Assembly (NCBI GenBank): GCA_977016875.1
Contig: CDRNST010000218.1
Span: 1,178,001 to 1,242,000 of the forward strand
DNA length: 64,000 nucleotides
Reading direction: 5' to 3'
Origin: Pavona decussata
Lineage: Eukaryota
Positions 1 to 64,000 of this stretch are shown here, piece after piece. The stretch's first letter is position 1, and every line of letters starts with the position of its first letter. Made by a program: the position numbers and the translations under genes. Under the pieces are notes generated by a model, which saw only the letters and a list, made by a program, of their open reading frames with translations, was not told where the DNA came from and searched no databases.

Positions 1-1701
1 CCAAATTCCACGGCCTAACATCAAGCGAAGCATCTAGGTCTGAGAGTGTGCGCGAAGGAGCATCCACTGGATTACTTCTGGAGGTAACATATTGCAAAGA
101 AATAGAAAGATTTCTACAAAGTGAAAACTGGAAAATTGATTTCATAATGTTAGAAACCTCCGGGGACTTTGAGACTTGATTCTCCCAACTAGACACTAGG
201 GGTTTATTGTCTACAAAGACATCCACTCTGGTATTCTCTGAACGATGAAAAAGATTCTCCAATGTGAGACGCAGGCCCTGAACTTCTTTGACAATAATGG
301 GACGTCCTCGATCAGTTTCATCCCAATAACCACGAATCACGACTTCGGGACGACCAGGACTAAAAAGGCAACCGCCCCATCCAAAAATAGAAGCGTCAGA
401 AAACAGTTGAACTTGTAAGTGAGATTCGTTCCGCCAAGGCAAGAAACCCTGCCAGTTATCAAGAAAACGCCAGTGGGCAATTTCAGTTCGAAGACAAGGT
501 GACAGTTCAACTTGACAGGTAGAAGTCTTAATAGCTCGAGAAATGGCATGATACACACAATTGGTGTATAACTTAGCTGCAGGGACAAGGAGGGCAAAAG
601 ATGTAGTCTTCCCGGCAAACTTCTGCAGCGTCTTGAGAGAAACGAATTTCTTGCTAAGAATGGCTTCCCTTAATTCCGTGAACTTTTCTTTTTTATCTTG
701 AGGGAGGAGGAAAGCTTGCTTTCTGAATCGCAAATATAACCTAGGAAGCGCCGTGCCGTTGAGGGGATCAAGAAGCTCTTCTTGAGGCCATTGAAGTATC
801 CAAGTGATATAGCAACGAAGCAGGCGATGAAAGCCGCCATCTGAGCCAATTGATAGTTTGATAAAACACACAGACTGCTAGCCGATGGTCGTAAACGCAG
901 CTGACCGACATGCCGGTCATCAATATACTGAGAACAAGGAACTCCAAGCGATCTAATGAAATGGGTGGCAGCCAGGCCAACTGTATTGTACACAAAAGTG
1001 CTAGCTTTCTATCCAAACGGGAGAGAGGCGTACGTAAAAAACCAACCTTGCCACTCAAAACCAAAGAAGGTATAACTTCGAGGATTGAGGCGGATATGAT
1101 CATAACCGCTTTTGTCGTCAAACGTTGTCTGATAGTGGCCAGGGTAGACATAGCGGCAGAGGTCCGTGAGATAATCAAGCTGAAAAGGACAATCTTTGAT
1201 CCAACAATTAATAAAGCGCTCATCGTGGCACATGCGAGGTTTACTTGGCTCAACAGTTATTGGCATAACCAAATGAGGTGGTTCAACTTCACCGACACAG
1301 CCAACGACATTGATTGAACCATTACAGATCCTTTCCTTAATGGTTGCAGAAATAAACTCTTTCAATGGATGGCAGGACACCGAATTTGGGAAATACATGC
1401 GAGGAGGCAAATCGCTGCGATAAGTTTTTCCTTGAAAACTACCGTTGAAAGGGGGAAAGAAATCGAAGACATCCACACCGTCCCTAATAATAGCCAGTAC
1501 AAAGTCTCTTTGCTTGTAACCCACAGAGGTTTGGTCCCATTGTTCCAAACATGAGGAAAGGTTTCCCGCCACAAACGAATTTGGATCACGAAAACGAAGC
1601 ATCTCCGGAGAAGCGAAAACTCGGCCCTCAGGAACCATCTCTAATGACGGGAGTGTCCCAGCCCAGCTAGTGGGGTTATTTTCCCTGTCGCACCATAACA
1701 C
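1..1701 (-). pseudogene. pol (reverse transcriptase + RNase H) of the DIRS/Ngaro-like element
   Basis: ORFs 1009-1701 and 670-993 join through LPFG*(W->stop)KAS...YIDD. After a frameshift near 720 the frame continues KQAFLLPQDKKEKF...LQKFAGK...FSDASIFGWGG...VFVDNKPLV to the window edge. Confidence 0.85.
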
Positions 1702-2004
1702 AGGATTAGAACGTTGTTGAAGGTGAAACTGGCAGAAACTGGAAAACTCCTATAAAACGAAGGGAAAACGAAAAACCAGACTTACAGAGGAATAAATAAA
1801 ACTGATAAAACGAAAGAGGAAATACCCCACTAACCGAGCCGGACCAGGAACCCGTCGTAAACGGATTATAGGGCGTAATTGAGATTACCCTTCTGGACAC
1901 AGCTAGGAAAGTGGAGAGGAAAAAAGAGAAGAGGGAGAAAACAAACACGCCAAAAGTAACACAAAGGAAATAAATTTATTAAGCCAGAAAACAAAACCAA
2001 AAGA

Positions 2005-5000
2005 TTACATCTTTTTTCCTCCACGAAATTTGCGGCTATTCTGAGGCCTCCAACATGACCTAGCAATATGGCCCCGGCGGCCACAATTAAAGCACACTAC
2101 CAGGCTTGGCTGACGAGTGGCACTGGAACCTGGGGGAGCTGAGGGGACTCTAAGCCTTGTAACTGGAGACTGCTTAACAGCCTTGTGGATCTCTTTCGCG
2201 ATCGCAACCTCTTCTTCAGAGCCAACCATTTTAAGCAGAACAGGCTGAAAAGTTGGAGAACCCATCAATGGTCTTGTCTGGCGCAGGATAATGGAGAAAC
2301 GATTTGCCCGATCATGACCCTTTCTCTAGCAGTGTCGCATAGCTCTTCCGAAGCTGCCCATGTGGCGAATGCATCAAAGATGGAAGGAGGACGAGAGAGA
2401 AGCTGACGCACATGTTTGAGGGTTGTTTCGACAGACTTCTCATTACTTAATTCTTTTAAATTCACCTCAGATTTTAAGTTCTCCAACTAAAAATAGGAAC
2501 GTAAAAAGAGAAAATAAACAACCCATGCACTAACTTGGCAAGGTGAACTATAAAAGAAAAAGCATGCGAAAAACCAAAAACAACGAACCATCATGCACAC
2601 CCAACATTAAACAAAAGGCCGACACACGGCAACACCAGAAGTGTTTGACACGCGAGCGAACGTTTAACACACGCCCAAACCAAAACTATGCCTGATACAC
2701 GAAGAAAGGATAACTAAAACACGAAGCAAGACGACGAATTTTACATGAGACCCAAATGAACAATAAACAAAACTTGACACACCGCACAATAAGCGAACGT
2801 ATAGCCAGAATACGGAAACGATATACAATAAGAGCCAGACGCACCAAAGGACATAAAGCCATTTACCAACACACAGCATAACATTAAGGCTAGATAATGA
2901 GACGTGTTAAAGTGGACACAGAAAACATAATATGAGATAAGCCCATGAGCTGACATTTTGATAAAACCAAACACACGGGAAAACGCTAAGCTGAAAAGCG
3001 TACCAAAAACGTAAAAGGCGTACCAAAACAAACAGCAAACAAATCGTGATAAACAGAAAAGCGAAAGTCCGGTGCTTAAGCAGCCGACAAACTAAGGTTA
3101 ACACACCGTACATAAATTGAGCTTGACATACCGGCGATTGACTCATCTAAAGTCGATTAACGGCTTACGATAAGAGCTAGACACGAGCGTTTAGTTCGAA
3201 AAGACACACAGCACACGCTAACTGTGATTGACACACAAAAATAGAAATGACACATGGTACACTCAAACTTACTCGACACACGAGCAGACATAAAAAACTA
3301 AAACCGACACACGGTGCACCAAAACGTTGTAAACACACGAGCAAACGAGCCAGCACCCCCATAGGCACACTTAACAAAGCCCGACACACGAGTGAACATG
3401 AAACTAGAACCGACCCACGGCACACCTAAATAGCGCCCGACACGCGAGCAAATGAAAGGCTTGAACCGACCCACCGGAACATCTTGTACTCGACACACGA
3501 GCAAACGTAAAACTAAAACCTACGCACGGCACACCAAAAATGTTCTAGACACACGAACAAATGATAAATTAAACTAGAAAGCGACACACAGCACATCCAA
3601 ATTGCACTCGACATACGAAACAATAGCTTGAAATTAATTGACACACGGTACATCCAAATTGCACTCGACACACGAGCAAACTACAAACTTGAAACCGACA
3701 CACGGCACATCCAAACTGAACTCGACACACAAACAAACGATAAACTTGAAACCAACACACGGCACACCCAAACTGAACTCGACACACGAGCAAACTACAA
3801 ACTTGAAACCGACACACGGCACATCCAAACTTAACTCGACACACGAGCAAACGATAAACTTAGAACCGACACACGACACATCCAAACTGAACTCGACACA
3901 CGACCAAACTACAAACTTGAAACCGGCATACGGCACATCCAAACTGAACTCCACACACGAGGAAAAAACGATTAGCTTGAAACCGACACACAACACATCC
4001 AAACTTAACTTGACACACGAGCAAACGATAAACTTGAAACCGACACACGGCACACCCAAGTTGTACTCGACACACGAGCAAACGTTTAGCTTGAAAGCGA
4101 CACACGGCACATCCAAATTGTACACGACACACAAGCAAACATTTAGCTTGAAACCGACACATGGCACGCACATCCAAATTGTACTCGACACACGAGCAAA
4201 CGATAAACTTGAAACCGACACACAGCAGATCCAAATTGTACTCGACACACGAGCAAACGAAAAACTTAAAACCGACACACGGCACGCCCAAATTGTACTC
4301 GACACACGAGCAAACGAAAAACTTAAAACCGACACACGGCACGTCCAAATTGTACACGACACACAAGCAAACGTTAAGCTTGCAACCGACACACGGCGCG
4401 CATGTTCAAATTGTACTCGACACACGAGCAAACGATAAACTTGAAACCGACACACGGCAGATCCAAATTGTACTCAACACACGAGCAAACGAAAAACTTA
4501 AAACCGACACACGGCACGTCCAAATTGTACACGACACACAAGCAAACATTTAGCTTGAAACCGACACATGGCGCGCACGTCCAAATTGTACTCGACACAC
4601 GAGCAAACGAAAAACTTAAAACCGACACACGGCACGTCCAAATTGTACACGACACACAAGCAAACGTTTAGCTTGCAACCGACACACGGCGTGCAGGTCC
4701 AAATTGTACTCGACACAAGAGCAAACGATAAACTTGAAACCGACACACGGCAGATCCAAATTGTACTCGACACACGAACAAATGTTTAGCTTGAAACCGA
4801 CACACGGCACATCCAAATTGTACTCGACACACGAGTAAACGAAAAACTTGAAACCGACACACTGCACGTCCAAATTGTACACGACACACAAGCAAACGTT
4901 TAGCTTGCAACCGACACACGGCGCACACGTCCAAATTGTACTCGACACAAGAGCAAACGATAAACTTGAAACCGACACACGGCAGATCCAAATTGTACTT

Positions 5001-5719
5001 GAGACACGAACAAATGTTTAGCTTGAAACCGACACACGGCACATCCAAATTGTACTCGACACACGAGCAAACGAAAAACTTGAGACCGACACATGGCACA
5101 TCCAAATTGCACTCGACACACAAGCAAACTTTTAGCTTGAAACCAACACACGGCACAACCAAATTGTACTCGACACACAAGGAAACGTTTAGCTTGAAAC
5201 CGACACACGGCACACCCAAATAGCGCTCGACACACAAGCAAACGTATAGCTTGAAACTGACACACGGCACACCCAAATAGCGCTAGACACACCTATGTAC
5301 AATGGCTCACACACAAAAAAGCAAAAAAAAAAAAAAAAGAGGTGCTAACGAGAAGGCAATTATAACCAAAATAGCGCAACACTTGAAGGAACACAAAGAA
5401 AACCCTGGGGGATAAAAGAGAAAAAACGAAGCGACGACAAAACCATGCAAAAATAAAACTAGGGCGAAAAGCAAATACACTGAAAACTAAAAAATACCTC
5501 GTTCAACTGATCTGGTTGTCCAGCCACCGCTCCCGCTGGATGCGCATTAGGAGCCGGTGGAGCAGGTAAAGCTTGGTCCGCGACAGCAGGAACTGGAGAA
5601 GCCGGTGGAACCGGAGTGGCTAGTGGGGCCGGAGCGACCGGTGGAATCGGGGCGGGCGGCGGAACGATATTTGCCAAAGCCTGCAAATCAGCGCCCGCCG
5701 GATCTAAAGGCACAGCCAT
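2005..5719 (-). pseudogene. Spliced gag-like gene (exon 1 5719-5498; exon 2 2486-2005 with one frameshift), C-terminal CCHC zinc knuckle
   Basis: A phase-0 donor GAG|GTATTT at 5497 and a phase-0 acceptor with a long pyrimidine tract (...ttcctatttttag|TTG) at 2487 join QPDQLNE to LENLKSEV. A 1-nt loss near 2320 separates ORFs 2265-2486 and 2005-2268. Confidence 0.7.
3180..5292. repeat. ~57-bp tandem minisatellite (two ~27-30 bp subunits, each with CGACACACG) inside the gag intron
   Basis: Repeated unit gacacacgagcaaacgataaacttgaaaccgacacacggcacatccaaattgtactc, with occasional 61-bp variants. It degrades toward about 2600. Confidence 0.9.
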
Positions 5720-5997
5720 ACTGGAGTAGTAGACAAGACAAAGTGAAACGGACGAAGAACCAACTGAACTATAAACACGAGGTTTAAAGCTTTGGCGACG
5801 TGAAGTGGACGGACTAAGAAAATTCCCACCAACTAACCGGCTTGCGTAGATCTTTTGTAATGCCCCAAATCCAGGGATTCAGATCTTTAAATAAGGAGAC
5901 ATTGCACATGATAATTTGACACCTTATTATGCAACCAATATTTGACAAAAGGGGTTACATAACCCACGCATTGTGGAATTTTGCGGCAAAACATGAA

Positions 5998-7785
5998 TGA
6001 AAATAGCTCCTCTACCTTTTTGCTCATATAATTCACGTAACACTTTCTTTAGACTTTCATACTCAGCTAATATATGCTGATTCAAGTTGACATCTTTACA
6101 AATCTTCGCATCTAGTTCTTCTAATTTACTCTGAGTAGCGCTTTCACGTGTTTTTGAAAGCGTATTCTTTCTTTTAGAATAGCGAATCGTTTCTGACCTT
6201 ATTTCCATTTTGATTAATTCCCAGAGCAGTTGTTAATTATCAACCTCAGCATATTTCTGCAGAATACATAGTCTTTAATTATTTTTAAATATAACTTGTC
6301 TTGGAGAAGCATATTATTAAATTTCGAAGTACCCGGGCCGCGTTTAAATTCGTCATTGAGATTCATGCTTAAAAATATTGTCCTATGGCCAGGTGCGATC
6401 GAAGCCCATACTTCTACTTTTATGATATCAGGTTGAAATTTACCACTTTCTAGGAAAAAATCTAATCAAGATTTAAGCTTTAGGGTTTTTGACTCATATG
6501 CGTAAGATCTATTTTTTGGATGTAATATGTGATAGATATCTATAAGATTGGCTACTTTCATAAACTACACCAGAGAATTCCTATACCTTAATTCTTTCCA
6601 AAGCAAGCCGCCCTGTTTGTCCACAGCGTTTAACGTCATATTCCAATCGCCAGCGATGATCAGATTAGATGTTTCAATTAAAGATATAACGTTCTTACTA
6701 AGAAGATCGAGAAAGTCAATTTGCTCACGTTTATCTGTGGGGGCATAAACATTTATGACATATAAAGTGTTCTCGCCTGTTTTTAAGTGTAATACTATGA
6801 ATCTTCCATTTGAGTCAAGTTCCACTGCCTCTCCAGACAATAGGCAATTTGGCTTAATTAGAACACACCCCCTTTGGAATGTTCAGAACCATGGGAAAAA
6901 AAGATCTGACCACCCCATTCCGCCAACCAGATCTTCTCGTCTTTGTGATTTGAAAAAGTTTCTTGCAAGAGATACACACTAGCCTTTTTGTTCTTTAGAT
7001 GTGAATATTGATCGCCTTTTCTCCCTATTTCTTAGACCTCTGACATTGAGCGACAAAAACTTCAAAACAGCCATTTATACAAATCATATAATCACTGACA
7101 ACTTGAGACAAAAGCTCAACAAAACAAAACAGAATGTTTTCCTATTAAAACAAAAGTACAATAGCCCACAGTTACTTACCTCTTCTGGAAAAATGAAACA
7201 ATGAACCGTAACAACCCAAGCGCAAATAAGCGAGGTTAGCTTTTTTGAAATATTTCATTACATCGTATGCAAATTTAAAATTGTTGACCTTTTTATCAAT
7301 AATCTGGAATTAGAGTTCGTTTAAATCTTCAAAACAGTTGATTCTTCATACTTTGGCGTTGATATCCGTCTTTAAGGAGATTTTTCCGTGGATAGTCCAT
7401 GCTCTGCCATTCAGATACTTTTTCTTTACTTTCCTTGATTCTCTGAAAAGGTGTGCTCTCCAGGATGTTAAATTTTCGTTAATAGAGATCCTCTCCACAT
7501 TTAGTTCTCTTAAGTTGAGCTTCTTTAGATTTAGCCTTGCGTTAAATAGTTCACTTTTAAACCTGTAGCTGCTGAAACATACTATAATTGGTTGAGGTGC
7601 ACCATTGGTTTTCCTCCTTAATCTGTGTACGATATCGACAGCATTGCACGAAATGTTAACACCCGATAGGTGTCCTAGTCTTACGATATTTTCGATATTA
7701 TCTTCCTCTTCTCGTTCAGGGATTCCATGAATCTCGAGATTAAATTTACGAGTGTATTGTTCAAGATCATCATGTTTAACCTCTA
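5998..7785 (-). mobile_element. L1/Tx1-clade LINE fragment (ORF1 C-terminal half + ORF2 APE endonuclease), degenerate
   Basis: ORF1: LEQYTRKFNLEIHGIPE...IVHRL...INENLT. ORF2: KFLSLNVRGLRN, INVYAPT, AGDWN, LWELIKMEIRSETIRYSK...GAIF. Many stops and frameshifts. Confidence 0.85.
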
Positions 7786-8045
7786 GTTTACCATACGGAA
7801 TGTTTGCATGGATAGGTCATTAGCCGTGTATTTTTGTTCACGACAATGACAATTTGCAGCTAAAATGCTAAAAGAAAACCTGAAAATACTTTCATTCTTT
7901 GCAAAGAAACTACCCAAAGGACTGATTCCAACATGGACGAAGAAGACTATCATTTCCAAAGCAAATTTTACTATCTTGAAGATCTAGAAACCTCTGAAGC
8001 AGGCATCAGCAAAAGCCAGGAAGTCATTGACGATTTCATAAACAA

Positions 8046-9238
8046 CATTACAACTTCACGCCAATTTAAGTGTGTCATTCAGAAATGGGAAAAAACGCTG
8101 GATTTTGTAGCTTGAAGGCTCGTTTTTAGTCCTTTAGGTATTCACTTTGAGAGCCACCGAAAACGTGTTGAATAAATTCGGTTTCATTCGTTTGGAAAAA
8201 AGTGAGATCTTTTGGATAAGGACCTAAAGCGACTTCAAAGGAATGGAACAATAGCGCAATTATGCGACCACGAGCGGCAGAGTTTATTATTGTATCCTTT
8301 TGTTCTTGATGTGTGAATAAACTGCATAGAATGACTTCGGACTTTACATGCATTTAGTTTTTTTTGCAAAACATTTCCAAGTTCGATATGTATTTATGAA
8401 AATAGAGCATTTTGAGAGCTTCAAAAAGAGAGCTTGCATGAGGCTTTTTGGTCAATGTAGGCCGAAGTTCGATGTTTGTTTGTTCATCGGCCGTTCGAAC
8501 TGGAAAGTTAACTTATGCAAAGCCGTCTTCTTCCGACGCATGTGTGAATTCCCGAAGGTATTATTGCAGAGAGTCCTGAATAAAATTTAAGTTCATCCCG
8601 AAAAGTTGCTTTTTTATTTGTATTTTTTTAACGAAAAGGTCGATTTGACGGCTGTAAAATGTGGTCTGAATGAGTTTCTGTGGTCGAGATTTCTCAAGAT
8701 TTCTGACAGTTCCGCAGCGGACTCCTCCTTCTCGGTTAGATTTTGAATTATTGAAGTTATTCCCTACAGAGTAAAAAAGTTGTTTGATGAATTTCACTTT
8801 CTTCTTTAAATAAATCAAATAAGGCCTAGATTTTTTATATTACTGCAAACGCTGAGCATTTCTGAGTTCTTGATATTAACAGCCGTGTTTACGTTTGATA
8901 TTCGAGATCGTTCCGATAAGTGCGTGCTTGATCATAAGCATAAAATAAACTTTAAAAGTTTAGAGATTATCAAAGAAAAGTTGCAGTCCGACAGCTTTAA
9001 AGAGTTTTTTTGTGAATCGAACTGAGCTATTGTTCGTTCTCAGATGATAAACAAAAGGAAATTGTCACACATTTCCTCAAAGGGCCTTCCGATTTCTATA
9101 GTTGTCTTACATTCCCGAGTGACATCCGACATGAACACCGATGAATCGGCAATGAGTCTAAACAATAGCATGAATATATGAATACTAAACGACCCACAAA
9201 ACGTGGGTACACACTTAAATCGACGTGAAGTTGTCATG
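8046..9238. mobile_element. Non-autonomous TIR DNA transposon inserted in the Crypton ORF
   Basis: Imperfect ~30-bp TIRs: CATTACAACTTCACGCCAATTTAAGTGTGT versus reverse complement CATGACAACTTCACGTCGATTTAAGTGTGT. The TSD is ambiguous (AA, or AACAA/AACAG). Confidence 0.7.
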
Positions 9239-10079
9239 AACAGAAAAGTGGAAACACAAAAGGAAGACGTCTACTGATATGAACACTTTACTCCGTTTTA
9301 TTGAAGCTAATGACTTGATTAGTCAAACAATTGAAAGCCTACCTGCGTCCGAGCTTGATCACCTTTTTGTATGAACGTACGCAGGAAAAATGGTCAATAC
9401 GAGCCAGCAACATTTTTCAGTTTTCAGCGCAATATATAGCGATGCGTATCTGAGAAGAAATATCCATTCAACATACTCAAGGATAATGAGTTTGAAAAAT
9501 CGAGAAGAGTTCTAGCTGTCAAGCACAAGTCACAAGTTCACAAGCACAACAGAAGAAACAAGCTGCAAGCCGCTCAGGCGATTGACGAAAACAAAGAAGA
9601 TGCTCTTTTTGCGACTCCAATCCAGTTTCAATTTAAAGAACTGTGTGGCGGTGACTGTGGCGTTTTTTATCCCTACACTTGGGTTTCTGAGCCAGAGATA
9701 AGAGCGATAAGGACGATTGACTTAATACTGCTTCTTTTAAAGTTGAATATGATTTTCACAGAAACCTTTTCTTGATCTGTACTTTGTGATGTGCTAGTAA
9801 ATTTTCTGTGATCAACGAAACCCTTTTGTGTTTCAAGAACAAACCGCAGCCGTAAGATTTTCGTCAAATTCTGCTACAAATCGTTCTTGAATTTTTTTCT
9901 ATAATCAACATAATTACATGTAAACGTTCAGTAAATTTGTTTTCAAACTCGTGGTACCATAGCTTGTTCTTTCTGGGTTGCTCGCTTCATCAAACAACCC
10001 CTTACAACGGAAACCTTTTGAATTCAAGTGACCGAAAGTGTATCTTTATAAATAAACAAGTTTGCTCTGAGTGGCATAT

Positions 10080-10238
10080 AATAAACTACTAACTAACCTA
10101 GCTTGCTCGAGCCGTACTCGGGAATATTGGCCCTCAGCCGTTATTGTACGGATGTCGCTGTGCTCGGTCCGTAATGCCACGACCTCTGGCCAATATTCCC
10201 TAGTACAGCCCTCGCGCTCAGTTAGTAAGAGGTTAATA
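10080..10238. repeat. Long imperfect hairpin at the Crypton-like 3' end
   Basis: actaac...cgagccgtac.gggaatattggcc...gtacgga // tccgta...ggccaatattccc.gtacagccctcgcg...gttagta. Confidence 0.7.
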
Positions 10239-10244
10239 ATGTTT

Positions 10245-11140
10245 CTGGTCAGCCAGTGAATACCTACTTTTAACAGTTCTTAAAGGACTTCTGAAGGAGT
10301 ACAGCAGCATCATACAAGGTTTTCTACTCCTTGTACAATCTTCATTAACAGTTTCAGATAACTGAATCGCAACATTCTTTGATGCTTACACGCTCTGTTT
10401 AAGCTTATGGTACTCAACACCTTCTACCTTGGCCTGGACCTTGGACTGCATGTCTTCCCTTTCACGTTGTTTTCCTGCAAGATAGTGTCAAATGCAGCCT
10501 GTAGTTGCGACATATTCATTACCTTGCCACTCTTCAGTGCCATCTCCGTCATGGTTACAAACTCTATCTTAGCTGCTACATCACTTGCTTGCTGGATGTT
10601 TGATGTAGCACAAGGTTTATGAAGCACATTTGTGACATGTTTTGTCCAGGAGCTTTTATGATATTTGATGTCAATTGCATGAGCATCCAACTACAGTCAC
10701 GGCAGCATCCAGAGAACTTCCTTCAGACAATGTACTGACAGTGTGTAGTGGTTGGCGATATCCTCCCTCACCATCAGAGAAAAAACACACACCTCGATTG
10801 TATGGCGATGTCTTTGAACATGTTAGTGGCTGTTTAGCTTCCAGTGACAGATCACAAGATTTCTGTCTTGCCTCGTCTGGATCAGACAGTTTTTCTTTCA
10901 TACCTTTCTTTAGCTCTTTTTATTATGCCTGAATGTGCTGTTTCTTGCTAAGACTTCCTGTGCCATGATACTCGTTCTTCTAGTTCTTCAAATGAAAAGC
11001 CTTTGAAAAAGGACCACAACTTCATGTCTCCATGATGAGATTTTTCCTGAATTGCATCGAATAGTTTCTGGTCTGAAACAGGTTTTTCCAGAAGTTCCTC
11101 ATCTGTTTGTATCTGGCATATGATGTACAATTTAAAGTAA
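10245..11140 (-). pseudogene. N-terminal fragment of a large DNA-transposon protein (Academ-like, tentative)
   Basis: Colinear frameshifted ORFs 10948-11130, 10671-10901 and 10424-10690, with ICQ...SWHRK, VCFF and DAHAIDIKYH motifs. No catalytic domain is in view. Confidence 0.4.
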
Positions 11141-11505
11141 TGCTTGTATTGCGAGGAAACTTCATAGCCACCCTCGCTACATTCTTTGTAAGTCTAGATG
11201 GCAGACCTCTATTCTTATAACTACTGCTGACCGCAAAAAACGAAGGCACAGCCCAGGCCCTCCCTAAAATGTGCACCACAGGAAATCCAAAATTCTGTTT
11301 TCTCTTAATGTTCAAAATATGGTCAGCCACATTTTGTGGTTATAGCATGTTATTTAGTGTATCACTCTGCAAACTTTTTTCCTAGTTTTCGTGTTTGTGT
11401 GATTTTGAGAGCATCAAGGGTATTTTATATTTTTTGGGAGGGGTGGCAATTTCTAAAGTAAGCCCTTTTCAAATATTCCAATTAATTTTAAATTTGTGAC
11501 TTTTG

Positions 11506-11667
11506 NNNNNNNNNNNNNNNNNNNNNNNNNNNNNNNNNNNNNNNNNNNNNNNNNNNNNNNNNNNNNNNNNNNNNNNNNNNNNNNNNNNNNNNNNNNNNNN
11601 NNNNNNNNNNNNNNNNNNNNNNNNNNNNNNNNNNNNNNNNNNNNNNNNNNNNNNNNNNNNNNNNNNN
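11506..11667. other. Assembly gap (162 N)
   Basis: Run of N. Confidence 1.
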
Positions 11668-12554
11668 TTTTCATGATAGGCTATTCATCTTTAGGCCCTA
11701 CCCTTATAAACACTTTTGAATGCATGGCTGTCATCAGGCAACAATACTTCATACCTTATCCTTTTGCAATGTTCCATGCTCTCCACTGCAGCTTTTATGC
11801 CAGCCTCGTTTTTTTGCAAGCATGGTCACGTCATAACCCTTACCATATAAACATGTTTGGTTACACGGATGAAATCCACCTGCAATACTTTCATCAATCT
11901 CTGTCTTTGGCAGGAGACGTTAAAGGGCTTTTCAGTGCAGTTTTTGCGTGAGCCTCGTTTTAGTGCTAGCTTAGTTACGTGACCCCAGTAACCTCTTAAA
12001 ATCGCATTTTCATATTGAAACATTGATTTGCATAATTGTGGTTATTTTAGTTTAATTTTACGCAAATAATAGATAGCTATGGAAAATATTTTGTTTGAGC
12101 TTCGTTTCCATGATGGAATATACAGGTCACATTTTCGACTCCCCATTAAACCCATCTGAGCGAGTTCCAAAGTTGCCACTAAAACGTTTCATGTAATTTA
12201 GGGTCCCTTAACACATTAAGAATAGTGGTTCGCTTTCTTTACGAAATTTCCACGGAGTATACTGTCAGCCTTACAGATATCCTGCAATACACTTTCAACT
12301 TTTTTCTTTAAAATCTCTGTGTCATTACTGATAGCTGAACTTCCCTGGGGAGCATCTGAAGGCGAATCACTTTGTTGAGGTTGTTGCCTTCTGCTGACCG
12401 GAGATTTGAATTGAGACTTACTAGGCCAGCGTCTGTACTGCAGATGGCACAGGTTTTTATCACTTTTATAAGCTTGATATATATGCTCACGTTTCCACAA
12501 AAGGCCACACATCTACTTGTGGTTTCTACCATGATCTTGTTGATGAGAAAATGC

Positions 12555-15500
12555 ATGTCGACTTCCACGAAACAAGGAAGTCAATGTAGGTGTTTGGCAA
12601 GTCCTGAAGCAAATGAGATATTGTCAAAAGGCAACACACATATTCACTGCCCACGTGCACTCTGCAACTGTAAAGCTGATTACCCTATGACTGCATGGAG
12701 GCATCTCCAACGGGTAGAAGCTAAAAGTGAACATTTGGAAAATGAGGCAGCAATCCCGTCAAGCTCTACATTCGAAGTATTTGATACCTGTGAATCAGGC
12801 ACATCAAGCTCCGTGCCTTTAGCAGCGTTTGGAGCGTCAGATTCTTATCATGAATTTCCTTCTAGTTCATCATCAGCTTTGGCCAGAAGCCCTTGTCGAA
12901 GTGATAAGGAAACTTAGCAGACGAAATGACAGTTTGGGATGGAGACAGAGATGTAGAAAGCGACATGCATCTGTCATCAGACAATGCCAGCATGCACAGT
13001 GATGGGTTTTCTGAAAACAACGATTCTGAGAGAGAGAGGAATTGGAGGAAGGAGAAATTATGGAACAATTTGTTTACGACACCAAACTGAGGCTGGTAGA
13101 AATAAAGGGTAAAGCAGGATTTTCCCGGAGCATCTTTGAGGATCTTCTTGTTTGGGGAAAGGACATCACAAGCAAAGACAATGTTCAGTGGAGATCTCTG
13201 TGGCCATCCTGTTGGGCTGATGTACTAGTGCTCCTTGAGAAATTCGGATTCGTGAGTCGAGTCCAAAGTTGTACTGGATCTGCTTAGATAACAGCCACCC
13301 TAATTTGTTTGGTCTTCTCACTACCAAGAAAGAACTCTGTCCTCACTGTGGTCAACAGGGGAAAATTCCACATTATTGTCTCAGCATCACACATAAAGTC
13401 AAAGGATGGTGTTCTTCACCTTCCATGTGTCAAAAGATGACAGCACATTGGAAAGAAAATTCTCACTGGTTGCCTGTAGAAAGACAGGAGGGGTGGGGTT
13501 GGCCACCCAAAAAGGAGTTTTAGGATGGTACTTGTTTTGCTCAACTTGCATACTTTTGGGACTTTAAGGCGGAATGGACTCTACCTGTTAAGTGTCCAGT
13601 AGATGGCTGTTTATTCGTTATTTCTGCTTCATGGTGATTTAAGGCAAGTTGAATGTCCTAATTGCCACAACATCTTTCAAGTTATTCCAAAGAGAGTCAA
13701 AGGCGACTCAAGAAATCTAGCATATGATGGTGAGTGATTTTTTAAATGTTTTCAATTTGTGAGCTGTGACAGGATAAACTTAGGGATAGTTTTGCAAGAC
13801 AGATTGACTGCTTCTGTAATGTTTGTTTACTTCACATTCACTTTACAGTACACTGGGATGGATGGCAGCCATTTTCATCAACATGAAAAAGATGTGGTAA
13901 ATAAAGATGAATAAACATTTGTGAGAATTACAGATATATATGTACCATGTACATGTACCTAGACAATATTGAAAGTGAATGTGACTTGATCTGCATATTT
14001 ATATTTGAACTAATTTTGCAATCTACCGTCAATTAAGTTGCAATAATTACTTTTCCGGGAGGGGGACTGCCATATGAAAGTGATTTGGGTGCTTGTAAAA
14101 AATTTAGCAAGGGTAGAATTCCACTTTCTCTCATTAATGTCTACCTTAATGTCAACCATGATATATCTACATACATTTTCATGTTCATGCATCTACAAAT
14201 ACAGCTGTATGGAAATTAAATCGACACTGAAAACCAGAACTGCACTTTTGAACCATTATAGTCATGGCAAGCACACCCATCACTTTTATGAGAGAGTCCT
14301 CCCCTTGAAAATTTTTCTAGGAGCCTTTGAAGTTGGATTAGCAACTATGTCAAAGGAGGATCGCTGCCACGTTGATGAGGTGTACGTGTTTGGTTTCGTT
14401 CCATCCTACTTGTTACTAAAGAAACATCCAGTGTATTTGGATCCTTTTATGGAACCCTTCATAAATGGTAAATTTTATTTGCGTTGTGAAAGTTTCAGAA
14501 CTCTCTGAAGTTAATGTTCAGTTTCAAAGTTAGTAACTGGGAATTACTGCTATGCGTTTTCATTCTGTGAAGTGGGAAAATTTGTCAAATGTGGCGAGAA
14601 AGGCTGCAGGCGCTGTGATATAACAAGTAATTTTGTTTTCATTTTTTTAGAGCGAACGGAAGTGGAAGCACAATTTATGGATCTTATGTACATTTAGCAT
14701 TTATCTGTAAAGTGCCTTTTCCAATCTGCTGCTTAGGATCGGTTTGAAACTTCAAAGTGTTGGTTTTGGGCCAAGAGGAAAAGTTGGGTTGAAGTTAGCA
14801 CCAGATCACCTGGACGAAAATTGACTGAGTGTGCCATCCCTGCTCCCCAAAAGTTCTAATTGTGCCCCTTATTATGTTTATAATGTAAACAAATTTAGAC
14901 ATATAATAATTTATACACCTTACCATGATTTTTTTATAGGTGAGTATTTTCTAGCTTCTCGTCACTATTATTACACCAATAATAGGTACCATACAAGATT
15001 TCCTCCAGAGTCAAAAGACATCCTAACAAAAATTGCACTTCTAAATGAAATTGAACAGGAGGAGAGGGTCGCTGTCAGAGAGAACATGTCCAAGGAATGT
15101 GGTTACACTGGGCTCTCAATTATGCACCTACTATGGCCACTGTATGGTTTTCGCTATGATAAGGACTTGGTGTTTGATGAAATGCACACTGTGCAACTCA
15201 ATGTTGTAAAAGAAGCCCTCGATCATCAGTTGTTTGATGAAGATAATCCTGTAGATTGGTGTGAGGTTGATAGAAGATTACAGCAATTACCATGGACTGC
15301 AGGTATAAACCTGAACTCAGTGAATGTATCTTTTGGCTAATAGCTTTGGCCTGTTTCTGAAACACTCATGTCAAGAGCTTTTGTATTTATATTTATGTTA
15401 TAATCACACACAGCTACTGGAATGCTGTTGTTCATGTCCTTATCAATTAATTCTCATCATTCTTCAGATAAGCCTCTGAACAGTGTCCAGTAATATAATA

Positions 15501-16933
15501 TAATATTGAAATGTCATCATTCAAAATGATTTCATTTCTCCTTAAAGATATGTACCAAATAAGTCGCACCTAGAATATTGTAATATACTTGAATTGCTTG
15601 GTGGTTAAAATTATATTTTGTTCCTCCATTTAAAAGGTTATTTATTTTCACTCCTTTGTCTTCAACAGAATTCAGAGCATCCAGACTACCTAAAGGTATT
15701 ACAACCCGCCTTGGATACTGGAAAGGTAGGTATCACATGTTTATTTTACTTGCCACATTCATGTTTATGTTGTTCAATTTATTTTTCGCTTAAAATTTTC
15801 CAAACCAGTGTGATGTTTATTTTCTTTTGTCTCATGTTTGTACATGTAAATGATATTACAACCCAGAACAATAAAAAGAAAAAATCAAGTCGACCTCCAA
15901 AAGTTTTTTCATTGTGTTTTGCTATCCTGCTCTTAATAATTAACGGATAATTTTGAAATGTATACAAGTTCACTTAACCATGCTAGTCTTGAAAATGACT
16001 CTGTACTTTTATCTCGAAAATTGTATTAGTGTTTTTGCTGAGATGCAAAGAACATATATAGCGATCATGAGTAACTATTAAACGCTATACTCTAATGAAC
16101 TTTAATCGCCAATTATTATAGAGGGCTACAATAAGAATAGTTTTTTTGTCCCTTGAAGTTTGGTTCAGTATTTTTAAGTAACATCTTATTCTAATCCTCA
16201 TTTTCACTTTTCACTTTTAGTTATGGGCCAGGTCTCTTTCACAAGAAAAACTGTTATATGCCATGAATGCTGATGTTAGAAATCAAGGTCATAAAGGTAT
16301 TCCTGTTGGTGGTCTTCAAAGTTGTGACCTACCTCAAGGTACAAGGCGGAATATAGCAGCCTGCTGTGCAAGTGAAATGTGTGAAGTTGATGAACAAGGA
16401 AACTGTTGTCGCAGTTTTTGGCTACCAGAACATGGCTATAGTGGTTTACTTTATAGAGAGAAAGAGAATGTCATTGTTATAGTCCCTGGTGATGGCGAAA
16501 TTGTTGTTTTGGTTCACACTATATTCACAGTGCCAGTTCTAGGTCAGAGAAGGGCTTTTATTAAAGCAAAAAAGTTTGAGCGGAATGGACATTCAATAAA
16601 CAGTGACAACAGAAAAGTTAAACAAAACTAATCACTATCTATTTGTAGAACTGGAGAATGTGAGCAGGAAGGTTACGTTGCAGGCTTTGACTACTGATCC
16701 TGGAAGCTCTCTTGTTATTGACTTTATGAGAAGACTGTTCCCAATTACAGTAGGAAATGTTGTTTTGCCTTATTATCCTGTTGTGAATGACATGGTCATG
16801 GTTAGAGAAGCAGTTACTGATGATGTATGGAGAGTAAGGGTGGTTGCTTACAATCTTCCTCGAAAATTTGTGTTAGGACGTTGTTTTGAGAAAGAAGATG
16901 AGATCTGGATTCCAGAGCAAGGCACTCACAATC
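12555..16933 (+). pseudogene. Multi-exon EnSpm/CACTA (Transposase_21-like) transposase, 5' part; interrupted by the MULE
   Basis: CPHC zinc finger, DG..F, HWDGWQPF, GFVP, LDPFMEP, GCRRC and DLVFDEMHTVQLNVVK motifs on GT-AG exons, with stops and frameshifts. Confidence 0.75.
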
Positions 16934-17078
16934 GGGTCAGTACATTTCACTGACCCCCAGTCCATGGACTATCCCAATGGACTTCCGAAATGGACTACCT
17001 AAATGGACTGCTAAATGAACTACCAAAATGGACTACCCTAAATTACCTACCTTGAAAAATAAAAAGATTATTGAAGCT

Positions 17079-17334
17079 TAGATTGTCCACAGATGCCTTA
17101 TTTTTGGGATTCTCGAGACTGGTATGCTTCGATGGAGCTGCCACCATCTTTGTTTGTAGAAGCGAGGGCGATCTGGGGAGAGTGTCTAAACTACTAAGGA
17201 GAGCCGGATTGGGCCAACTCCGCTCCCCTCCCCTCGGAAGTTTGGACACTCTCCCCAGATCGCGCTCGCTTTTACAAACAAAAATGGCAGCAGCTCCATC
17301 GAAGCATGCCAGTCTCGAAAATCCCATGGAAAAA
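17079..17334. mobile_element. Palindromic MITE inside the left MULE end
   Basis: ~87-bp arms (gggattctcgagactgg...agagtgtctaaact / agtttggacactct...ccagtctcgaaaatccc). It is absent from the corresponding right MULE end. Confidence 0.7.
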
Positions 17335-18502
17335 TCGATCTCCGCCATCTTTTTTGGTTTTTATTTTAATGCTGGTTGTCAGCTGATCTGCAGGCGCTTT
17401 CATCCGTCAGGCGTGATGGCTGACATGCTGGATGAATTTATAATCTTGTATAGATGATTCCTTGCTCAATATGGTAAGTAAAGAAGATACTACTCAAACG
17501 TAGATCACATGACACATGATCAGCCCGCTTCCCAAAACCATTACCTTATTTAATACGAAAATCTACGATTTTCCCTACCGTATTTATGACCTGAAGAAAA
17601 ACTTGATACCCTGACCCTTAAATCAATACCCTGTTTCAGAACTGCCTTATAATTAGTTCCCTAGTTCAGACTGAGGTGAGACCCATTGTGAAGGGCGTTT
17701 GTTGATGGTCTCATCAACAATGATGAAAAAGTAGCTTCTTCTAAAAAAATAACCCAGTGCAAGACTAGAGTGCAAAAACCATACCCTATTTGAGACCAAA
17801 ATGGGCAAAATATATTATTGATACCTTATCTCTGACTAAAACGGCTAAAAAACTATACCCTTTTGAGCCACAAATACCTATATAGCCCATAAAGGGAGTA
17901 CTCCCCCCCCCTTCCTCCCCGTGGGACCAGGCACACCAAAATTTCATCATTTTGGTTGAGGGTGTGCAATTCTCTTGCTTTTGAAACAACACCTACATGT
18001 AGAAAAGCAACACTGGCATCTTTGTTGCAACCCAAAAAATTATTAGGCAAGAAAAACCAAAACAGTGCCAGCTTTTAATATAATTATTGCTATTTCAATA
18101 TATTGCTCTTGCTGACCTTTTATCTCTTTTCAGATAGCCACCCGTTCTATTATGTAGTATAATTCTGTTCGATTGGTTTTAAAATCACCAGTGTTCATTT
18201 CAGTTCCATACATTTTGACAACGGAAATATGACAAATGTAAATATGAACAATATCATATTAAATTGTCCCATTTCAATGTCAGTGTCATTTCAACTTCAA
18301 GCAGAACGAAAAGTTTGCAAATAAAGAACGAAAAATAATCGATTTTTGGTAACAGCCCCATCTCCGTCAGGGCTACTGTTGAACATTATCTTGGAATTGA
18401 TTTCTTTAAAAAAATGTCAGTTAAAATGGGTTCCAATTTTAAGGTTGCAAGTCAAAAATAGGCTAATTGTATGTGCACACAGTGAATGTCAGGTCTGCTC
18501 TT

Positions 18503-21200
18503 AAATGAGATTATATGAAAATCGCTCCTCTATTATTGTTCGTAGGTTGTGGCTGACTTGCACATTTCCAGCACTGATTTGTAATGGACCTTCAGACTGC
18601 CTCACCTTGGTGCAAACTGGGTTTAGGTGGTAATGCCGTGTGGAAGTTGTTGCCTGGTACCTTTCGGTCTTCTTGTTCCAGAAGTTTTATGCCTCAAAAC
18701 GGCCAAAGCAATACTTCTTGTCATCCTTCTCATGGTAGCCCTCAATAGTTGTGGACAGTGGCCTCTTACATCCAGCACATTTTCTAATACCCCCCCTGAT
18801 ACTTTTCAGCACAAGAAGTGCATTAGGTGGTGGGTCACTGGGTTTGGCACTCTTCCTTATGACCACAGTTGCATCACCAAGTGCTTAGGATGTAAATTGG
18901 TGGTCGTCCGAAACAATCTGGGGTGGTACCATTGGCTCTTCTCGTGGACGCTTGCGAGGTGGCACTTTGGCTCCAGCTGATTTGGGTGCAGATGATGTAC
19001 TGACCTGAGTTAAACTCCTTCCTGGGAAACTTGCAACTATCTGCTTTATCCTTCCTGTGTGGATGGCAACTGCGACACAGTGATGACAGATACTGTTACG
19101 ACTGGAAAAAAAAATACAAGAACAGGAACACTTTCCACTCTTCAAAAGCTGGACTTTGCAAGAAAGTGAGGCACTACTGTCAACTAAGATTGAGCCAGTT
19201 TGAAAGCCTTCTCGCAAGCCCTTGTTGTGGATAAGGGCTTTTGCCTTTTCAGAAAGGCTAGATATATTTCTTCCCTGGAAAACGGAACCGCCAGTTGCAC
19301 AAGGTCACCAATGCTGCTTGAACTGGCAACTGGCACTACAGTGGATGGTGTGTGGGAGGAAGAACTTGATGAGTGTTGTTTAAACTTGAAGCTTCTATAC
19401 TTCTTGAAGGCGTTTGGGTCTGGGCAACGCTTTGCTATCTCCTTCATTGCATTCTCCCTCTCCTCCCTCGTCATTTCACCATATTGTTGACTTGGAATGT
19501 GCTGTTTAAACTCATCAGAGACTTTCCACCTGTCTGACAGTCCAAACCAAGCTAACTCTGTTTCCATTTTATTGGATTCAACAAAATTTTACAGGGAAAC
19601 AACAAAACGATCTAACTCCTCGGGGACAAAGTTATTCCACTTCTTTAACATGGTGTTTACAGCTTCTGGGATATTCTGCAAGTATGGCTCCTCCCCCAGC
19701 CCTAGTTCGTGCACAACATACTTGGCCATTCTGTCCCTTAGGTCCTCCAATTTAAACTTCCGGAAGTACTCCACGAACTCTGGCTCTTTGCGCTCTGATG
19801 ATTCCAACCTGTGCCAGTCATCCATTAAAACTTGCACCCTCCTATCAAATTCTTCCCTAGAATTGGACCACAGAAGTCCAGTACCTTTGGCATAGATGTC
19901 CTCAAGAATTCGTCCACTTACCTTTGGCATAGATGTCCTCAAGAATTCGTCCACTGAGAGCTTGTGACAGTCCCAAACGCCTTAACTTTTCTTTGACATT
20001 TGTTTTGCTGTGCAAGTAACAGAGCAGTGGGTGTGACTGAGAGAAACCAGCAGTGATGGCATTACGCAGGGCAGACTTGTTATCTGTTCCAGTTGCATGA
20101 AGAGAGTTACCCAACCCAGGTACAGCTCTTAATAAACAGTGGAGGAATGACAGGTATGTAGACTCATCTTTGGTCATGCATACCATAACTGGCCCAAGAA
20201 GAGAAGGAGGATGGCTGGTACCCTTCACAGTAAGCAAGGGGTTTTTGTAAGTGGTTACAAGCAGATAAATTGGCCCTAATTGGAATGTTACATCCAAGCC
20301 AAGTTCCGGAACAAAGTTCCGTTTCTTATGGCAGCAGAAGCGAATGATGTCATCCATTTCTTGGTTGGTGAAGAGCATCACTGTCGACAGATCATTACAA
20401 GTGACTTCACGAACAAATCCTGAATACGAGCCCTTCTGGAGGTCAAGTACGGCCATCAGTGGATCACTGTTACCTTTTGATGCTCCAGTGGATGTAAGTT
20501 TCAGCTGATGTTTTATGTTTTTCACCTGTCGTACATTTCTTGACAAAGAACTCGCACTCTCAGCACCACAAACCCCGCCACTATCCTTTATTGTCTTGAA
20601 AAGTGCACTTTTTGGATTGGTCTTGTTCTCTGAGAGGTTTTGTGAAAGACCCTGCTTTGTGCTTTCTTTTGTCTTTACATATGGTGGTACCGAGGACACT
20701 GGCTTGCGATTACCGTTTGAAACAACTTTGAACTTTCTTGGCTTCCCTTCCCAGTGATAATGAACAAGCACTAAAGGAAACCATTTCTCAATTGACTTTG
20801 CAGAATCAATTGTTACAATTGTCTTGTGAAATTGAGGGCAGGATTTGCAAGTGTATAGGCGCCTTCTTACTGATATGTCAGCTTCTGATGAAACCTTGCA
20901 CAATGAAGAAACTTGACCATTTGAGTTCTTTGTAACAGAATACAACTTCTCTTTATTTCCTTTCATGACCCATGCTCCATTGTCATCGCAAAATATATCT
21001 TTCCTATGGCCCAAGGAATTAAGGTCAATGATAAATGTTCCATTCTCTTGAATGGAGTAAGGCATTCGTGAGGAAATCAACTCGGGGTTATCAATCCTAC
21101 AGTTCATCGCAGTGGTATGATAAATGGATTTTCAAGGTTTTTCAGCGTTACCATCCTGCACCCTTGATGCCCTTCAAAGAGCCTTACTTCCCCCCTACAT
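18503..21200 (-). pseudogene. MULE transposase with SWIM zinc finger and C-terminal CxxC...HxxxxC finger
   Basis: GLDVTFQLG, LLGP, GTDNKSAL, LLCYLH (MULE DDE core), NIPEAVN, CSC...SICHH (SWIM) and KCAGCKR...HYHLNPVC. Frameshifted. Confidence 0.85.
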
Positions 21201-21933
21201 ACTTTCGTGGTGAGGTGGAAACGTCCAATTTTTCATCACATGAATCACTTGGCTATAGATATGAATGGAAAATACATTTAATATGGCACAAGAACAAACA
21301 ATAATGCTCAGATAACAACTGAATAACAAACTAACCACTGAAAGTAAATATATCAAACATATACTATGAACTACTACTAACAACTACTACTAGCTATTAA
21401 CATATATGAGTGCCTTCCAAATATGTACCGTATTTCCCAAATAATGTGCCAAATTTAGGCCCTTAAATTATGAAATATATTTAAATTCAGCTGTTGTCAT
21501 AAACACAGATGTGCGTATCAAAGTAGAGTCTATTTAAAAAACTATCACTTACAGCCCCATATAAGTCATTTATTACAAAATTTATACCAAATGAAAACAA
21601 AATAAACCTGGATAAAAATCTTTCTTTAATGAGACCTTTCACCCCATCATTCACCTGGTCTCTTAGGAACTTAACTTAATACACCTTTTGCTGTTCATTT
21701 ACTGAAAATACGCAATCATTTGCACTAAAAGTCAGACAATAATGCAAAAATACGTTCAATTGCACCAATCGGCATTCAATTGTGCGAAATGCACCCTCCA
21801 CGAGGATATCTGCATGATTGTAAACCACGCTGGGGCCAAACCACCCCTCCAATGGGTCTTCGGGAGCCCGCGACTACTTAGGGGTAAATTTCAAGATGGC
21901 GGAAAATTAGAATTCCTCTTCCTAAAATCCAAC

Positions 21934-22570
21934 ATGGCTGCCAAAGTAAACTTCGCTGAAACACTTCGACCTGCTTTGCAACGCGCTAAATCTGACTGCT
22001 AAAGACAAATTTCAAGTGGGGATGGAATCAAAAAAGTGAATGACTTCTTCGAAGAGCTTGATCTTGCTATGGAGTCTTGGATAATAAATTCAGTCAGCGC
22101 TCGAGATAGCAACATCCAGCGGCTGTTGCCCGCACACGGAATGGTGGCCAGAGCCTTAAGAAAGATCCACGCCAAAATTGTACGCCGGCTCAGTTCAAGA
22201 CCGAAACTGGCTAATCCATTGCTTGGAGAGTTCACAATAGACATGCCAGTGGAGGTGTTGTTAGGTATCTCAAAAGATATCCTGGACCGAACAGATTTTG
22301 GCCATGAATTTAGTGAGACGAACACCCAACTGTTTTACAAATCAATGATTTCCGAAAGGCCAGACACTTGTTCAAGAGGATGGACATTGCAATGCTGATG
22401 TAGACCTAGAAAATATCTTTAAAAAGCCACTCAGTTGTGAAATGGAGAGGTGTGAGGTGATTGTTTTGGCTGAGAAGCCACTGGAATTGAAATTTCACAA
22501 GAAAAACGAAGTTCTGACCGTGAAATTTCACTATGGATACTGGAACATGAGTGGTGTACCACAGCACTAG
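21934..22570 (+). pseudogene. ~210-aa protein of unknown function; second gene of the CAC element, convergent with the transposase
   Basis: ATG at 21934 (MAAKVNFAETLR), premature TAA at 22000, in frame with ORF 22036-22398, frameshift near 22345, ending KFHYGYWNMSGVPQH*. Confidence 0.6.
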
Positions 22571-22679
22571 ATAAGTCCTTATTTTGATTCTTAGTGTTTT
22601 TGATATACATTTAATTACAGAAAAAATTTTTTTTATAATACTTGCTTGATATACATTTAATTACACAAGTTTACAAAAT

Positions 22680-22923
22680 GAGTGTGGCCAATGTGCGAGG
22701 CTTGCGAGCCAAACGTGCGAGCCAGGCAAGCCATGCGAACCAAACATGCGAGGCTTGCGAGGCCCGAACATCCCCTAACATAAATGCTAACCATTAAGCT
22801 AACCAGGGAGCTACTTAAGCTAACCTGAGTGCTATTTAGGCTAACCGGAGTGTTTTTAGGCTAACCTCAGTGCCTCGCACATCTGCCTCGCATGGCTCGC
22901 TGGCTCGCAGATTGTCAAGACCC
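22680..22923. mobile_element. MITE with internal CTAACC and GCGAG repeats
   Basis: Imperfect TIRs GAGTGTGGCCAATGTGCGAG / reverse complement GGGTCTTGACAATCTGCGAG. 8-bp TSD TACAAAAT at 22672-22679 and 22924-22931. Confidence 0.75.
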
Positions 22924-23867
22924 TACAAAATTGAGTTAGCAATCTTAGCGTATTAGCTAGCTAGCCATATGGCTTATCAATATTTGTGGGTTCTATTTTT
23001 TGGATAGTATCTACTGAAGTGAAGAACTTATTACAAAAATATACAGACACTGTATTCAAAAATATTAATTAACAACATTGTTTACATTGTTATTGAAAAA
23101 CTGTTGTGTTGGCAGGCAAGTGAAACACTTAACTGGATGGATAGGTTTCCTCACTGCCTGTGGTGGGTGTTCATGACAACAAATCCTAGTTTTAATTAAG
23201 GTTAACTGAAATTGCAAAAAACCTATTATTCAAGGATCTGCTTGAGTTCATTGTTAACTTTTCCAGCAGCAACACTTTGCCTGACTAGCTGCATCACATT
23301 GCATGTGTAAATTGTGCAACCATCGTCATGTACATTTGACTTGGAAAGACCACAATGACAAAATCTGTTATCATGGGCCTTCACCCTCTTGGGGATGTAG
23401 GAGTCACAAGCATTATTTTTTTCTCTTGTCGGTAAGAAACACTGGAGTTGTTCCGCACAAAAACGTTGTGTATGCAAATATCAAACTACTTACGTTGGAC
23501 ATGCAAATAACAATAACAGACGTGAAATGCATATGGGGCGCCGATTGGGACATTATTGTATATTTTAAAAATATATCCTAAACTTACAATTTATGCTAAA
23601 CTTTCGGCGTTATGGAGTGTTCTCAGTATGAACTTTATGCAGAACTCAAGAATTATGGCCAACTTTACTTGTACGGATGTGTGGTAATGTTTTAGTTTGT
23701 CCTAAACTTTTCTTTTGTGGAGCGTTTCAATTTGAATTTATGCCAAACTCGAAATTTATGGTCAACTGAAAATTTATGCTCAACTCAATATTTATGGCAT
23801 GATGCATTGCACGCAAACAACCTGAACGGGAGGGACTGGTGCGGGTGGCCGCCATCTTCAATACAAT

Positions 23868-25388
23868 ATGGCAGCGAGAGTAACACGAAGACCTAACAGT
23901 CTTGCTTCTTTTTTCACTGCTGCAAGGCAACTTGTGTCTGAAGTGGAATCGTACTTTTCGTCTGATGAAGATGGCAACCTTGACAGACTTGAACTACTGG
24001 AAGGTCGTCTGGAAGAGGCCTGTGAGACCCTTTATGTTGTCATTCAGCAATCTGGGGACTTGAGCTCTCAAAACCCAAACAACGCGGAACTGGGTCAGTT
24101 TAACGCTGACATGAATGTTCTTTGCCGTCACTTAAATGTACTTAGAAGCCACTTTGGGGCTCAGGCAGCTGAAGAGGGAGGACGGGATAAAGAACTGTAC
24201 TCGTGCCCTACAGAGAACTCTGGAAATACAGGGAGACCAAGGTACTTAATTTCTGTTCAGCAGCTTCAGTTCCTCAGAGATTTACATTTTTCGTGGACAA
24301 AAATAGGCAAAATTCTTGGGGTGTCAAGAAAAACAATAAATCGAAGGAGACAGGAGCTAGGAATGAGTGAAGAACTTTCCTGGTCTTGCGTATCTGACGA
24401 TGACCTTAAACAAATAATGTGTGAGATACAAACATTAACCCCAGGAATTGGCCAAACAAGGATGCTGGGATCTTTAAGGAGCAGGGGGCTGAAGATTCAA
24501 AGGTGGAGCTTAAGACAATGCTTGCGGGAAATTGACCCTGTTGGCACTGTTCTGAGATGGCGGCAGGTAATTCAGAGACGGAGTTACCACGTAAGATCTC
24601 CAAATTCCCAATGGCATCTTGACAGCAATCAAAAGATGGTAAAATGGAGATTTGTCATCCATGCTGCTATTGACGGGTTTTCAAGAGTTATTTTGTATGT
24701 ATACTGTGCCACAGACAATACGTCAAGGACAGTGCAAAGTTTGTTTGAAGAGGCAGTTAGACAGTATGGTCTACCCTCCAGAGTTAGATGTGACCATGGG
24801 CTAGGAAACGTGGGTGTGGCAACTACAATGCTTCAGATGAGAGGTCTTAATAGAGGAAGTGTCATCACAGGCAGCTCAGTGCGTAATCAGAGAGTTGAAC
24901 GGTTACATCGAGATGTAACCAGTGGAGTCTTGCGTGGGTATATTGAGCAGTTTGAAGAGCTGGAAAGATATGGACTTTTAGACAGTAGCAATGATGTCCA
25001 TTTGTTTGCTCTCCATTTTGTTTACAAAGAAAGAATCAACAGGTCTCTCCAAGAGTTTATTGCTCACTGGAACCATCACAGCCTTAGCACCGGAAAAAAC
25101 CTTTCCCCTCTTCAGCTTTGGAGCCAGGGTGTTCTTCAACAGTCCTTATCCTGCAGTCCAGCAGTACATGGCATCCTGACAGATGACAATACCATTAACG
25201 TTGATGACATGTTGTCATCTGCAGAGAATGATGAAGCTACTGTGGTTGTTCCAAAAACGTTGCTGGGCCTTTCAGATGAAGACATTGATATTTTGCAAGC
25301 TACACTTTCCGGATATGGGGATGACAGTATCAGTGGTTATTTACAAACTGTGAACACTATTTGCCAGCTTCTTAATGTCAACTGCTGA
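23868..25388 (+). CDS. IS3EU integrase-like DDE transposase (506 aa, open frame)
   Basis: GRPR plus HTH ([17 protein letters not shown]), [40 protein letters not shown] and SP.QLW. Confidence 0.9.
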
Positions 25389-25902
25389 TGAAAGCAACTA
25401 AATGAATACTGTACAGTCGTAATTCTGCATGCTTTGGTGAAAAAATGTAGGTGAAACAGTGGGTCATTATGCCTCAGAATGTATGCAGCTTGTATGTAGC
25501 CTGCGAACAAGCCCCTTAGTGGGAAATAGAATGAGTTGAACAGTGAGAAAGGGGAGGCAATACTAAATGAACAATTTTTGACTAATGGATAGACCAAGTC
25601 ATTTATTAATCATTGGTCACTTATGGCTTCACTGATCAGCTATCCACTCCACCCTGTGACTGCAAACCTCACCGCTTACACCCTATTGAGAATATTTTAC
25701 ACACTTACTTTTGGCTTATGCTGTGGTTGATAAATTTTCCCGTTGTTGTGTTGTGATGATTGTTATTCTTTCCGGCACTCATTCAAACAGAATGGTCAGT
25801 TATTTTGTGTCATCTTTTGTGTACATAATTCAGTTCATGTTTGGTTTTGTTAGGAAATAAACATAAACAAAACACATTGGATAAATTTGAGGACTGCGTA
25901 TA

Positions 25903-25999
25903 CCGTATTTACTCGAATAAGCGCCGCGGCGCTTATTTAATTTTTCGTGTCTCTTGTGCGGCGCTTATTCGAGGGCGGCGCTTATTCAAGTACATACGG
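25903..25999. mobile_element. Tc1/mariner/pogo-type MITE
   Basis: TA|CCGTATTTACTCGAATAAGCGCC...GGCGCTTATTCAAGTACATACGG|TA. Confidence 0.8.
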
Positions 26000-27246
26000 T
26001 ACTTGCCATAATTATTTTCTTTCCATTTTTGTATTTAGAGAGACATTTTTCATGGCAGCAACCACTCTGGAATAAACGATAATAAAATATTGCCTGAAGG
26101 TTGCAAGAAATTCTAATTACATGGGCAGTATTGTAGAAGATATGTATTTAACATGTACCCAATGGGTTATCAATGGGTAAACACCTAATGATTAATCAAC
26201 TCATTGATTGCTTACATGTTATGTCTGATTAGAATTTAAAATCTTCCAATGTTTTGGGCTTCATATATGACAAACAATTTTCAATGGTTTTTCTTGACCA
26301 TTTGCCAAACCATGTGCAAATTTACCATGAAACAAACCATGAAGGGATCAAAAGGTGTCTACCCAACCCCACAATGTCAAATTAAGGATCGCATTGGCAA
26401 AGAAGCGAATCGCATTTTAGTTAACAGTCATTGGCTGTTAACTTTGACTTCAGCCTCATTATTGAGCATAAACTGAGCTCAAAATAAAGAGAAAGGGATA
26501 CCTGTCTGTCTCTTCAACTTACATGAAAACATGTAAACACTGCCAATGAAATCAAATCCAGTTTAATTACAAAACACAAACCATGCAAAACCACAAACGC
26601 ATCACAAAACATTCATCGACAGCATGCTTTACATACTATTTGAAAATCTGAACATCTTGAATTCTCACCGCATATTTACAAGAAGACCAATATGCACAAG
26701 ACTCACAGAATAGTGTGCTGTCTCATAAGCAACAACATGCAAATCAAAATTCAGTGAACCTACAGAGTCAAACAGCTGATTGTTCTTAAATCTTAGGCAT
26801 GACAGGCCAAATTCAAATCATTCCAAATGATCATCTACCACTGACAGAAATTTAAAATCAGAGACCCACTGAGTAAATTTTGTCACAGACTTCACACATA
26901 AAATAACTGAAACATTTATTTTATTGTAAATTACAGTGCTACCCACTTGAAATTACAATTTGTAATAAAGAATATGATATCCACTATTAAATCTGTATGT
27001 GCAAATTTTTTATATGACTGTAAACCTGACAATCAGAGGTAACAAACTTAGATAACATGAACAGTAAAGCTTTCAAACAAATTTTAAGACTCAAAAGGTA
27101 TAAATTTTCTCCCTGTGACCACAGTGGAAATGGTCATTTTGTGTCACAAAATGCACCAGGCTTAATCATTTCAGTGTAAGCAGAAAGTTCACAAAAACCT
27201 CTCATACTTGAACAAGAGTAGCATTTGAAAAAGTTGCTAGTATGTT

Positions 27247-30189
27247 TTACATACAATTAAATGACTTTCCACATGTTTTCAAAACTGCCTCAACAGACAA
27301 CTTAAAATGATCTCCATTGACAAACGTTTTTGGCAGTGTAATCTCACACAGACAAGTGGAAGCAAAGATAGATGGTTGCTCAGAAAATTTCACTGATATT
27401 GTCTGCAGACCAAAATATGGGAGGGAAGGAGCACCGGTTACAAAGGTCAGAAACATCTTTAAAGTATCCTGAGAAGAGGCCAATAGAAACTGTCAGAATA
27501 CCATTCACTCTTTTCTCTTCATCATCCCTAGAGGTAGGGAACTTGAGACGGCTAACGACTGCTTCACTTGTAAGAGATGATCCGTTGAAGACAAAAAGTT
27601 CTTCAAAGAGCGCAGGATATTTATTCATTTTCTCTAGAAAGCCCAAACATGACAAACCATCTCTAAGCTGGTCAAGTGCAGTCTTCATTCCTCCAATTGC
27701 GTCATGGAAAAGTATGGCTTGTATTACAGAGGTCTTGTTCTCATTCTACAGAGACAGAGAAAAGGGAACAACAACAAATGCCATAAATAAAACTTAAACA
27801 CATACAAGTTCTCAGTTTTCAACCTCAACAAAGTACCAAGTATAATGCTACAATGCAGTGTTCAGAACTGTATTAGTTACAGCATTCTCATCTTGGAAAC
27901 ATTAATATTATGGCAACAGAATAATTTTACAATTTATTAGAATATAACATACACGGTAACATAACAGTCTATACTACACATCACTGACACAAATGCGTGT
28001 ATGGTAAAACATTAGAAGAAGCTCTTGTAAGCAACCACCTAAAATGCCAGAAAAGTGGTCACCTAGAAGAAGGATCGCTTAAGATAGGTCATAGATATGG
28101 TGATTTGACTGAAAGAAGGCAATTTTGTATCACAGACAAGTGGTCGCTTTACAAGACGTGGTCAGAAAGGGAGGTTCAACTGCAAGTTTAAAACTTTCTG
28201 CCAACCTTTAAGACCATTGTAAGTCCACACTCAGACATAACATTTGTAACAGCTTCCTCCATGGAGATTTCATCAGCATTCTGAGCATTCTGGATCTAAA
28301 CAGACACCAAAGTCCTTAGAAAAGTTCAGAACACTTACGGTTGTAAATGTATCTCAAACAGTCAATGGAAATAGCACTGTGTGAGTTTGCAAAAGTATCA
28401 TTTATAGTATTGGGAGTGAAAAAGAGTGAAAAAGGGTAAACCAGCCTATGGCAGGTCTATTTTGGGGATATGGGGCCTAGGTTGAGAGCAGTTGAGGGTG
28501 CGGCTATGACTCTTCACTCTTCACCCACACCCCTAACTCCCCAGCCCCACAAGCCCCCTCCAAGAAAAGGTCTACCCCTCTTTCCAAATACATAATGATG
28601 GCTTGCTGCTGCAGTACTGCTATGTATTAGCCAAATTACATTTCTGGGCTGTTGGTTTTCATTGGTGTAGAAAATTTGGACTATGCAGTGCTATTCAGTA
28701 AAAGATAAGGGGAATAACTCAAATATTTTCCCTTAACATATGCATAAAAGCTTGTGGGATAAACACACACACACAAACACACCTACCTTAAGCACAACAT
28801 CCTTATAGTTGGGATTTGCACAGTCGTCAAAGCACAATTGCTGTATGGCTGCATCCACGCTCCCTGTCGCAAGGTACCAATATAATGCTGAAGAAAAGAA
28901 TGGGAATCCAGGGCCCCCATACAGCACACTATGAACAATGATTGTGCCAATAATCTTCATTAGCCCTGAAATTAAAATATCAGTGTTGTAGAGAGGAACC
29001 TTTCTGCTCTCTCCTAAAAAATAAGTCACAGATAGCCTATGCAGGAGATCTGAAAAGAAATGACGAGAAACACCACCGGTATCAGAGGCTGGTTGGCCAC
29101 TGTAAACAACTCGCACGCCAGCTTTAGGGTCGAAGTCTGGCCTCTTGTAAAATGCCACAGCATCAGCTACAAGATCTTCTTCATCAACTCGCAGCTTTTT
29201 CCGGTCGAAAGCATCATTCAACTTCCCCTTTAACTTTTCTATCAATAGCTCCAGGCTCATGAGTGGGATCTGTGATTCGAGCTCAGGACTACTACTCCTG
29301 TCTGCAAGGAAGGACGCAGCTTCTTGCAGAGAGTTACTGCAGTCATAAGCAAGTTTCAATTCTTCCTCTTTCGTTTCAGGGAACATCTCCTTTAGTACAA
29401 GGAAGCTTCTCTCTTGATCCATCGCAGAAGCACCAGAAAAAGTGGATGGAAGCCCATCACTATCAGCAACTGTTTGGGGTTCTGTGGTCAGTGGTCGCTC
29501 AGGTGTTTTGACATCCCCCAGATCATCCTCCAATGTGTCCCAGGGGCACCTGTCTAAATCTGAGTCTCCATCAACTTCCTCAGAGTTCTTGTGCAGAACT
29601 TTGTCAGGTCTAAGATAAATACTTCCTTGCCCTGAAATGCTTAGAACTCGTGCTGCATTCATTGTAATCCCATCTGCAACTTTTGGGGGAACAATTTCAC
29701 CATAGCATGCTTCGGCAAATTTGAAATTGGCACACTTAGAAACCAAAATTGCCATGACCTATCGATTGGAAATTCGTGCACCACGATCCCATCATTTTCC
29801 AGCGTTATTCTCGATCGGTGAGTCGGTGAGTATGTTTTCTTCTTTGCCAAAGCGGGTGCCTTAGAACGAGTCCCTTGCTTAGACTTGAACTCTGACTTTC
29901 GTCTTCCTGAATTGCCCGACAATGACGGAAAAGCTTCTCGCAATGACTGCCTCACAGCTTCTCCAGAACGACTGATGCTCGAAGCACGTGCACGCAAGGA
30001 CGCTGCTTGTGGACCTAGTGCGGATGTTCCAGCCGTTTGTTGAGAAGGATTTTCCAATGGGTTGGTTAACTGGTTTTCAATGGTATTTCCATGGCCATTT
30101 ACATTTTCTTCTTATCTTTGCAGCTGAGAAGTCGCCTGGCGAGTGATGTCCGCTAAAGCTTGACGAACATTGCCGCCTTGATCCGCCAT
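27247..30189 (-). pseudogene. Three-exon CUE-like + HECT E3 ubiquitin ligase-like gene carried by the IS3EU
   Basis: Exons 30189-28787, 28295-28206 and 27745-27247, all phase-0 GT-AG. CUE-like LKEMFPE...LQEAASFL. HECT N-lobe VRVVYSGQPASDTGGVSRHFF and IVHSVLYGGPGFPFF. C-lobe FLTFVTG...FASTCLCEITLP. A few stops and frameshifts. Confidence 0.82.
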
Positions 30190-30636
30190 TTTGTATCAAA
30201 GAAGGCGAGTCCAAGATGGCGGCCACCCGCACCAGTCCCTCCCGTTCAGGTTGTTTACGCGCGATGCATCATGCCATAAATATTGAGTTGAGCATAAATT
30301 TTCAGTTGACCATAAATTTCGAGTTTGGCCTAAATTCAAATTGAAACGCTCCTCAAAAGAAAAGTTTAGGACAAACTAAAACATTACCACACATCCGTAC
30401 AAGTAAAGTTGGCCATAATTCTTGAGTTCTGCATAAAGTTCATACTGAGAACACTCCATAACGCCGAAAGTTTAGCATAAATTGTAAGTTTAGGATATAT
30501 TTTTAAAATATACAATAATGTCCCAATCGGCGCCCCATAAATGCACGCAACGCCTCATAATAGCTATTGATTAAACAACTGCTTTCGTGGTTGTTATTTT
30601 GATTTAATTATCAGAGCTGTTTGTTTTTGCAACCTC

Positions 30637-31200
30637 CTAAAGTGATCCCTGAAACAAAGTAATTCTGCACTCTGTTAAAAAGGTACAAACTTCTATTACA
30701 CTTTGCAGCAACCACCTCGGGTGACGCGAGATCGATGATGTACATTTGAAATCTTTTAGTTGTTTGAAAATGTGTTCAACTCTAACGCGCTTTCTCGCAA
30801 GCTCTCTGTTGAACTTTCTTGCCCTACGTCTTTCTCTGTTGTTCCGCATTGCGCGTATTTGTGCTTGACGAAACGGTGTTAGCAAAGGAACATTATCAGG
30901 ATACCCTTTATCAGCTAGGAGCACTACTTCGTTCGGCAAATCTAGCACCTGCCCTGGACCAACAGGTTCCATTAAGTGGAATGTTTGGGAGTCATGCATG
31001 CCTCCAAGAAAGCCTGTCTGTAAAAATCGAATGTGACCTGTGTTGTCACAGATTAGTTGAGTGTTTAATAAATGAAAGTGACTGTGTCCACTATAAAATT
31101 CTCTCTGTGGCTCTGTTGAGGGAATCTGAATTTCATGTGGCGTAACGTCGATGCTTCCTACTGCATCTGGAAATTCTGGCCAATTGTTGCGAAGCGCGTC
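30637..31200 (-). pseudogene. Harbinger (DDE_Tnp_4) transposase C-terminal fragment
   Basis: GMHDS, LLADKGY, LLTP and FNRELARKRVRVEHIFKQLK. Confidence 0.88.
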
Positions 31201-32499
31201 CCATTCTCTCGTGCATTTCTGTTATTGTTATTTGCATGTCCAACATAAGTAGTTTGATATTTGCATACGCAACGCTCTTGTGCAGAACAACTCTACTGAA
31301 AGGATCCATCTCTCTAAGCCACAAGAGACAAACAAATTCATGGCGGAACACAATCCACCACCTCATGCTTTTTTTGACATTGCAAGTGTTTTCAACATAC
31401 TTTGCCTGCTTGACATGCTTGGCCTCTTGACCCTGCATGGAGTTAAGGCCACGTCTAAACCCAAGTTTCTCCAGCAACTGGTCGGTGTGATATGGGATAG
31501 CACATCCCACTGTCCGCACAGTTGGATTCACACCACTTAACAGCAGGCAATTTGCTGTGAAGTACTGCTGGCCCAAGATCTTCAAATGCTCCACTTGCTG
31601 CTTGTTTACATCTACCCTGGAGTAAATGGCAGCAGCATCCCTGATTTTTACACCAGTAAATGCCAATGTGTGCAGTTTCACCACAGACCCACTTGATAGA
31701 TTGTTTATCTTCAGTAGTTCCTGAATAAGGTAAGTGAAGTTCCATGAAAACTTCTTTGATTCCAGTCCAGTGAATCTGTAAGAGAAAGAAATTCCCTTTT
31801 TTCTCTTCTCACTGAACCACCTGTTGGAGCTGTTGCAAAGCCTTCCACACTTTGTAGTTCCCAGCACACAGTTCAGAAATGCTACCAGTGGTGATGTGAT
31901 AGGAAGATCTGACACCACTGTTGCTGTTTTGAGTTTAGCCTGGTCAGTGTACTGCATGGCCACTGTCAGGATGGCTAAAAACCACTGCTGCCAGGCATGG
32001 AGGGGCTCCGTCTTAACCAAATCCACATATTTGCCCAGTTGGGGAACAAATTCTTGCCTAGATTTTTGCTCAGCAATGAACTTGGTGACCTCTGCTCTTT
32101 GTTTCCCCCCAGGATCTTTAAGTTTAGCTTTAACCTTCTCAACTTTCTCTGCAACCTCACTTCTCTTCTTGTAATTCCATGGTTGCCAAGTTTCTATAGG
32201 TCCACCAATTGAGCCACCAATGGTCAATTTGTTAGTCTGGTTCACATTGGCAAAGGGTGAAAAGTAAACAGCACAGTTATTAAGTTCTCCAGACATGGAT
32301 GAAACCCATTTCATGTCACTTGGGATTAGCTGAAATCTAAATTCAACTACCGTCGTTTTCATCTAAGCGTGGACACGTGATAGAAAAACATGTTCTAATT
32401 GGGTGCAAACATGACATGCTTGGTAACAAAACATTTGAAGTTTTACAGCCGGTAAGCAAACTTTCGCGCCAAGGTTTGAAAGTTTACAAATTTGTTAAT

Positions 32500-33540
32500 A
32501 TGTTTTCGATAAACAAATACGGCTGCAACTTCAAACCAGGCATTCCTCTGTCCAAGGATTTCAGAAATGACGTGATTCAGATGGCGGCTATGCGTCCAAT
32601 AAGCGAAATATTTAGAAGGTATCGTATAAATTGTTCAACTGTCCACAAGTACACTAAACAATATCGCGAAACAGGCAATATTGACCCACTTTCAAGAAAG
32701 CACATCAGAACACCAAGCAAACTGTCGTTCGGTGATTCCATGTTATTGGAGATGATTGTCCGAAGTAAGGGATCCACCTCTCTAAATGAAATTGGAATTG
32801 GGTAACTTTGGTGATTGCGGTGAGCTGTCACTTTCTACCCTGTCAAAACATGTTCGCAAAAACCTATCAAGCGGTAAAGACTACTTGCCTAAGCACTTAG
32901 GAAAGTGCGCCGGTGAAAGGTTCACGCATGAAAACCTTGTCTACACACAGCTGTTCTTAGATTACTTGTGCAATAAAGATCCCTCTTCCGTTAAGTTTTT
33001 TGATGAAAGCGGATTTCAACTGCCGGATAGTGGACACCGAGTCTATGGTTACTCTCCTGTGGGCGAGCAGTGTTTTGATGTGGGATGCTATTTATCAACC
33101 GCGAATATTACTCTCAACTTTCTAGCCGGTGTTGATGGATTGAAGTACGCAAATATTGTTCGAGGTGCGTCAAATTCGATTGAATTTTTGAGATTTTTCT
33201 CCGAAGCATCTCAAACAGTTGATCCTAATACCTCAAGACCAGTTTTGGAAGTTGGAGACATTATAGTGGTGGACAATTTTGCCGCCCATCACGGTGATGC
33301 CGAAGTAGCTCTTCGCAGTTTTTTAAGTGATGTGGGAATGGAACTCTTGTTTTTGCAAGCTTATTCTCCTGACCTCAACCCTGACGAGGAAGTTTTTTCA
33401 AAGCTGAAATACCTCTTGAAATACCAATATCAAGATCTATTGTGTTTGAAAATTTGGAATATGCTGTATGGTGTCCGGTCGGTGATCTAGAAGCTACTGA
33501 CATGCACGGATATTACCGCCACACTGGATATTTGATTTGA
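32500..33540 (+). pseudogene. DD37E transposase with paired-like HTH N-terminus
   Basis: FFDESGF, VVDNFAAHH and AYSPDLNPDE, with 37 residues between D2 and E. Frameshifts near 32790 and 33440. Confidence 0.88.
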
Positions 33541-34157
33541 TTGACAAGAAGCGGACAAACTCTGTTGTTGTAACTTTGAGAGTTACCTTGAATACTGAGT
33601 TGCTGTTGTTGCTGCGTATTTTTCAATTTTCAGAGTCGTCACACTCTCTCTAATTCATTCTGTTATCGTTCTCGTGAACAAATCAGTTCACCATGTCAGC
33701 AAGCGTGAAGCGTGACCCTGTAAACAACAAACGAGTTCATAATGACAAATTAAAAAAATGTATTTGTTGCGTAGATTAGTCTCCTCTTTATTTAATTACA
33801 TCAGAACCGCTACTGAAGTAACCACATGATAGGACTGAAGCAAAGAAAGGTAATCACTGAGGGAATGAACATGTAACATGCTAACTCAACGACAAAATCT
33901 TCTTAAGTAACCTCACCGAGGCTGCCAGTCTCAGTTTTGTTTTGCCACTTCACTGAAGACTTGAAATACCATAAACTATCGACTGAAGGTTTTTTTCTTT
34001 CATGAACTTTTTTTTTTCCTCTTTTAAGTTAAAACTCAACGTTAAAGTGTAACAAACAAGTGGTGCCACGGAGTCTATTACGTTTGAAAAAATTATGAAC
34101 TTCTCAAAATGTTGCCCATATGCATAAGTTCATACTGGAAAATAACCGGAGAAAAAA

Positions 34158-35469
34158 CTAAACTAAACGATTACTTTGAAGAGCCCAGCTGATATATTTC
34201 AAATGTTTGTTGCAATTCAGTGTTCTGACTTCTTTCGACTGAGAGATAACAATAGTTGCGGCCTCCTCGCTGCTGTTTGTCTGACTTGTAGTTCCATTCG
34301 CGCATACCTCCTGACTGTAAGGCTCATCGACTAAGGACAATTTCATGGGCATTTAAAATTGCTCTTCTTCCTCTTCCTCTGAATTAGGAGTAAGTAAGCT
34401 TACTGGAGATCTTTTGCCCTTCTTATCAGGAAACTGGATTCCGTAAGATGTGTTTGGATTCCATTGGAGAACACGGGTTTGGTTGTTTTCGCGCGCTTGA
34501 CCTTTGCGCAGTCAACCCAAGAGGATCTTGGTATTTCTTTTCAACGATAGATTTAACAATTTCACGTGAAGGCAATGTACCTAACTTGAAATTCTTGTTA
34601 ATGAAAGCCACATCTTGCTGAATTTTCAGCCAATTGCGAATGCCATTTTCCTTATACTAATCGGGGAATTCTTCCATCAGAATATCCTCGAAGTTTTTGT
34701 TTACAGAATTGGTGACACTAGAAAACGCAGCCTGTCGGGCAGTTAACTCTTGGGAAATCTTTTTAACGGACGTTTCCAAAGTCGCAATAACGCATCTCTT
34801 CTCCTGGAAAACCAATTTCTCATCGGGGTGTTTGGACAGGTCACCACAAAGGAATGAAGATTCACATTTTTTTTCCACACATGATCTAACTGTGTGATTC
34901 TTTTGATGACAGTTTGAACACCTTTGGCCAGCGCGGCCAATTACTGAGGCAGCTCCCTTTATTCGATCAAGCATGGTTTCTACCTCTCCTTTCTTTCGCT
35001 TTGTTTCTTCATTTTTGGCTTTCAGTTCATCTTCTTTGCTCTGAATGTACCATTCATCAGGAGGCAACAAACCAAATTTGTGAGGCTTAGAAATTTTGGT
35101 CTGAGTTCTGGAAGACAATGGCTGGCATGGATCGCTTTCGTCGAATGCGCTTGCCTGAAATTCCACAGAAATGTCTCCTTGAATTAAGACTGCTTTTTCT
35201 TAAGTTTTCATCAACCTTGCCTTCTACCAGTATGAAAGATCGATTCTCTCCCGACTTCAGTTTAGGAGTACGTATTTTAGTTACATATTCAGGATAAGCC
35301 GTCGATGTCCTTCTGGAACTTCCACTCCTAAGTTTTGAAAATCCTGTTCGCGCCAATACTTCATCATTACACTTGACGAGGACCCACATTTACGGAAAGC
35401 GGAAGCATACCTCAACAGATCTGGATCAATTTCCTCGAAGAAGTCTTCGATATCCATTCTTTCTGCCAT
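34158..35469 (-). pseudogene. SAM-like domain + zinc knuckle + coiled-coil protein (accessory gene of the DD37E element)
   Basis: LLRYASAFRK...EQDFQNLGVEVPEGHRRLIL (SAM-like) and CSNCHQKNHTVRSC...C...C...H. Colinear broken ORFs from 35469 to 34158. Confidence 0.6.
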
Positions 35470-37297
35470 TTTGGAAAACGTGGTCAAAAACCCTTCAAAC
35501 TTCAAATGTTTGGCAGCCAAACATGTCATGTTTACACCCAATTAGAACATGTTTTTCTGTCAGGTGTCCACGCTTAGATGAAAACGACGGTACATGGCCT
35601 TGATCAGTTTTTAACGTAGCCCCTTCCATGAGCTCCATTTCTTCGACCAAGTGCTTTGTATACTGCTTCATTAGTGGAGTATCTTCAGCACAAGTAGCAC
35701 CCATAAGAAGGTGGTTGTCATTGCAGCTCTGCACCTTATGTAGAAGGTTCAGAATGCTGACAAGGTATGCTATGAATGAAAACAAAAACATTTCATCAAA
35801 CAAAATAAAATATAATTTAAAAGGTGGCAAATTATTCACAGTATTGAATACTATCACAATTTTTCTGATTAGGAAATAGATAATAATATTATAATGATCA
35901 TAAGTAATTATTTAAATATTTTACAGAGCTCAAATGTTTTAATTAATAACATAAATATTTGACATTAAAATACAAAAAAACATTTCATTCAAATGTGTGT
36001 TTTACTGTGAAACTTAATGAAAACTGTGTCACCAGAAATATTTATGTAATGTTATAGTGTTACAATTAGGATAAAGCCAATCAGGGGTGAGAAAACTGAA
36101 CCGTAAACAGCAACAGTAATTAGTTGTGATTTCGAGGTTGGCTTGCATGTCCTGAGAATTCATGTAATAGGTCACTGCACAATCAGCATTCCTGAAACAT
36201 TTCGGGTGTTCATGGTTTTCTGAGTTTAACAGTTGAGTAACATCATCTTGTCTTACCACTAAATTAGTGATACAATATCTGTCTATGGTAGTATCCGAAG
36301 ATAATAATTTACCTGTTGCTGTATCATCCTTCCCAAAGGGAGCACCACCTGCACCAATTGCTACGTGCAAAACTCCTTTTTCTCCATTGAACCAGTGTAG
36401 GCATGGGGTTTTGCTGTCCAGAAACAAGAACAGATCTGCAAGCCTCAGCAAAAAAGGCTTCAATGGCCTGTAAACACCAGACGTTGATTCCATTGAATAT
36501 TTACTGGGCAGATTATCCAAGGATAACACTTCACCAATTTCCATGCTTCTGACAAAGCACATGAGTGTTTTGCAGGACAAAATTGTTGGAACTTCGCATC
36601 CTGTCATAAATTCTGTCTTCATGTTTTTCTTTTTCTTTTCAGTTTCTCCCACAACATCTGAACTGTTCCTAATGCTTGTGTACTTTCTCTTGCTTATGAG
36701 GCCTCCTTCATAAAGTACACGCAAGCTTCTCACTTTATTATCCTTTGCGTGTTCATAATTCTCCAATTAAACGAGACTTACCTGTAAGTTGAAGTTTGAT
36801 TTGGATTCTATCTTGTCATCAGTCCGGAACGAAGGAGTAACATGAGAAGCACGCGCGCTAGCTTACTGAGCCATTATTTAAAGAAAAGGATTGTTGGAGA
36901 TCACAGGAACGAAGGAGTAGGGATGGGTAAATTCCAAAGGGAGGGCATGTTACTCCTTCGTTCCGGACTGATGACAAGATAGAATCCAAATCAAACTTCA
37001 ACTTACAGGTAAGTCTCGTTTAATTGGAGAATTCTATCTGTCATCAGTCCCACGTCACTATGGAGTACCATGAGAGTTCAAAGCCTGTGAGCTCCAACAT
37101 GACCATGAGACGTACCAAAAATAAGTCGGGTACGTGGTCTAAAAAGGAGGATGTGGCGTGTCATACAAGAGAAAAAGCAACTGGAGTTTAATTAAGTCAA
37201 TCAAGACATTGCGAGACAAATGTGTCGACAAGCGAGATTATGTAATAACAAAAGATAATTGGTAAATGGAACAACGACAAGAAAACATTTCCGTTTT

Positions 37298-38300
37298 CTA
37301 GTTAGTCTGTGTAACAGAGTCAAAATGAGTCAGAAGAGTTTGACCCAGGTTGCCGCTAATAGGCTTGTTATAGTGTTCAGCGAATGTTCGAGCGTTCGCC
37401 CATCCCCCAGCCTTGAGAATGTCCACTAGAGGAAGTTGTGCGTTGGCGCTGTAAGAGGTGGAGGCTGTTCGACTACTATGTGCTGAGAATATGCTGACGT
37501 TGATTCCAGCATCCTTGAGCGTTGATTTAATCCATCGAGCAACAGTAGAGTTGGTGATGGGCTTGTGCCATTTCGTATAACTAATCAGGAGGCATGAGTC
37601 GCTGCAAAGCAAGTGCATTTTCGTGATGTAATGTTTTATGTGGGTTACCAGGCAAAGACGGCTGTCTTGGGAGAATGATCGGATTTCAATGGGCGCAAGG
37701 TGTTTGCCAGGTGGAGTTGTTTTCAGGGTGTCCCGTATCGTAAAGATAATTCCGGTCGTGGTTTCCTGCATACATGAGGTGTCCAGTTTGGAGAGTGTTT
37801 GAGTTCGCTGTGCCGTGACAAGAGCAAGTAACATTGTAAGATTCCGTGTAAGTTGTTTTAATGTCAAGTCGTTAAGGGCCTGAAATGATCAGAGATAAGA
37901 TAGGACAGTGCCAACGTCCCATATAGTGGAGTACCTGGGCAGAGATGGGCTAAGTTCAAAAGTTCCTTTGAGAAACGCAATACCAGGGGATGTTCTCTGA
38001 AAGTGGTCTTATCAGCGGGTGTTACAACCGAGGACAAAGCGGATTGTGCAGTGTTGATAGCACTGTAACCGACGCCTTGTTTGTAAAGTAAGTGAGAAAA
38101 TCCAGACCGTCGTTAATGGTGGCATGGGCGACGTCCAATTGTTTGTTTTTGCAATAGGTCACCCATCGAGAGAGGTAGGTTGTGTACTGTTTCCCGGTGG
38201 ATTTTCTCCAAGAGGCCATGAGGATGTCTATGGTATCAGGGGATAAACCTAGCTTTTGTAATTGCTCCCGGACAAGTGGCATACTAGCAGCGTCAGGTTC
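37298..38300 (-). pseudogene. DIRS tyrosine recombinase
   Basis: ASWRKSTGKQY, LLALVTAQR, HSSRTAS and GW...TFAEHYNKP. Confidence 0.9.
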
Positions 38301-38317
38301 TTGTGAAGTGGATGTAG

Positions 38318-40214
38318 TTACTCGGGTTTCCCGGGTAGTTGAAGGAGGTGCTTGGCTGGATGGAGTGTAATCGGTGGCTCCACGCACATCTGCATGGCTT
38401 GGGGAAACCAAGCTTGTGTCGGCCAATTGGGCATGATAAGAATTCCTGATGCTCGGTCCTCCCGCACTTGCTGAAGAAATGCGCTGATTACACTGAATGG
38501 GGGAAAAGCATAGAATTTAAGATAGCGTAAGTTCAGTGAAAAAGCATCAACAGCAACTGCGCCTGGGTCAGGCTTAAACGATACATATTGAGGAAATTGA
38601 TTATTTAGTCGTGAGGCGATAAGGTCTATATTCGGGCGCAAGCTTAGTTTCAACGGTGCATTGTTTAGGGAGTCACTATCAAGCATCCATTCCGTGTTAT
38701 TGTTGATTCGTCTTGATTCGAAATCAGCCCTGATATTGCGAACCCCGGGGATGTGAGCAGCACTGAGCCATATGTTTTGTTCGATGCACCATTCCCAAAT
38801 TTCTTTCCCTAAATGGTTGCAAGGGTCTGAATGGCTAGTCCCCATGTGGTTTAGGACTGCTATTGTAGTTGTTATCAGTCAGAATTCGAAGGTGGGTGTT
38901 GTAATGTGTTTTACAAAAAGTTTGTAGGCCCTTGAACACTGCTAATAATTCGAGGTAGTTTATGTGATGCGATTTTTCCTCATCGGACCAAAACTCTCTA
39001 GTGCTTGTGTCATTGTAAACCGCCCCCCATCCACGCTGGGATGCGTCGGCGGTGAGGATGTTTGAGGGCTGTCCATGGGTTATGACATTATGGGAACTCA
39101 CGATGTTGTCCACCCACCACTGGAGTTCCCTTTTGCAACCTCCCGTTAAGGACATCAAACTGTCAAAAATGCCTTTGGCGGATTTTAGAGCTACGGTTTT
39201 AGTGTGTTCAAGGACTCTATAATGAAGTTGTCCATACATGACCCCAGGGAATGATGAGATAAGTTTTCGTATCACACAGACTACTTGTCGTATTGTCGGA
39301 AGGCCTTGTCCCAGAAGGGTGGCACAAGCTTCTTTAACTTTCAAGGCCTTTTCAGGGGTCAATGTGATAGTCATGGCAACTGAGTCGATAATAAAACCCA
39401 ATACAACCAAGCGTTGGGATGGGATAAACACAGATTTGTCTGGATGGATTGTAAACCCCAACAAATCAAATTGAATAAAGGTGTCAATCACGTTAGAGAC
39501 ACAAACATTGTATGTTCTCCCTCGGAGGTAAAGGTCATCGATGTAACTAGCTGATATGTGACCCTTTTTGTGTAACTCGGTAAGCGGCGGTTATAGCAAT
39601 TTTGTGAATTTCCTGGGGCAAGAAGATAACCCGTTGGGTAGGCACGTGAACTGATACAAAACATTTTTCCATAAGAAACGTAGGTATTTCCTATGCGAGG
39701 GATTCACGCCAACCGTATAATAAGCATCCTTGAGGTCTAGTGAGGCCATATAGCAATTTTATTCTACTAATCGCACTATTGACTGAAGTGTCTCCATTTT
39801 AAAATGGTGATAAGTGACCAATTTGTTTAATCCCTTGAGGTTTAGAATTAGTCTGTGGCCTCCATCTTTCTTAGGTCTAATAAAAATGTTGGAGATCACC
39901 TCATAAGGAGCATGAACTGTTGTTTCAATAATGTTTTTAGACAGCAGTTTTGCAACTTCACTGTCGATAATACCACTTTCTTCAACAGAGAAAGTAGATA
40001 GTGGGCGTTTAGTGTTCTACGGTAGGGTGTCAAATTCAATCGTTGCCCCTCTGACGGACGTCAGAATTTCCTTATCAGAGGTAATCATCTGCCAGTTGCT
40101 AATGTACTTGGTTATGCAACCGGCTCTAAAATAAGTGCATCTATTGTGCAAATATTCCTTGACATCACGTACCAAAGAGGGGAATTCACTTACCGATTTT
40201 CTAATGTTTTCCAA
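38318..40214 (-). pseudogene. DIRS pol: RT, RNase H and methyltransferase-like domain
   Basis: LDLKDAYY, LPNG, YIDD, ADAS..GWG, HINYLEL, ILTDN, IDL.ASRLN, DAF and YAFPPF. Confidence 0.9.
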
Positions 40215-40222
40215 AGATTGTA

Positions 40223-41405
40223 TTATGTCCTCGCAGTTCGGTTCTTGGAGAAGGTGGGTTTTTTCTGGCCCTTCCCCGAAAAAGGCTGCTTGTTCTCTCC
40301 AGCCCTGTAGTATCTGCCATTGTTCTTTTGTGGCTTGCGCTTATCATGATGGGAATTGTATGGGCGCGAAAAACGTGTCGCACCAGTTTTGCTTACGCCT
40401 ATGTCTCCCAATTTTGTTTGTATCTTTGGCATCACATACTTGATTTGCTAAGTCGGCCCCAAATAGCAGATCGGAACGACTGCTCGACCCGTTTGCCTGG
40501 GTGCAAAGCGAATGAAATTCGGGTTTAAGGGCTAGTTTAATCTGTTCTCGGCGTAAGCGGGAAAGTTCCCCAACAGCGTGTCCTAAGAGGGCAATGGCGT
40601 CCACGTTAGCAGCCAGTGTTTCCTTATCTGTGGTCGGTTGCTGAGTCATTAATATTATTTATCACATACTTTGAGAATGCCAAAGGTTGCTTTCTGTAAG
40701 ACTTTTATGTTGCTGACTGTCAGGTCGGCTTTGCGCCTAAAATTATTCAGTTGTTCCCAGATTTCTGGGTTGACTCTTAACATGGTTATGTCGGAGCAAT
40801 TTTCTGGTTTAACGTGTTTAGCCTGCAGTGGTTTTAGTTTGTCGCTGGGGAGGGTAATGCCCCAGCGTTTGGACGCTATGTAAGCCAAGCGTTGGTTTAT
40901 TTTGGCGCCAACAAGTTCATCGTCAATGAAGTCAGCCTCGAGAGACTTGAGAAGCCTGGCTTTGTCTTTGGCCGGCTCGACAGCTATTTTAGCTATCACC
41001 TCGACCTCTTTGGTGTTCCACTCCGCAAGGAGTTCAGTGATGTCTGCATCCGAGGGCGAAAGACTTAATTCGTCATCCTCGCGCCTTCATTTACTCCCGG
41101 TTTTACTTGACCTCTCGTGGTCGTTGTCTTCAGACTCAGAGTCGGTGCCTGAAAGGTCGTTGAGGCCATGCCGCCGTTTCTTTTCCCGCTTTGAGTCTTG
41201 GCGCACAACAATCGTTTGTAATAGAGAGGCCATTGTACCCATATTTACACTGATGTCGGAAAGCGTTTTTCGCTAGTGTTTCGCCAGGTTGGCTGTTAGA
41301 TGAACCTGTTTCAGCAGGGCGAGCAATCTCATGTTGAGAATTATTGCCATGTTGGCTGTCTGTTGGTTGGCTATTAGGGGCAAGTTCACCGTTGTCAGCT
41401 GACAT
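40223..41405 (-). pseudogene. DIRS ORF1 (gag-like)
   Basis: Colinear ORFs with PENC, VNPEIW, DAIALLGHA, RREQIK and LFG, located upstream of pol. Confidence 0.75.
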
Positions 41406-44400
41406 GATAATAATGTGACTAAGAGGTTACGGCAAAGCCTATGGATATAGTAAAAGGGCAAAGAAAATAAGAACAAATAGTTCATGGTTGCTTTTGTCGA
41501 ATATACTCACCACTAGGGTTCCGTTATGTTGGCTCTGAAAGCGAGCGTACAATGGCCCAATAAGCTAGCGCGCGTGCTTCTCATGGTACTCCGTAGTGAC
41601 GTAGGACTGATGACAGATAGAATCTGTAATTTTGCCTTTGATAATACTTGGAATTATTTCTTGCATGCAAATATTTGAGTTCTTAATATAAGTGGTCATC
41701 TCAGGTTTTGATGCCGTGCATGTTAATGTCGTCCACATACCATCAAGCACCGGTTTGTTTTCTCTGGGCAATTTTACCTTGGCTTGAGCACAAGACTTAG
41801 TATGGATGGGACCAAGTGCAGCTAGTGTCTTCTTTCTCCGTGGGAAGAACTGCTTCCTAGAAAGATTAAGCTTTTCACTGTTGGCTGTATGGATTTCACT
41901 TGAGATAGTGGCCCCTCTGTCATCATGTTTTTTTTCTTTTTGGCCTGATCACCACCATCATGATCATCCTCTACATTTTCCAATTCAGCAAGCTGTGTAT
42001 AAATAATTATGAAATTAATTCAAGCAAAATTATAGACAAATGGTTCAAAAGTAAAAATAAATATGAAAAGTAAGTATAATTGAAAAGGTAACCACAAGTA
42101 CTGTGTCAAGTCTGTAGATAAGATCATAGCCTCAACTCTCCTTACCTGAAGAGGTAAACAATGAGACTCCAAATTCAATGAGACAATAAATTTACACTTA
42201 GTTTGTTTTTAATTTGTCACCGAATCACTATACAAAGTCTATGATCTGTTAGTTTCATATAATTCAAGGGGGAACTTGGGCGTATTTGAATTGTTGACTC
42301 ATGCAATCAAAATGTTAAGCTTACTGAAAAATGATCTTATGATCACTATCACGTAGTCACAAGCTAGCAGCGATGATAAATAAAATGAAATGAACAATTA
42401 CCTTTTGCTTTCCTCTTCGAATACGTTCTTCAGTTTTATGAAGTTTCGACTTCAGAGCTTCAAGTTCTGTCGTTTTCTCAAGTAGTTGTGACCTCAGACT
42501 GCTTATTTTGGCATCACATTCAATTAAAGCTTGTGTTCTCTCTTTCCTTAGGCGGTTGTATTTGGCAAGCGGGAAGCGTTGTCTTCGGCCACTCGGGCCT
42601 AACCTAAAGGGACCCATAGATTTTTTTTTTCATTGGGATAAATACCATAAATATGTACATATTTAATAAGAATAGACATCGAAGAAACTTCATATGACTT
42701 TCGATTTTAATAAAAGTTTTTACATTAAGAGAAAATCATAATAGGACAGCACCACCTTGAACACTCTTCAGCTGAATATTCTGTTACAGTTTTGACTCCA
42801 ATCATAGTCAATTTCCCTGTAAAGTTTTCAATAAAATAGCCTCAATGTATATCAACAGAAAGCTACTGAACTGGAGAATCTGAAAAAAGGCGCCTTACTC
42901 GCTTGTATTGTACCCAGGCTACAAAATGTTCGGTTGAAACCGACCGGTTTTGCCTAAGGTCCATATTCTTGAACGCCCAGAAGCCTTTGCGCACTCACAT
43001 ACCGCCATCTTGAAAATGAAAGCCCACGCGCTGATGACCCATTAAAGGGGTGGTCTGGCCCCGATGTGAACATTCAATTAAGTCCCAAGACTTTCATTAA
43101 CGTCTTGCGAAATTCAAATTCGTCAAAGCAACTTTCATTTGCGTGCATTGTAAATTCAATAACATCAAAAGAAAGTTCTTTTGCGCGATCAGACATTTAT
43201 TTTAGTGAACAATATATTCAATAAAATTTTAAACCATGGCTAAACAGTCAATAGCATCAATGAACAACCAATACAATTTTGTTGATAATAGAGTTTCCCT
43301 GAACCCTAAAATAGGGACCTCGAAAAAAAATAGGGGGTGGGGAAAAGTATTCATGCCTCTATGAGTAACACATTTTCTGAAAGAATGGGATCCAGTTGAC
43401 ATTTCAAACTCTTACAACTCCTCCTATAAAGTGCACTAAGTTAATGTACCTCAATGCTCTGAGGGAAGCTGCTACTCTCTGCACAAGTGTTAGGCGCCTC
43501 ATCTTCACTCAATACTATTACATTAGTGGCTCTATAGATTAGAAATAACATCTCCATGAGAACTTGTATGGCCTATCGCAGCAATAGTGCCTATTACTTA
43601 AATTAATTTGCAAACTTTCCATGCACAGAAAATAAAGTTACCCTCACCTAACCCTTTATTGTGCATACTTACTGTGCAGAATATTGTGCATAATTAATTT
43701 TTTTGGAAAGGAAGAAAGAAATACCGAACACAGTGCACAAAATTGTTACTTGTGGAAGCAAATCATGACCTTGAAAATAATGACTCGAGTTTTTTGACAA
43801 GTATAATGTAAATAAACTTTGCTTTCAGCTACTGCAAAATATAACAGAAGTGATCAAATGACGCCCGTGGTTAGCCTTATTACAGACATAAATGGAGTAA
43901 GATTGGTTTTTGAGACCACCCCCACCCCCCTTGAAATTGCCAATGACCTATGGATATTACCTCTTTGCATGATTTTGTTGACTTTTTGATATTAAATAAA
44001 GACCACAATCTTAATGCCTCTTTTAAATGGTAACTAAATGAGGCAGCTACCCCACCTTTTTTGATCTCTCTCATCTAACAACACACTGAGCTGGTGAACA
44101 ACATCATTATGTTCACTCCTATCATCATCTACAAAAAATTTCACAACTGCCATAAGAATAAATGTCTCCTTTTTTGTGTATCACAATACATCACAATAAG
44201 TCAGTAGCATATAAAACGATTTTCTTGTGTGTTTTAGTTGGTGCATAATAATTATTTACAATAAGACTGACTCATTTCAACATGGTAAAGGTGGACAAAA
44301 AAAGCCACCACATTATGTTTTGAAGAAAATAATCGTTTATGATATCACATCCGATATCCCACAAATTCTTAGGTAATTTTCAAACAGTTTATGCATTAGT

Positions 44401-44889
44401 TAAAAGTCTTAAAACGTTGGTGATCACCTGACCTGAGAAGACCTAAAAACAGTAACCTTAATAGAATCTTTCACTTATCATCTTGAGCATTAAGAAAGCC
44501 AGGCAAGGAATCGTCTACAAAAAAAAAATAGTAAAGAAAATATCAAGGAAAGATTTGGTCTCCAACTTGCAAGTGCACGGATTCCAAAACTTACTCATAG
44601 GACAGAGATGCAAACGATAAAAAATTCAAATTTTCACTCACCATCCAGCGTGTCAGCCATCTTGCGCGACGAATAAATGCGCCTGCAGAACAGCTGATCA
44701 GCAGCATTTAAAAAGAAAAGATGGCGGAGATAGATCAAAACAACCAAGCTTTAGTTATCTTTTATTTTTCAAGGTAGGTAATTTAGGGTAGTCCATTTAG
44801 CAGTCCATTTTAAGGTAGTCCATTTCGGTAGTCCATTGGCGTAGACTGTGGACTGGGGGTCAGCGAAATGTACTGACCCACTCACAATC

Positions 44890-44970
44890 AGAACATCTCC
44901 TTTATCAGCATACTTGCTATTGCAAGTGGCAATTGGCTTAGAGAGTTTGACAGATGGCAAGAATGCTAAC
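44890..44970 (+). pseudogene. 3' end of the EnSpm transposase, resumed after the MULE
   Basis: QNISFISILAIASGNWLREFDRWQEC* continues the frame cut at 16933. Confidence 0.65.
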
Positions 44971-45810
44971 AATCTGGTATTATCAGGGTATAAACTGCCT
45001 TGTTGAACTTTGCTCAAAAAAAGTGTGGTAGGGTTAGGTCAGAAAATGTTTAGTCACTAAGTTTTCTTTTATTGAGTTTTAACAACTACTGGTAAACAAT
45101 AACTTCCACAGGGTTTGAGCCCGCTTTCTTGCCTCAGGAGACAATTTGCCCCTTGGCTGCACGCAAAGAGACAAACAGGCAGTATGAGGGGACACAAAGA
45201 ATTTTATTATAAATGTGCCTATAACTAAATGTTTCAATGCTACCCTGACAAAAAAAACATGAATGAGGCATGAAGCCATCATTCTTAGCTTAACAGAAGT
45301 AAAAAAACCAGGGGAAAGATCCCTGTAAACTTGAATCCTGCTTAAAATCTAAAATGAAACGGTTTTTCTACGAGCCTGCAGTGGCATGGTTGCTAACCAA
45401 AATAGCTTTGTTCATGCCTAGTCTTCCCAGTCTGACTGAAATCCAAGATGGCTGCCATTGTTGCTGTGCAGTGACTTCACCGTTTTTTTTTGTCCGTTGT
45501 AAAAAGCTAGCATTGTACTTGAACGATTTACGATTCAAAGCATTGCTGATGTTTTTGGCATTTAATGAGCTCGAGATTCATTGAAGGTAATAGTATTTTC
45601 ACAAATGCATTTCAGTGTCTTAATTTGCCCATTTATGTATGGTTCAGAAAACCTTCAAGAAAAAAGCTGTGAATTATGAATTCCAATGTATAGTGGAACT
45701 AGTTCCAGTTTGTGTGAGTACAAAACAGCCGGCTCAAAATTACATTTTTACTTACATTGTAAGCCAAGTTTGAATTGCTGAATAAAATAGAAATAAAGTA
45801 TGATAGGCTA

Positions 45811-47216
45811 ACCTTGCATAGGAAAAAAACAGAATTAAAATAGACTATTTTATACATATTTTGCAATGGAATAGAGTCTACCTGCAAAAATAGGAATAAA
45901 ATAGTATTTTAAATCTATTTTGCCATTTGTTCAAGGTTGTCATCGATAAAATGGGATTATAATAGCCTATTTTCTTCATATTTTCCAAAGGAACTAGCCA
46001 TAGTCAATCCTATGTGCAGAAAAATAGAAATAAAACAGTCTAATTTATTGCTATTTTACTGAGCAACAGTGATGTTTCAAATTAAAATAAGATTAAAATA
46101 GCCTGTTGAACAAGCTATTTTTCAGCTTGTTATGAAAAAATAGAAATAAAATACCCCACCTGGTTCAATCTTGCTTTAAAATAGGTTTAAAATAAAAGTA
46201 AAACCCCAATAAAATAGATGCTTTATTTTCCTTACCAGGTAAAATATAAATAAAATATAATTAAGTGTGAATAAAATAGTATAAAAATAGATGTGATAGG
46301 ATTAAAATCAGTGGCGGATCTAGAATTTTTTGAAAGTGGGGGCTGAACAAGAATACTAATCAGCGCGCGTAAGCGCGCCTCAGTAGCGTCTTAGGCGCTA
46401 CTTTCTAGGGGGGTCTGGGGGCATGCCACCCCACCCCCCCCCCCCGAAAATTTTGGTACTCTTACATGCAATCTGGAAAGAAAAATATCAGGATTCCATA
46501 TTGAATACAATTATAAGTTAGTTATAATGATGCATGGTTTGTGACTCTTCGCTCAAAAGTCACAACAGCCTTGTAAGAAACGAATGAAGAAATGGACTGA
46601 ATGCAATTGCACTATAACTGAAGGCTATGGCATTACTGTATAAGGACACTTAGCTTTGCATTATGGTGTAATTGCATTCATTTATCTCAACAAAATGACT
46701 TTAAGAGTCACTGCAGGGGATTGATAAATGTCATTCGTCGCTGGTTATGCTTGGCATAGTCATCAACGAATGCCGCATAATCCAAAGCTATCTCCTCGTA
46801 AATAAAGAGCAGCAACGGTGCGTTTAGGCGCTCTTCCCTCATGGTGCTTCGATAAACATTCTTCACAAAGTGCAATCATATGATGAATTTCTACGTTCCA
46901 CAGTTGCACTTGTGAGAGGGGCGATCAACAGCAGACGCAGAATTGTGTGGGTGTTTCAAAAGGATAATATTAACGTCTGTAAAGTTGAAAGCTTTTTCGC
47001 ACAACTTTTGTCATCCTATTAGCGAAAATTCATGCTTTAGCTAAAAAATCAAAAGCTCCAACAGACTGCTTACAAAATGATAAAATTATTGTACATTTGG
47101 ACCAAAAAAAAAACTCTGATGAGCTGAAAGGGGGGACCGGGCCCTCTCGCCCCCCCTAAATCCGCCCCTTAAAATAGCCATAAAATAGAAATAAAATAGG
47201 ACTGTTTTTGCAAGGG
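45811..47216. mobile_element. Probable non-autonomous EnSpm-like end or element with AAAATAG subterminal repeats
   Basis: Dense AAAATAG/CTATTTT repeats, a ...TTTTGCAAGGG terminus, and a weak ACCTTGCA match on the left. Confidence 0.35.
46309..47169. mobile_element. Non-autonomous hAT/Harbinger-like insert
   Basis: CAGTGGCGGATCTAG ... CTAAATCCGCCCCT termini, with a partial TAAAAT flanking duplication. Confidence 0.55.
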
Positions 47217-47929
47217 AATCCAGCTTTATGCACAAATGTGTAAATGTATTATAATTCATCTTCTAGTTTTAGCATTCCAATTTTTGCACGTTTTGAGTTG
47301 CCACCGACTCATTAATGGTTCAAGGTTTGGTTTAAGGTGACTCGACCCAGTTTTTCAGAGGCCATACCGATATTTTTCAATCGCCTTAAAAGTGTTTTAT
47401 TCCTTGTCCAATCACCATAAAATTTTCACCAGTAATTGGCGTTGGATTGAAATTTGTAAAAATGTAGTTTTAAGTAAAATCGATATTACTATGACAACAA
47501 TAAACAAACAAAATGGAAATTGATAAAAGTCGAATTTTCCGCAATCTAGACCCGCTACTAAAAATCTAACACTAGGATATTACAGTTTGGTGATTAGCAA
47601 ATAACCTCCGCGAGAAGTAAAAAATTCTGTATGTTTGAATTCAAATAAAACGTAAATATATTTCAAATCTCGTATTTTCAATAGCCGTGATAAATTATTT
47701 AATAAAAAGTTTAAAATAACTTCAGTTAATCTTGAGTAGCTTCAGAATGTTGCTTAATATCATATTTTGATGCTAGGAAAGTTTGGTGTATTTTCATTCT
47801 TGCGATCTTAAAAAACCAACCTGCTTTCTCAACACCTGTCTAAGTGCAACTATGTTCTAAATCTTGACTTTTAGCGCTTTTTTGTATATCTCTGAAACTA
47901 CTCGAACAAATTCTTTTAAAATTAAATCC

Positions 47930-50900
47930 TTTTTTTTTTTTTTCAATATAAACAGTTAACTTTGTTAGGTTACCTATACCGCTTTTACTTTACAACCTTA
48001 ATTGTAAATAATATTATTATTAAAACACTCAGAAAAAAAAGGAAAAAAAAGCCCAGGGAGAGCTTGACAGAGTATCAGCGTACAGTTTTTGTATAACAAT
48101 ACTTCTACATAAGTTTCACTAGTAAGTTTCGCAATAAATTTTAAAGGTTGTACAAAGGTTTTTTTTGTGTGTGTGTGTACTTGTGTGGGCTTTTATCATG
48201 TTTTTATAATCAACCATTCTGATACCACCAGAATCGTAGGGCTCGCAAGTAGAACGTCTAGTGACTTTATCTTTTCCATTCCATAAGAATTGAAACACCA
48301 AAGTATTAAACTCTTTTATAATTTCAGGCGGAGTAGGTAGCACAGAGCTAGGGTAGATCATTTGTGACCTTGCACAGGAAAACATACTTTAACGCTTATC
48401 CGTTAAACGGGTAAAAACGGACGGATAGCTAACGGATGGTTAACGGCTTCCAAAGCGTTCTAACGTTTTGTTCTCACGTTCTAACGCATAATACGCAATG
48501 CCTAACGGATTGCAAAAGCATTCTAACGGTTGCGCAATCAGTTCTAACGGATAGCTTGAGCCGTTAAACGGTTGAGCAAAATATCTAACGGATGCTGCAA
48601 AGGCGTTAAACGATTTGCTTAACGGCCACCTGAAAGCGTTTAACGGTTTGCTTAACGGCCACCTGAAAGCGTTTAACGGTGGAGTTATGACAAAAAAGGC
48701 GCAGCCGATGGCAAAAACAATACGATAAAGATTTACAGTTAGAAGCGAAAACCTGAGACGAAACGATTGAAGGAAACGAGTGAAGCGACTCAAACGAAAC
48801 TAAACCCAACACTGCCCACAAACCAAGCGTCAAATTCACGACAGACTGAAAACAGGCTTTTCTCAACCGAATAACAGATCAAACCCAAGCGAGAAATAAT
48901 CGAGTCGCTCGGTCTAGTTGGCTTATGAACTTGAGTCGCGACTCATTAATTCGAATTTTTCGAAGAGAAAAATATTTTCAGTGTTCTAAGAATCTGACTT
49001 CCAAGGTAAGTTACCCAGATACTAAAATGATGAAAACAAAAAAAAAAAGCATTTCCTTATTTAAAAACGTACAACGTTTACAGTAGAATTCGGCAAGGAA
49101 CCGGGGAAACTTCAACGTAGCCGTTTGCGTGCCTTTGAGCAGACTTTGTTTACATCTTGGGCGTAGCGTTACACATTTGCAGAAATATTATCGAGATCAT
49201 CGAATCTCAAAAGGCAATGTCACGTTTTCTTCATTTCAAATTGTAACTGTGTCTTCCTCTGACAGATGACTGGAATACCTGTCCACTAAACCCAGTAATA
49301 AACGGTGAAAGAAGCGAAAAAATGGAAGAAGCTAAGAATGGAAACACGCGCGATCGCTACCAGTACGCTGCACATAATTATGCTCGATTGTACTTTAATC
49401 TTTCGAATCAAAACTTGAAAACAGCATTTCCTTGATTAAAAAATGCACAATAGTTTCGGGTGTTATTTCTCGACATCTTATTGTAGAGCAAGAGGACTTG
49501 GGAATTAACAAAAGATTCATATTAACTGTTTTTGTGACATCGTTTAGCGGATAGACTTAAGGATGGAGAGCGCTTCATCTGTTCTAACGGATGCAAAGTT
49601 TCTTAACGGCTACTTTACACGTTAAACGGATGCTGGATTTTCCTAACGGCTTACTAAGCCGCTCTAACGGCTACCAAATTCTCTTTAACGGTTACGCTAA
49701 CGGTGCCAACGGTTTGATGTGAACGTTTAACGGGTACGCTAACGCCTCTAACGTTTTTGATCGAGTTCTTTAACGGATGACTAACGGATACTTAACGGCA
49801 TTGCCTGTTTAACGGATAAGCGTTAAAGTACGTTTTCCTGTGCAAGGTCACATTTTTTAAAGGAAAAAGGCCTTGATAATAGTAACTTTATCATGGATGG
49901 ACAGTCTGACTTTCCAAAGGTTAATCGTATTCCTAATTTCTTCAGTCTTTGTTTAAGATTCTTCTCGACTAATAGCTTGACGTCATACGTTATATGTATT
50001 CCTAAGAATGTAACACATGTTTGCCATTTAACTCCAAGTGGTTGATCTTCACAGCTCCTAAGAGAACCAATCCACATTGCTTCAGTCTTTTTAACATTCA
50101 GTTTTAAACCAGAGGCTTTCTCAAAATCTTCAAGTAAGCTAAAAAGGGCATTAGCAGAGTTCAAGCGCGATAAAATAGCTGTCGTATCATCCGCAAACTG
50201 CAAAAGTTTAGTCTCTAAACCATTGATTTTGACCCCTTTGATACTCTCTCTATTTCTTATGGAGATAGCCAAAAATTCAACCGCTGTTATGAACAGGTAA
50301 GAAGAGAGGGTCTCCTTGTCTCACTCCACGCTCTATTCTGAAGTAATGGGAACACAGACCATTATTTATAACACAACTTTGAATATTCTTGTAGAAAATA
50401 TTTACCCATTTAATAAAATCCGGTCCAAAATTGAATAGTTCGAGACATTTATTAAGAAAGTCCCATTCTAAGCTGTCAAAACCTTCTCAAAGTCAATAAA
50501 AAATAAAATACCAGGTTCGTTTTTGTCTTTTGTATATTCCATTATGTCAAGGATTGAGCGAATATTATCACAAATATTTCTACCCGGAATGTGTCCTGAT
50601 TGATTCTCGTGGATTAAATCTGGCAGAACACGCTTCAGTCTTTCCGCAATGACTTAAGAGGCTATTTTTGCATCAACATTTAGAAGAGAAATTGGTCGCC
50701 AGTCTTTAAGATCGCAGCGGTCTTGATCGTTTTTCTCAATAAGCGTAATAACAGCCTGTCTCTGTGATGGACTCATTTCTCCTTTTATAAAAGACTCATT
50801 GAAACATTCCACTAAACGTTTTCCGACTGAGTCCCAAAAAGTTCGATAAAATTCTACTGGTAATCCATCATTCCCAGGAGCCTTATTTAATGCAAAAGAA

Positions 50901-53543
50901 TTCAATACCTTTGAGCATTCTTCTAAGGTGATAAATCCTTTGCCAAACTTTTTACATTCTTCGGAAAGTCTTGGTATTGGTAGTTCTTCGTAATTAAAGT
51001 ACGCTTCATTTTGTTGCATACCATCACGGCGAGATTTATACAGACTTTCGTAAAATTCCTTTTCTGCTTGTAGAATTTCAAAAGGATTTGATGTGATAAC
51101 GCCACTTAGCTGAAGTTTTCAAACATGTTTTCTAATGTAATTCCGTTTCTCTAGATTAAGAAAATATTTAGAGTTCTTTTCCCCGTGTTCATGCCAGCGT
51201 GCTCGGGATCTTACAATTATACCTTCAACTTTTACTTCATCCAGTTTTTCCATCTTTTCTTTCAAGATATTTAGAGCAACCAAATTTTGTTCACATGGGT
51301 CACTTTCAAAAACTAAATGCTCTGTTTGAAGTTCTTCGTTAAGTTGTTGCTCTTTTTCTCGTCTTTGTTTGCATTTATTCATAGAATATTTTCTCGAATG
51401 CTTCTTAATATTATACTTAACCCAGTCCCATACTGAACGCGGATCAGACAGATCTACCCTTCCTTCTTGTATCCACGTGGGAATCAAACGATTTATTTCG
51501 TCAACATACAAATAATCTCTTAAAAAAAGAACAATTTAATTTCCAAAGTCCAGGGCCCTTGACAGTATCGCCGACATCTTTAAATTCTATAATAATTGCG
51601 CAGTGGTCAGTTTTTATTGATCGTATGATATCAATATCACATACGTTATCTGATAAAGAGTTTGAAATAAACCAGTAATCCAAGACAAAAAATTAAAGGT
51701 TGTGATTGACTCCAAGTATAACTCCGCTTTGTGGGATTTTTGATACGCCAAATATCATGCAAGTCAAGTTCCCATTGTAAATGTTCTATGGCATTGATTA
51801 CACACTGCCTGGGGACAAGAATCCCACCTTTTTTGTCAACAATAGGATTTAACGAACAGTTGAAGTCCCCACCCATTATGATGTTTTCAGTTTCGAAATC
51901 ATTTGTCTTTATACTTTGGAGAACCGAATAATAAAAGTCAACTAATCTATTATCTTGATTTGGACCATATATGTTAACTAAAATAGCCCGTTCACCTTTC
52001 AAGAGTACCTTGAGCATAATATATCTACCATTTACGTCCGTGACTATTTCTTCAACTGTGCAATCAAAATTATTCCTTATTAGTATCGCTCCCCCGCGAG
52101 GGTTACTAGCCCCATGCGAACAATAGAAAGGAGCGCCCCATCCCTTTTCCAGAATAACTCATTATCCTTTGTGGAATGTGTTTCCTGCAGAAAAATGACA
52201 TCCACTTTTTGTGTTTTACACCAAGTAAAAGTTGTCCTTCTTTTACGGAAGTTGCTGATGCCTCTTACATTTAGAGAGAGAAATTTACCAACTACCATGT
52301 GTAAGGATAAATACAAACAAAGGAAAAATAAACTTAAGACTACAAGGAGGGACGGATCGAAAATAAATATTGTATGCACGAAGTAAAGATATGTTAATAG
52401 TTGTAGGCTTACAATTAAAACTTTTGTTGTCAAACCAAACAGAAAAATTTAGTACACACAGAATTAATCTTAAAACAAAAGCGAATACTAAAAAATAGAA
52501 TAACAAAACTTTTCTAGAGCTTACAAAGTTCGCTCCTGTGCCCTTTGGCACAGGCCGTCTCAACACAAGCGAATTCATCGCCAGGAATTAATTGTAAAGA
52601 GCGTTGCCATTGTTGTGCTCCGAAGTAAGCAAATTTAATAACAGTTATTCAGCAGGTACTGTCTTACCGTCTATGAAAAGCTTTTCTCTTGTAAATCGCA
52701 CCTTCTTGCCATTGTCGAAAGCCTCTTTCATGATTGGGAGTGCTTTTTTTGGGGTTTCGAAGTCATAAGGAGTGAAATCTTCCACAAATCGAATTCCGTT
52801 CAATGCTTCTTTAATTTCAGGCCTCTTAGCGACACGAAGAAATTGTCTCTTGAAAGGTCTGCTATAGAGTTTAGCAATGATTTGTCTGGGTTTGCCATCT
52901 TGTTTCTTGCCGGTACGGTGTACGTTTTCTATTTTGCCGATGTCATCTTGGAAACCAAGAAGAGTAAAGTAATTCTGTATTATCATAAAGCAATTGTCGC
53001 CATCCTCTTCAGCCACACCCAGCACCCGAATATTAAAATCTCGTGAATATCTTTCCAAGCGTTCTACTCTTTTCTTCAACTCCATGTTACATTCTTGAAA
53101 AGATTTCTCTGTTTCATTTAGCGTTGTATTCAAGCCGCCAACATCTTCTTCGAGCTTCTCTACTTTCGGCTTCAACTGGTCGATTTCATCAATTTTTGAA
53201 ATGACGTTTTCAATCTTCGCAAGTTGGGCATCGGTGGTGTTTTTAAAAGTTGCGAGTTCGTCACTAATTATTTGCATTGTTTTGTAAGGTCACTTCGAAG
53301 GGATTTGAGCTCTTCAAGAATGGCGTCGTTCATGGTCGACTCTTCCCTCGTTACCTTTGACTTTTCTTTTGGTTTCCGCTCAACAATTCCTGCTTTGCCT
53401 GTTCTTTTTCCTGATCTAAGTCGTACACCAGACATACAGAATGAGTGGTAACGAGTAAGGCTAATTCTAAGTCGAAAATACGTTTGCTCGGCACGGAGCT
53501 CAACACGACACGTCTTTACCACATAGTGTCCAGTCCCAGTCCC
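47930..53543 (-). mobile_element. L1/Tx1-clade LINE, 5'-complete with an internal deletion in 3' ORF2, inserted in the Kolobok left TIR
   Basis: ORF1 ~53380-52645 (LERYSR, VHR, EDF). ORF2 from ~52297 (LSLNVRG, LQETH, GGDFN, TDH, APGNDG, WRPISLLNVD, QFADD). Poly(A) at 47930-47943. TSD AAAT(T/C)AAATCC at 47919-47929 and 53544-53554. Confidence 0.9.
48364..49851. mobile_element. Non-autonomous TIR element (Sola1-like by TSD) with TAACGG arrays
   Basis: ~45-bp TIRs GTGACCTTGCACAGGAAAAC...CCGTTAAAC and a 4-bp TSD ATTT at 48360-48363 and 49852-49855. The superfamily call is tentative. Confidence 0.75.
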
Positions 53544-53883
53544 AAATCAAATCCCATAATCGTCATGATGTGTTTAATAATGTCTGAAACTTTCATTAAG
53601 ATTGATTCACTTTAACATTTTGAAATTTCAAGACGAACCTAGCCTACGAGCCGGCCAAAAATCTGCGTTACAAATTGACTGTTTTGACGTTATGCTAATG
53701 TTTGCTAATTAATGCGCACGGTACATACCTCCATGACCAGTACATTTCAGTGAGAATTTTATTGCATCTCATTAAATGATAACATTTTCGCTTTTGACGT
53801 CTCAATTTTTCACCCGCTGTTTGACGTTCCCCTAAAACTACATGCAAAAGAAACGAAACAAAAAAAAGAAACAGTTACTAGTA

Positions 53884-56800
53884 TGGCTCTTATTGACGTC
53901 TGTTCTCAAAGAAATTGATTATTCTTGTGAGGATGTTTTTATTCTTTGTTACACGTGGAGCCTTTAATCCATTTGGTGGAATTGCCAAAAGACTCAAAAG
54001 TCCTCGTGTTCCATGTTTAGCAAATACTTCATTGAGTTGCTGTAGACCAATTCCTGCCTTCGCCAACTTTTCTTTTATTCCCTTAGAGACAGGCAGATCT
54101 TAAAGGGAAATTATTGTCCTGCGTATAACAGATCGTTTGGAAATGTCATTTTTCACCTCTTCCATGGTACGTAGACTGCCATATTTCACGAAATTCTCAC
54201 CAGGAATCACAGCTAACAAAACCTCTGACAAGGCCTTACAATCCCCAAGCGCATCATGTGCATCAAAGTCTGTAGCGAAGAGGCTATTATACAAACTCGG
54301 AAGACTCAAGCTTCGGCTTTCTTTGCCTTTTCCTTTTAACTCATTGAAACTCGCAAGGACTTTCAAACTGTCTAAGAAAAGAACTCCCAGATCTTCTAAC
54401 CTCTGAAGAAGGGAATGCTTTGCCAATGAATTAACTAAAACTGGGAAGTGAAAACCATTTCCGTTGTGGGCAATGAGCACCATTGTGGAGCCACTCGATG
54501 CCTTCTTTATTTGTTCTAAAAATGTAACAAAATTATGAACGGCTTGTTCTTCGGAAATGTCAGAAACTACGACGTTGCCTTTAAGAAGGACCTTCTTTCC
54601 ACCAGAGTAAGTAGTGGACAGTTTATCCACTTTTGTTGCATGAGCCGATACGTTATTGTCGGGAACAGCGTAGGTACTGAAAGAAGAATGATTATCTGCA
54701 ACAGAGACACAAGCTATTTTTATTATTTCACTGTTGCGTTTCAAGCTTGTCGTCTCCAGGTCGACGGAAAAATAGGAGAACACGCCGTCTTTTTCAACTG
54801 TCTTAGACTCTCTTGATGAGGATTCAATATCGAGGTTACTGCATATCTCGTCTATCTCCTGTTGCGACATACTTTTCTGTAACCCATCGATAATCTCTTT
54901 CGTTACAGTCTTTCCCTCTTCAGTTACTCCAATACCAGTTCCATACGTGCTTCCCTCATTTCCTTCTAGTCGTTCCTTCTTTGTAATTTTCATCTTCTTC
55001 AGTTCCTTCCTCCTTCTCTTCACCCCGGGTTTCTTTTTACGTTCTTGTTCCCTCTTCCGCTTTTTCAATTGCCTTTATACAAACACTGAGGTTTATTTTG
55101 ACTCTTCTAATCCAAAGGGCTTTCGTGGTCTGGGTCAGATATCCATAGCCCTCATTGAAATGACACACCCCTGACGCCACGTAGAAATTCAGGCTCTCTG
55201 AACTTCCGTAGTGTCTTATTTTGGGAGCCTTAGTTCCTACGATTACATTAATACATTCATTTGCCTGGCTTGAGCCACAATTCACAAGCTTTTCACACCA
55301 TTCGTCTGTTTGAAATGGTTTTACGGCACTTTCTATTGCAGCTCGAAGGTTTTCATCTGACAACAGCTTCCCTCCTGGCAAGTCTTTAAACTTGTAGTTG
55401 GATGGATCTTTGAGAGCGCCACACCAGCTTACGTCACATTTGCAATGATCGCCAAGTGCGTGGCACACCAAGGAGTTTAGCCCTTGGTTTATCTTCTTTG
55501 GTTCTTCTTGTTTAGTTGAAATGCAATATGCAAACAACTTTAGAAAATAATTAATAATTACGGAAGTGAGACCCTTAACAGTCTTTTGTGCACTGTACAA
55601 CCGACTTCCCAGTGTCCTGGTTGCATGGTTTTTATCCATTTTCTTCGCCGTCTCATAATTAACTCGACATTTGACATGACTTTCCGTTGTTGCGTCTTTG
55701 TCACCGGTGTAAGAAGAATACTTAACCCATAATGCACCGTGCCTGCCAAAACCACCCGTGATTTTGGCCATCCTCGTGCTGGGTCCGCGTTCAGGTCCTA
55801 CCCCTCCCTAGAAGAGATTTTTTGTCCCCTATTGTTCTCATTGCCTTCAGAAAGGAATGACCAATCAGAATCCACTTACTGCGCATATATTCTTAGGTCT
55901 TAGGGAGGCCCAGACAAGAGAGCTTTTTGTCTTTAGAAGCGGTGTCCAATTTCAATTTTTTTCCCCTTGTGGGCCGCGCGGCTAAATTTTTAGTCGCCGA
56001 TTTTCGCGTTGTCCAAAGGAAAACACATCTTTTCGAAATGGTAAATCGAAAGAAGAACTGCTAAGAAATACTTGACAGTTTCGACGGCGAAAATCCGAGA
56101 AGTAACGGCGAAGAAATTGCGCTTCGAGTACGAATTGCCGTTTATCTAGGCGATGAGCGAGTGGACAGGTCAAATCATTATTCAGGCCTCGGACTTTCTG
56201 CAAAAATTTAGAGTACTTCTAGAGTAATTCAACAGCCAAAAAATTACAGGTTTGATTGTGAATTTGTACTGAAATACTATTCTAATTGACTGATTCTTTG
56301 TACTCTGAACAGTTTTTGTGAAATATTTGAAAAACGTACCCCGGACGGGCCGATAAATTTGTTTGGAATTAGAGTTGTTGTTCCTTCAAATCGCTTGCGC
56401 GTCGCTCGTCTTGCCTTTATAATCATACGCGTTTCTTTCTAAAGCGTAAATAAAGACTTTTCTGAATAAATTTTTCATTTAGGAAGGCTTTCTGTGTGTT
56501 TTTCTTTCTATTTTTATTGAGAAAACGTGACAACTGTGTAATCTTGCGTAAACAAACATGCTCTCGAGACGGATCAGATTTGATCCATGTGACGCGCGGA
56601 TCAAATTTCATCAAAATTTTGGAAATTTTTAGTTTGTTTTTTGGAAAATTTTGAATTGGCAACTAGTGTATTTTATTCCATAATAAGTAATTTTAACTAT
56701 CTTAGACTAAAGGGGTGTTGTTTTTTTTTGCCCTCTAAGTTATGTATTTTTACTGCACATGGGGTAGGAAATAACCACTTTGCCAATTTTGCTGAATTTT

Positions 56801-57717
56801 GAAAAACCTCTGGAAACGGCTGGTGCGTAATGGGTTAAGACCAAGATTTGTAGCATTGTTGAAGCACGCCACCGCTATTTCAGGCTCCATAGACTTTGAA
56901 GAGCGGCTGTGATTTTTTCTGCAGTTATGCGACACTGCGTTTGATTCACCAGCAATCTCACGTTTGCGGCAACGTGTAGATCTGATGCCATAGTCAAGAG
57001 CTTTTCCGGTGGACTCTCCAATCACTGTCCCAAACCCTGTTATTTAATCTTGTGCCTTTCCGCGCTTCTGCCACGCCCCGTCATATGCCACTGATATAAG
57101 TGCGTCCCCATTGCTGTCTACCATGTCAGATTCTGCCTTCTCCTTCGCCCTGTAACGTGCGCAACTTTCCTGACAGACACTCTCAATGGCTGATCCCACT
57201 TCACGCTCCCTTGCTTTGAATGTAGCACTGGTCATTGCGCCAACCCAAGTATAGATAAATCGGCTCTCAGGTGACTGTGCCCCTGACCAGTGTGAATCAT
57301 TGCCAATGCTGCCCTTGAATTCAATGTGACTGTTTTAGGGCCTCGTCTCCCCGTTCTGTGAGAATGGTATGGCTTGATCTTGTTCTCTTCTTTGCAATCC
57401 TTGCACTTAACATGCAAAACCACACCAAGTCCTATACGCATGGGTGTCTTGCATATGTCGTGGAGTGATAATGGTCCAGCATGGCACTTTTGGCACTGCC
57501 TTAATCCTTCACGTAATAATTTTAGATTAATGATGTAATTTTCATCTAATTCTGGTAAAGTTTTAGGATGTGCAGAGCGAAGTTCCATGCTCTCTTGGCT
57601 CGATAGTTGTTGTGAGCTTCTTGGCCCGGCTTTCTTCCAACGCTTAGCTCTGAGGGCTCGTAAGCACTTTCTTCTGTATTCCAGCATTTGATAACTTTTT
57701 GTTTCTCCTGATGTCAC
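53884..57717 (-). pseudogene. Kolobok transposase fused to a C-terminal DEDDh exonuclease
   Basis: CxxC pairs, YDGAWQKRG, SSKSMEP, GDKD, DKNH, H..GDH..C...WC and SQANE; then VDLETT, AHNG..F, FLDSL and HDALGD. Confidence 0.85.
55726..56834. mobile_element. Non-autonomous piggyBac-like element
   Basis: TTAA|CCCATAATGCACC ... GGTGCGTAATGGG|TTAA. Removal restores the Kolobok frame NLGLKYSS. Confidence 0.85.
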
Positions 57718-58749
57718 CTTCCTGTATTTTCTTCAACAAACTTATCATGACGACTAGCAATATTTCTGGCAAACTGTTTCCTTTTCCTTTGCAAATACTT
57801 TCTTACCGAAGGCATTTTGAAAACACCAACCGAAGAAGAAAAACATGCGGCTTAATTTTTTACGAAATATTCTGTCACGCTGAAATGTACTGGTCATGGA
57901 GGTATGTACCGTGCGCATTAATTAGCAAACATTAGCATAACGTCAAAACAGTGAATTTGTAACGCAGATTTTTGGCCGGCTCGTAGGCTAGGTTCACCTC
58001 AAAATTTCAAAATGTTAAAGTAAATCAATCTTAATGAAAGTTTCAGACATTATTACACACATCGTGAAGATTATGGGATTTGATTTTAAAAGAATTCGTT
58101 CGAGTAGTTTCAGATATATACAAAAAAGCGCTAAAAGTCAAGATTTAGAATATAGTTGCGCTTAGACAGGTGTTGAGAAAGCAGGTTGGTTTTTTAAGAT
58201 CACAAGAATGAAAATACACCAAACGTTCCTAGCATCGAAATATGATATTAAGCAACATTGTGAAGCTACTCAAGGTTAACTTAAGTTGTTTTAAACTTTT
58301 TTATTAAATAATTTATCACGGCTATTGAAAGTTCGAGATTTGAAATATATTTACGTTTTATTTGAATTCAAACATACAGAATTTTTTACTTCTCGCGGAG
58401 GTTATTTGCTAATCACCAAACTGTAACATCGTAGTGTCGGATTTTTAGTAGTGGGTCTAGATTGCGCAAAATTCGACTTTTATCAATTTCCATTTCGTTT
58501 GTTTATTGTTGTCATAGTAATATCGATTTTACTTAAAACTACATTTTTACAAATTTCAATCCAACGCCAATTACTGGTGAAAATTTTATGGTGATCGGAC
58601 AAGGAATAAAACACTTTTAAGGAGATTGTAAAATATTGGTATGGCCTGGGTCGAGTCACCTTAATGTGCTGTTGAAATGGGGTTTTCAGACTGTAGTTTC
58701 CACATCAGATCTATCCCTATCAATAAAATAATATACAAACAAGGAAAAT

Positions 58750-59270
58750 CAAGATATTTTAGTTCCCTTTCTTAAAAGCGTACTGAAGAATTGTCTTCTG
58801 ATGGTTTTACATTCAATATTGGAAACTTGTGAATATTTCGTTTCAATAATAGCACAATGATATTCCAATTTTAACAAGGATATCGTAAAAGCTTGGTGTA
58901 TGATGGTGCTCTCTTTGGTTACAGAAGAATTGTCTTCCAATAGTTTTATATTATCCAATATTGGAAACTTGTGAATATTTCATTCCAATAATAGCACAAT
59001 GATATTCCTAATATAGCAAGCATATTGTAAAAGCTTGGTATATCATTGTGCTATCATTGGTTTCTGAAGAATTTTCTTCCACTGATTTTACGTTATCATC
59101 CAATGTTGGAAGACTACATGTGTTCTGTTCCAATTAAACTCCAATGATACTCCAACTGTCATTCTAGGAAGGAAAACCAAATGCTGCTTTCTTGGAATGT
59201 TATTGGACTTTTATTGGTATTCTAAATTTAACCAATGATTATCCAATGTTGGACCTCTATAAACCTTATT
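58750..59270. repeat. Degenerate ~140-bp tandem duplication or subterminal repeats rich in CCAAT/ATTGG
   Basis: caatattggaaacttgtgaatatttc...aatagcacaatgatattcc...aaaagcttgg occurs at ~58814 and ~58956. Confidence 0.5.
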
Positions 59271-59319
59271 ACCAAAGATTTACCATATTGGAGTACGTAT
59301 TTTTTTTCCTGTGGTACTG

Positions 59320-59737
59320 TAATGAGGAAAGCTATTAGTGCCACAGAACGTCTCACACAGACTGTCCACTATCTTGCATATGAAGGGCTGCAACAATCTG
59401 TCTTTTCCGTATCGAATATCTCGATCAACTGTATCACTAATTGTTAAGGAAACATGCACAGCCATACGGGATGCCCTACACCAGGTGTATCTACGAAAAC
59501 CACAATGCAGTGAAGACTGGAAGAATATCTCCAGAGGTTTTGAAGAAATCTGGTACTTCCTACACTGTATCAGAGCTGTGGATGGAAAACACGTTGCCAT
59601 GCAATGTCCCATTAAAAGTGGGTCCTTTTGCTACAACTACAAGGGTTTCTTTAGCATCGTTCTTCATGCTGGAGGTGATGCAAACTACACATTCACAGTC
59701 GTTGATATTGGCAGTTACGACAGCAGTGTGCTGTCAT
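59320..59737 (+). pseudogene. Harbinger transposase fragment
   Basis: RISRSTVS, AVDGKHV, YNYKGFFSIVL and DANYTF..VDIG. Confidence 0.85.
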
Positions 59738-59749
59738 AGCAGTGTTTTG

Positions 59750-60470
59750 TTTTGGTGAAGAAGACTCCCAAGGCCTTTATTGGTTCGTTTGGCCATTTGA
59801 TGCCAAGGGGTTTTGTGTCATTTTTCTTTAACGCGCCAATCCATAATACCTCTGTTTTTGAATTGTTAACTTTCAGGCCTGATAGAATCTCAGAGTGTTC
59901 CAAAAATTGAAAAAGGACAAGGGCCGAATTGACATCTGAGAGAACTACTTTTGTGTCGTACTTTTGTCGCTTCATTCCCTGCTTTTATACCTTTAATTTT
60001 AACATTGTTTCAAATAGCAGTTGCGAGGGTTTCAACAGCTAAAACAAAAAGATTAGGGGAAAGTGGATCACCTTGCCTGACACCACGTTTAAGGGTAAAA
60101 TAATCTGAGGCAGTACCATTATTTATAACAAAGCTTTGAATGTTTTTATAGAGTAGCCTGACCCAATTTTTAAAATCATGTCCAAAGTTGAAGGCTTCAA
60201 AGCATTTATGAAGAAAGTCCCATTCTAGGGTATCGTATCGAAGGCTTTTTGAAAATCAATAAATATTAAAAGGCCAGGAATGTTTTCAGCATCTGTGAGT
60301 TCCATGGTATCAAAGATAGACCTAACAGTTTCGCCTATGTATCGGTCTTTGAAATACCCAGTTTGAATTACATTTGGCAAAACCTCTTTCATTCTGGCAG
60401 GGATAACTTTGGACATTATCTTAGCATCAACATTTAGCAAAGAGATAGGTCTCCAATTCTCAACTGAGTC
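59750..60470 (-). pseudogene. L1/Tx1 LINE reverse transcriptase fragment
   Basis: WRPISLLNVD, IDFQKAFD, GVRQGDPLSP and SGLKVN..KT. Confidence 0.85.
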
Positions 60471-61899
60471 TGTCTTATTGCGTTACAATAGGGCATAGTT
60501 TGCATTTTAGCAGGCCGCTCCCAGTTAGGTGTCAAAGTACATCTTTCACTCGAAAGGCCCTCTGTATGCCTAGAAAGGTTTCAGCCATGGTAATTCAAAC
60601 ATTCATACTGCTTTCTTATAAAATAATATACGGTAATAGCGTCGTGGCAAACCATATTAACAAAACAGTGTTTGACTGTGCATGGTAGGGTAGACTTTTT
60701 GTTTTGCTGTTGTTCAGTCCTGTGGCGCAGTAAGGTATTACATTGATATGTCTCTAATATGTAACTAGAGTGAACTGTGACTCAATTGACCGTACAATAA
60801 AAGTTGAAAATATTCAGGTTTCTTCCACTTAAATATTCTACTTGAACCAGAGCATTGCAAAAATTAGTTCCCAGCAGAAATTTCAAGCATTCTCAAACCG
60901 CAAAAATTTGTTCCCAAGAACTACAAAAAAAATCGCCAATCCACAAAATAAAACTCGTGCAAAATTTTCGTGCTACATGGTATATTTGCCATGGCGATAT
61001 CCCCTGCACTTGCAGTTAATTGATTTTACCACGGCTGCCCAAGCATGATCCGAGTTTTCCCCTGCTTAAAGGGGAAAATGTACAAAAGTGAAACCTAAAA
61101 ATAATAAAAAGAAAGCAAAATTGTTCTTTACAAAATAAGTTTCTATTAGTCCTAATTTGTGTAGCATATTGCTTAAAGGAACACCCAGCCAACAAAAGGT
61201 CTAGCTCTCTTATTATGTCCAAGTCTGACTGAGGGAGAGATTTGAGAAAACCCAAAAAATTGCCAAAGGAATGACAAATGTATGCAATATCTTATGAAGT
61301 TGTTATAGTGGAGGTGGCTGTTATAATGCAGGCTGAGGGAAAATGACAGCCGGTAGATTAAAATTGCTTTATATATGAATTCAACTCATTTTTTATAGCC
61401 ATCATTTTCTTGCTGTCCAAGGCCTGGTATCATACTAAGTGGGTGAATGGGTATTCGCACAACATGTTTGAAATCGACTTCCGAGAACAAGATTTGGAGA
61501 AATTTTCACCCTAGCATAGCCACTTCTGTTTTGAGATTATTTTCTTGTTTCATTCATATTGTAATGACTGTTGTAAACGCCAGTGGAATTGATAACTCTG
61601 CACGATTCTTATGTGCATGTTTCTACCTTTAAATCTGCTAATGTAAACTGTAACGTGCCCTATTTAAATGTTCAGGCTCTACCCTAAGTAGACTTTCTCA
61701 ATGTCATTCATTTCTTATTTCTGTGAAGGCACAGAGAATGAGCCATTATTCCTCCTGTTGTTAATGTTGCACTTCTCATTAATTCAACAATGCACGAGGA
61801 ACAAGTTTCTTATTTCTTTTATTTGTTTATAAAATATAAACAATCGCAACTCCTCAGAGAAGTGCGAATTTTAATGAATCAACATCACGTTACACGTTA

Positions 61900-63050
61900 G
61901 ACCCAATATTATTGGTTCAAAATTTGACAGAAAACCAGTGAAAAACGTTTGGTATCGTTCACATGTGACGAGAATCATTTGAAGTGAAAAGTTCTCGAAA
62001 AAGCTAAACAGCAAGCTTAGGATTCTCTTCAAAAGTTCAAATACTTCACTTATGTGGATTGAATTGAACATGCCACCCAGCATCACCGCGGTGTTGGAGG
62101 ATGTTGATCAGTGTGATTTTACAACTGTGGATGACATTTCTCTTGTTGTAGAGAAAAAACGGACTGGAATTGCTGGGAAGACATCTGCTACATCTGTGTT
62201 GTCTGAATGGATCCTGTTAGAGCAGATGACAGAACATCAATGCACTTTCTGGGCTGAGTTGATGATGGCCGGGAATTGTAATGTTGGAGACTGTTTGGGT
62301 TTCTGTGGCCTTAAATGTGGCAAATGTGCGGATCTCCCAAGCGGCTTCTAACGTAAAGGTTATCGCTGTTACCCGAACACAATGATTTGTGAATGATGTA
62401 TTATTCAAGAAAGTGACACAGGCATACTCGGAAAAAAGAAATCCGAGTGCTACTATCAGGAGTCGAACCTAAGACCTGAAGAACGGATTTATGTTGACGG
62501 TGGACAGCACTGCTTTTTCGCTGATCTCTTTCATCATACTGCCCAGAGTGTTAACACTGACCGGGCGATTTTCGTACCAGAGGGTTTGCACAGCGCCGTT
62601 TTCTTCAGTCCAGTCGCGTCGAGGAGGCTGTAAGAGAGCTTTTCACTTTGCATTCAACTTAGACAGATACAACCTCGGAGCTCGATAACCATCGGTATCG
62701 CTGTTGGTCTCGTACTTGCTAGCTGTTTTCTAGAAGGTTGCCGTGTTGGGAAGCCCACCGGGATGATTCCTGGGCGACTCGTTGTGGGTCATGGTGATAT
62801 AAGGCTTCCCTTCTTCATCCACGGCAAACTGAAAACTTGATGGTTTCAAGTTCTGCTGCCCTTCTCTTCCTCCTCGGCACCAGTCGAGAACTGCATGGAA
62901 CCAAACATTCCTCAGCAAAGACCATGGATTTGTCATGCGCAAAACTAGGCCTTCCTTTAATTTCTTTAAATTGGCAACAGGAATGGCTTCTTTGTGCTGC
63001 TCCTTGCCTTGCTCCTCGAGATTCTTAATTTTGGCATTTAGCATGCGGTT
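61900..63050 (-). pseudogene. Crypton-like (DUF3504) tyrosine recombinase fragment
   Basis: LLRNVWF...RGGREG, NHPGG, YLSKLN, WY...VNTLGSMMKEIS and FTNHCVR.TAIT. Confidence 0.75.
62400..62478 (-). mobile_element. 5'-truncated tRNA-derived SINE fragment
   Basis: B-box GGTTCGACTCC followed by ...CTCGGATTTCTTTTTTCCGAG; it interrupts the Crypton frame. Confidence 0.55.
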
Positions 63051-63129
63051 GTAATTATTAAATACAGCGGAACTTATCTTTACACTTCTGTTATAAGGTT
63101 ACCAGTTTATCTTGGACCAAAGAAGTGTT

Positions 63130-63935
63130 GTCAGAGGAATGGAAGCACTATGCATACTGCTGAAGAGGCTGACATACCTGCGTACAACAACCTTAATCGG
63201 TACTGTGCCAAGCTACAAACTGTGTTGTGGACTTCGTTTACGCCCCCCATCATTGACGAATAGCCAATTGGAATCTGGCTGTATTGAATCCACCTGCCCT
63301 GCAAACTTATGCTGACAGTATACATCAACATGGAGTACCTCTTAATAACTGTTTTGGACTTATTGACAGGACAGTGCGCCCCATAGCCAGACCAGGAACA
63401 AATCAACGAATCCTATATAACAGGCACAAGACAGTACATAGCTTAAAATTCCAGGCTGTAGCCAGCCCAAATGGTCTTATTGCCTATTTATATGGTCCAG
63501 TTGGTAAGAATCTGATTTACTCTCTCGTTAAAATGTCAAACATAAATGTCTGTCACTGGATAAAATGGCTAGGAATCTCATACACTGAAACGTGGCCAAT
63601 ACCAAGGTTCCAGAGGCCCATTAAAAAAAATATAATGAAAAAAGAACCGCTGGCACCCAGGGTGTGTGTCCAATGGAATGTCTCGTGTATAATATAAAGT
63701 AGAATTATGTAAAAAAATATATCAGAAATGATAAGCCTGAAACAAACAAAAAAAAAAAACGAATTAAATTATTTCACTCAGGGAGGTTTACTGTGCTAGG
63801 CAATGTCATTCCCAATCCCTTTAGCGATAGAATTTCCCAATCAGACTGCTTGAAGGCCTTGAACATGTAGAGGGTACCTACCTTTTTTTTCCTTTTTCAG
63901 AAGGAAGAAAACATGATGCGGGGATGCCGAGAGAA
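63130..63935 (+). pseudogene. Intron-containing Harbinger (HARBI1-like) transposase fragment
   Basis: GMEALCILLKRL, CFGLID.TVRPI.RP, QRILYN.HK..HSLKFQ, PNGLIA.LYGPV|gt...ag|EGRKHDAGM. Confidence 0.8.
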
Positions 63936-64000
63936 TGAGGATTGCTTCCCAAGTTGCAACATCATGCAATATCCCCTGCAGGCCAACCACTCTGTGTGTA

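Follow-up and report, generated by a model that had tools for sequence, protein, structure and literature searches.

Transposons of the EnSpm/Mirage/Chapaev/Transib (CMCT) clade share CA..TG termini, a 2-5-bp target-site duplication and a transposase with a DDE RNase H fold carrying C(2)C and H(3-4)H motifs (PMC12730594). Chapaev3 elements generate a TWA duplication, inserting between A and T (PMC4079192), and Chapaev and Chapaev3 transposases bear an N-terminal Chapa zinc-finger domain (PMC4411706). The element family described here shows the CA..TG termini, a duplication within the 2-5-bp range and a DDE triad with an insertion, and lacks C(2)C and H(3-4)H.

The window, a 64,000-nucleotide stretch of Pavona decussata DNA to which all positions refer, contains at 21826-43068 a single fossil cut-and-paste DNA transposon with CAC...GTG inverted ends. 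Its left terminus at 21826 reads CACGCTGGGGCCAAACCACCCC, and its right terminus at 43068, reverse-complemented, reads CACATCGGGGCCAGACCACCCC. A repeat search yielded inverted arms of 30 nt (87%) at 21832-21861 and 43033-43062, overlapping a left terminal inverted repeat (TIR) on the plus strand (21826-21858; starting CACGCTGGGG) and a right one on the minus strand (43036-43068; ending ..CCCCGATGTG). Compared by eye, the two repeats match at 27 of 33 positions, with all mismatches being transitions. Copies of AAC directly abut the left (21823-21825) and right (43069-43071) termini. The ends of the window copy, CACGCTG...CGATGTG, have the 5'-CA..TG-3' form of the CMCT clade; those of the family are CACGCYGGG...CCCRGCGTG.

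The element is interrupted by four nested inserts, all of which carry their own terminal repeats and hallmarks. The first (22680-22931) consists of a MITE of ~244 bp together with a single copy of its 8-bp TACAAAAT duplication. The second (23444-31297) is a Harbinger-type element with an 81-nt TIR and DDE_Tnp_4, inside which lies an rva_4-integrase element (23532-30539; 327-nt TIR, AATGCA duplication). A Tc1/IS630-type element with a 96-nt TIR, a TA duplication, DDE_3 and a PAX-type HTH constitutes the third (32350-35592), and the fourth (36759-41622) is a DIRS-like retroelement with inverted terminal repeats, a Phage_integrase tyrosine recombinase and RT_RNaseH. Without these four transposons, 5,030 bp remain. 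The family carries two convergent genes, a ~700-aa DDE transposase (gene 1) and a ~210-aa DUF8238 protein (gene 2).

The transposase was mapped in the window with an HMM profile built from intact relatives, which hit as five colinear minus-strand pieces, and the profile breaks at 108, 317 and ~677 coincide with insert borders. Piece 1 (41623-41992; profile 14-108 at 41933-41625) contains the conserved ..PVLDGMW.. and shifts frame within a run of As near 41933-41945. Piece 2 (36313-36758; profile 108-264 at 36763-36299) contains GVYRPL, and GAGGAP replaces the invariant GADGAP. Piece 3 (35593-35769) corresponds to profile positions 259-317 at 35773-35597. The longest, piece 4 (31298-32349; profile 317-680 at 32353-31265; 433 bits, i-E 1.8e-130), holds SDMKW with the second catalytic Asp, EPLH, FTGLES, the invariant His and MQGQEAKH with the catalytic Glu, and piece 5 (23229-23443; profile 673-732 at 23420-23232) encodes the C-terminal zinc finger, of CxC...CxxC form, up to the stop codon. 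The break at profile position ~260 and sequence comparison point to a clean GT..AG intron on the minus strand at 35770-36312, within the RNase H core in the window subfamily; taking it out restores the conserved ATAYLVS (..DDTAT/AYLVS..), and the Actinia tenebrosa copy reads DECATAYLVSFLN without an intron at this site. The 33-bp TIRs, AAC duplication, four inserts in a ~5-kb element and spliced minus-strand transposase proposed in the first-pass annotation were thus all recovered, as was every transposase motif that it had listed, including the altered GAGGAP. Because of the replacement of the first catalytic Asp by Gly, the transposase frameshift, a stop codon and a frameshift in the partner gene and the split by four later insertions, the window copy is dead.

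Elsewhere in this genome, sister subfamilies nevertheless look recently active, since a young 5.8-kb subfamily is represented by six copies that are 99% identical, and its transposase mRNA is spliced: RNA contigs from at least three studies display GT..AG introns in the 5' part. The six young copies end in CACGCCGGG...CCCGGCGTG and are flanked by 3-bp duplications in all cases (ATA, AGG, TTT, ATT, AAC, GAA). The first-pass annotation had suggested collecting intact copies from cnidarian genomes; a copy in Actinia tenebrosa is 6,021 bp long and has both genes, a CCT duplication and a 35-nt CACGCTGGG TIR, whose terminus is shared by the left end of the window copy, and its ends read CACGCTGGG...CCCAGCGTG. 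The 3-bp duplication initially read from the window alone therefore holds in eight of eight insertions (the six young copies, the window copy and Actinia), with no sequence preference. The family is large, numbering 3,246 representatives at 50% identity (E ≤ 0.001), and occurs in Anthozoa, Nemertea and Cephalochordata.

In the family alignment, D247, D330, H440, H607 and E628 are invariant, together with a C-terminal CxC..CxxC (D247, D330 and E628 numbered as in the intact relative L010), and these residues correspond to the order DG / D.K / LH / H / E noted beforehand in the window. An AF2 model of a family transposase (pLDDT 91.4, pTM 0.84) places D247 at the end of β1, D330 just after β4 and E628 on helix 625-637 of an RNase H fold, and a large insertion precedes the catalytic Glu, as in CMCT-clade DDE transposases. 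In Foldseek searches with the model, the best 49 matches (E ≤ 0.004; 46 of them at E ≤ 0.001), with E values down to 3.5e-12, were all RAG1, BbRAGL or HzTransib, the next match having an E value of 0.16. The comparison with RAG1 and Transib by AlphaFold and Foldseek, recommended in the first-pass annotation, thus gave a core that superposes on RAG1, BbRAGL and Transib. The superposition on RAG1 covers 476 residues (model 111-670 versus RAG1 460-1005) and spans the dimerization/DNA-binding, pre-RNase H, RNase H, zinc-region and C-terminal modules, with a sequence identity of 8-12% within the superpositions. In addition, neighbor clusters in a language-model search carry RAG1_RNase_H. As modeled, the transposase is of RAG1-type three-dimensional architecture, and D247, D330 and E628 would be the counterparts of RAG1 D600, D708 and E962, as judged by conservation, secondary structure and offset arithmetic rather than by residue alignment. 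To our knowledge, there is no solved structure of any CACTA, Chapaev or Mirage transposase, and the fold match therefore indicates membership in the wider clade, not particular closeness to RAG1.

No Pfam model matched the transposase. Pfam RAG1 (PF12940) gave no match at E ≤ 10 among 39 family members, and a PDB-sequence profile search with the transposase found neither RAG1 nor Transib. In the precomputed Pfam annotation, into which families as recent as PF26709 have been taken up, all 120 transposase homologs listed are without an entry. No match to the RAG1 core emerged in these searches, either from PF12940 or from the newer PF26100 set.

The family could still be an ordinary, already catalogued one of EnSpm/CACTA or Chapaev type, with its second gene the animal counterpart of the CACTA accessory ORF, an alternative that we consider less likely than not. 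Indeed, 3-bp duplications and CAC..GTG termini are an EnSpm signature (PMC12730594; PMC4079192), and in EnSpm/CACTA elements, too, the duplications lack a strong sequence preference, a long insertion separates the Glu of the DDE transposase from its second Asp, a [DE]P[ML]HN motif occurs (EPLHN in the family, DPMHN in EnSpm transposases of the same genome), and a second gene is often present, as in canonical EnSpm copies of this genome. However, while the Pfam Transposase_21 model (PF02992) finds 63 EnSpm matches elsewhere in the same genome, it matches 0 of 39 family members at E ≤ 10. Profile-profile comparison with nine EnSpm transposases of the same genome was non-significant (hhalign probability 1.5-1.7%, P 0.03), although in its best stretch D247 lies opposite D299 and D330 opposite D390. 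The EnSpm alignment of the same genome shows C(2)C as C409xxC412, whereas between D330 and E628 of the family no Cys column is conserved to at least 60% except C579 (87%), which is not part of a CxxC; ahead of the Glu only H607 is invariant, with a second His four residues on in the L014 subfamily alone. The termini, CACGC versus CACTA, have only CAC in common, and the family's second gene is convergent, encodes DUF8238 and is unrelated to TnpA.

Chapaev and Chapaev3 elements resemble the family in that they too end in CAC..GTG, duplicate 3-4 bp, have the LH motif and occur in cnidarians and amphioxus; amphioxus and sea anemones, in which the family was found, are where Chapaev was first described (PMC4411706). 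Yet the family's first 110 alignment positions, helical in the model, contain no conserved Cys/His cluster, which, judged by alignment and model, argues against a Chapa-like zinc finger. A RING is likewise absent, as are C(2)C and H(4)H; the duplications (the six young ones, AAC and CCT) are not TWA as in Chapaev3; and Chapaev is described with one gene rather than two.

The overall fold of the transposase, matched over ~480 residues, is common to the family and to Transib, ProtoRAG and RAG1-RAG2, as are CAC at the tips and the catalytic D, D and E at matching places; convergent gene pairs are found in ProtoRAG and RAG too. In contrast to the 3 bp found throughout the family, Transib and ProtoRAG duplicate 5 bp, and the family has neither the heptamer-spacer-nonamer layout nor the ZnC2 cysteines. 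A Nozomi/Hopper-type Transib lineage in Drosophila likewise has a RAG1 fold missed by InterProScan and a duplication of variable length, including 3 bp, but it reaches 100% HHpred probability to HzTransib and RAG1, groups with Transib in trees and has one gene, and its 3-bp members' termini start with G (bioRxiv 10.64898/2026.08.26.747230). We infer that the family forms a divergent branch within the CACTA/Mirage/Chapaev/Transib clade, one in which the canonical C2H2 zinc site has been lost, and that it belongs neither to EnSpm nor to Chapaev3 nor to Transib proper, from which it differs in the sequence hallmarks compared. A farther-reaching proposal, which we regard as rather unlikely, would make it a separate, metazoan-wide RAG1-fold lineage of superfamily rank outside EnSpm, Chapaev and Transib, without a C2H2 zinc module, strictly needing DUF8238 as a second subunit and still active in corals. 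If true, a RAG1-type enzyme would in this lineage have been paired a second time with an obligate partner, independently of RAG2.

In the window, the DUF8238 partner is a plus-strand pseudogene (21934-22570) pointing toward the transposase; its frame is cut short by a TAA at 22000-22002 and shifts near 22380-22400. Partner profile A2 matches with positions 60-115 at 22138-22305 and 165-203 at 22451-22567, and the C-terminus, ..KFHYGYWNMSGVPQH, agrees with relatives. Precomputed PF26709 (DUF8238) annotation is found on 33 of 35 partner homologs. Its architecture, three N-terminal helices followed by an α/β domain, matched no known fold or structural relative and differs from the kelch-propeller RAG2-like partner of ProtoRAG and RAG. 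The convergent, ~210-aa, non-kelch partner predicted from the window alone proved to be a recurrent feature: by hand cross-tabulation, at least 50 loci of the same genome have it on the other strand, at a distance of 1-2.5 kb on the 3' side of the transposase, and the pair also occurs in Actinia tenebrosa and Lineus longissimus, where the neighboring gene is recorded as Pfam DUF8238.

The partner may act as an accessory subunit or bind the element ends, being required for transposition or regulating it, for which we see about even prospects. With less than even prospects, DUF8238 might instead be no cofactor and regulate or inhibit transposition, or be a hitch-hiking passenger whose function is selfish or directed at the host. 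No match to a fold or family points to DNA binding or catalysis, no subterminal repeat arrays that could serve as its binding sites were found in the young element, and no partner was detected beside the Branchiostoma copy examined, whose transposase carries a SAP domain instead. Against these readings, the gene keeps its convergent position in subfamilies only 39-45% identical in the transposase, the pairing is kept across Cnidaria and Nemertea, the partner frames are intact in young copies, and separate RNA contigs cover the partner region. Passenger genes are seldom retained over such long spans.

That "RAG1-like" over-reads a generic RNase H/DDE fold common to many transposases, as the low identity to RAG1 and the missing HMM-level match might suggest, is very improbable given the 476-residue match spanning all RAG1 modules listed, the exclusively RAG1, RAGL or Transib hits among the 49 Foldseek matches and the independent language-model result. 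The locus is very probably best explained as a fossil two-gene RAG1-fold transposon with a presumed RAG/Transib-like reaction and a possible DUF8238 accessory, from a proposed divergent CACTA/Mirage/Chapaev/Transib branch. If the reaction resembles that of RAG and Transib, the transposase would pair the two CAC ends, nick them and release the element via hairpins on the flanking DNA, and the released element would integrate with a 3-bp stagger.

At its 5' end, the window's transposase gene contains a putative minus-strand intron (41993-42401), read directly as GT at 42401-42400 and AG at 41994-41993 and proposed because the young subfamily has 5' introns with RNA support. Upstream of it lies a coiled-coil exon on the same strand (42402-42617; MGPFRLGPSGRR...RIRRGKQK). 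Transcripts of L014 include a comparable upstream exon; in young copies of L014, the coiled-coil ORF upstream and the main ORF lie in different frames.

The segment at 21826-43068 is a real fossil two-gene transposon, with CAC-type ends, a 3-bp target duplication, a transposase predicted to adopt the RAG1/Transib fold and a conserved, non-kelch partner gene. The CAC-type ends and the AAC duplication described in the first-pass annotation were confirmed: the left end, at 21826, reads CACGCTGGGGCCAAACCACCCC, the reverse complement of the right end, at 43068, reads CACATCGGGGCCAGACCACCCC, and AAC lies immediately outside both. A repeat search paired the terminal inverted repeats (TIRs) over 30 nt at 87% identity, and 27 of 33 positions match by eye; every one of the six mismatches is a transition, which fits an old copy. 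No N stretches were met in the DNA examined. An intact 401-aa ORF (19902-21107, minus strand) is found directly beyond the left end.

The four nested inserts proposed earlier likewise hold up, each having its own terminal repeats, target duplication and identity. They are a MITE (22680-22931; 8-bp TACAAAAT duplication), a Harbinger-type element (23444-31297; 81-nt TIR, DDE_Tnp_4), a Tc1/IS630-type element (32350-35592; 96-nt TIR, TA duplication, DDE_3 and a PAX-type HTH) and a DIRS-like element (36759-41622; Phage_integrase, RT_RNaseH). The Harbinger-type insert itself houses a further element (23532-30539; 327-nt TIR at 98%, AATGCA duplication, 506-aa rva_4 integrase-core protein), so that nesting reaches three levels; a Pfam search with a 340-aa minus-strand ORF of this inner element (28736-29755) was empty. 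Without the inserts, the window copy measures 5,030 bp.

A transposase HMM built from 39 intact relatives (alignment A1) was run, with the pieces left unjoined, on the window translated in all six frames. It matched five strictly colinear minus-strand stretches, at 41933-41625 (profile positions 14-108), 36763-36299 (108-264), 35773-35597 (259-317), 32353-31265 (317-680) and 23420-23232 (673-732). Three of the four breaks between them coincide with insert borders, and the remaining one is a GT..AG intron (36312-35770), whose removal yields ..DDTAT/AYLVSILN.., the intron-less gene of Actinia reading ..DECATAYLVSFLN... The proposed spliced minus-strand transposase is thus borne out by the five pieces and the intron. 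Upstream, a coiled-coil exon (42617-42402, minus strand) followed by a GT..AG interval (42401-41993, minus strand) was read in the window. Pfam returned no relevant match for the window transposase pieces. The partner gene occupies 21934-22570 on the plus strand. This copy is dead, because the transposase has GAGGAP in place of the family-invariant GADGAP and is shifted in frame by an A-run near 41933-41945, and because the partner is interrupted by a TAA stop at 22000 as well as by a frameshift near 22380-22400. All searches with the window copy used single pieces or intact relatives as query; exons were joined solely for a frame check of L014, a locus of the young subfamily described below.

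Intact relatives are plentiful in the 602-Mb Pavona assembly, in which a 350-aa transposase piece found 117 matches, many with open frames of 630-790 aa. Copies of a 5.8-kb subfamily, represented by L014, are 99% identical, end in CACGCCGGGTCAG...CTGACCCGGCGTG and carry intact frames for a main transposase ORF of 701 aa and, convergent to it, an ORF of 205 aa. The 3-bp duplications were found in all six copies of this subfamily (ATA, AGG, TTT, ATT, AAC and GAA), and TIRs, 3-bp duplication and gene linkage recur in an element of Actinia tenebrosa (6,021 bp; 35-nt CACGCTGGG TIR; CCT duplication; 715-aa transposase and convergent 225-aa partner). The young 5.8-kb element showed no subterminal repeat arrays. 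In a third subfamily, represented by the loci L010 and L019, the transposase is a single exon of 733 aa and the convergent ORF has 219 aa. At L019, which lacks the final CGTG of the right tip, 183 nt of the partner 5' coding region are repeated in inverted orientation near the opposite element end (1774-1956 and 6772-6954, 93% complementary); the same fragment is present at three further loci.

The young subfamily is transcribed, with a spliced 5' region. Logan contigs from four runs of at least three studies, for which the run type was guessed to be RNA and is in no case recorded as such, were mapped to the 5.8-kb element. They contain GT..AG joints at 3292-3374, 3534-3782 and 3840-4544 (L014 coordinates), with an exon from 4545 to about 7047 after the last joint, and separate contigs cover the partner up to the right end. 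Spliced joints of this kind speak for RNA in the runs, and for the family they agree with the splicing supposed in the first-pass annotation for the window copy. At L014 (3375-4766), exon 4 holds the main transposase ORF in one frame and the coiled-coil ORF, which spans exons 2-4, in another; a frameshift common to these copies, a splice variant missed by the contigs or recoding might explain it. Upstream of the main frame's first ATG is the conserved IHGG..PALDG motif.

Sequence searches did not reveal the transposase's identity. Pfam at E ≤ 10 matched none of 39 family members, including with RAG1 (PF12940) and Transposase_21; precomputed Pfam annotation was blank on all 120 transposase homologues listed; and phmmer and profile hmmsearch with the transposase against PDB sequences found neither RAG1 nor Transib. 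Run on the whole genome, the Pfam RAG1 model hit one weak 88-residue fragment, too short for a Transib profile. The RAG1-like character claimed in the first-pass annotation was instead upheld by structure prediction. With an AF2 model of the 733-aa relative (pLDDT 91.4, pTM 0.84), the first 49 Foldseek matches were RAG1, BbRAGL or HzTransib (E down to 3.5e-12), rank 50 being noise (E 0.16). VIA-align scored 23.6 against mouse RAG1 (model residues 111-670 on RAG1 460-1005; rmsd 4.1 Å for 476 residues), 20.5 against BbRAGL and 19.0 against HzTransib, compared with 7.2 and 6.2 for the unrelated DDE transposases ISCth4 and Hermes. Counted from the aligned ends, D247 falls near RAG1 D600, H607 near H942 and E628 near E962. 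The model places D247 at the end of β1, D330 immediately after β4, H607 in the helix preceding the catalytic helix and E628 on helix 625-637. A language-model search independently gave clusters with RAG1_RNase_H. We regard the modeled structure as decisive for a RAG1/Transib fold. To our knowledge, there is no solved structure of any CACTA, Chapaev or Mirage transposase; the fold match therefore points to the wider RAG1/Transib/CMC clade and not to a special closeness to RAG1.

Transib duplications are 5 bp, as opposed to the 3 bp of the two-gene family. However, some Transib lineages make 3-bp duplications, yet still match HzTransib at 100% in HHpred (bioRxiv 10.64898/2026.08.26.747230). The ends and target duplication of the family agree with those of the CMCT clade (CACTA/Mirage/Chapaev/Transib; PMC12730594), whereas its zinc motifs disagree: between D330 and E628, invariance in the family alignment is confined to H440 (in the LH motif) and H607, and CxxC is absent. 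It is possible, though less likely than not, that curators already file the family under EnSpm or Chapaev. The EnSpm transposases of the Pavona genome, unlike the two-gene family, have C409xxC412 and H623xxxH627; the EnSpm Pfam model matches 63 bona fide cases in this genome and none in the family, and hhalign between the two groups was not significant (probability 1.5%). Chapaev proteins carry an N-terminal Chapa zinc finger (PMC4411706), whereas the family's N-terminus is helical and devoid of conserved cysteines. Chapaev3 targets TWA, integrating between A and T, and its motifs are C(2)C, LH and H(4)H (PMC4079192); the duplications of the family are not TWA. Lanisha, a moss lineage, was set aside as a relative. 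We provisionally place the two-gene family in the CACTA/Chapaev/Transib clade, as a divergent branch that differs in the features above from EnSpm, Chapaev, Chapaev3 and Transib. Canonical EnSpm elements of the Pavona genome (L033-L036; Transposase_21-positive, 946-998 aa) also have a second ORF, of 296-379 aa, placed head-to-head and not tail-to-tail (for example L034, 2085-4985 on the minus and 6272-7330 on the plus strand).

The partner profile (A2) found 97 genome matches, and hand cross-tabulation with the transposase matches placed the partner on the opposite strand, 1-2.5 kb 3' of the transposase, at at least 50 loci on different contigs. PF26709, called DUF8238 in a Lineus longissimus record, is precomputed on 33 of 35 partner homologues; a literature search found no papers on either name. 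The AF2 model (pLDDT 81) comprises three N-terminal helices and a small α/β domain without a match above noise in the PDB or the ESM Atlas. As modeled, the partner is certainly not a kelch propeller. The claim of a tail-to-tail, non-kelch partner stands, and the tail-to-tail position recurs in Actinia and Lineus. Complex prediction with the transposase scored 0.00, which is evidence neither way; the conserved position suggests a cofactor role.

RAG1 requires RAG2, and ProtoRAG is evidence that the pair arose from one transposon. The present family joins a predicted RAG1-fold transposase to a conserved convergent partner of quite different fold, a pairing relevant to why RAG1-type enzymes need a second subunit. 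Its 99%-identical, transcribed and spliced subfamily with intact frames offers a bench-testable comparison system for RAG1/RAG2, bearing on partner requirement, hairpin cleavage and 3-bp versus 5-bp stagger. DUF8238 could be annotated as a putative accessory gene carried by a transposon.

About 30 further copies (represented by L044-L049, at G000:C152:423500-433000 and five other places) keep only the last ~180 transposase residues (profile 554-733) beside an intact partner frame of 235-251 aa. They lack the CACGCYGGG termini and are 96-99% identical throughout the 9.5 kb fetched; we therefore dropped the idea of deletion derivatives and place them inside a larger repeat with ends beyond 9.5 kb.

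The transposase profile matched 3,246 protein representatives (50% identity) at E ≤ 0.001 and 683 at E ≤ 1e-30. Named members come from Anthozoa (Actinia, Paramuricea, Oculina, Porites, Acropora), Nemertea (Lineus) and Cephalochordata (Branchiostoma), and all are labeled uncharacterised or mislabeled; some 3,200 uncharacterised protein clusters, a few mislabeled as chorismate mutase or NTP pyrophosphatase, thus become annotatable as transposase. In the nemertean Lineus longissimus, a 207-aa DUF8238 gene adjoins the transposase gene convergently. At the one Branchiostoma locus examined, the flanks, viewed out to 7 kb, showed no DUF8238 gene, and the transposase ends in a C-terminal SAP domain. 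The surroundings of the Lineus and Branchiostoma copies showed no evident CAC-type inverted repeats. Proteins from amphioxus (P0330 and P0336; Branchiostoma belcheri and B. floridae x B. japonicum) and an ENA sequence (P0334) have 880-1,050 aa with a SAP DNA-binding domain at the end. Transposases of the distant corals Porites harrisoni and Acropora cervicornis share one 90%-identity cluster (P0016), which could reflect horizontal transfer among stony corals.

Follow-up and report, generated by a model that had tools for sequence, protein, structure and literature searches.

A transposon with an open transposase gene and a convergent ligase gene

Positions 23532-30539 of the window, by which we mean the whole 64,000-nt stretch of DNA analyzed here, are a single insertion, 7,008 bp long, of a cut-and-paste DNA transposon of the IS3EU/GingerRoot type in a Porites-like coral genome (Table 1). 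The explanation that we consider highly probable, with the mechanism proposed below as part of it, is that this IS3EU insertion carries an open transposase gene and, convergent with it, a ligase gene inherited within the transposon lineage that combines a ubiquitin-like domain (UBL), a CUE and a HECT domain, and that the ligase reading frame has been lost in this copy.

The ends of the element, TATGG..CCATA, fit the IS3EU criterion for termini and TIRs (TA..TA, as TAYGG..CCRTA; PMC10045372, PMC12730594), and the TATGG terminus is common to every family examined. Together with the DD35E transposase, the TIRs and the 6-bp target-site duplication (TSD), these ends bear out the IS3EU call made in an earlier reading of this DNA from sequence alone (the sequence-only reading). 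That reading had also given the TIRs as 327 bp with about five mismatches and had noted the TSD; the length is indeed 327 nt, the mismatches number exactly five and AATGCA is perfect on both sides. Inside the left TIR, 18-bp subterminal repeats (AATTTATGnnnAACT) at 23588, 23735, 23753 and 23771 are putative transposase-binding sites. The start codons of the transposase and ligase genes lie on the inner side of the TIRs, 10 bp and 24 bp from their inner edges, respectively, within the distance of about 25 bp claimed before. In keeping with this gene geometry, the TIR may act as a shared promoter.

Table 1. Features of the IS3EU insertion in the window
Feature	Position	Strand	Details
Target-site duplication, left copy	23526..23531	.	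AATGCA, identical to 30540-30545
Left TIR	23532..23858	+	start = TATGGGGCGCC; 327 nt; 5 mismatches to right arm
IS3EU transposase gene	23868..25388	+	open 506-codon frame; HTH and DD35E integrase-like core
Spacer between the convergent genes	25389..27246	.	76-85% identity to the same spacer in Tara relative L067
Hairpin within the spacer	25901-26001		27-nt arms
Ligase exon 3	27247..27745	-	end of HECT N-lobe and C-lobe; acceptor AG 27747-27746; stop 27249-27247
FASTC, exon 3	27366-27352		catalytic-position Cys codon 27354-27352
Ligase exon 2	28206..28295	-	30 codons, HECT N-lobe; AG|...|GT borders
Ligase exon 1	28787..30189	-	donor GT at 28786; searched by tblastn against P0004 and family 2
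CUE-like MFP motif, exon 1	about 29321-29398
Right TIR	30213..30539	-	327 nt; exactly 5 mismatches to left arm
Target-site duplication, right copy	30540..30545	.	AATGCA, 6 bp, perfect

The transposase matches the Pfam family rva_4 (PF24764) with an E-value of 2e-73 (score 246.7 bits, cut-off 26) and aligns without stops to intact family-2 transposases over residues 8-503. Its D252, D309 and E344 are invariant among the eight transposases compared. The intact 506-aa transposase described earlier thus stands, with its ORF open and these three residues kept.

The ligase gene appears disrupted in this copy

The ligase gene consists of three exons with canonical GT-AG borders throughout. Exon 1 contains an N-terminal helix, a basic stretch, the ubiquitin-like domain, an acidic linker, the CUE-like MFP and the first half of the HECT N-lobe. 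Exon 2 corresponds to residues 293-322 of P0007, a model from Porites lobata, and exon 3 closes the protein with FNCM, which places a Phe four residues from the end.

Compared with its close relatives (P0004, P0007 and family 2), the window ligase bears four lesions. Three are in exon 1: an in-frame TAA at 30114-30112 (codon 26, a Tyr in the relatives), an in-frame 17-codon deletion near 29827-29832 with which a conserved motif is lost, and a deletion of about 40 nt with a frameshift near 29750. The fourth is a frameshift in exon 3 near 27491, which is seen against both family 2 and P0007. Judged from its sequence, this copy is a pseudogene that has lost its reading frame through one stop, two frameshifts and one deletion. 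Of the convergent three-exon ligase gene that the sequence-only reading had proposed, the orientation and the three GT-AG exons hold, but the gene is not intact. A search of the assembly for the 327-bp TIR returned two sites only, both of them ends of this element, which rules out a MITE or further copies in the assembly and makes the window family single-copy there. With a pseudogene for its ligase and no second copy of its family, the element gives no sign of present or past mobility in this genome.

We searched the window exons one by one and ran full-length analyses on natural database proteins (P0174, P0166, P0183 and P0102). The window pieces score just below the Pfam thresholds, with 23.0 bits for HECT (27253-27489, exon 3; cut-off 23.9) and 14.1 for CUE (cut-off 21.1), and for this reason the HECT and CUE domain calls rest on the relatives, which pass. 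The MFP motif and the FASTC Cys reported before are present; Pfam matches above threshold are found in the relatives and not in the window pieces. The dN/dS comparison proposed at the time gave 0.32 for exon 1 against L067 over 320 codons (Fisher p 3e-5).

Full-length relatives are predicted to encode a UBL-CUE-HECT protein

In the relatives, the Pfam HECT profile is matched nearly whole (E-values 1.8e-15 and 2.4e-12), covering positions 4-301 in P0183 and 26-305 in P0102 of its 306. Pfam CUE is matched with an E-value of 1e-8; its scores are 21.9 bits in P0004 (89% identical), 28.1 in P0015 and about 34 in Clytia P0166 and P0119, against the cut-off of 21.1. The fish protein has a UIM-like motif where the others have the CUE. 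In line with these matches, the family profile finds the solved HECT domains of TOM1, HUWE1 and E6AP (E-values 1e-13 to 1e-8) and the CUE of Tollip.

The AF2 model of the full-length Orbicella protein P0174 has a pLDDT of 86, and the top Foldseek matches to it are all HECT domains (E-value about 1e-12). Compared by VIA, residues 246-602 of the model superpose on Rsp5, UBR5, E6AP and Tom1 with Z of 14-19, the C-lobe alone gives Z 12.3 at an rmsd of 2.2 Å, and residues 192-236 match SMARCAD1 CUE1 with Z 7.1 at 1.5 Å. The ubiquitin-like domain finds its matches at Z 6-6.8; this N-terminal fold call is taken from the full-length model, the N-terminal domain on its own reaching a pLDDT of 54 with AF2 from a single sequence. 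An ESM Atlas feature search with the N-terminal domain gave no lead.

The catalytic Cys is found in all nine relatives with aligned C-lobes and in the last exon of the fish gene. The Phe at position -4, which HECT ligases need for the final transfer step, is kept in eight of these nine and in the same fish exon; family 4 has a Met instead. Full-length relatives are thus predicted to encode a UBL, a CUE and a complete bilobal HECT domain with both residues. A HECT match and a Cys conserved among relatives, on which the sequence-only reading had made its ligase call depend, are both there.

The same reading had suggested that such genes may be what is annotated as 'G2E3-like'. Both proteins are mid-sized and end in a divergent HECT, but domain content and database names set them apart: Pfam matches no PHD/zinc-finger region in any family member scanned, no named homologue carries the name G2E3, and the N-terminal part of the element ligase is modeled as a ubiquitin-like fold followed by a CUE. 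With neither PHD fingers nor G2E3 names, the link to G2E3 is without support.

Ligase and transposase are an old pairing in the transposon lineage

In the 602-Mb coral genome, at least 33 of 70 ligase-exon matches have an IS3EU transposase within 10 kb, counted against 85 listed out of 481 transposase candidates. The chance of a ligase match falling this close to a listed transposase is about 0.003 (85 × 20 kb / 602 Mb). All 33 linked places are convergent, and their gaps are fixed per family. The other 37 ligase-like matches have no transposase nearby among the 85 of 481 listed, and because so few of the candidates were listed this is no evidence of absence. The ligase gene holds the same convergent position across several families of this genome whose proteins are only 33-58% identical; further linked families have a single-exon HECT.

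The pairing extends to other genomes. An Orbicella element (L071) is bounded by 420-bp TIRs with TATGG termini and encloses an rva_4 gene convergent with the ligase; an element of the grouper Epinephelus (L069) combines TIRs and the TSD GATATG with a transposase that is again convergent; and the metagenome contigs L073 and L075 carry ligase and transposase in convergent orientation. The TSD is again 6 bp in L061, L062, L064, L065 and the fish element, with five of six positions matching in L063 and L071. Among the eight outside contexts, three have no transposase, and in Clytia the two genes share a strand.

Transposase and ligase trees are congruent, both separating (Fish,(F1,F2)) from (L073,L075,F3,Orbicella) with support of 100/99 and 94/95; three of the transposases in these trees (fish, L075 and family 4) are interrupted and were entered as fragments with X between them. 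Ligase and transposase have long been inherited together in this transposon lineage, from corals to a fish, and the view of the CUE-HECT gene as an integral, co-inherited gene of that lineage is well supported by these sequence comparisons. The sequence-only reading had held it to be integral and no chance cargo, and had proposed to look for genome-wide co-occurrence of HECT and IS3EU; the linked matches, with their uniform orientation, the Orbicella and grouper elements and the congruent trees agree with it on both counts.

Alternative readings

Host fragments do get captured by DNA transposons, and the ligase could be such chance cargo, a HECT gene of the host, such as a G2E3-like one, captured once or trapped between two ends. 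There is a precedent in fungal IS3EU elements, which carry passively transferred TET/JBP genes (PMC12730594). A single capture is, however, hard to reconcile with the same convergent pairing in such divergent families, in another coral and in a fish, the two genes being bracketed by TIRs and TSDs, or with the congruence of the two trees; the lack of PHD fingers and of any homologue named G2E3 speaks against the suggested donor. We regard chance cargo as extremely improbable. Somewhat less remote, yet still quite improbable, is that the window ligase is in fact intact, its lesions being assembly errors or being circumvented by unusual splicing or by a start further downstream. Small indel errors occur in long-read assemblies, the transposase frame is open, and a 340-codon ORF (29755..28733) opens with an ATG at 29755. 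Two of the lesions, however, are deletions of 51 nt and about 40 nt in segments conserved in all families, too large for base-calling errors. No GT-AG intron restores the frame without deleting conserved residues, and a protein started at 29755 would run into the exon-3 frameshift all the same, before it reached the catalytic Cys.

A different question is whether the HECT domain encoded in the element lineage is catalytic at all. It might be a scaffold, a pseudo-ligase that only binds ubiquitin or E2 and works as an adaptor or a brake on transposition. The human G2E3 HECT domain is reportedly inactive in vitro; the element HECT counts as divergent because its Pfam scores are weak, and the protein has no evident substrate-binding domain beyond its ubiquitin-related modules. 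Against this stand the Cys at the catalytic position in every C-lobe compared and in the fish, the -4 Phe in all relatives but one and the fish, and the high confidence with which both lobes fold in the predicted model. A scaffold is in our estimate unlikely.

Proposed mechanism and relation to known systems

In intact elements, both genes would be transcribed inward from the TIRs. The transposase would bind the 18-bp subterminal repeats and cut and paste the element, while the ligase would accept ubiquitin on its Cys from an E2 of the host and hand it on to a target found via ubiquitin or ubiquitin-like contacts. It would most likely act on a host factor that keeps transposition in check or on the transposase complex. 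That the ligase degrades silencing factors or disassembles the transpososome is speculation. More broadly, we tentatively suggest, as a possibility that we would not yet favor, that a whole animal IS3EU lineage, spanning cnidarians and teleost fish, relies on a UBL-CUE/UIM-HECT ligase of its own. This ligase would ubiquitinate a restriction or chromatin factor of the host, or else the transposase complex, so that the element moves; it would then be the first known transposon-encoded ubiquitin 'writer'.

The predicted enzyme resembles the cellular HECT ligases HUWE1, UBR5/EDD and Rsp5/NEDD4 in its bilobal fold (Z 14-19 over about 320-345 residues), its catalytic Cys and -4 Phe, and a small three-helix ubiquitin-binding domain upstream. 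It differs from them in sequence (only 12-18% identity), in its short length of about 600-700 aa, and in its order of UBL, CUE (UIM in fish) and HECT without WW, C2, ARM-like or PHD substrate modules. Transposons also encode other proteins of the ubiquitin system, OTU and Ulp1 proteases among them. The deubiquitinases (VTD, OTU) of Helitrons and Helentrons, of which the Helitron VTD is a transposon-encoded ubiquitin remover, are likewise host-ubiquitin-system enzymes on a DNA transposon that presumably help the element (PMC9741609). By contrast, they remove ubiquitin and are fused to the Rep/helicase, whereas the element described here has a separate gene for a predicted ubiquitin-adding HECT.

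IS3EU elements described to date (PMC6839031) share with ours a DDE integrase-like transposase without the HHCC finger, TA..TA (TAYGG..CCRTA) termini, a 6-bp TSD and long TIRs, and like ours occur in corals, but also in hydrozoans and fish; the papers on animal IS3EU that we examined describe the transposase only and mention no HECT, CUE or ubiquitin gene. Our literature search found no paper describing a HECT in IS3EU; Repbase entries lay outside its scope, and prior annotation there is possible. In fungi, elements of the same superfamily have a second gene for a protein-modifying enzyme opposite to the transposase, but there it is an alpha-kinase (plus a TET/JBP DNA dioxygenase) and here a ubiquitin ligase; moreover, the fungal TET/JBP gene moves between superfamilies, whereas the ligase tracks the transposase tree (PMC12730594).

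If our reading is right, a HECT ligase that is conserved and co-evolving would allow a selfish element to exploit host protein turnover in a different way, comparable to its use by viruses, and would make a compact natural UBL-CUE-HECT enzyme available for study. It would also serve as a warning for annotation: corals, hydrozoans and fish have hundreds of genes labeled 'uncharacterized HECT domain' that may belong to transposons, and reported 'expansions' of such ligases may reflect these and not host adaptations.

As a separate matter, we considered a shared N-terminal segment of transposase and ligase and rejected it, since local alignments compared with shuffles gave z of 0.0, -0.3, 1.7 and 2.5 (per family) and hence no general similarity. 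Similarity is confined to two cases, the six residues MTAMHF of family 4, whose coding sequence lies inside the TIR, and a 48-residue fusion in P0003/P0004.

An IS3EU transposon with a decayed ligase gene

The element at 23532-30539 is a real IS3EU transposon. According to Kojima, IS3EU/GingerRoot elements are marked by TA..TA (TAYGG..CCRTA) termini and 6-bp target-site duplications (TSDs) (PMC10045372, PMC12730594). The window element has all three features of the group: an integrase-like transposase (Pfam rva_4, E 2e-73), terminal inverted repeats (TIRs) ending in TATGG..CCATA, and a perfect 6-bp TSD, AATGCA. The sequence-only reading had described 327-bp TIRs with about five mismatches, a 6-bp TSD and an intact 506-aa transposase, and all of this was borne out: the arms differ at five positions over 327 nt, and the transposase retains D252, D309 and E344, which are invariant across eight related transposases with DD35E spacing. 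The element sits within a remnant of another transposon, recognised by a PIF/Harbinger-type ORF and an 81-nt inverted repeat.

Features of the window element and its surroundings (window coordinates)
Feature	Position	Strand	Remark
Left TIR	23532-23858		327 nt
Right TIR	30213-30539		327 nt
Transposase ORF	23868-25388	+	open, 506 codons
Ligase exon 1	30189..28787	-	canonical GT-AG borders
Ligase exon 2	28295..28206	-	canonical GT-AG borders
Ligase exon 3	27745..27247	-	canonical GT-AG borders
Catalytic Cys codon	27354-27352	-	FASTC motif
Lesion 1	30114-30112		TAA at codon 26; Tyr in relatives
Lesion 2			in-frame deletion of 17 codons, taking out a motif that all families conserve
Lesion 3	near 29750		deletion of about 40 nt with frameshift
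Lesion 4	near 27491		second frameshift, upstream of the catalytic Cys
Hairpin in spacer between the convergent genes	25901-25927 / 25975-26001		27-nt arms, 93% complementary, 47-nt loop
ORF directly right of the element	30637-30999	-	DDE_Tnp_4 (PIF/Harbinger-type), E 1.3e-10
Inverted repeat on both sides of the insertion site	23440-23520 / 31218-31298		81 nt, 91% complementary

The opposing ligase gene was found as described in its three-exon structure, MFP motif and FASTC cysteine, and its exon borders match those of a Porites lobata gene model (P0007, ~90% identical). However, it is not intact. Comparison with its closest relatives, namely P0007 and two Tara Pacific coral-metagenome proteins (P0003 and P0004), and with one intact family of the same genome revealed four lesions, and the family alignment shows conservation of the missing segments. 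No intron can bring the frame back while sparing conserved residues. Because the 327-bp TIR has no further copy in the 602-Mb assembly and the best other ligase match there is only 57% identical, the window family is single-copy; its ligase gene has decayed and its transposase frame is still open. Between the window copy and a Tara relative, dN/dS is 0.32 over 320 codons (changes at 29 of 217 synonymous sites and at 34 of 743 non-synonymous ones; p 3e-5).

The ligase gene belongs to this IS3EU lineage

Genome-wide searches with the largest ligase exon and with the transposase linked the two genes well beyond the window. At least 33 of 70 ligase-exon matches have a transposase within 10 kb, among the 85 transposase matches listed of 481 candidates; since only these 85 were scored, the unlinked ligase matches carry little weight. 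We calculate that the fraction of ligase matches expected so near a listed transposase by chance is about 0.003 (85 x 20 kb / 602 Mb). Every linked pair (33/33) is convergent, with a gap whose size is constant within a family (about 4.3, 2.7 or 2.5 kb). Whole elements of three further families have TIRs of 280-330 bp (91-100% identity), TATGG ends and 6-bp TSDs, and each contains both genes, starting at the TIR or just inward of it. Several families comprise many copies with both reading frames open. Family 4 encodes HECT in a single 434-codon exon with an AHTC motif, and additional families with a single-exon HECT are likewise linked to transposases. In a family-4 element (L065; TIRs 614-754 and 6156-6296, gene starts 737 and 6173), both genes share their first six codons, MTAMHF, encoded within the TIRs.

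A profile of exon-1 products, run against 1.84 billion cluster representatives, matched 2,792 proteins (E<=0.001); named carriers include the coral Orbicella faveolata, the hydrozoan Clytia hemisphaerica (with models derived from transcripts), the scyphozoan Sanderia and the grouper Epinephelus coioides. In four of eight genomic contexts inspected outside this genome (those of Orbicella, the grouper and two metagenome contigs), an rva_4 gene faces the ligase convergently at a distance of 1.4-3.5 kb, and in three no transposase lies near the ligase gene. The Clytia pair shares one strand, with 4 kb between the genes. In Orbicella and grouper, both genes lie between long TIRs that end in TATGG or TATGA; the flanking TSD is perfect in grouper (GATATG, 6 bp) and matches at 5/6 positions in Orbicella.

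Such pairs could have arisen by repeated capture of a ligase or by descent of both genes together, and only the latter predicts a shared phylogenetic backbone. Indeed, maximum-likelihood trees of seven transposase/ligase pairs have in common the backbone that separates (Fish,(F1,F2)) from (L073,L075,F3,Orbicella), with support of 100/99 and 94/95 (Fish, grouper; F1-F3, families of this genome; L073 and L075, metagenome contigs). Together, the convergent linkage in this genome, the TIR- and TSD-enclosed pairs in Orbicella and grouper, and the matching trees uphold the proposal that the ligase is no chance cargo: the two-gene architecture is inherited, and the gene for the UBL-CUE-HECT ligase is integral to this IS3EU lineage. 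The ligase evolves faster than the transposase, with identities of 16-38% vs 33-51% in most of the pairs compared; the exception is the family 1-family 2 pair (58% vs 47%).

In Orbicella (L071), the 5' part of the ligase is tandemly duplicated inside one TIR pair (7284-8228 / 10256-11200) and is therefore annotated as two genes, LOC110050836 and LOC110050834. In P0003 and P0004, the ligase N-terminus is the transposase's first 48 residues; on a Tara Pacific scaffold (L067, 2041-5648), the TIR and transposase 5' end are fused to the ligase gene, and the transposase body is absent from the contig. On ENA contig ctg4178 (L072), a single-exon UBL-CUE-HECT gene, P0102, which has the best Pfam HECT score in the family, is part of an array of ~5.9-kb tandem units (9001-10785 / 14926-16710) with no transposase near it on the contig. 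This array may reflect a different amplification mode or a domesticated copy.

A HECT fold with a ligase-competent residue set

In full-length relatives, the Pfam HECT match covers nearly the entire profile (E 1.8e-15 and 2.4e-12), and the CUE match has an E of about 1e-8, whereas the window exons, searched singly rather than joined into one protein, narrowly miss the cut-offs (HECT 23.0 vs 23.9 bits; CUE 14.1 vs 21.1). The family profile aligns over the full length of solved HECT domains (TOM1, HUWE1 and E6AP, E 1e-13 to 1e-8) and also matches the Tollip CUE domain. When the ligase of the Orbicella element was modelled with AlphaFold2 (70-row alignment, mean pLDDT 86), the best 50 Foldseek hits to the model were HECT domains without exception (E about 1e-12, about 390 columns). 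Exhaustive structural comparison matched residues 246-602 to Rsp5, UBR5, E6AP, Tom1 and others (Z 14-19; C-lobe by itself, Z 12.3 at 2.2 A) and residues 192-236 to SMARCAD1 CUE1 (Z 7.1 at 1.5 A). Residues 30-145 matched a series of ubiquitin-like domains (TBK1, USP7, Rad23, Dsk2). We assign a ubiquitin-like N-terminal domain with moderate confidence, because the Z scores of 6-6.8 are middling and the case is built on consistency over many rows.

The HECT fold carries a ligase-competent set of residues. The catalytic-position cysteine is conserved in all nine aligned C-lobes, and eight of the nine have a phenylalanine at -4 from the C-terminus, a residue important in the final transfer step of HECT ligases. 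Both are present in the grouper last exon. The grouper gene model (KAL7375259.1; L069, CM120198.1) ends ahead of that exon; an open 91-codon frame downstream, at about 17,250-17,520 of L069, encodes the C-lobe with ANTC and the -4 phenylalanine. A UIM-like motif in the grouper protein occupies the place of the cnidarian CUE, which suggests that ubiquitin binding, rather than one particular domain, is the retained feature.

Proposed role and precedents

In the window element, 10 and 24 bp separate the start codons from the TIR edges, and family 4 has its start codons within the TIRs; from this we infer that both genes would be transcribed inward, out of the TIRs. The transposase would bind the 18-bp subterminal repeats, and the ligase, charged by a host E2, would modify a target reached via ubiquitin or ubiquitin-like contacts. 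Because the protein lacks a classical substrate module, we consider it more likely, and hold this loosely, that the ligase would extend or edit the ubiquitin marks of the transposase complex, or of a host factor located at the transposition site or close to it, than that it would target one defined silencing protein.

Our literature search, which did not cover Repbase, found no paper naming both IS3EU and HECT, and papers on IS3EU, IS481EU, GingerRoot, Hydractinia and broad DDE surveys make no mention of a ubiquitin gene. The nearest precedents come from fungal IS3EU elements, which carry an alpha-kinase gene on the opposite strand as well as TET/JBP genes (PMC12730594), and from Helitrons that encode deubiquitinases (PMC9741609). 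The suggestion that many 'G2E3-like' annotations may be mobile found no support among family-4-type relatives (Pocillopora, Stylophora, Montipora, Acropora, Dendronephthya, Hydractinia and Exaiptasia): none bears a G2E3-like name, and all are called 'uncharacterized' or 'HECT domain-containing'. Two papers illustrate how genes of this kind, which may or may not belong to the family, are interpreted without a transposon link: in one, a repeat in Cottus gave a blastx match to G2E3, and in the other, a sea cucumber's 20 copies of 'G2E3' are taken as adaptation.
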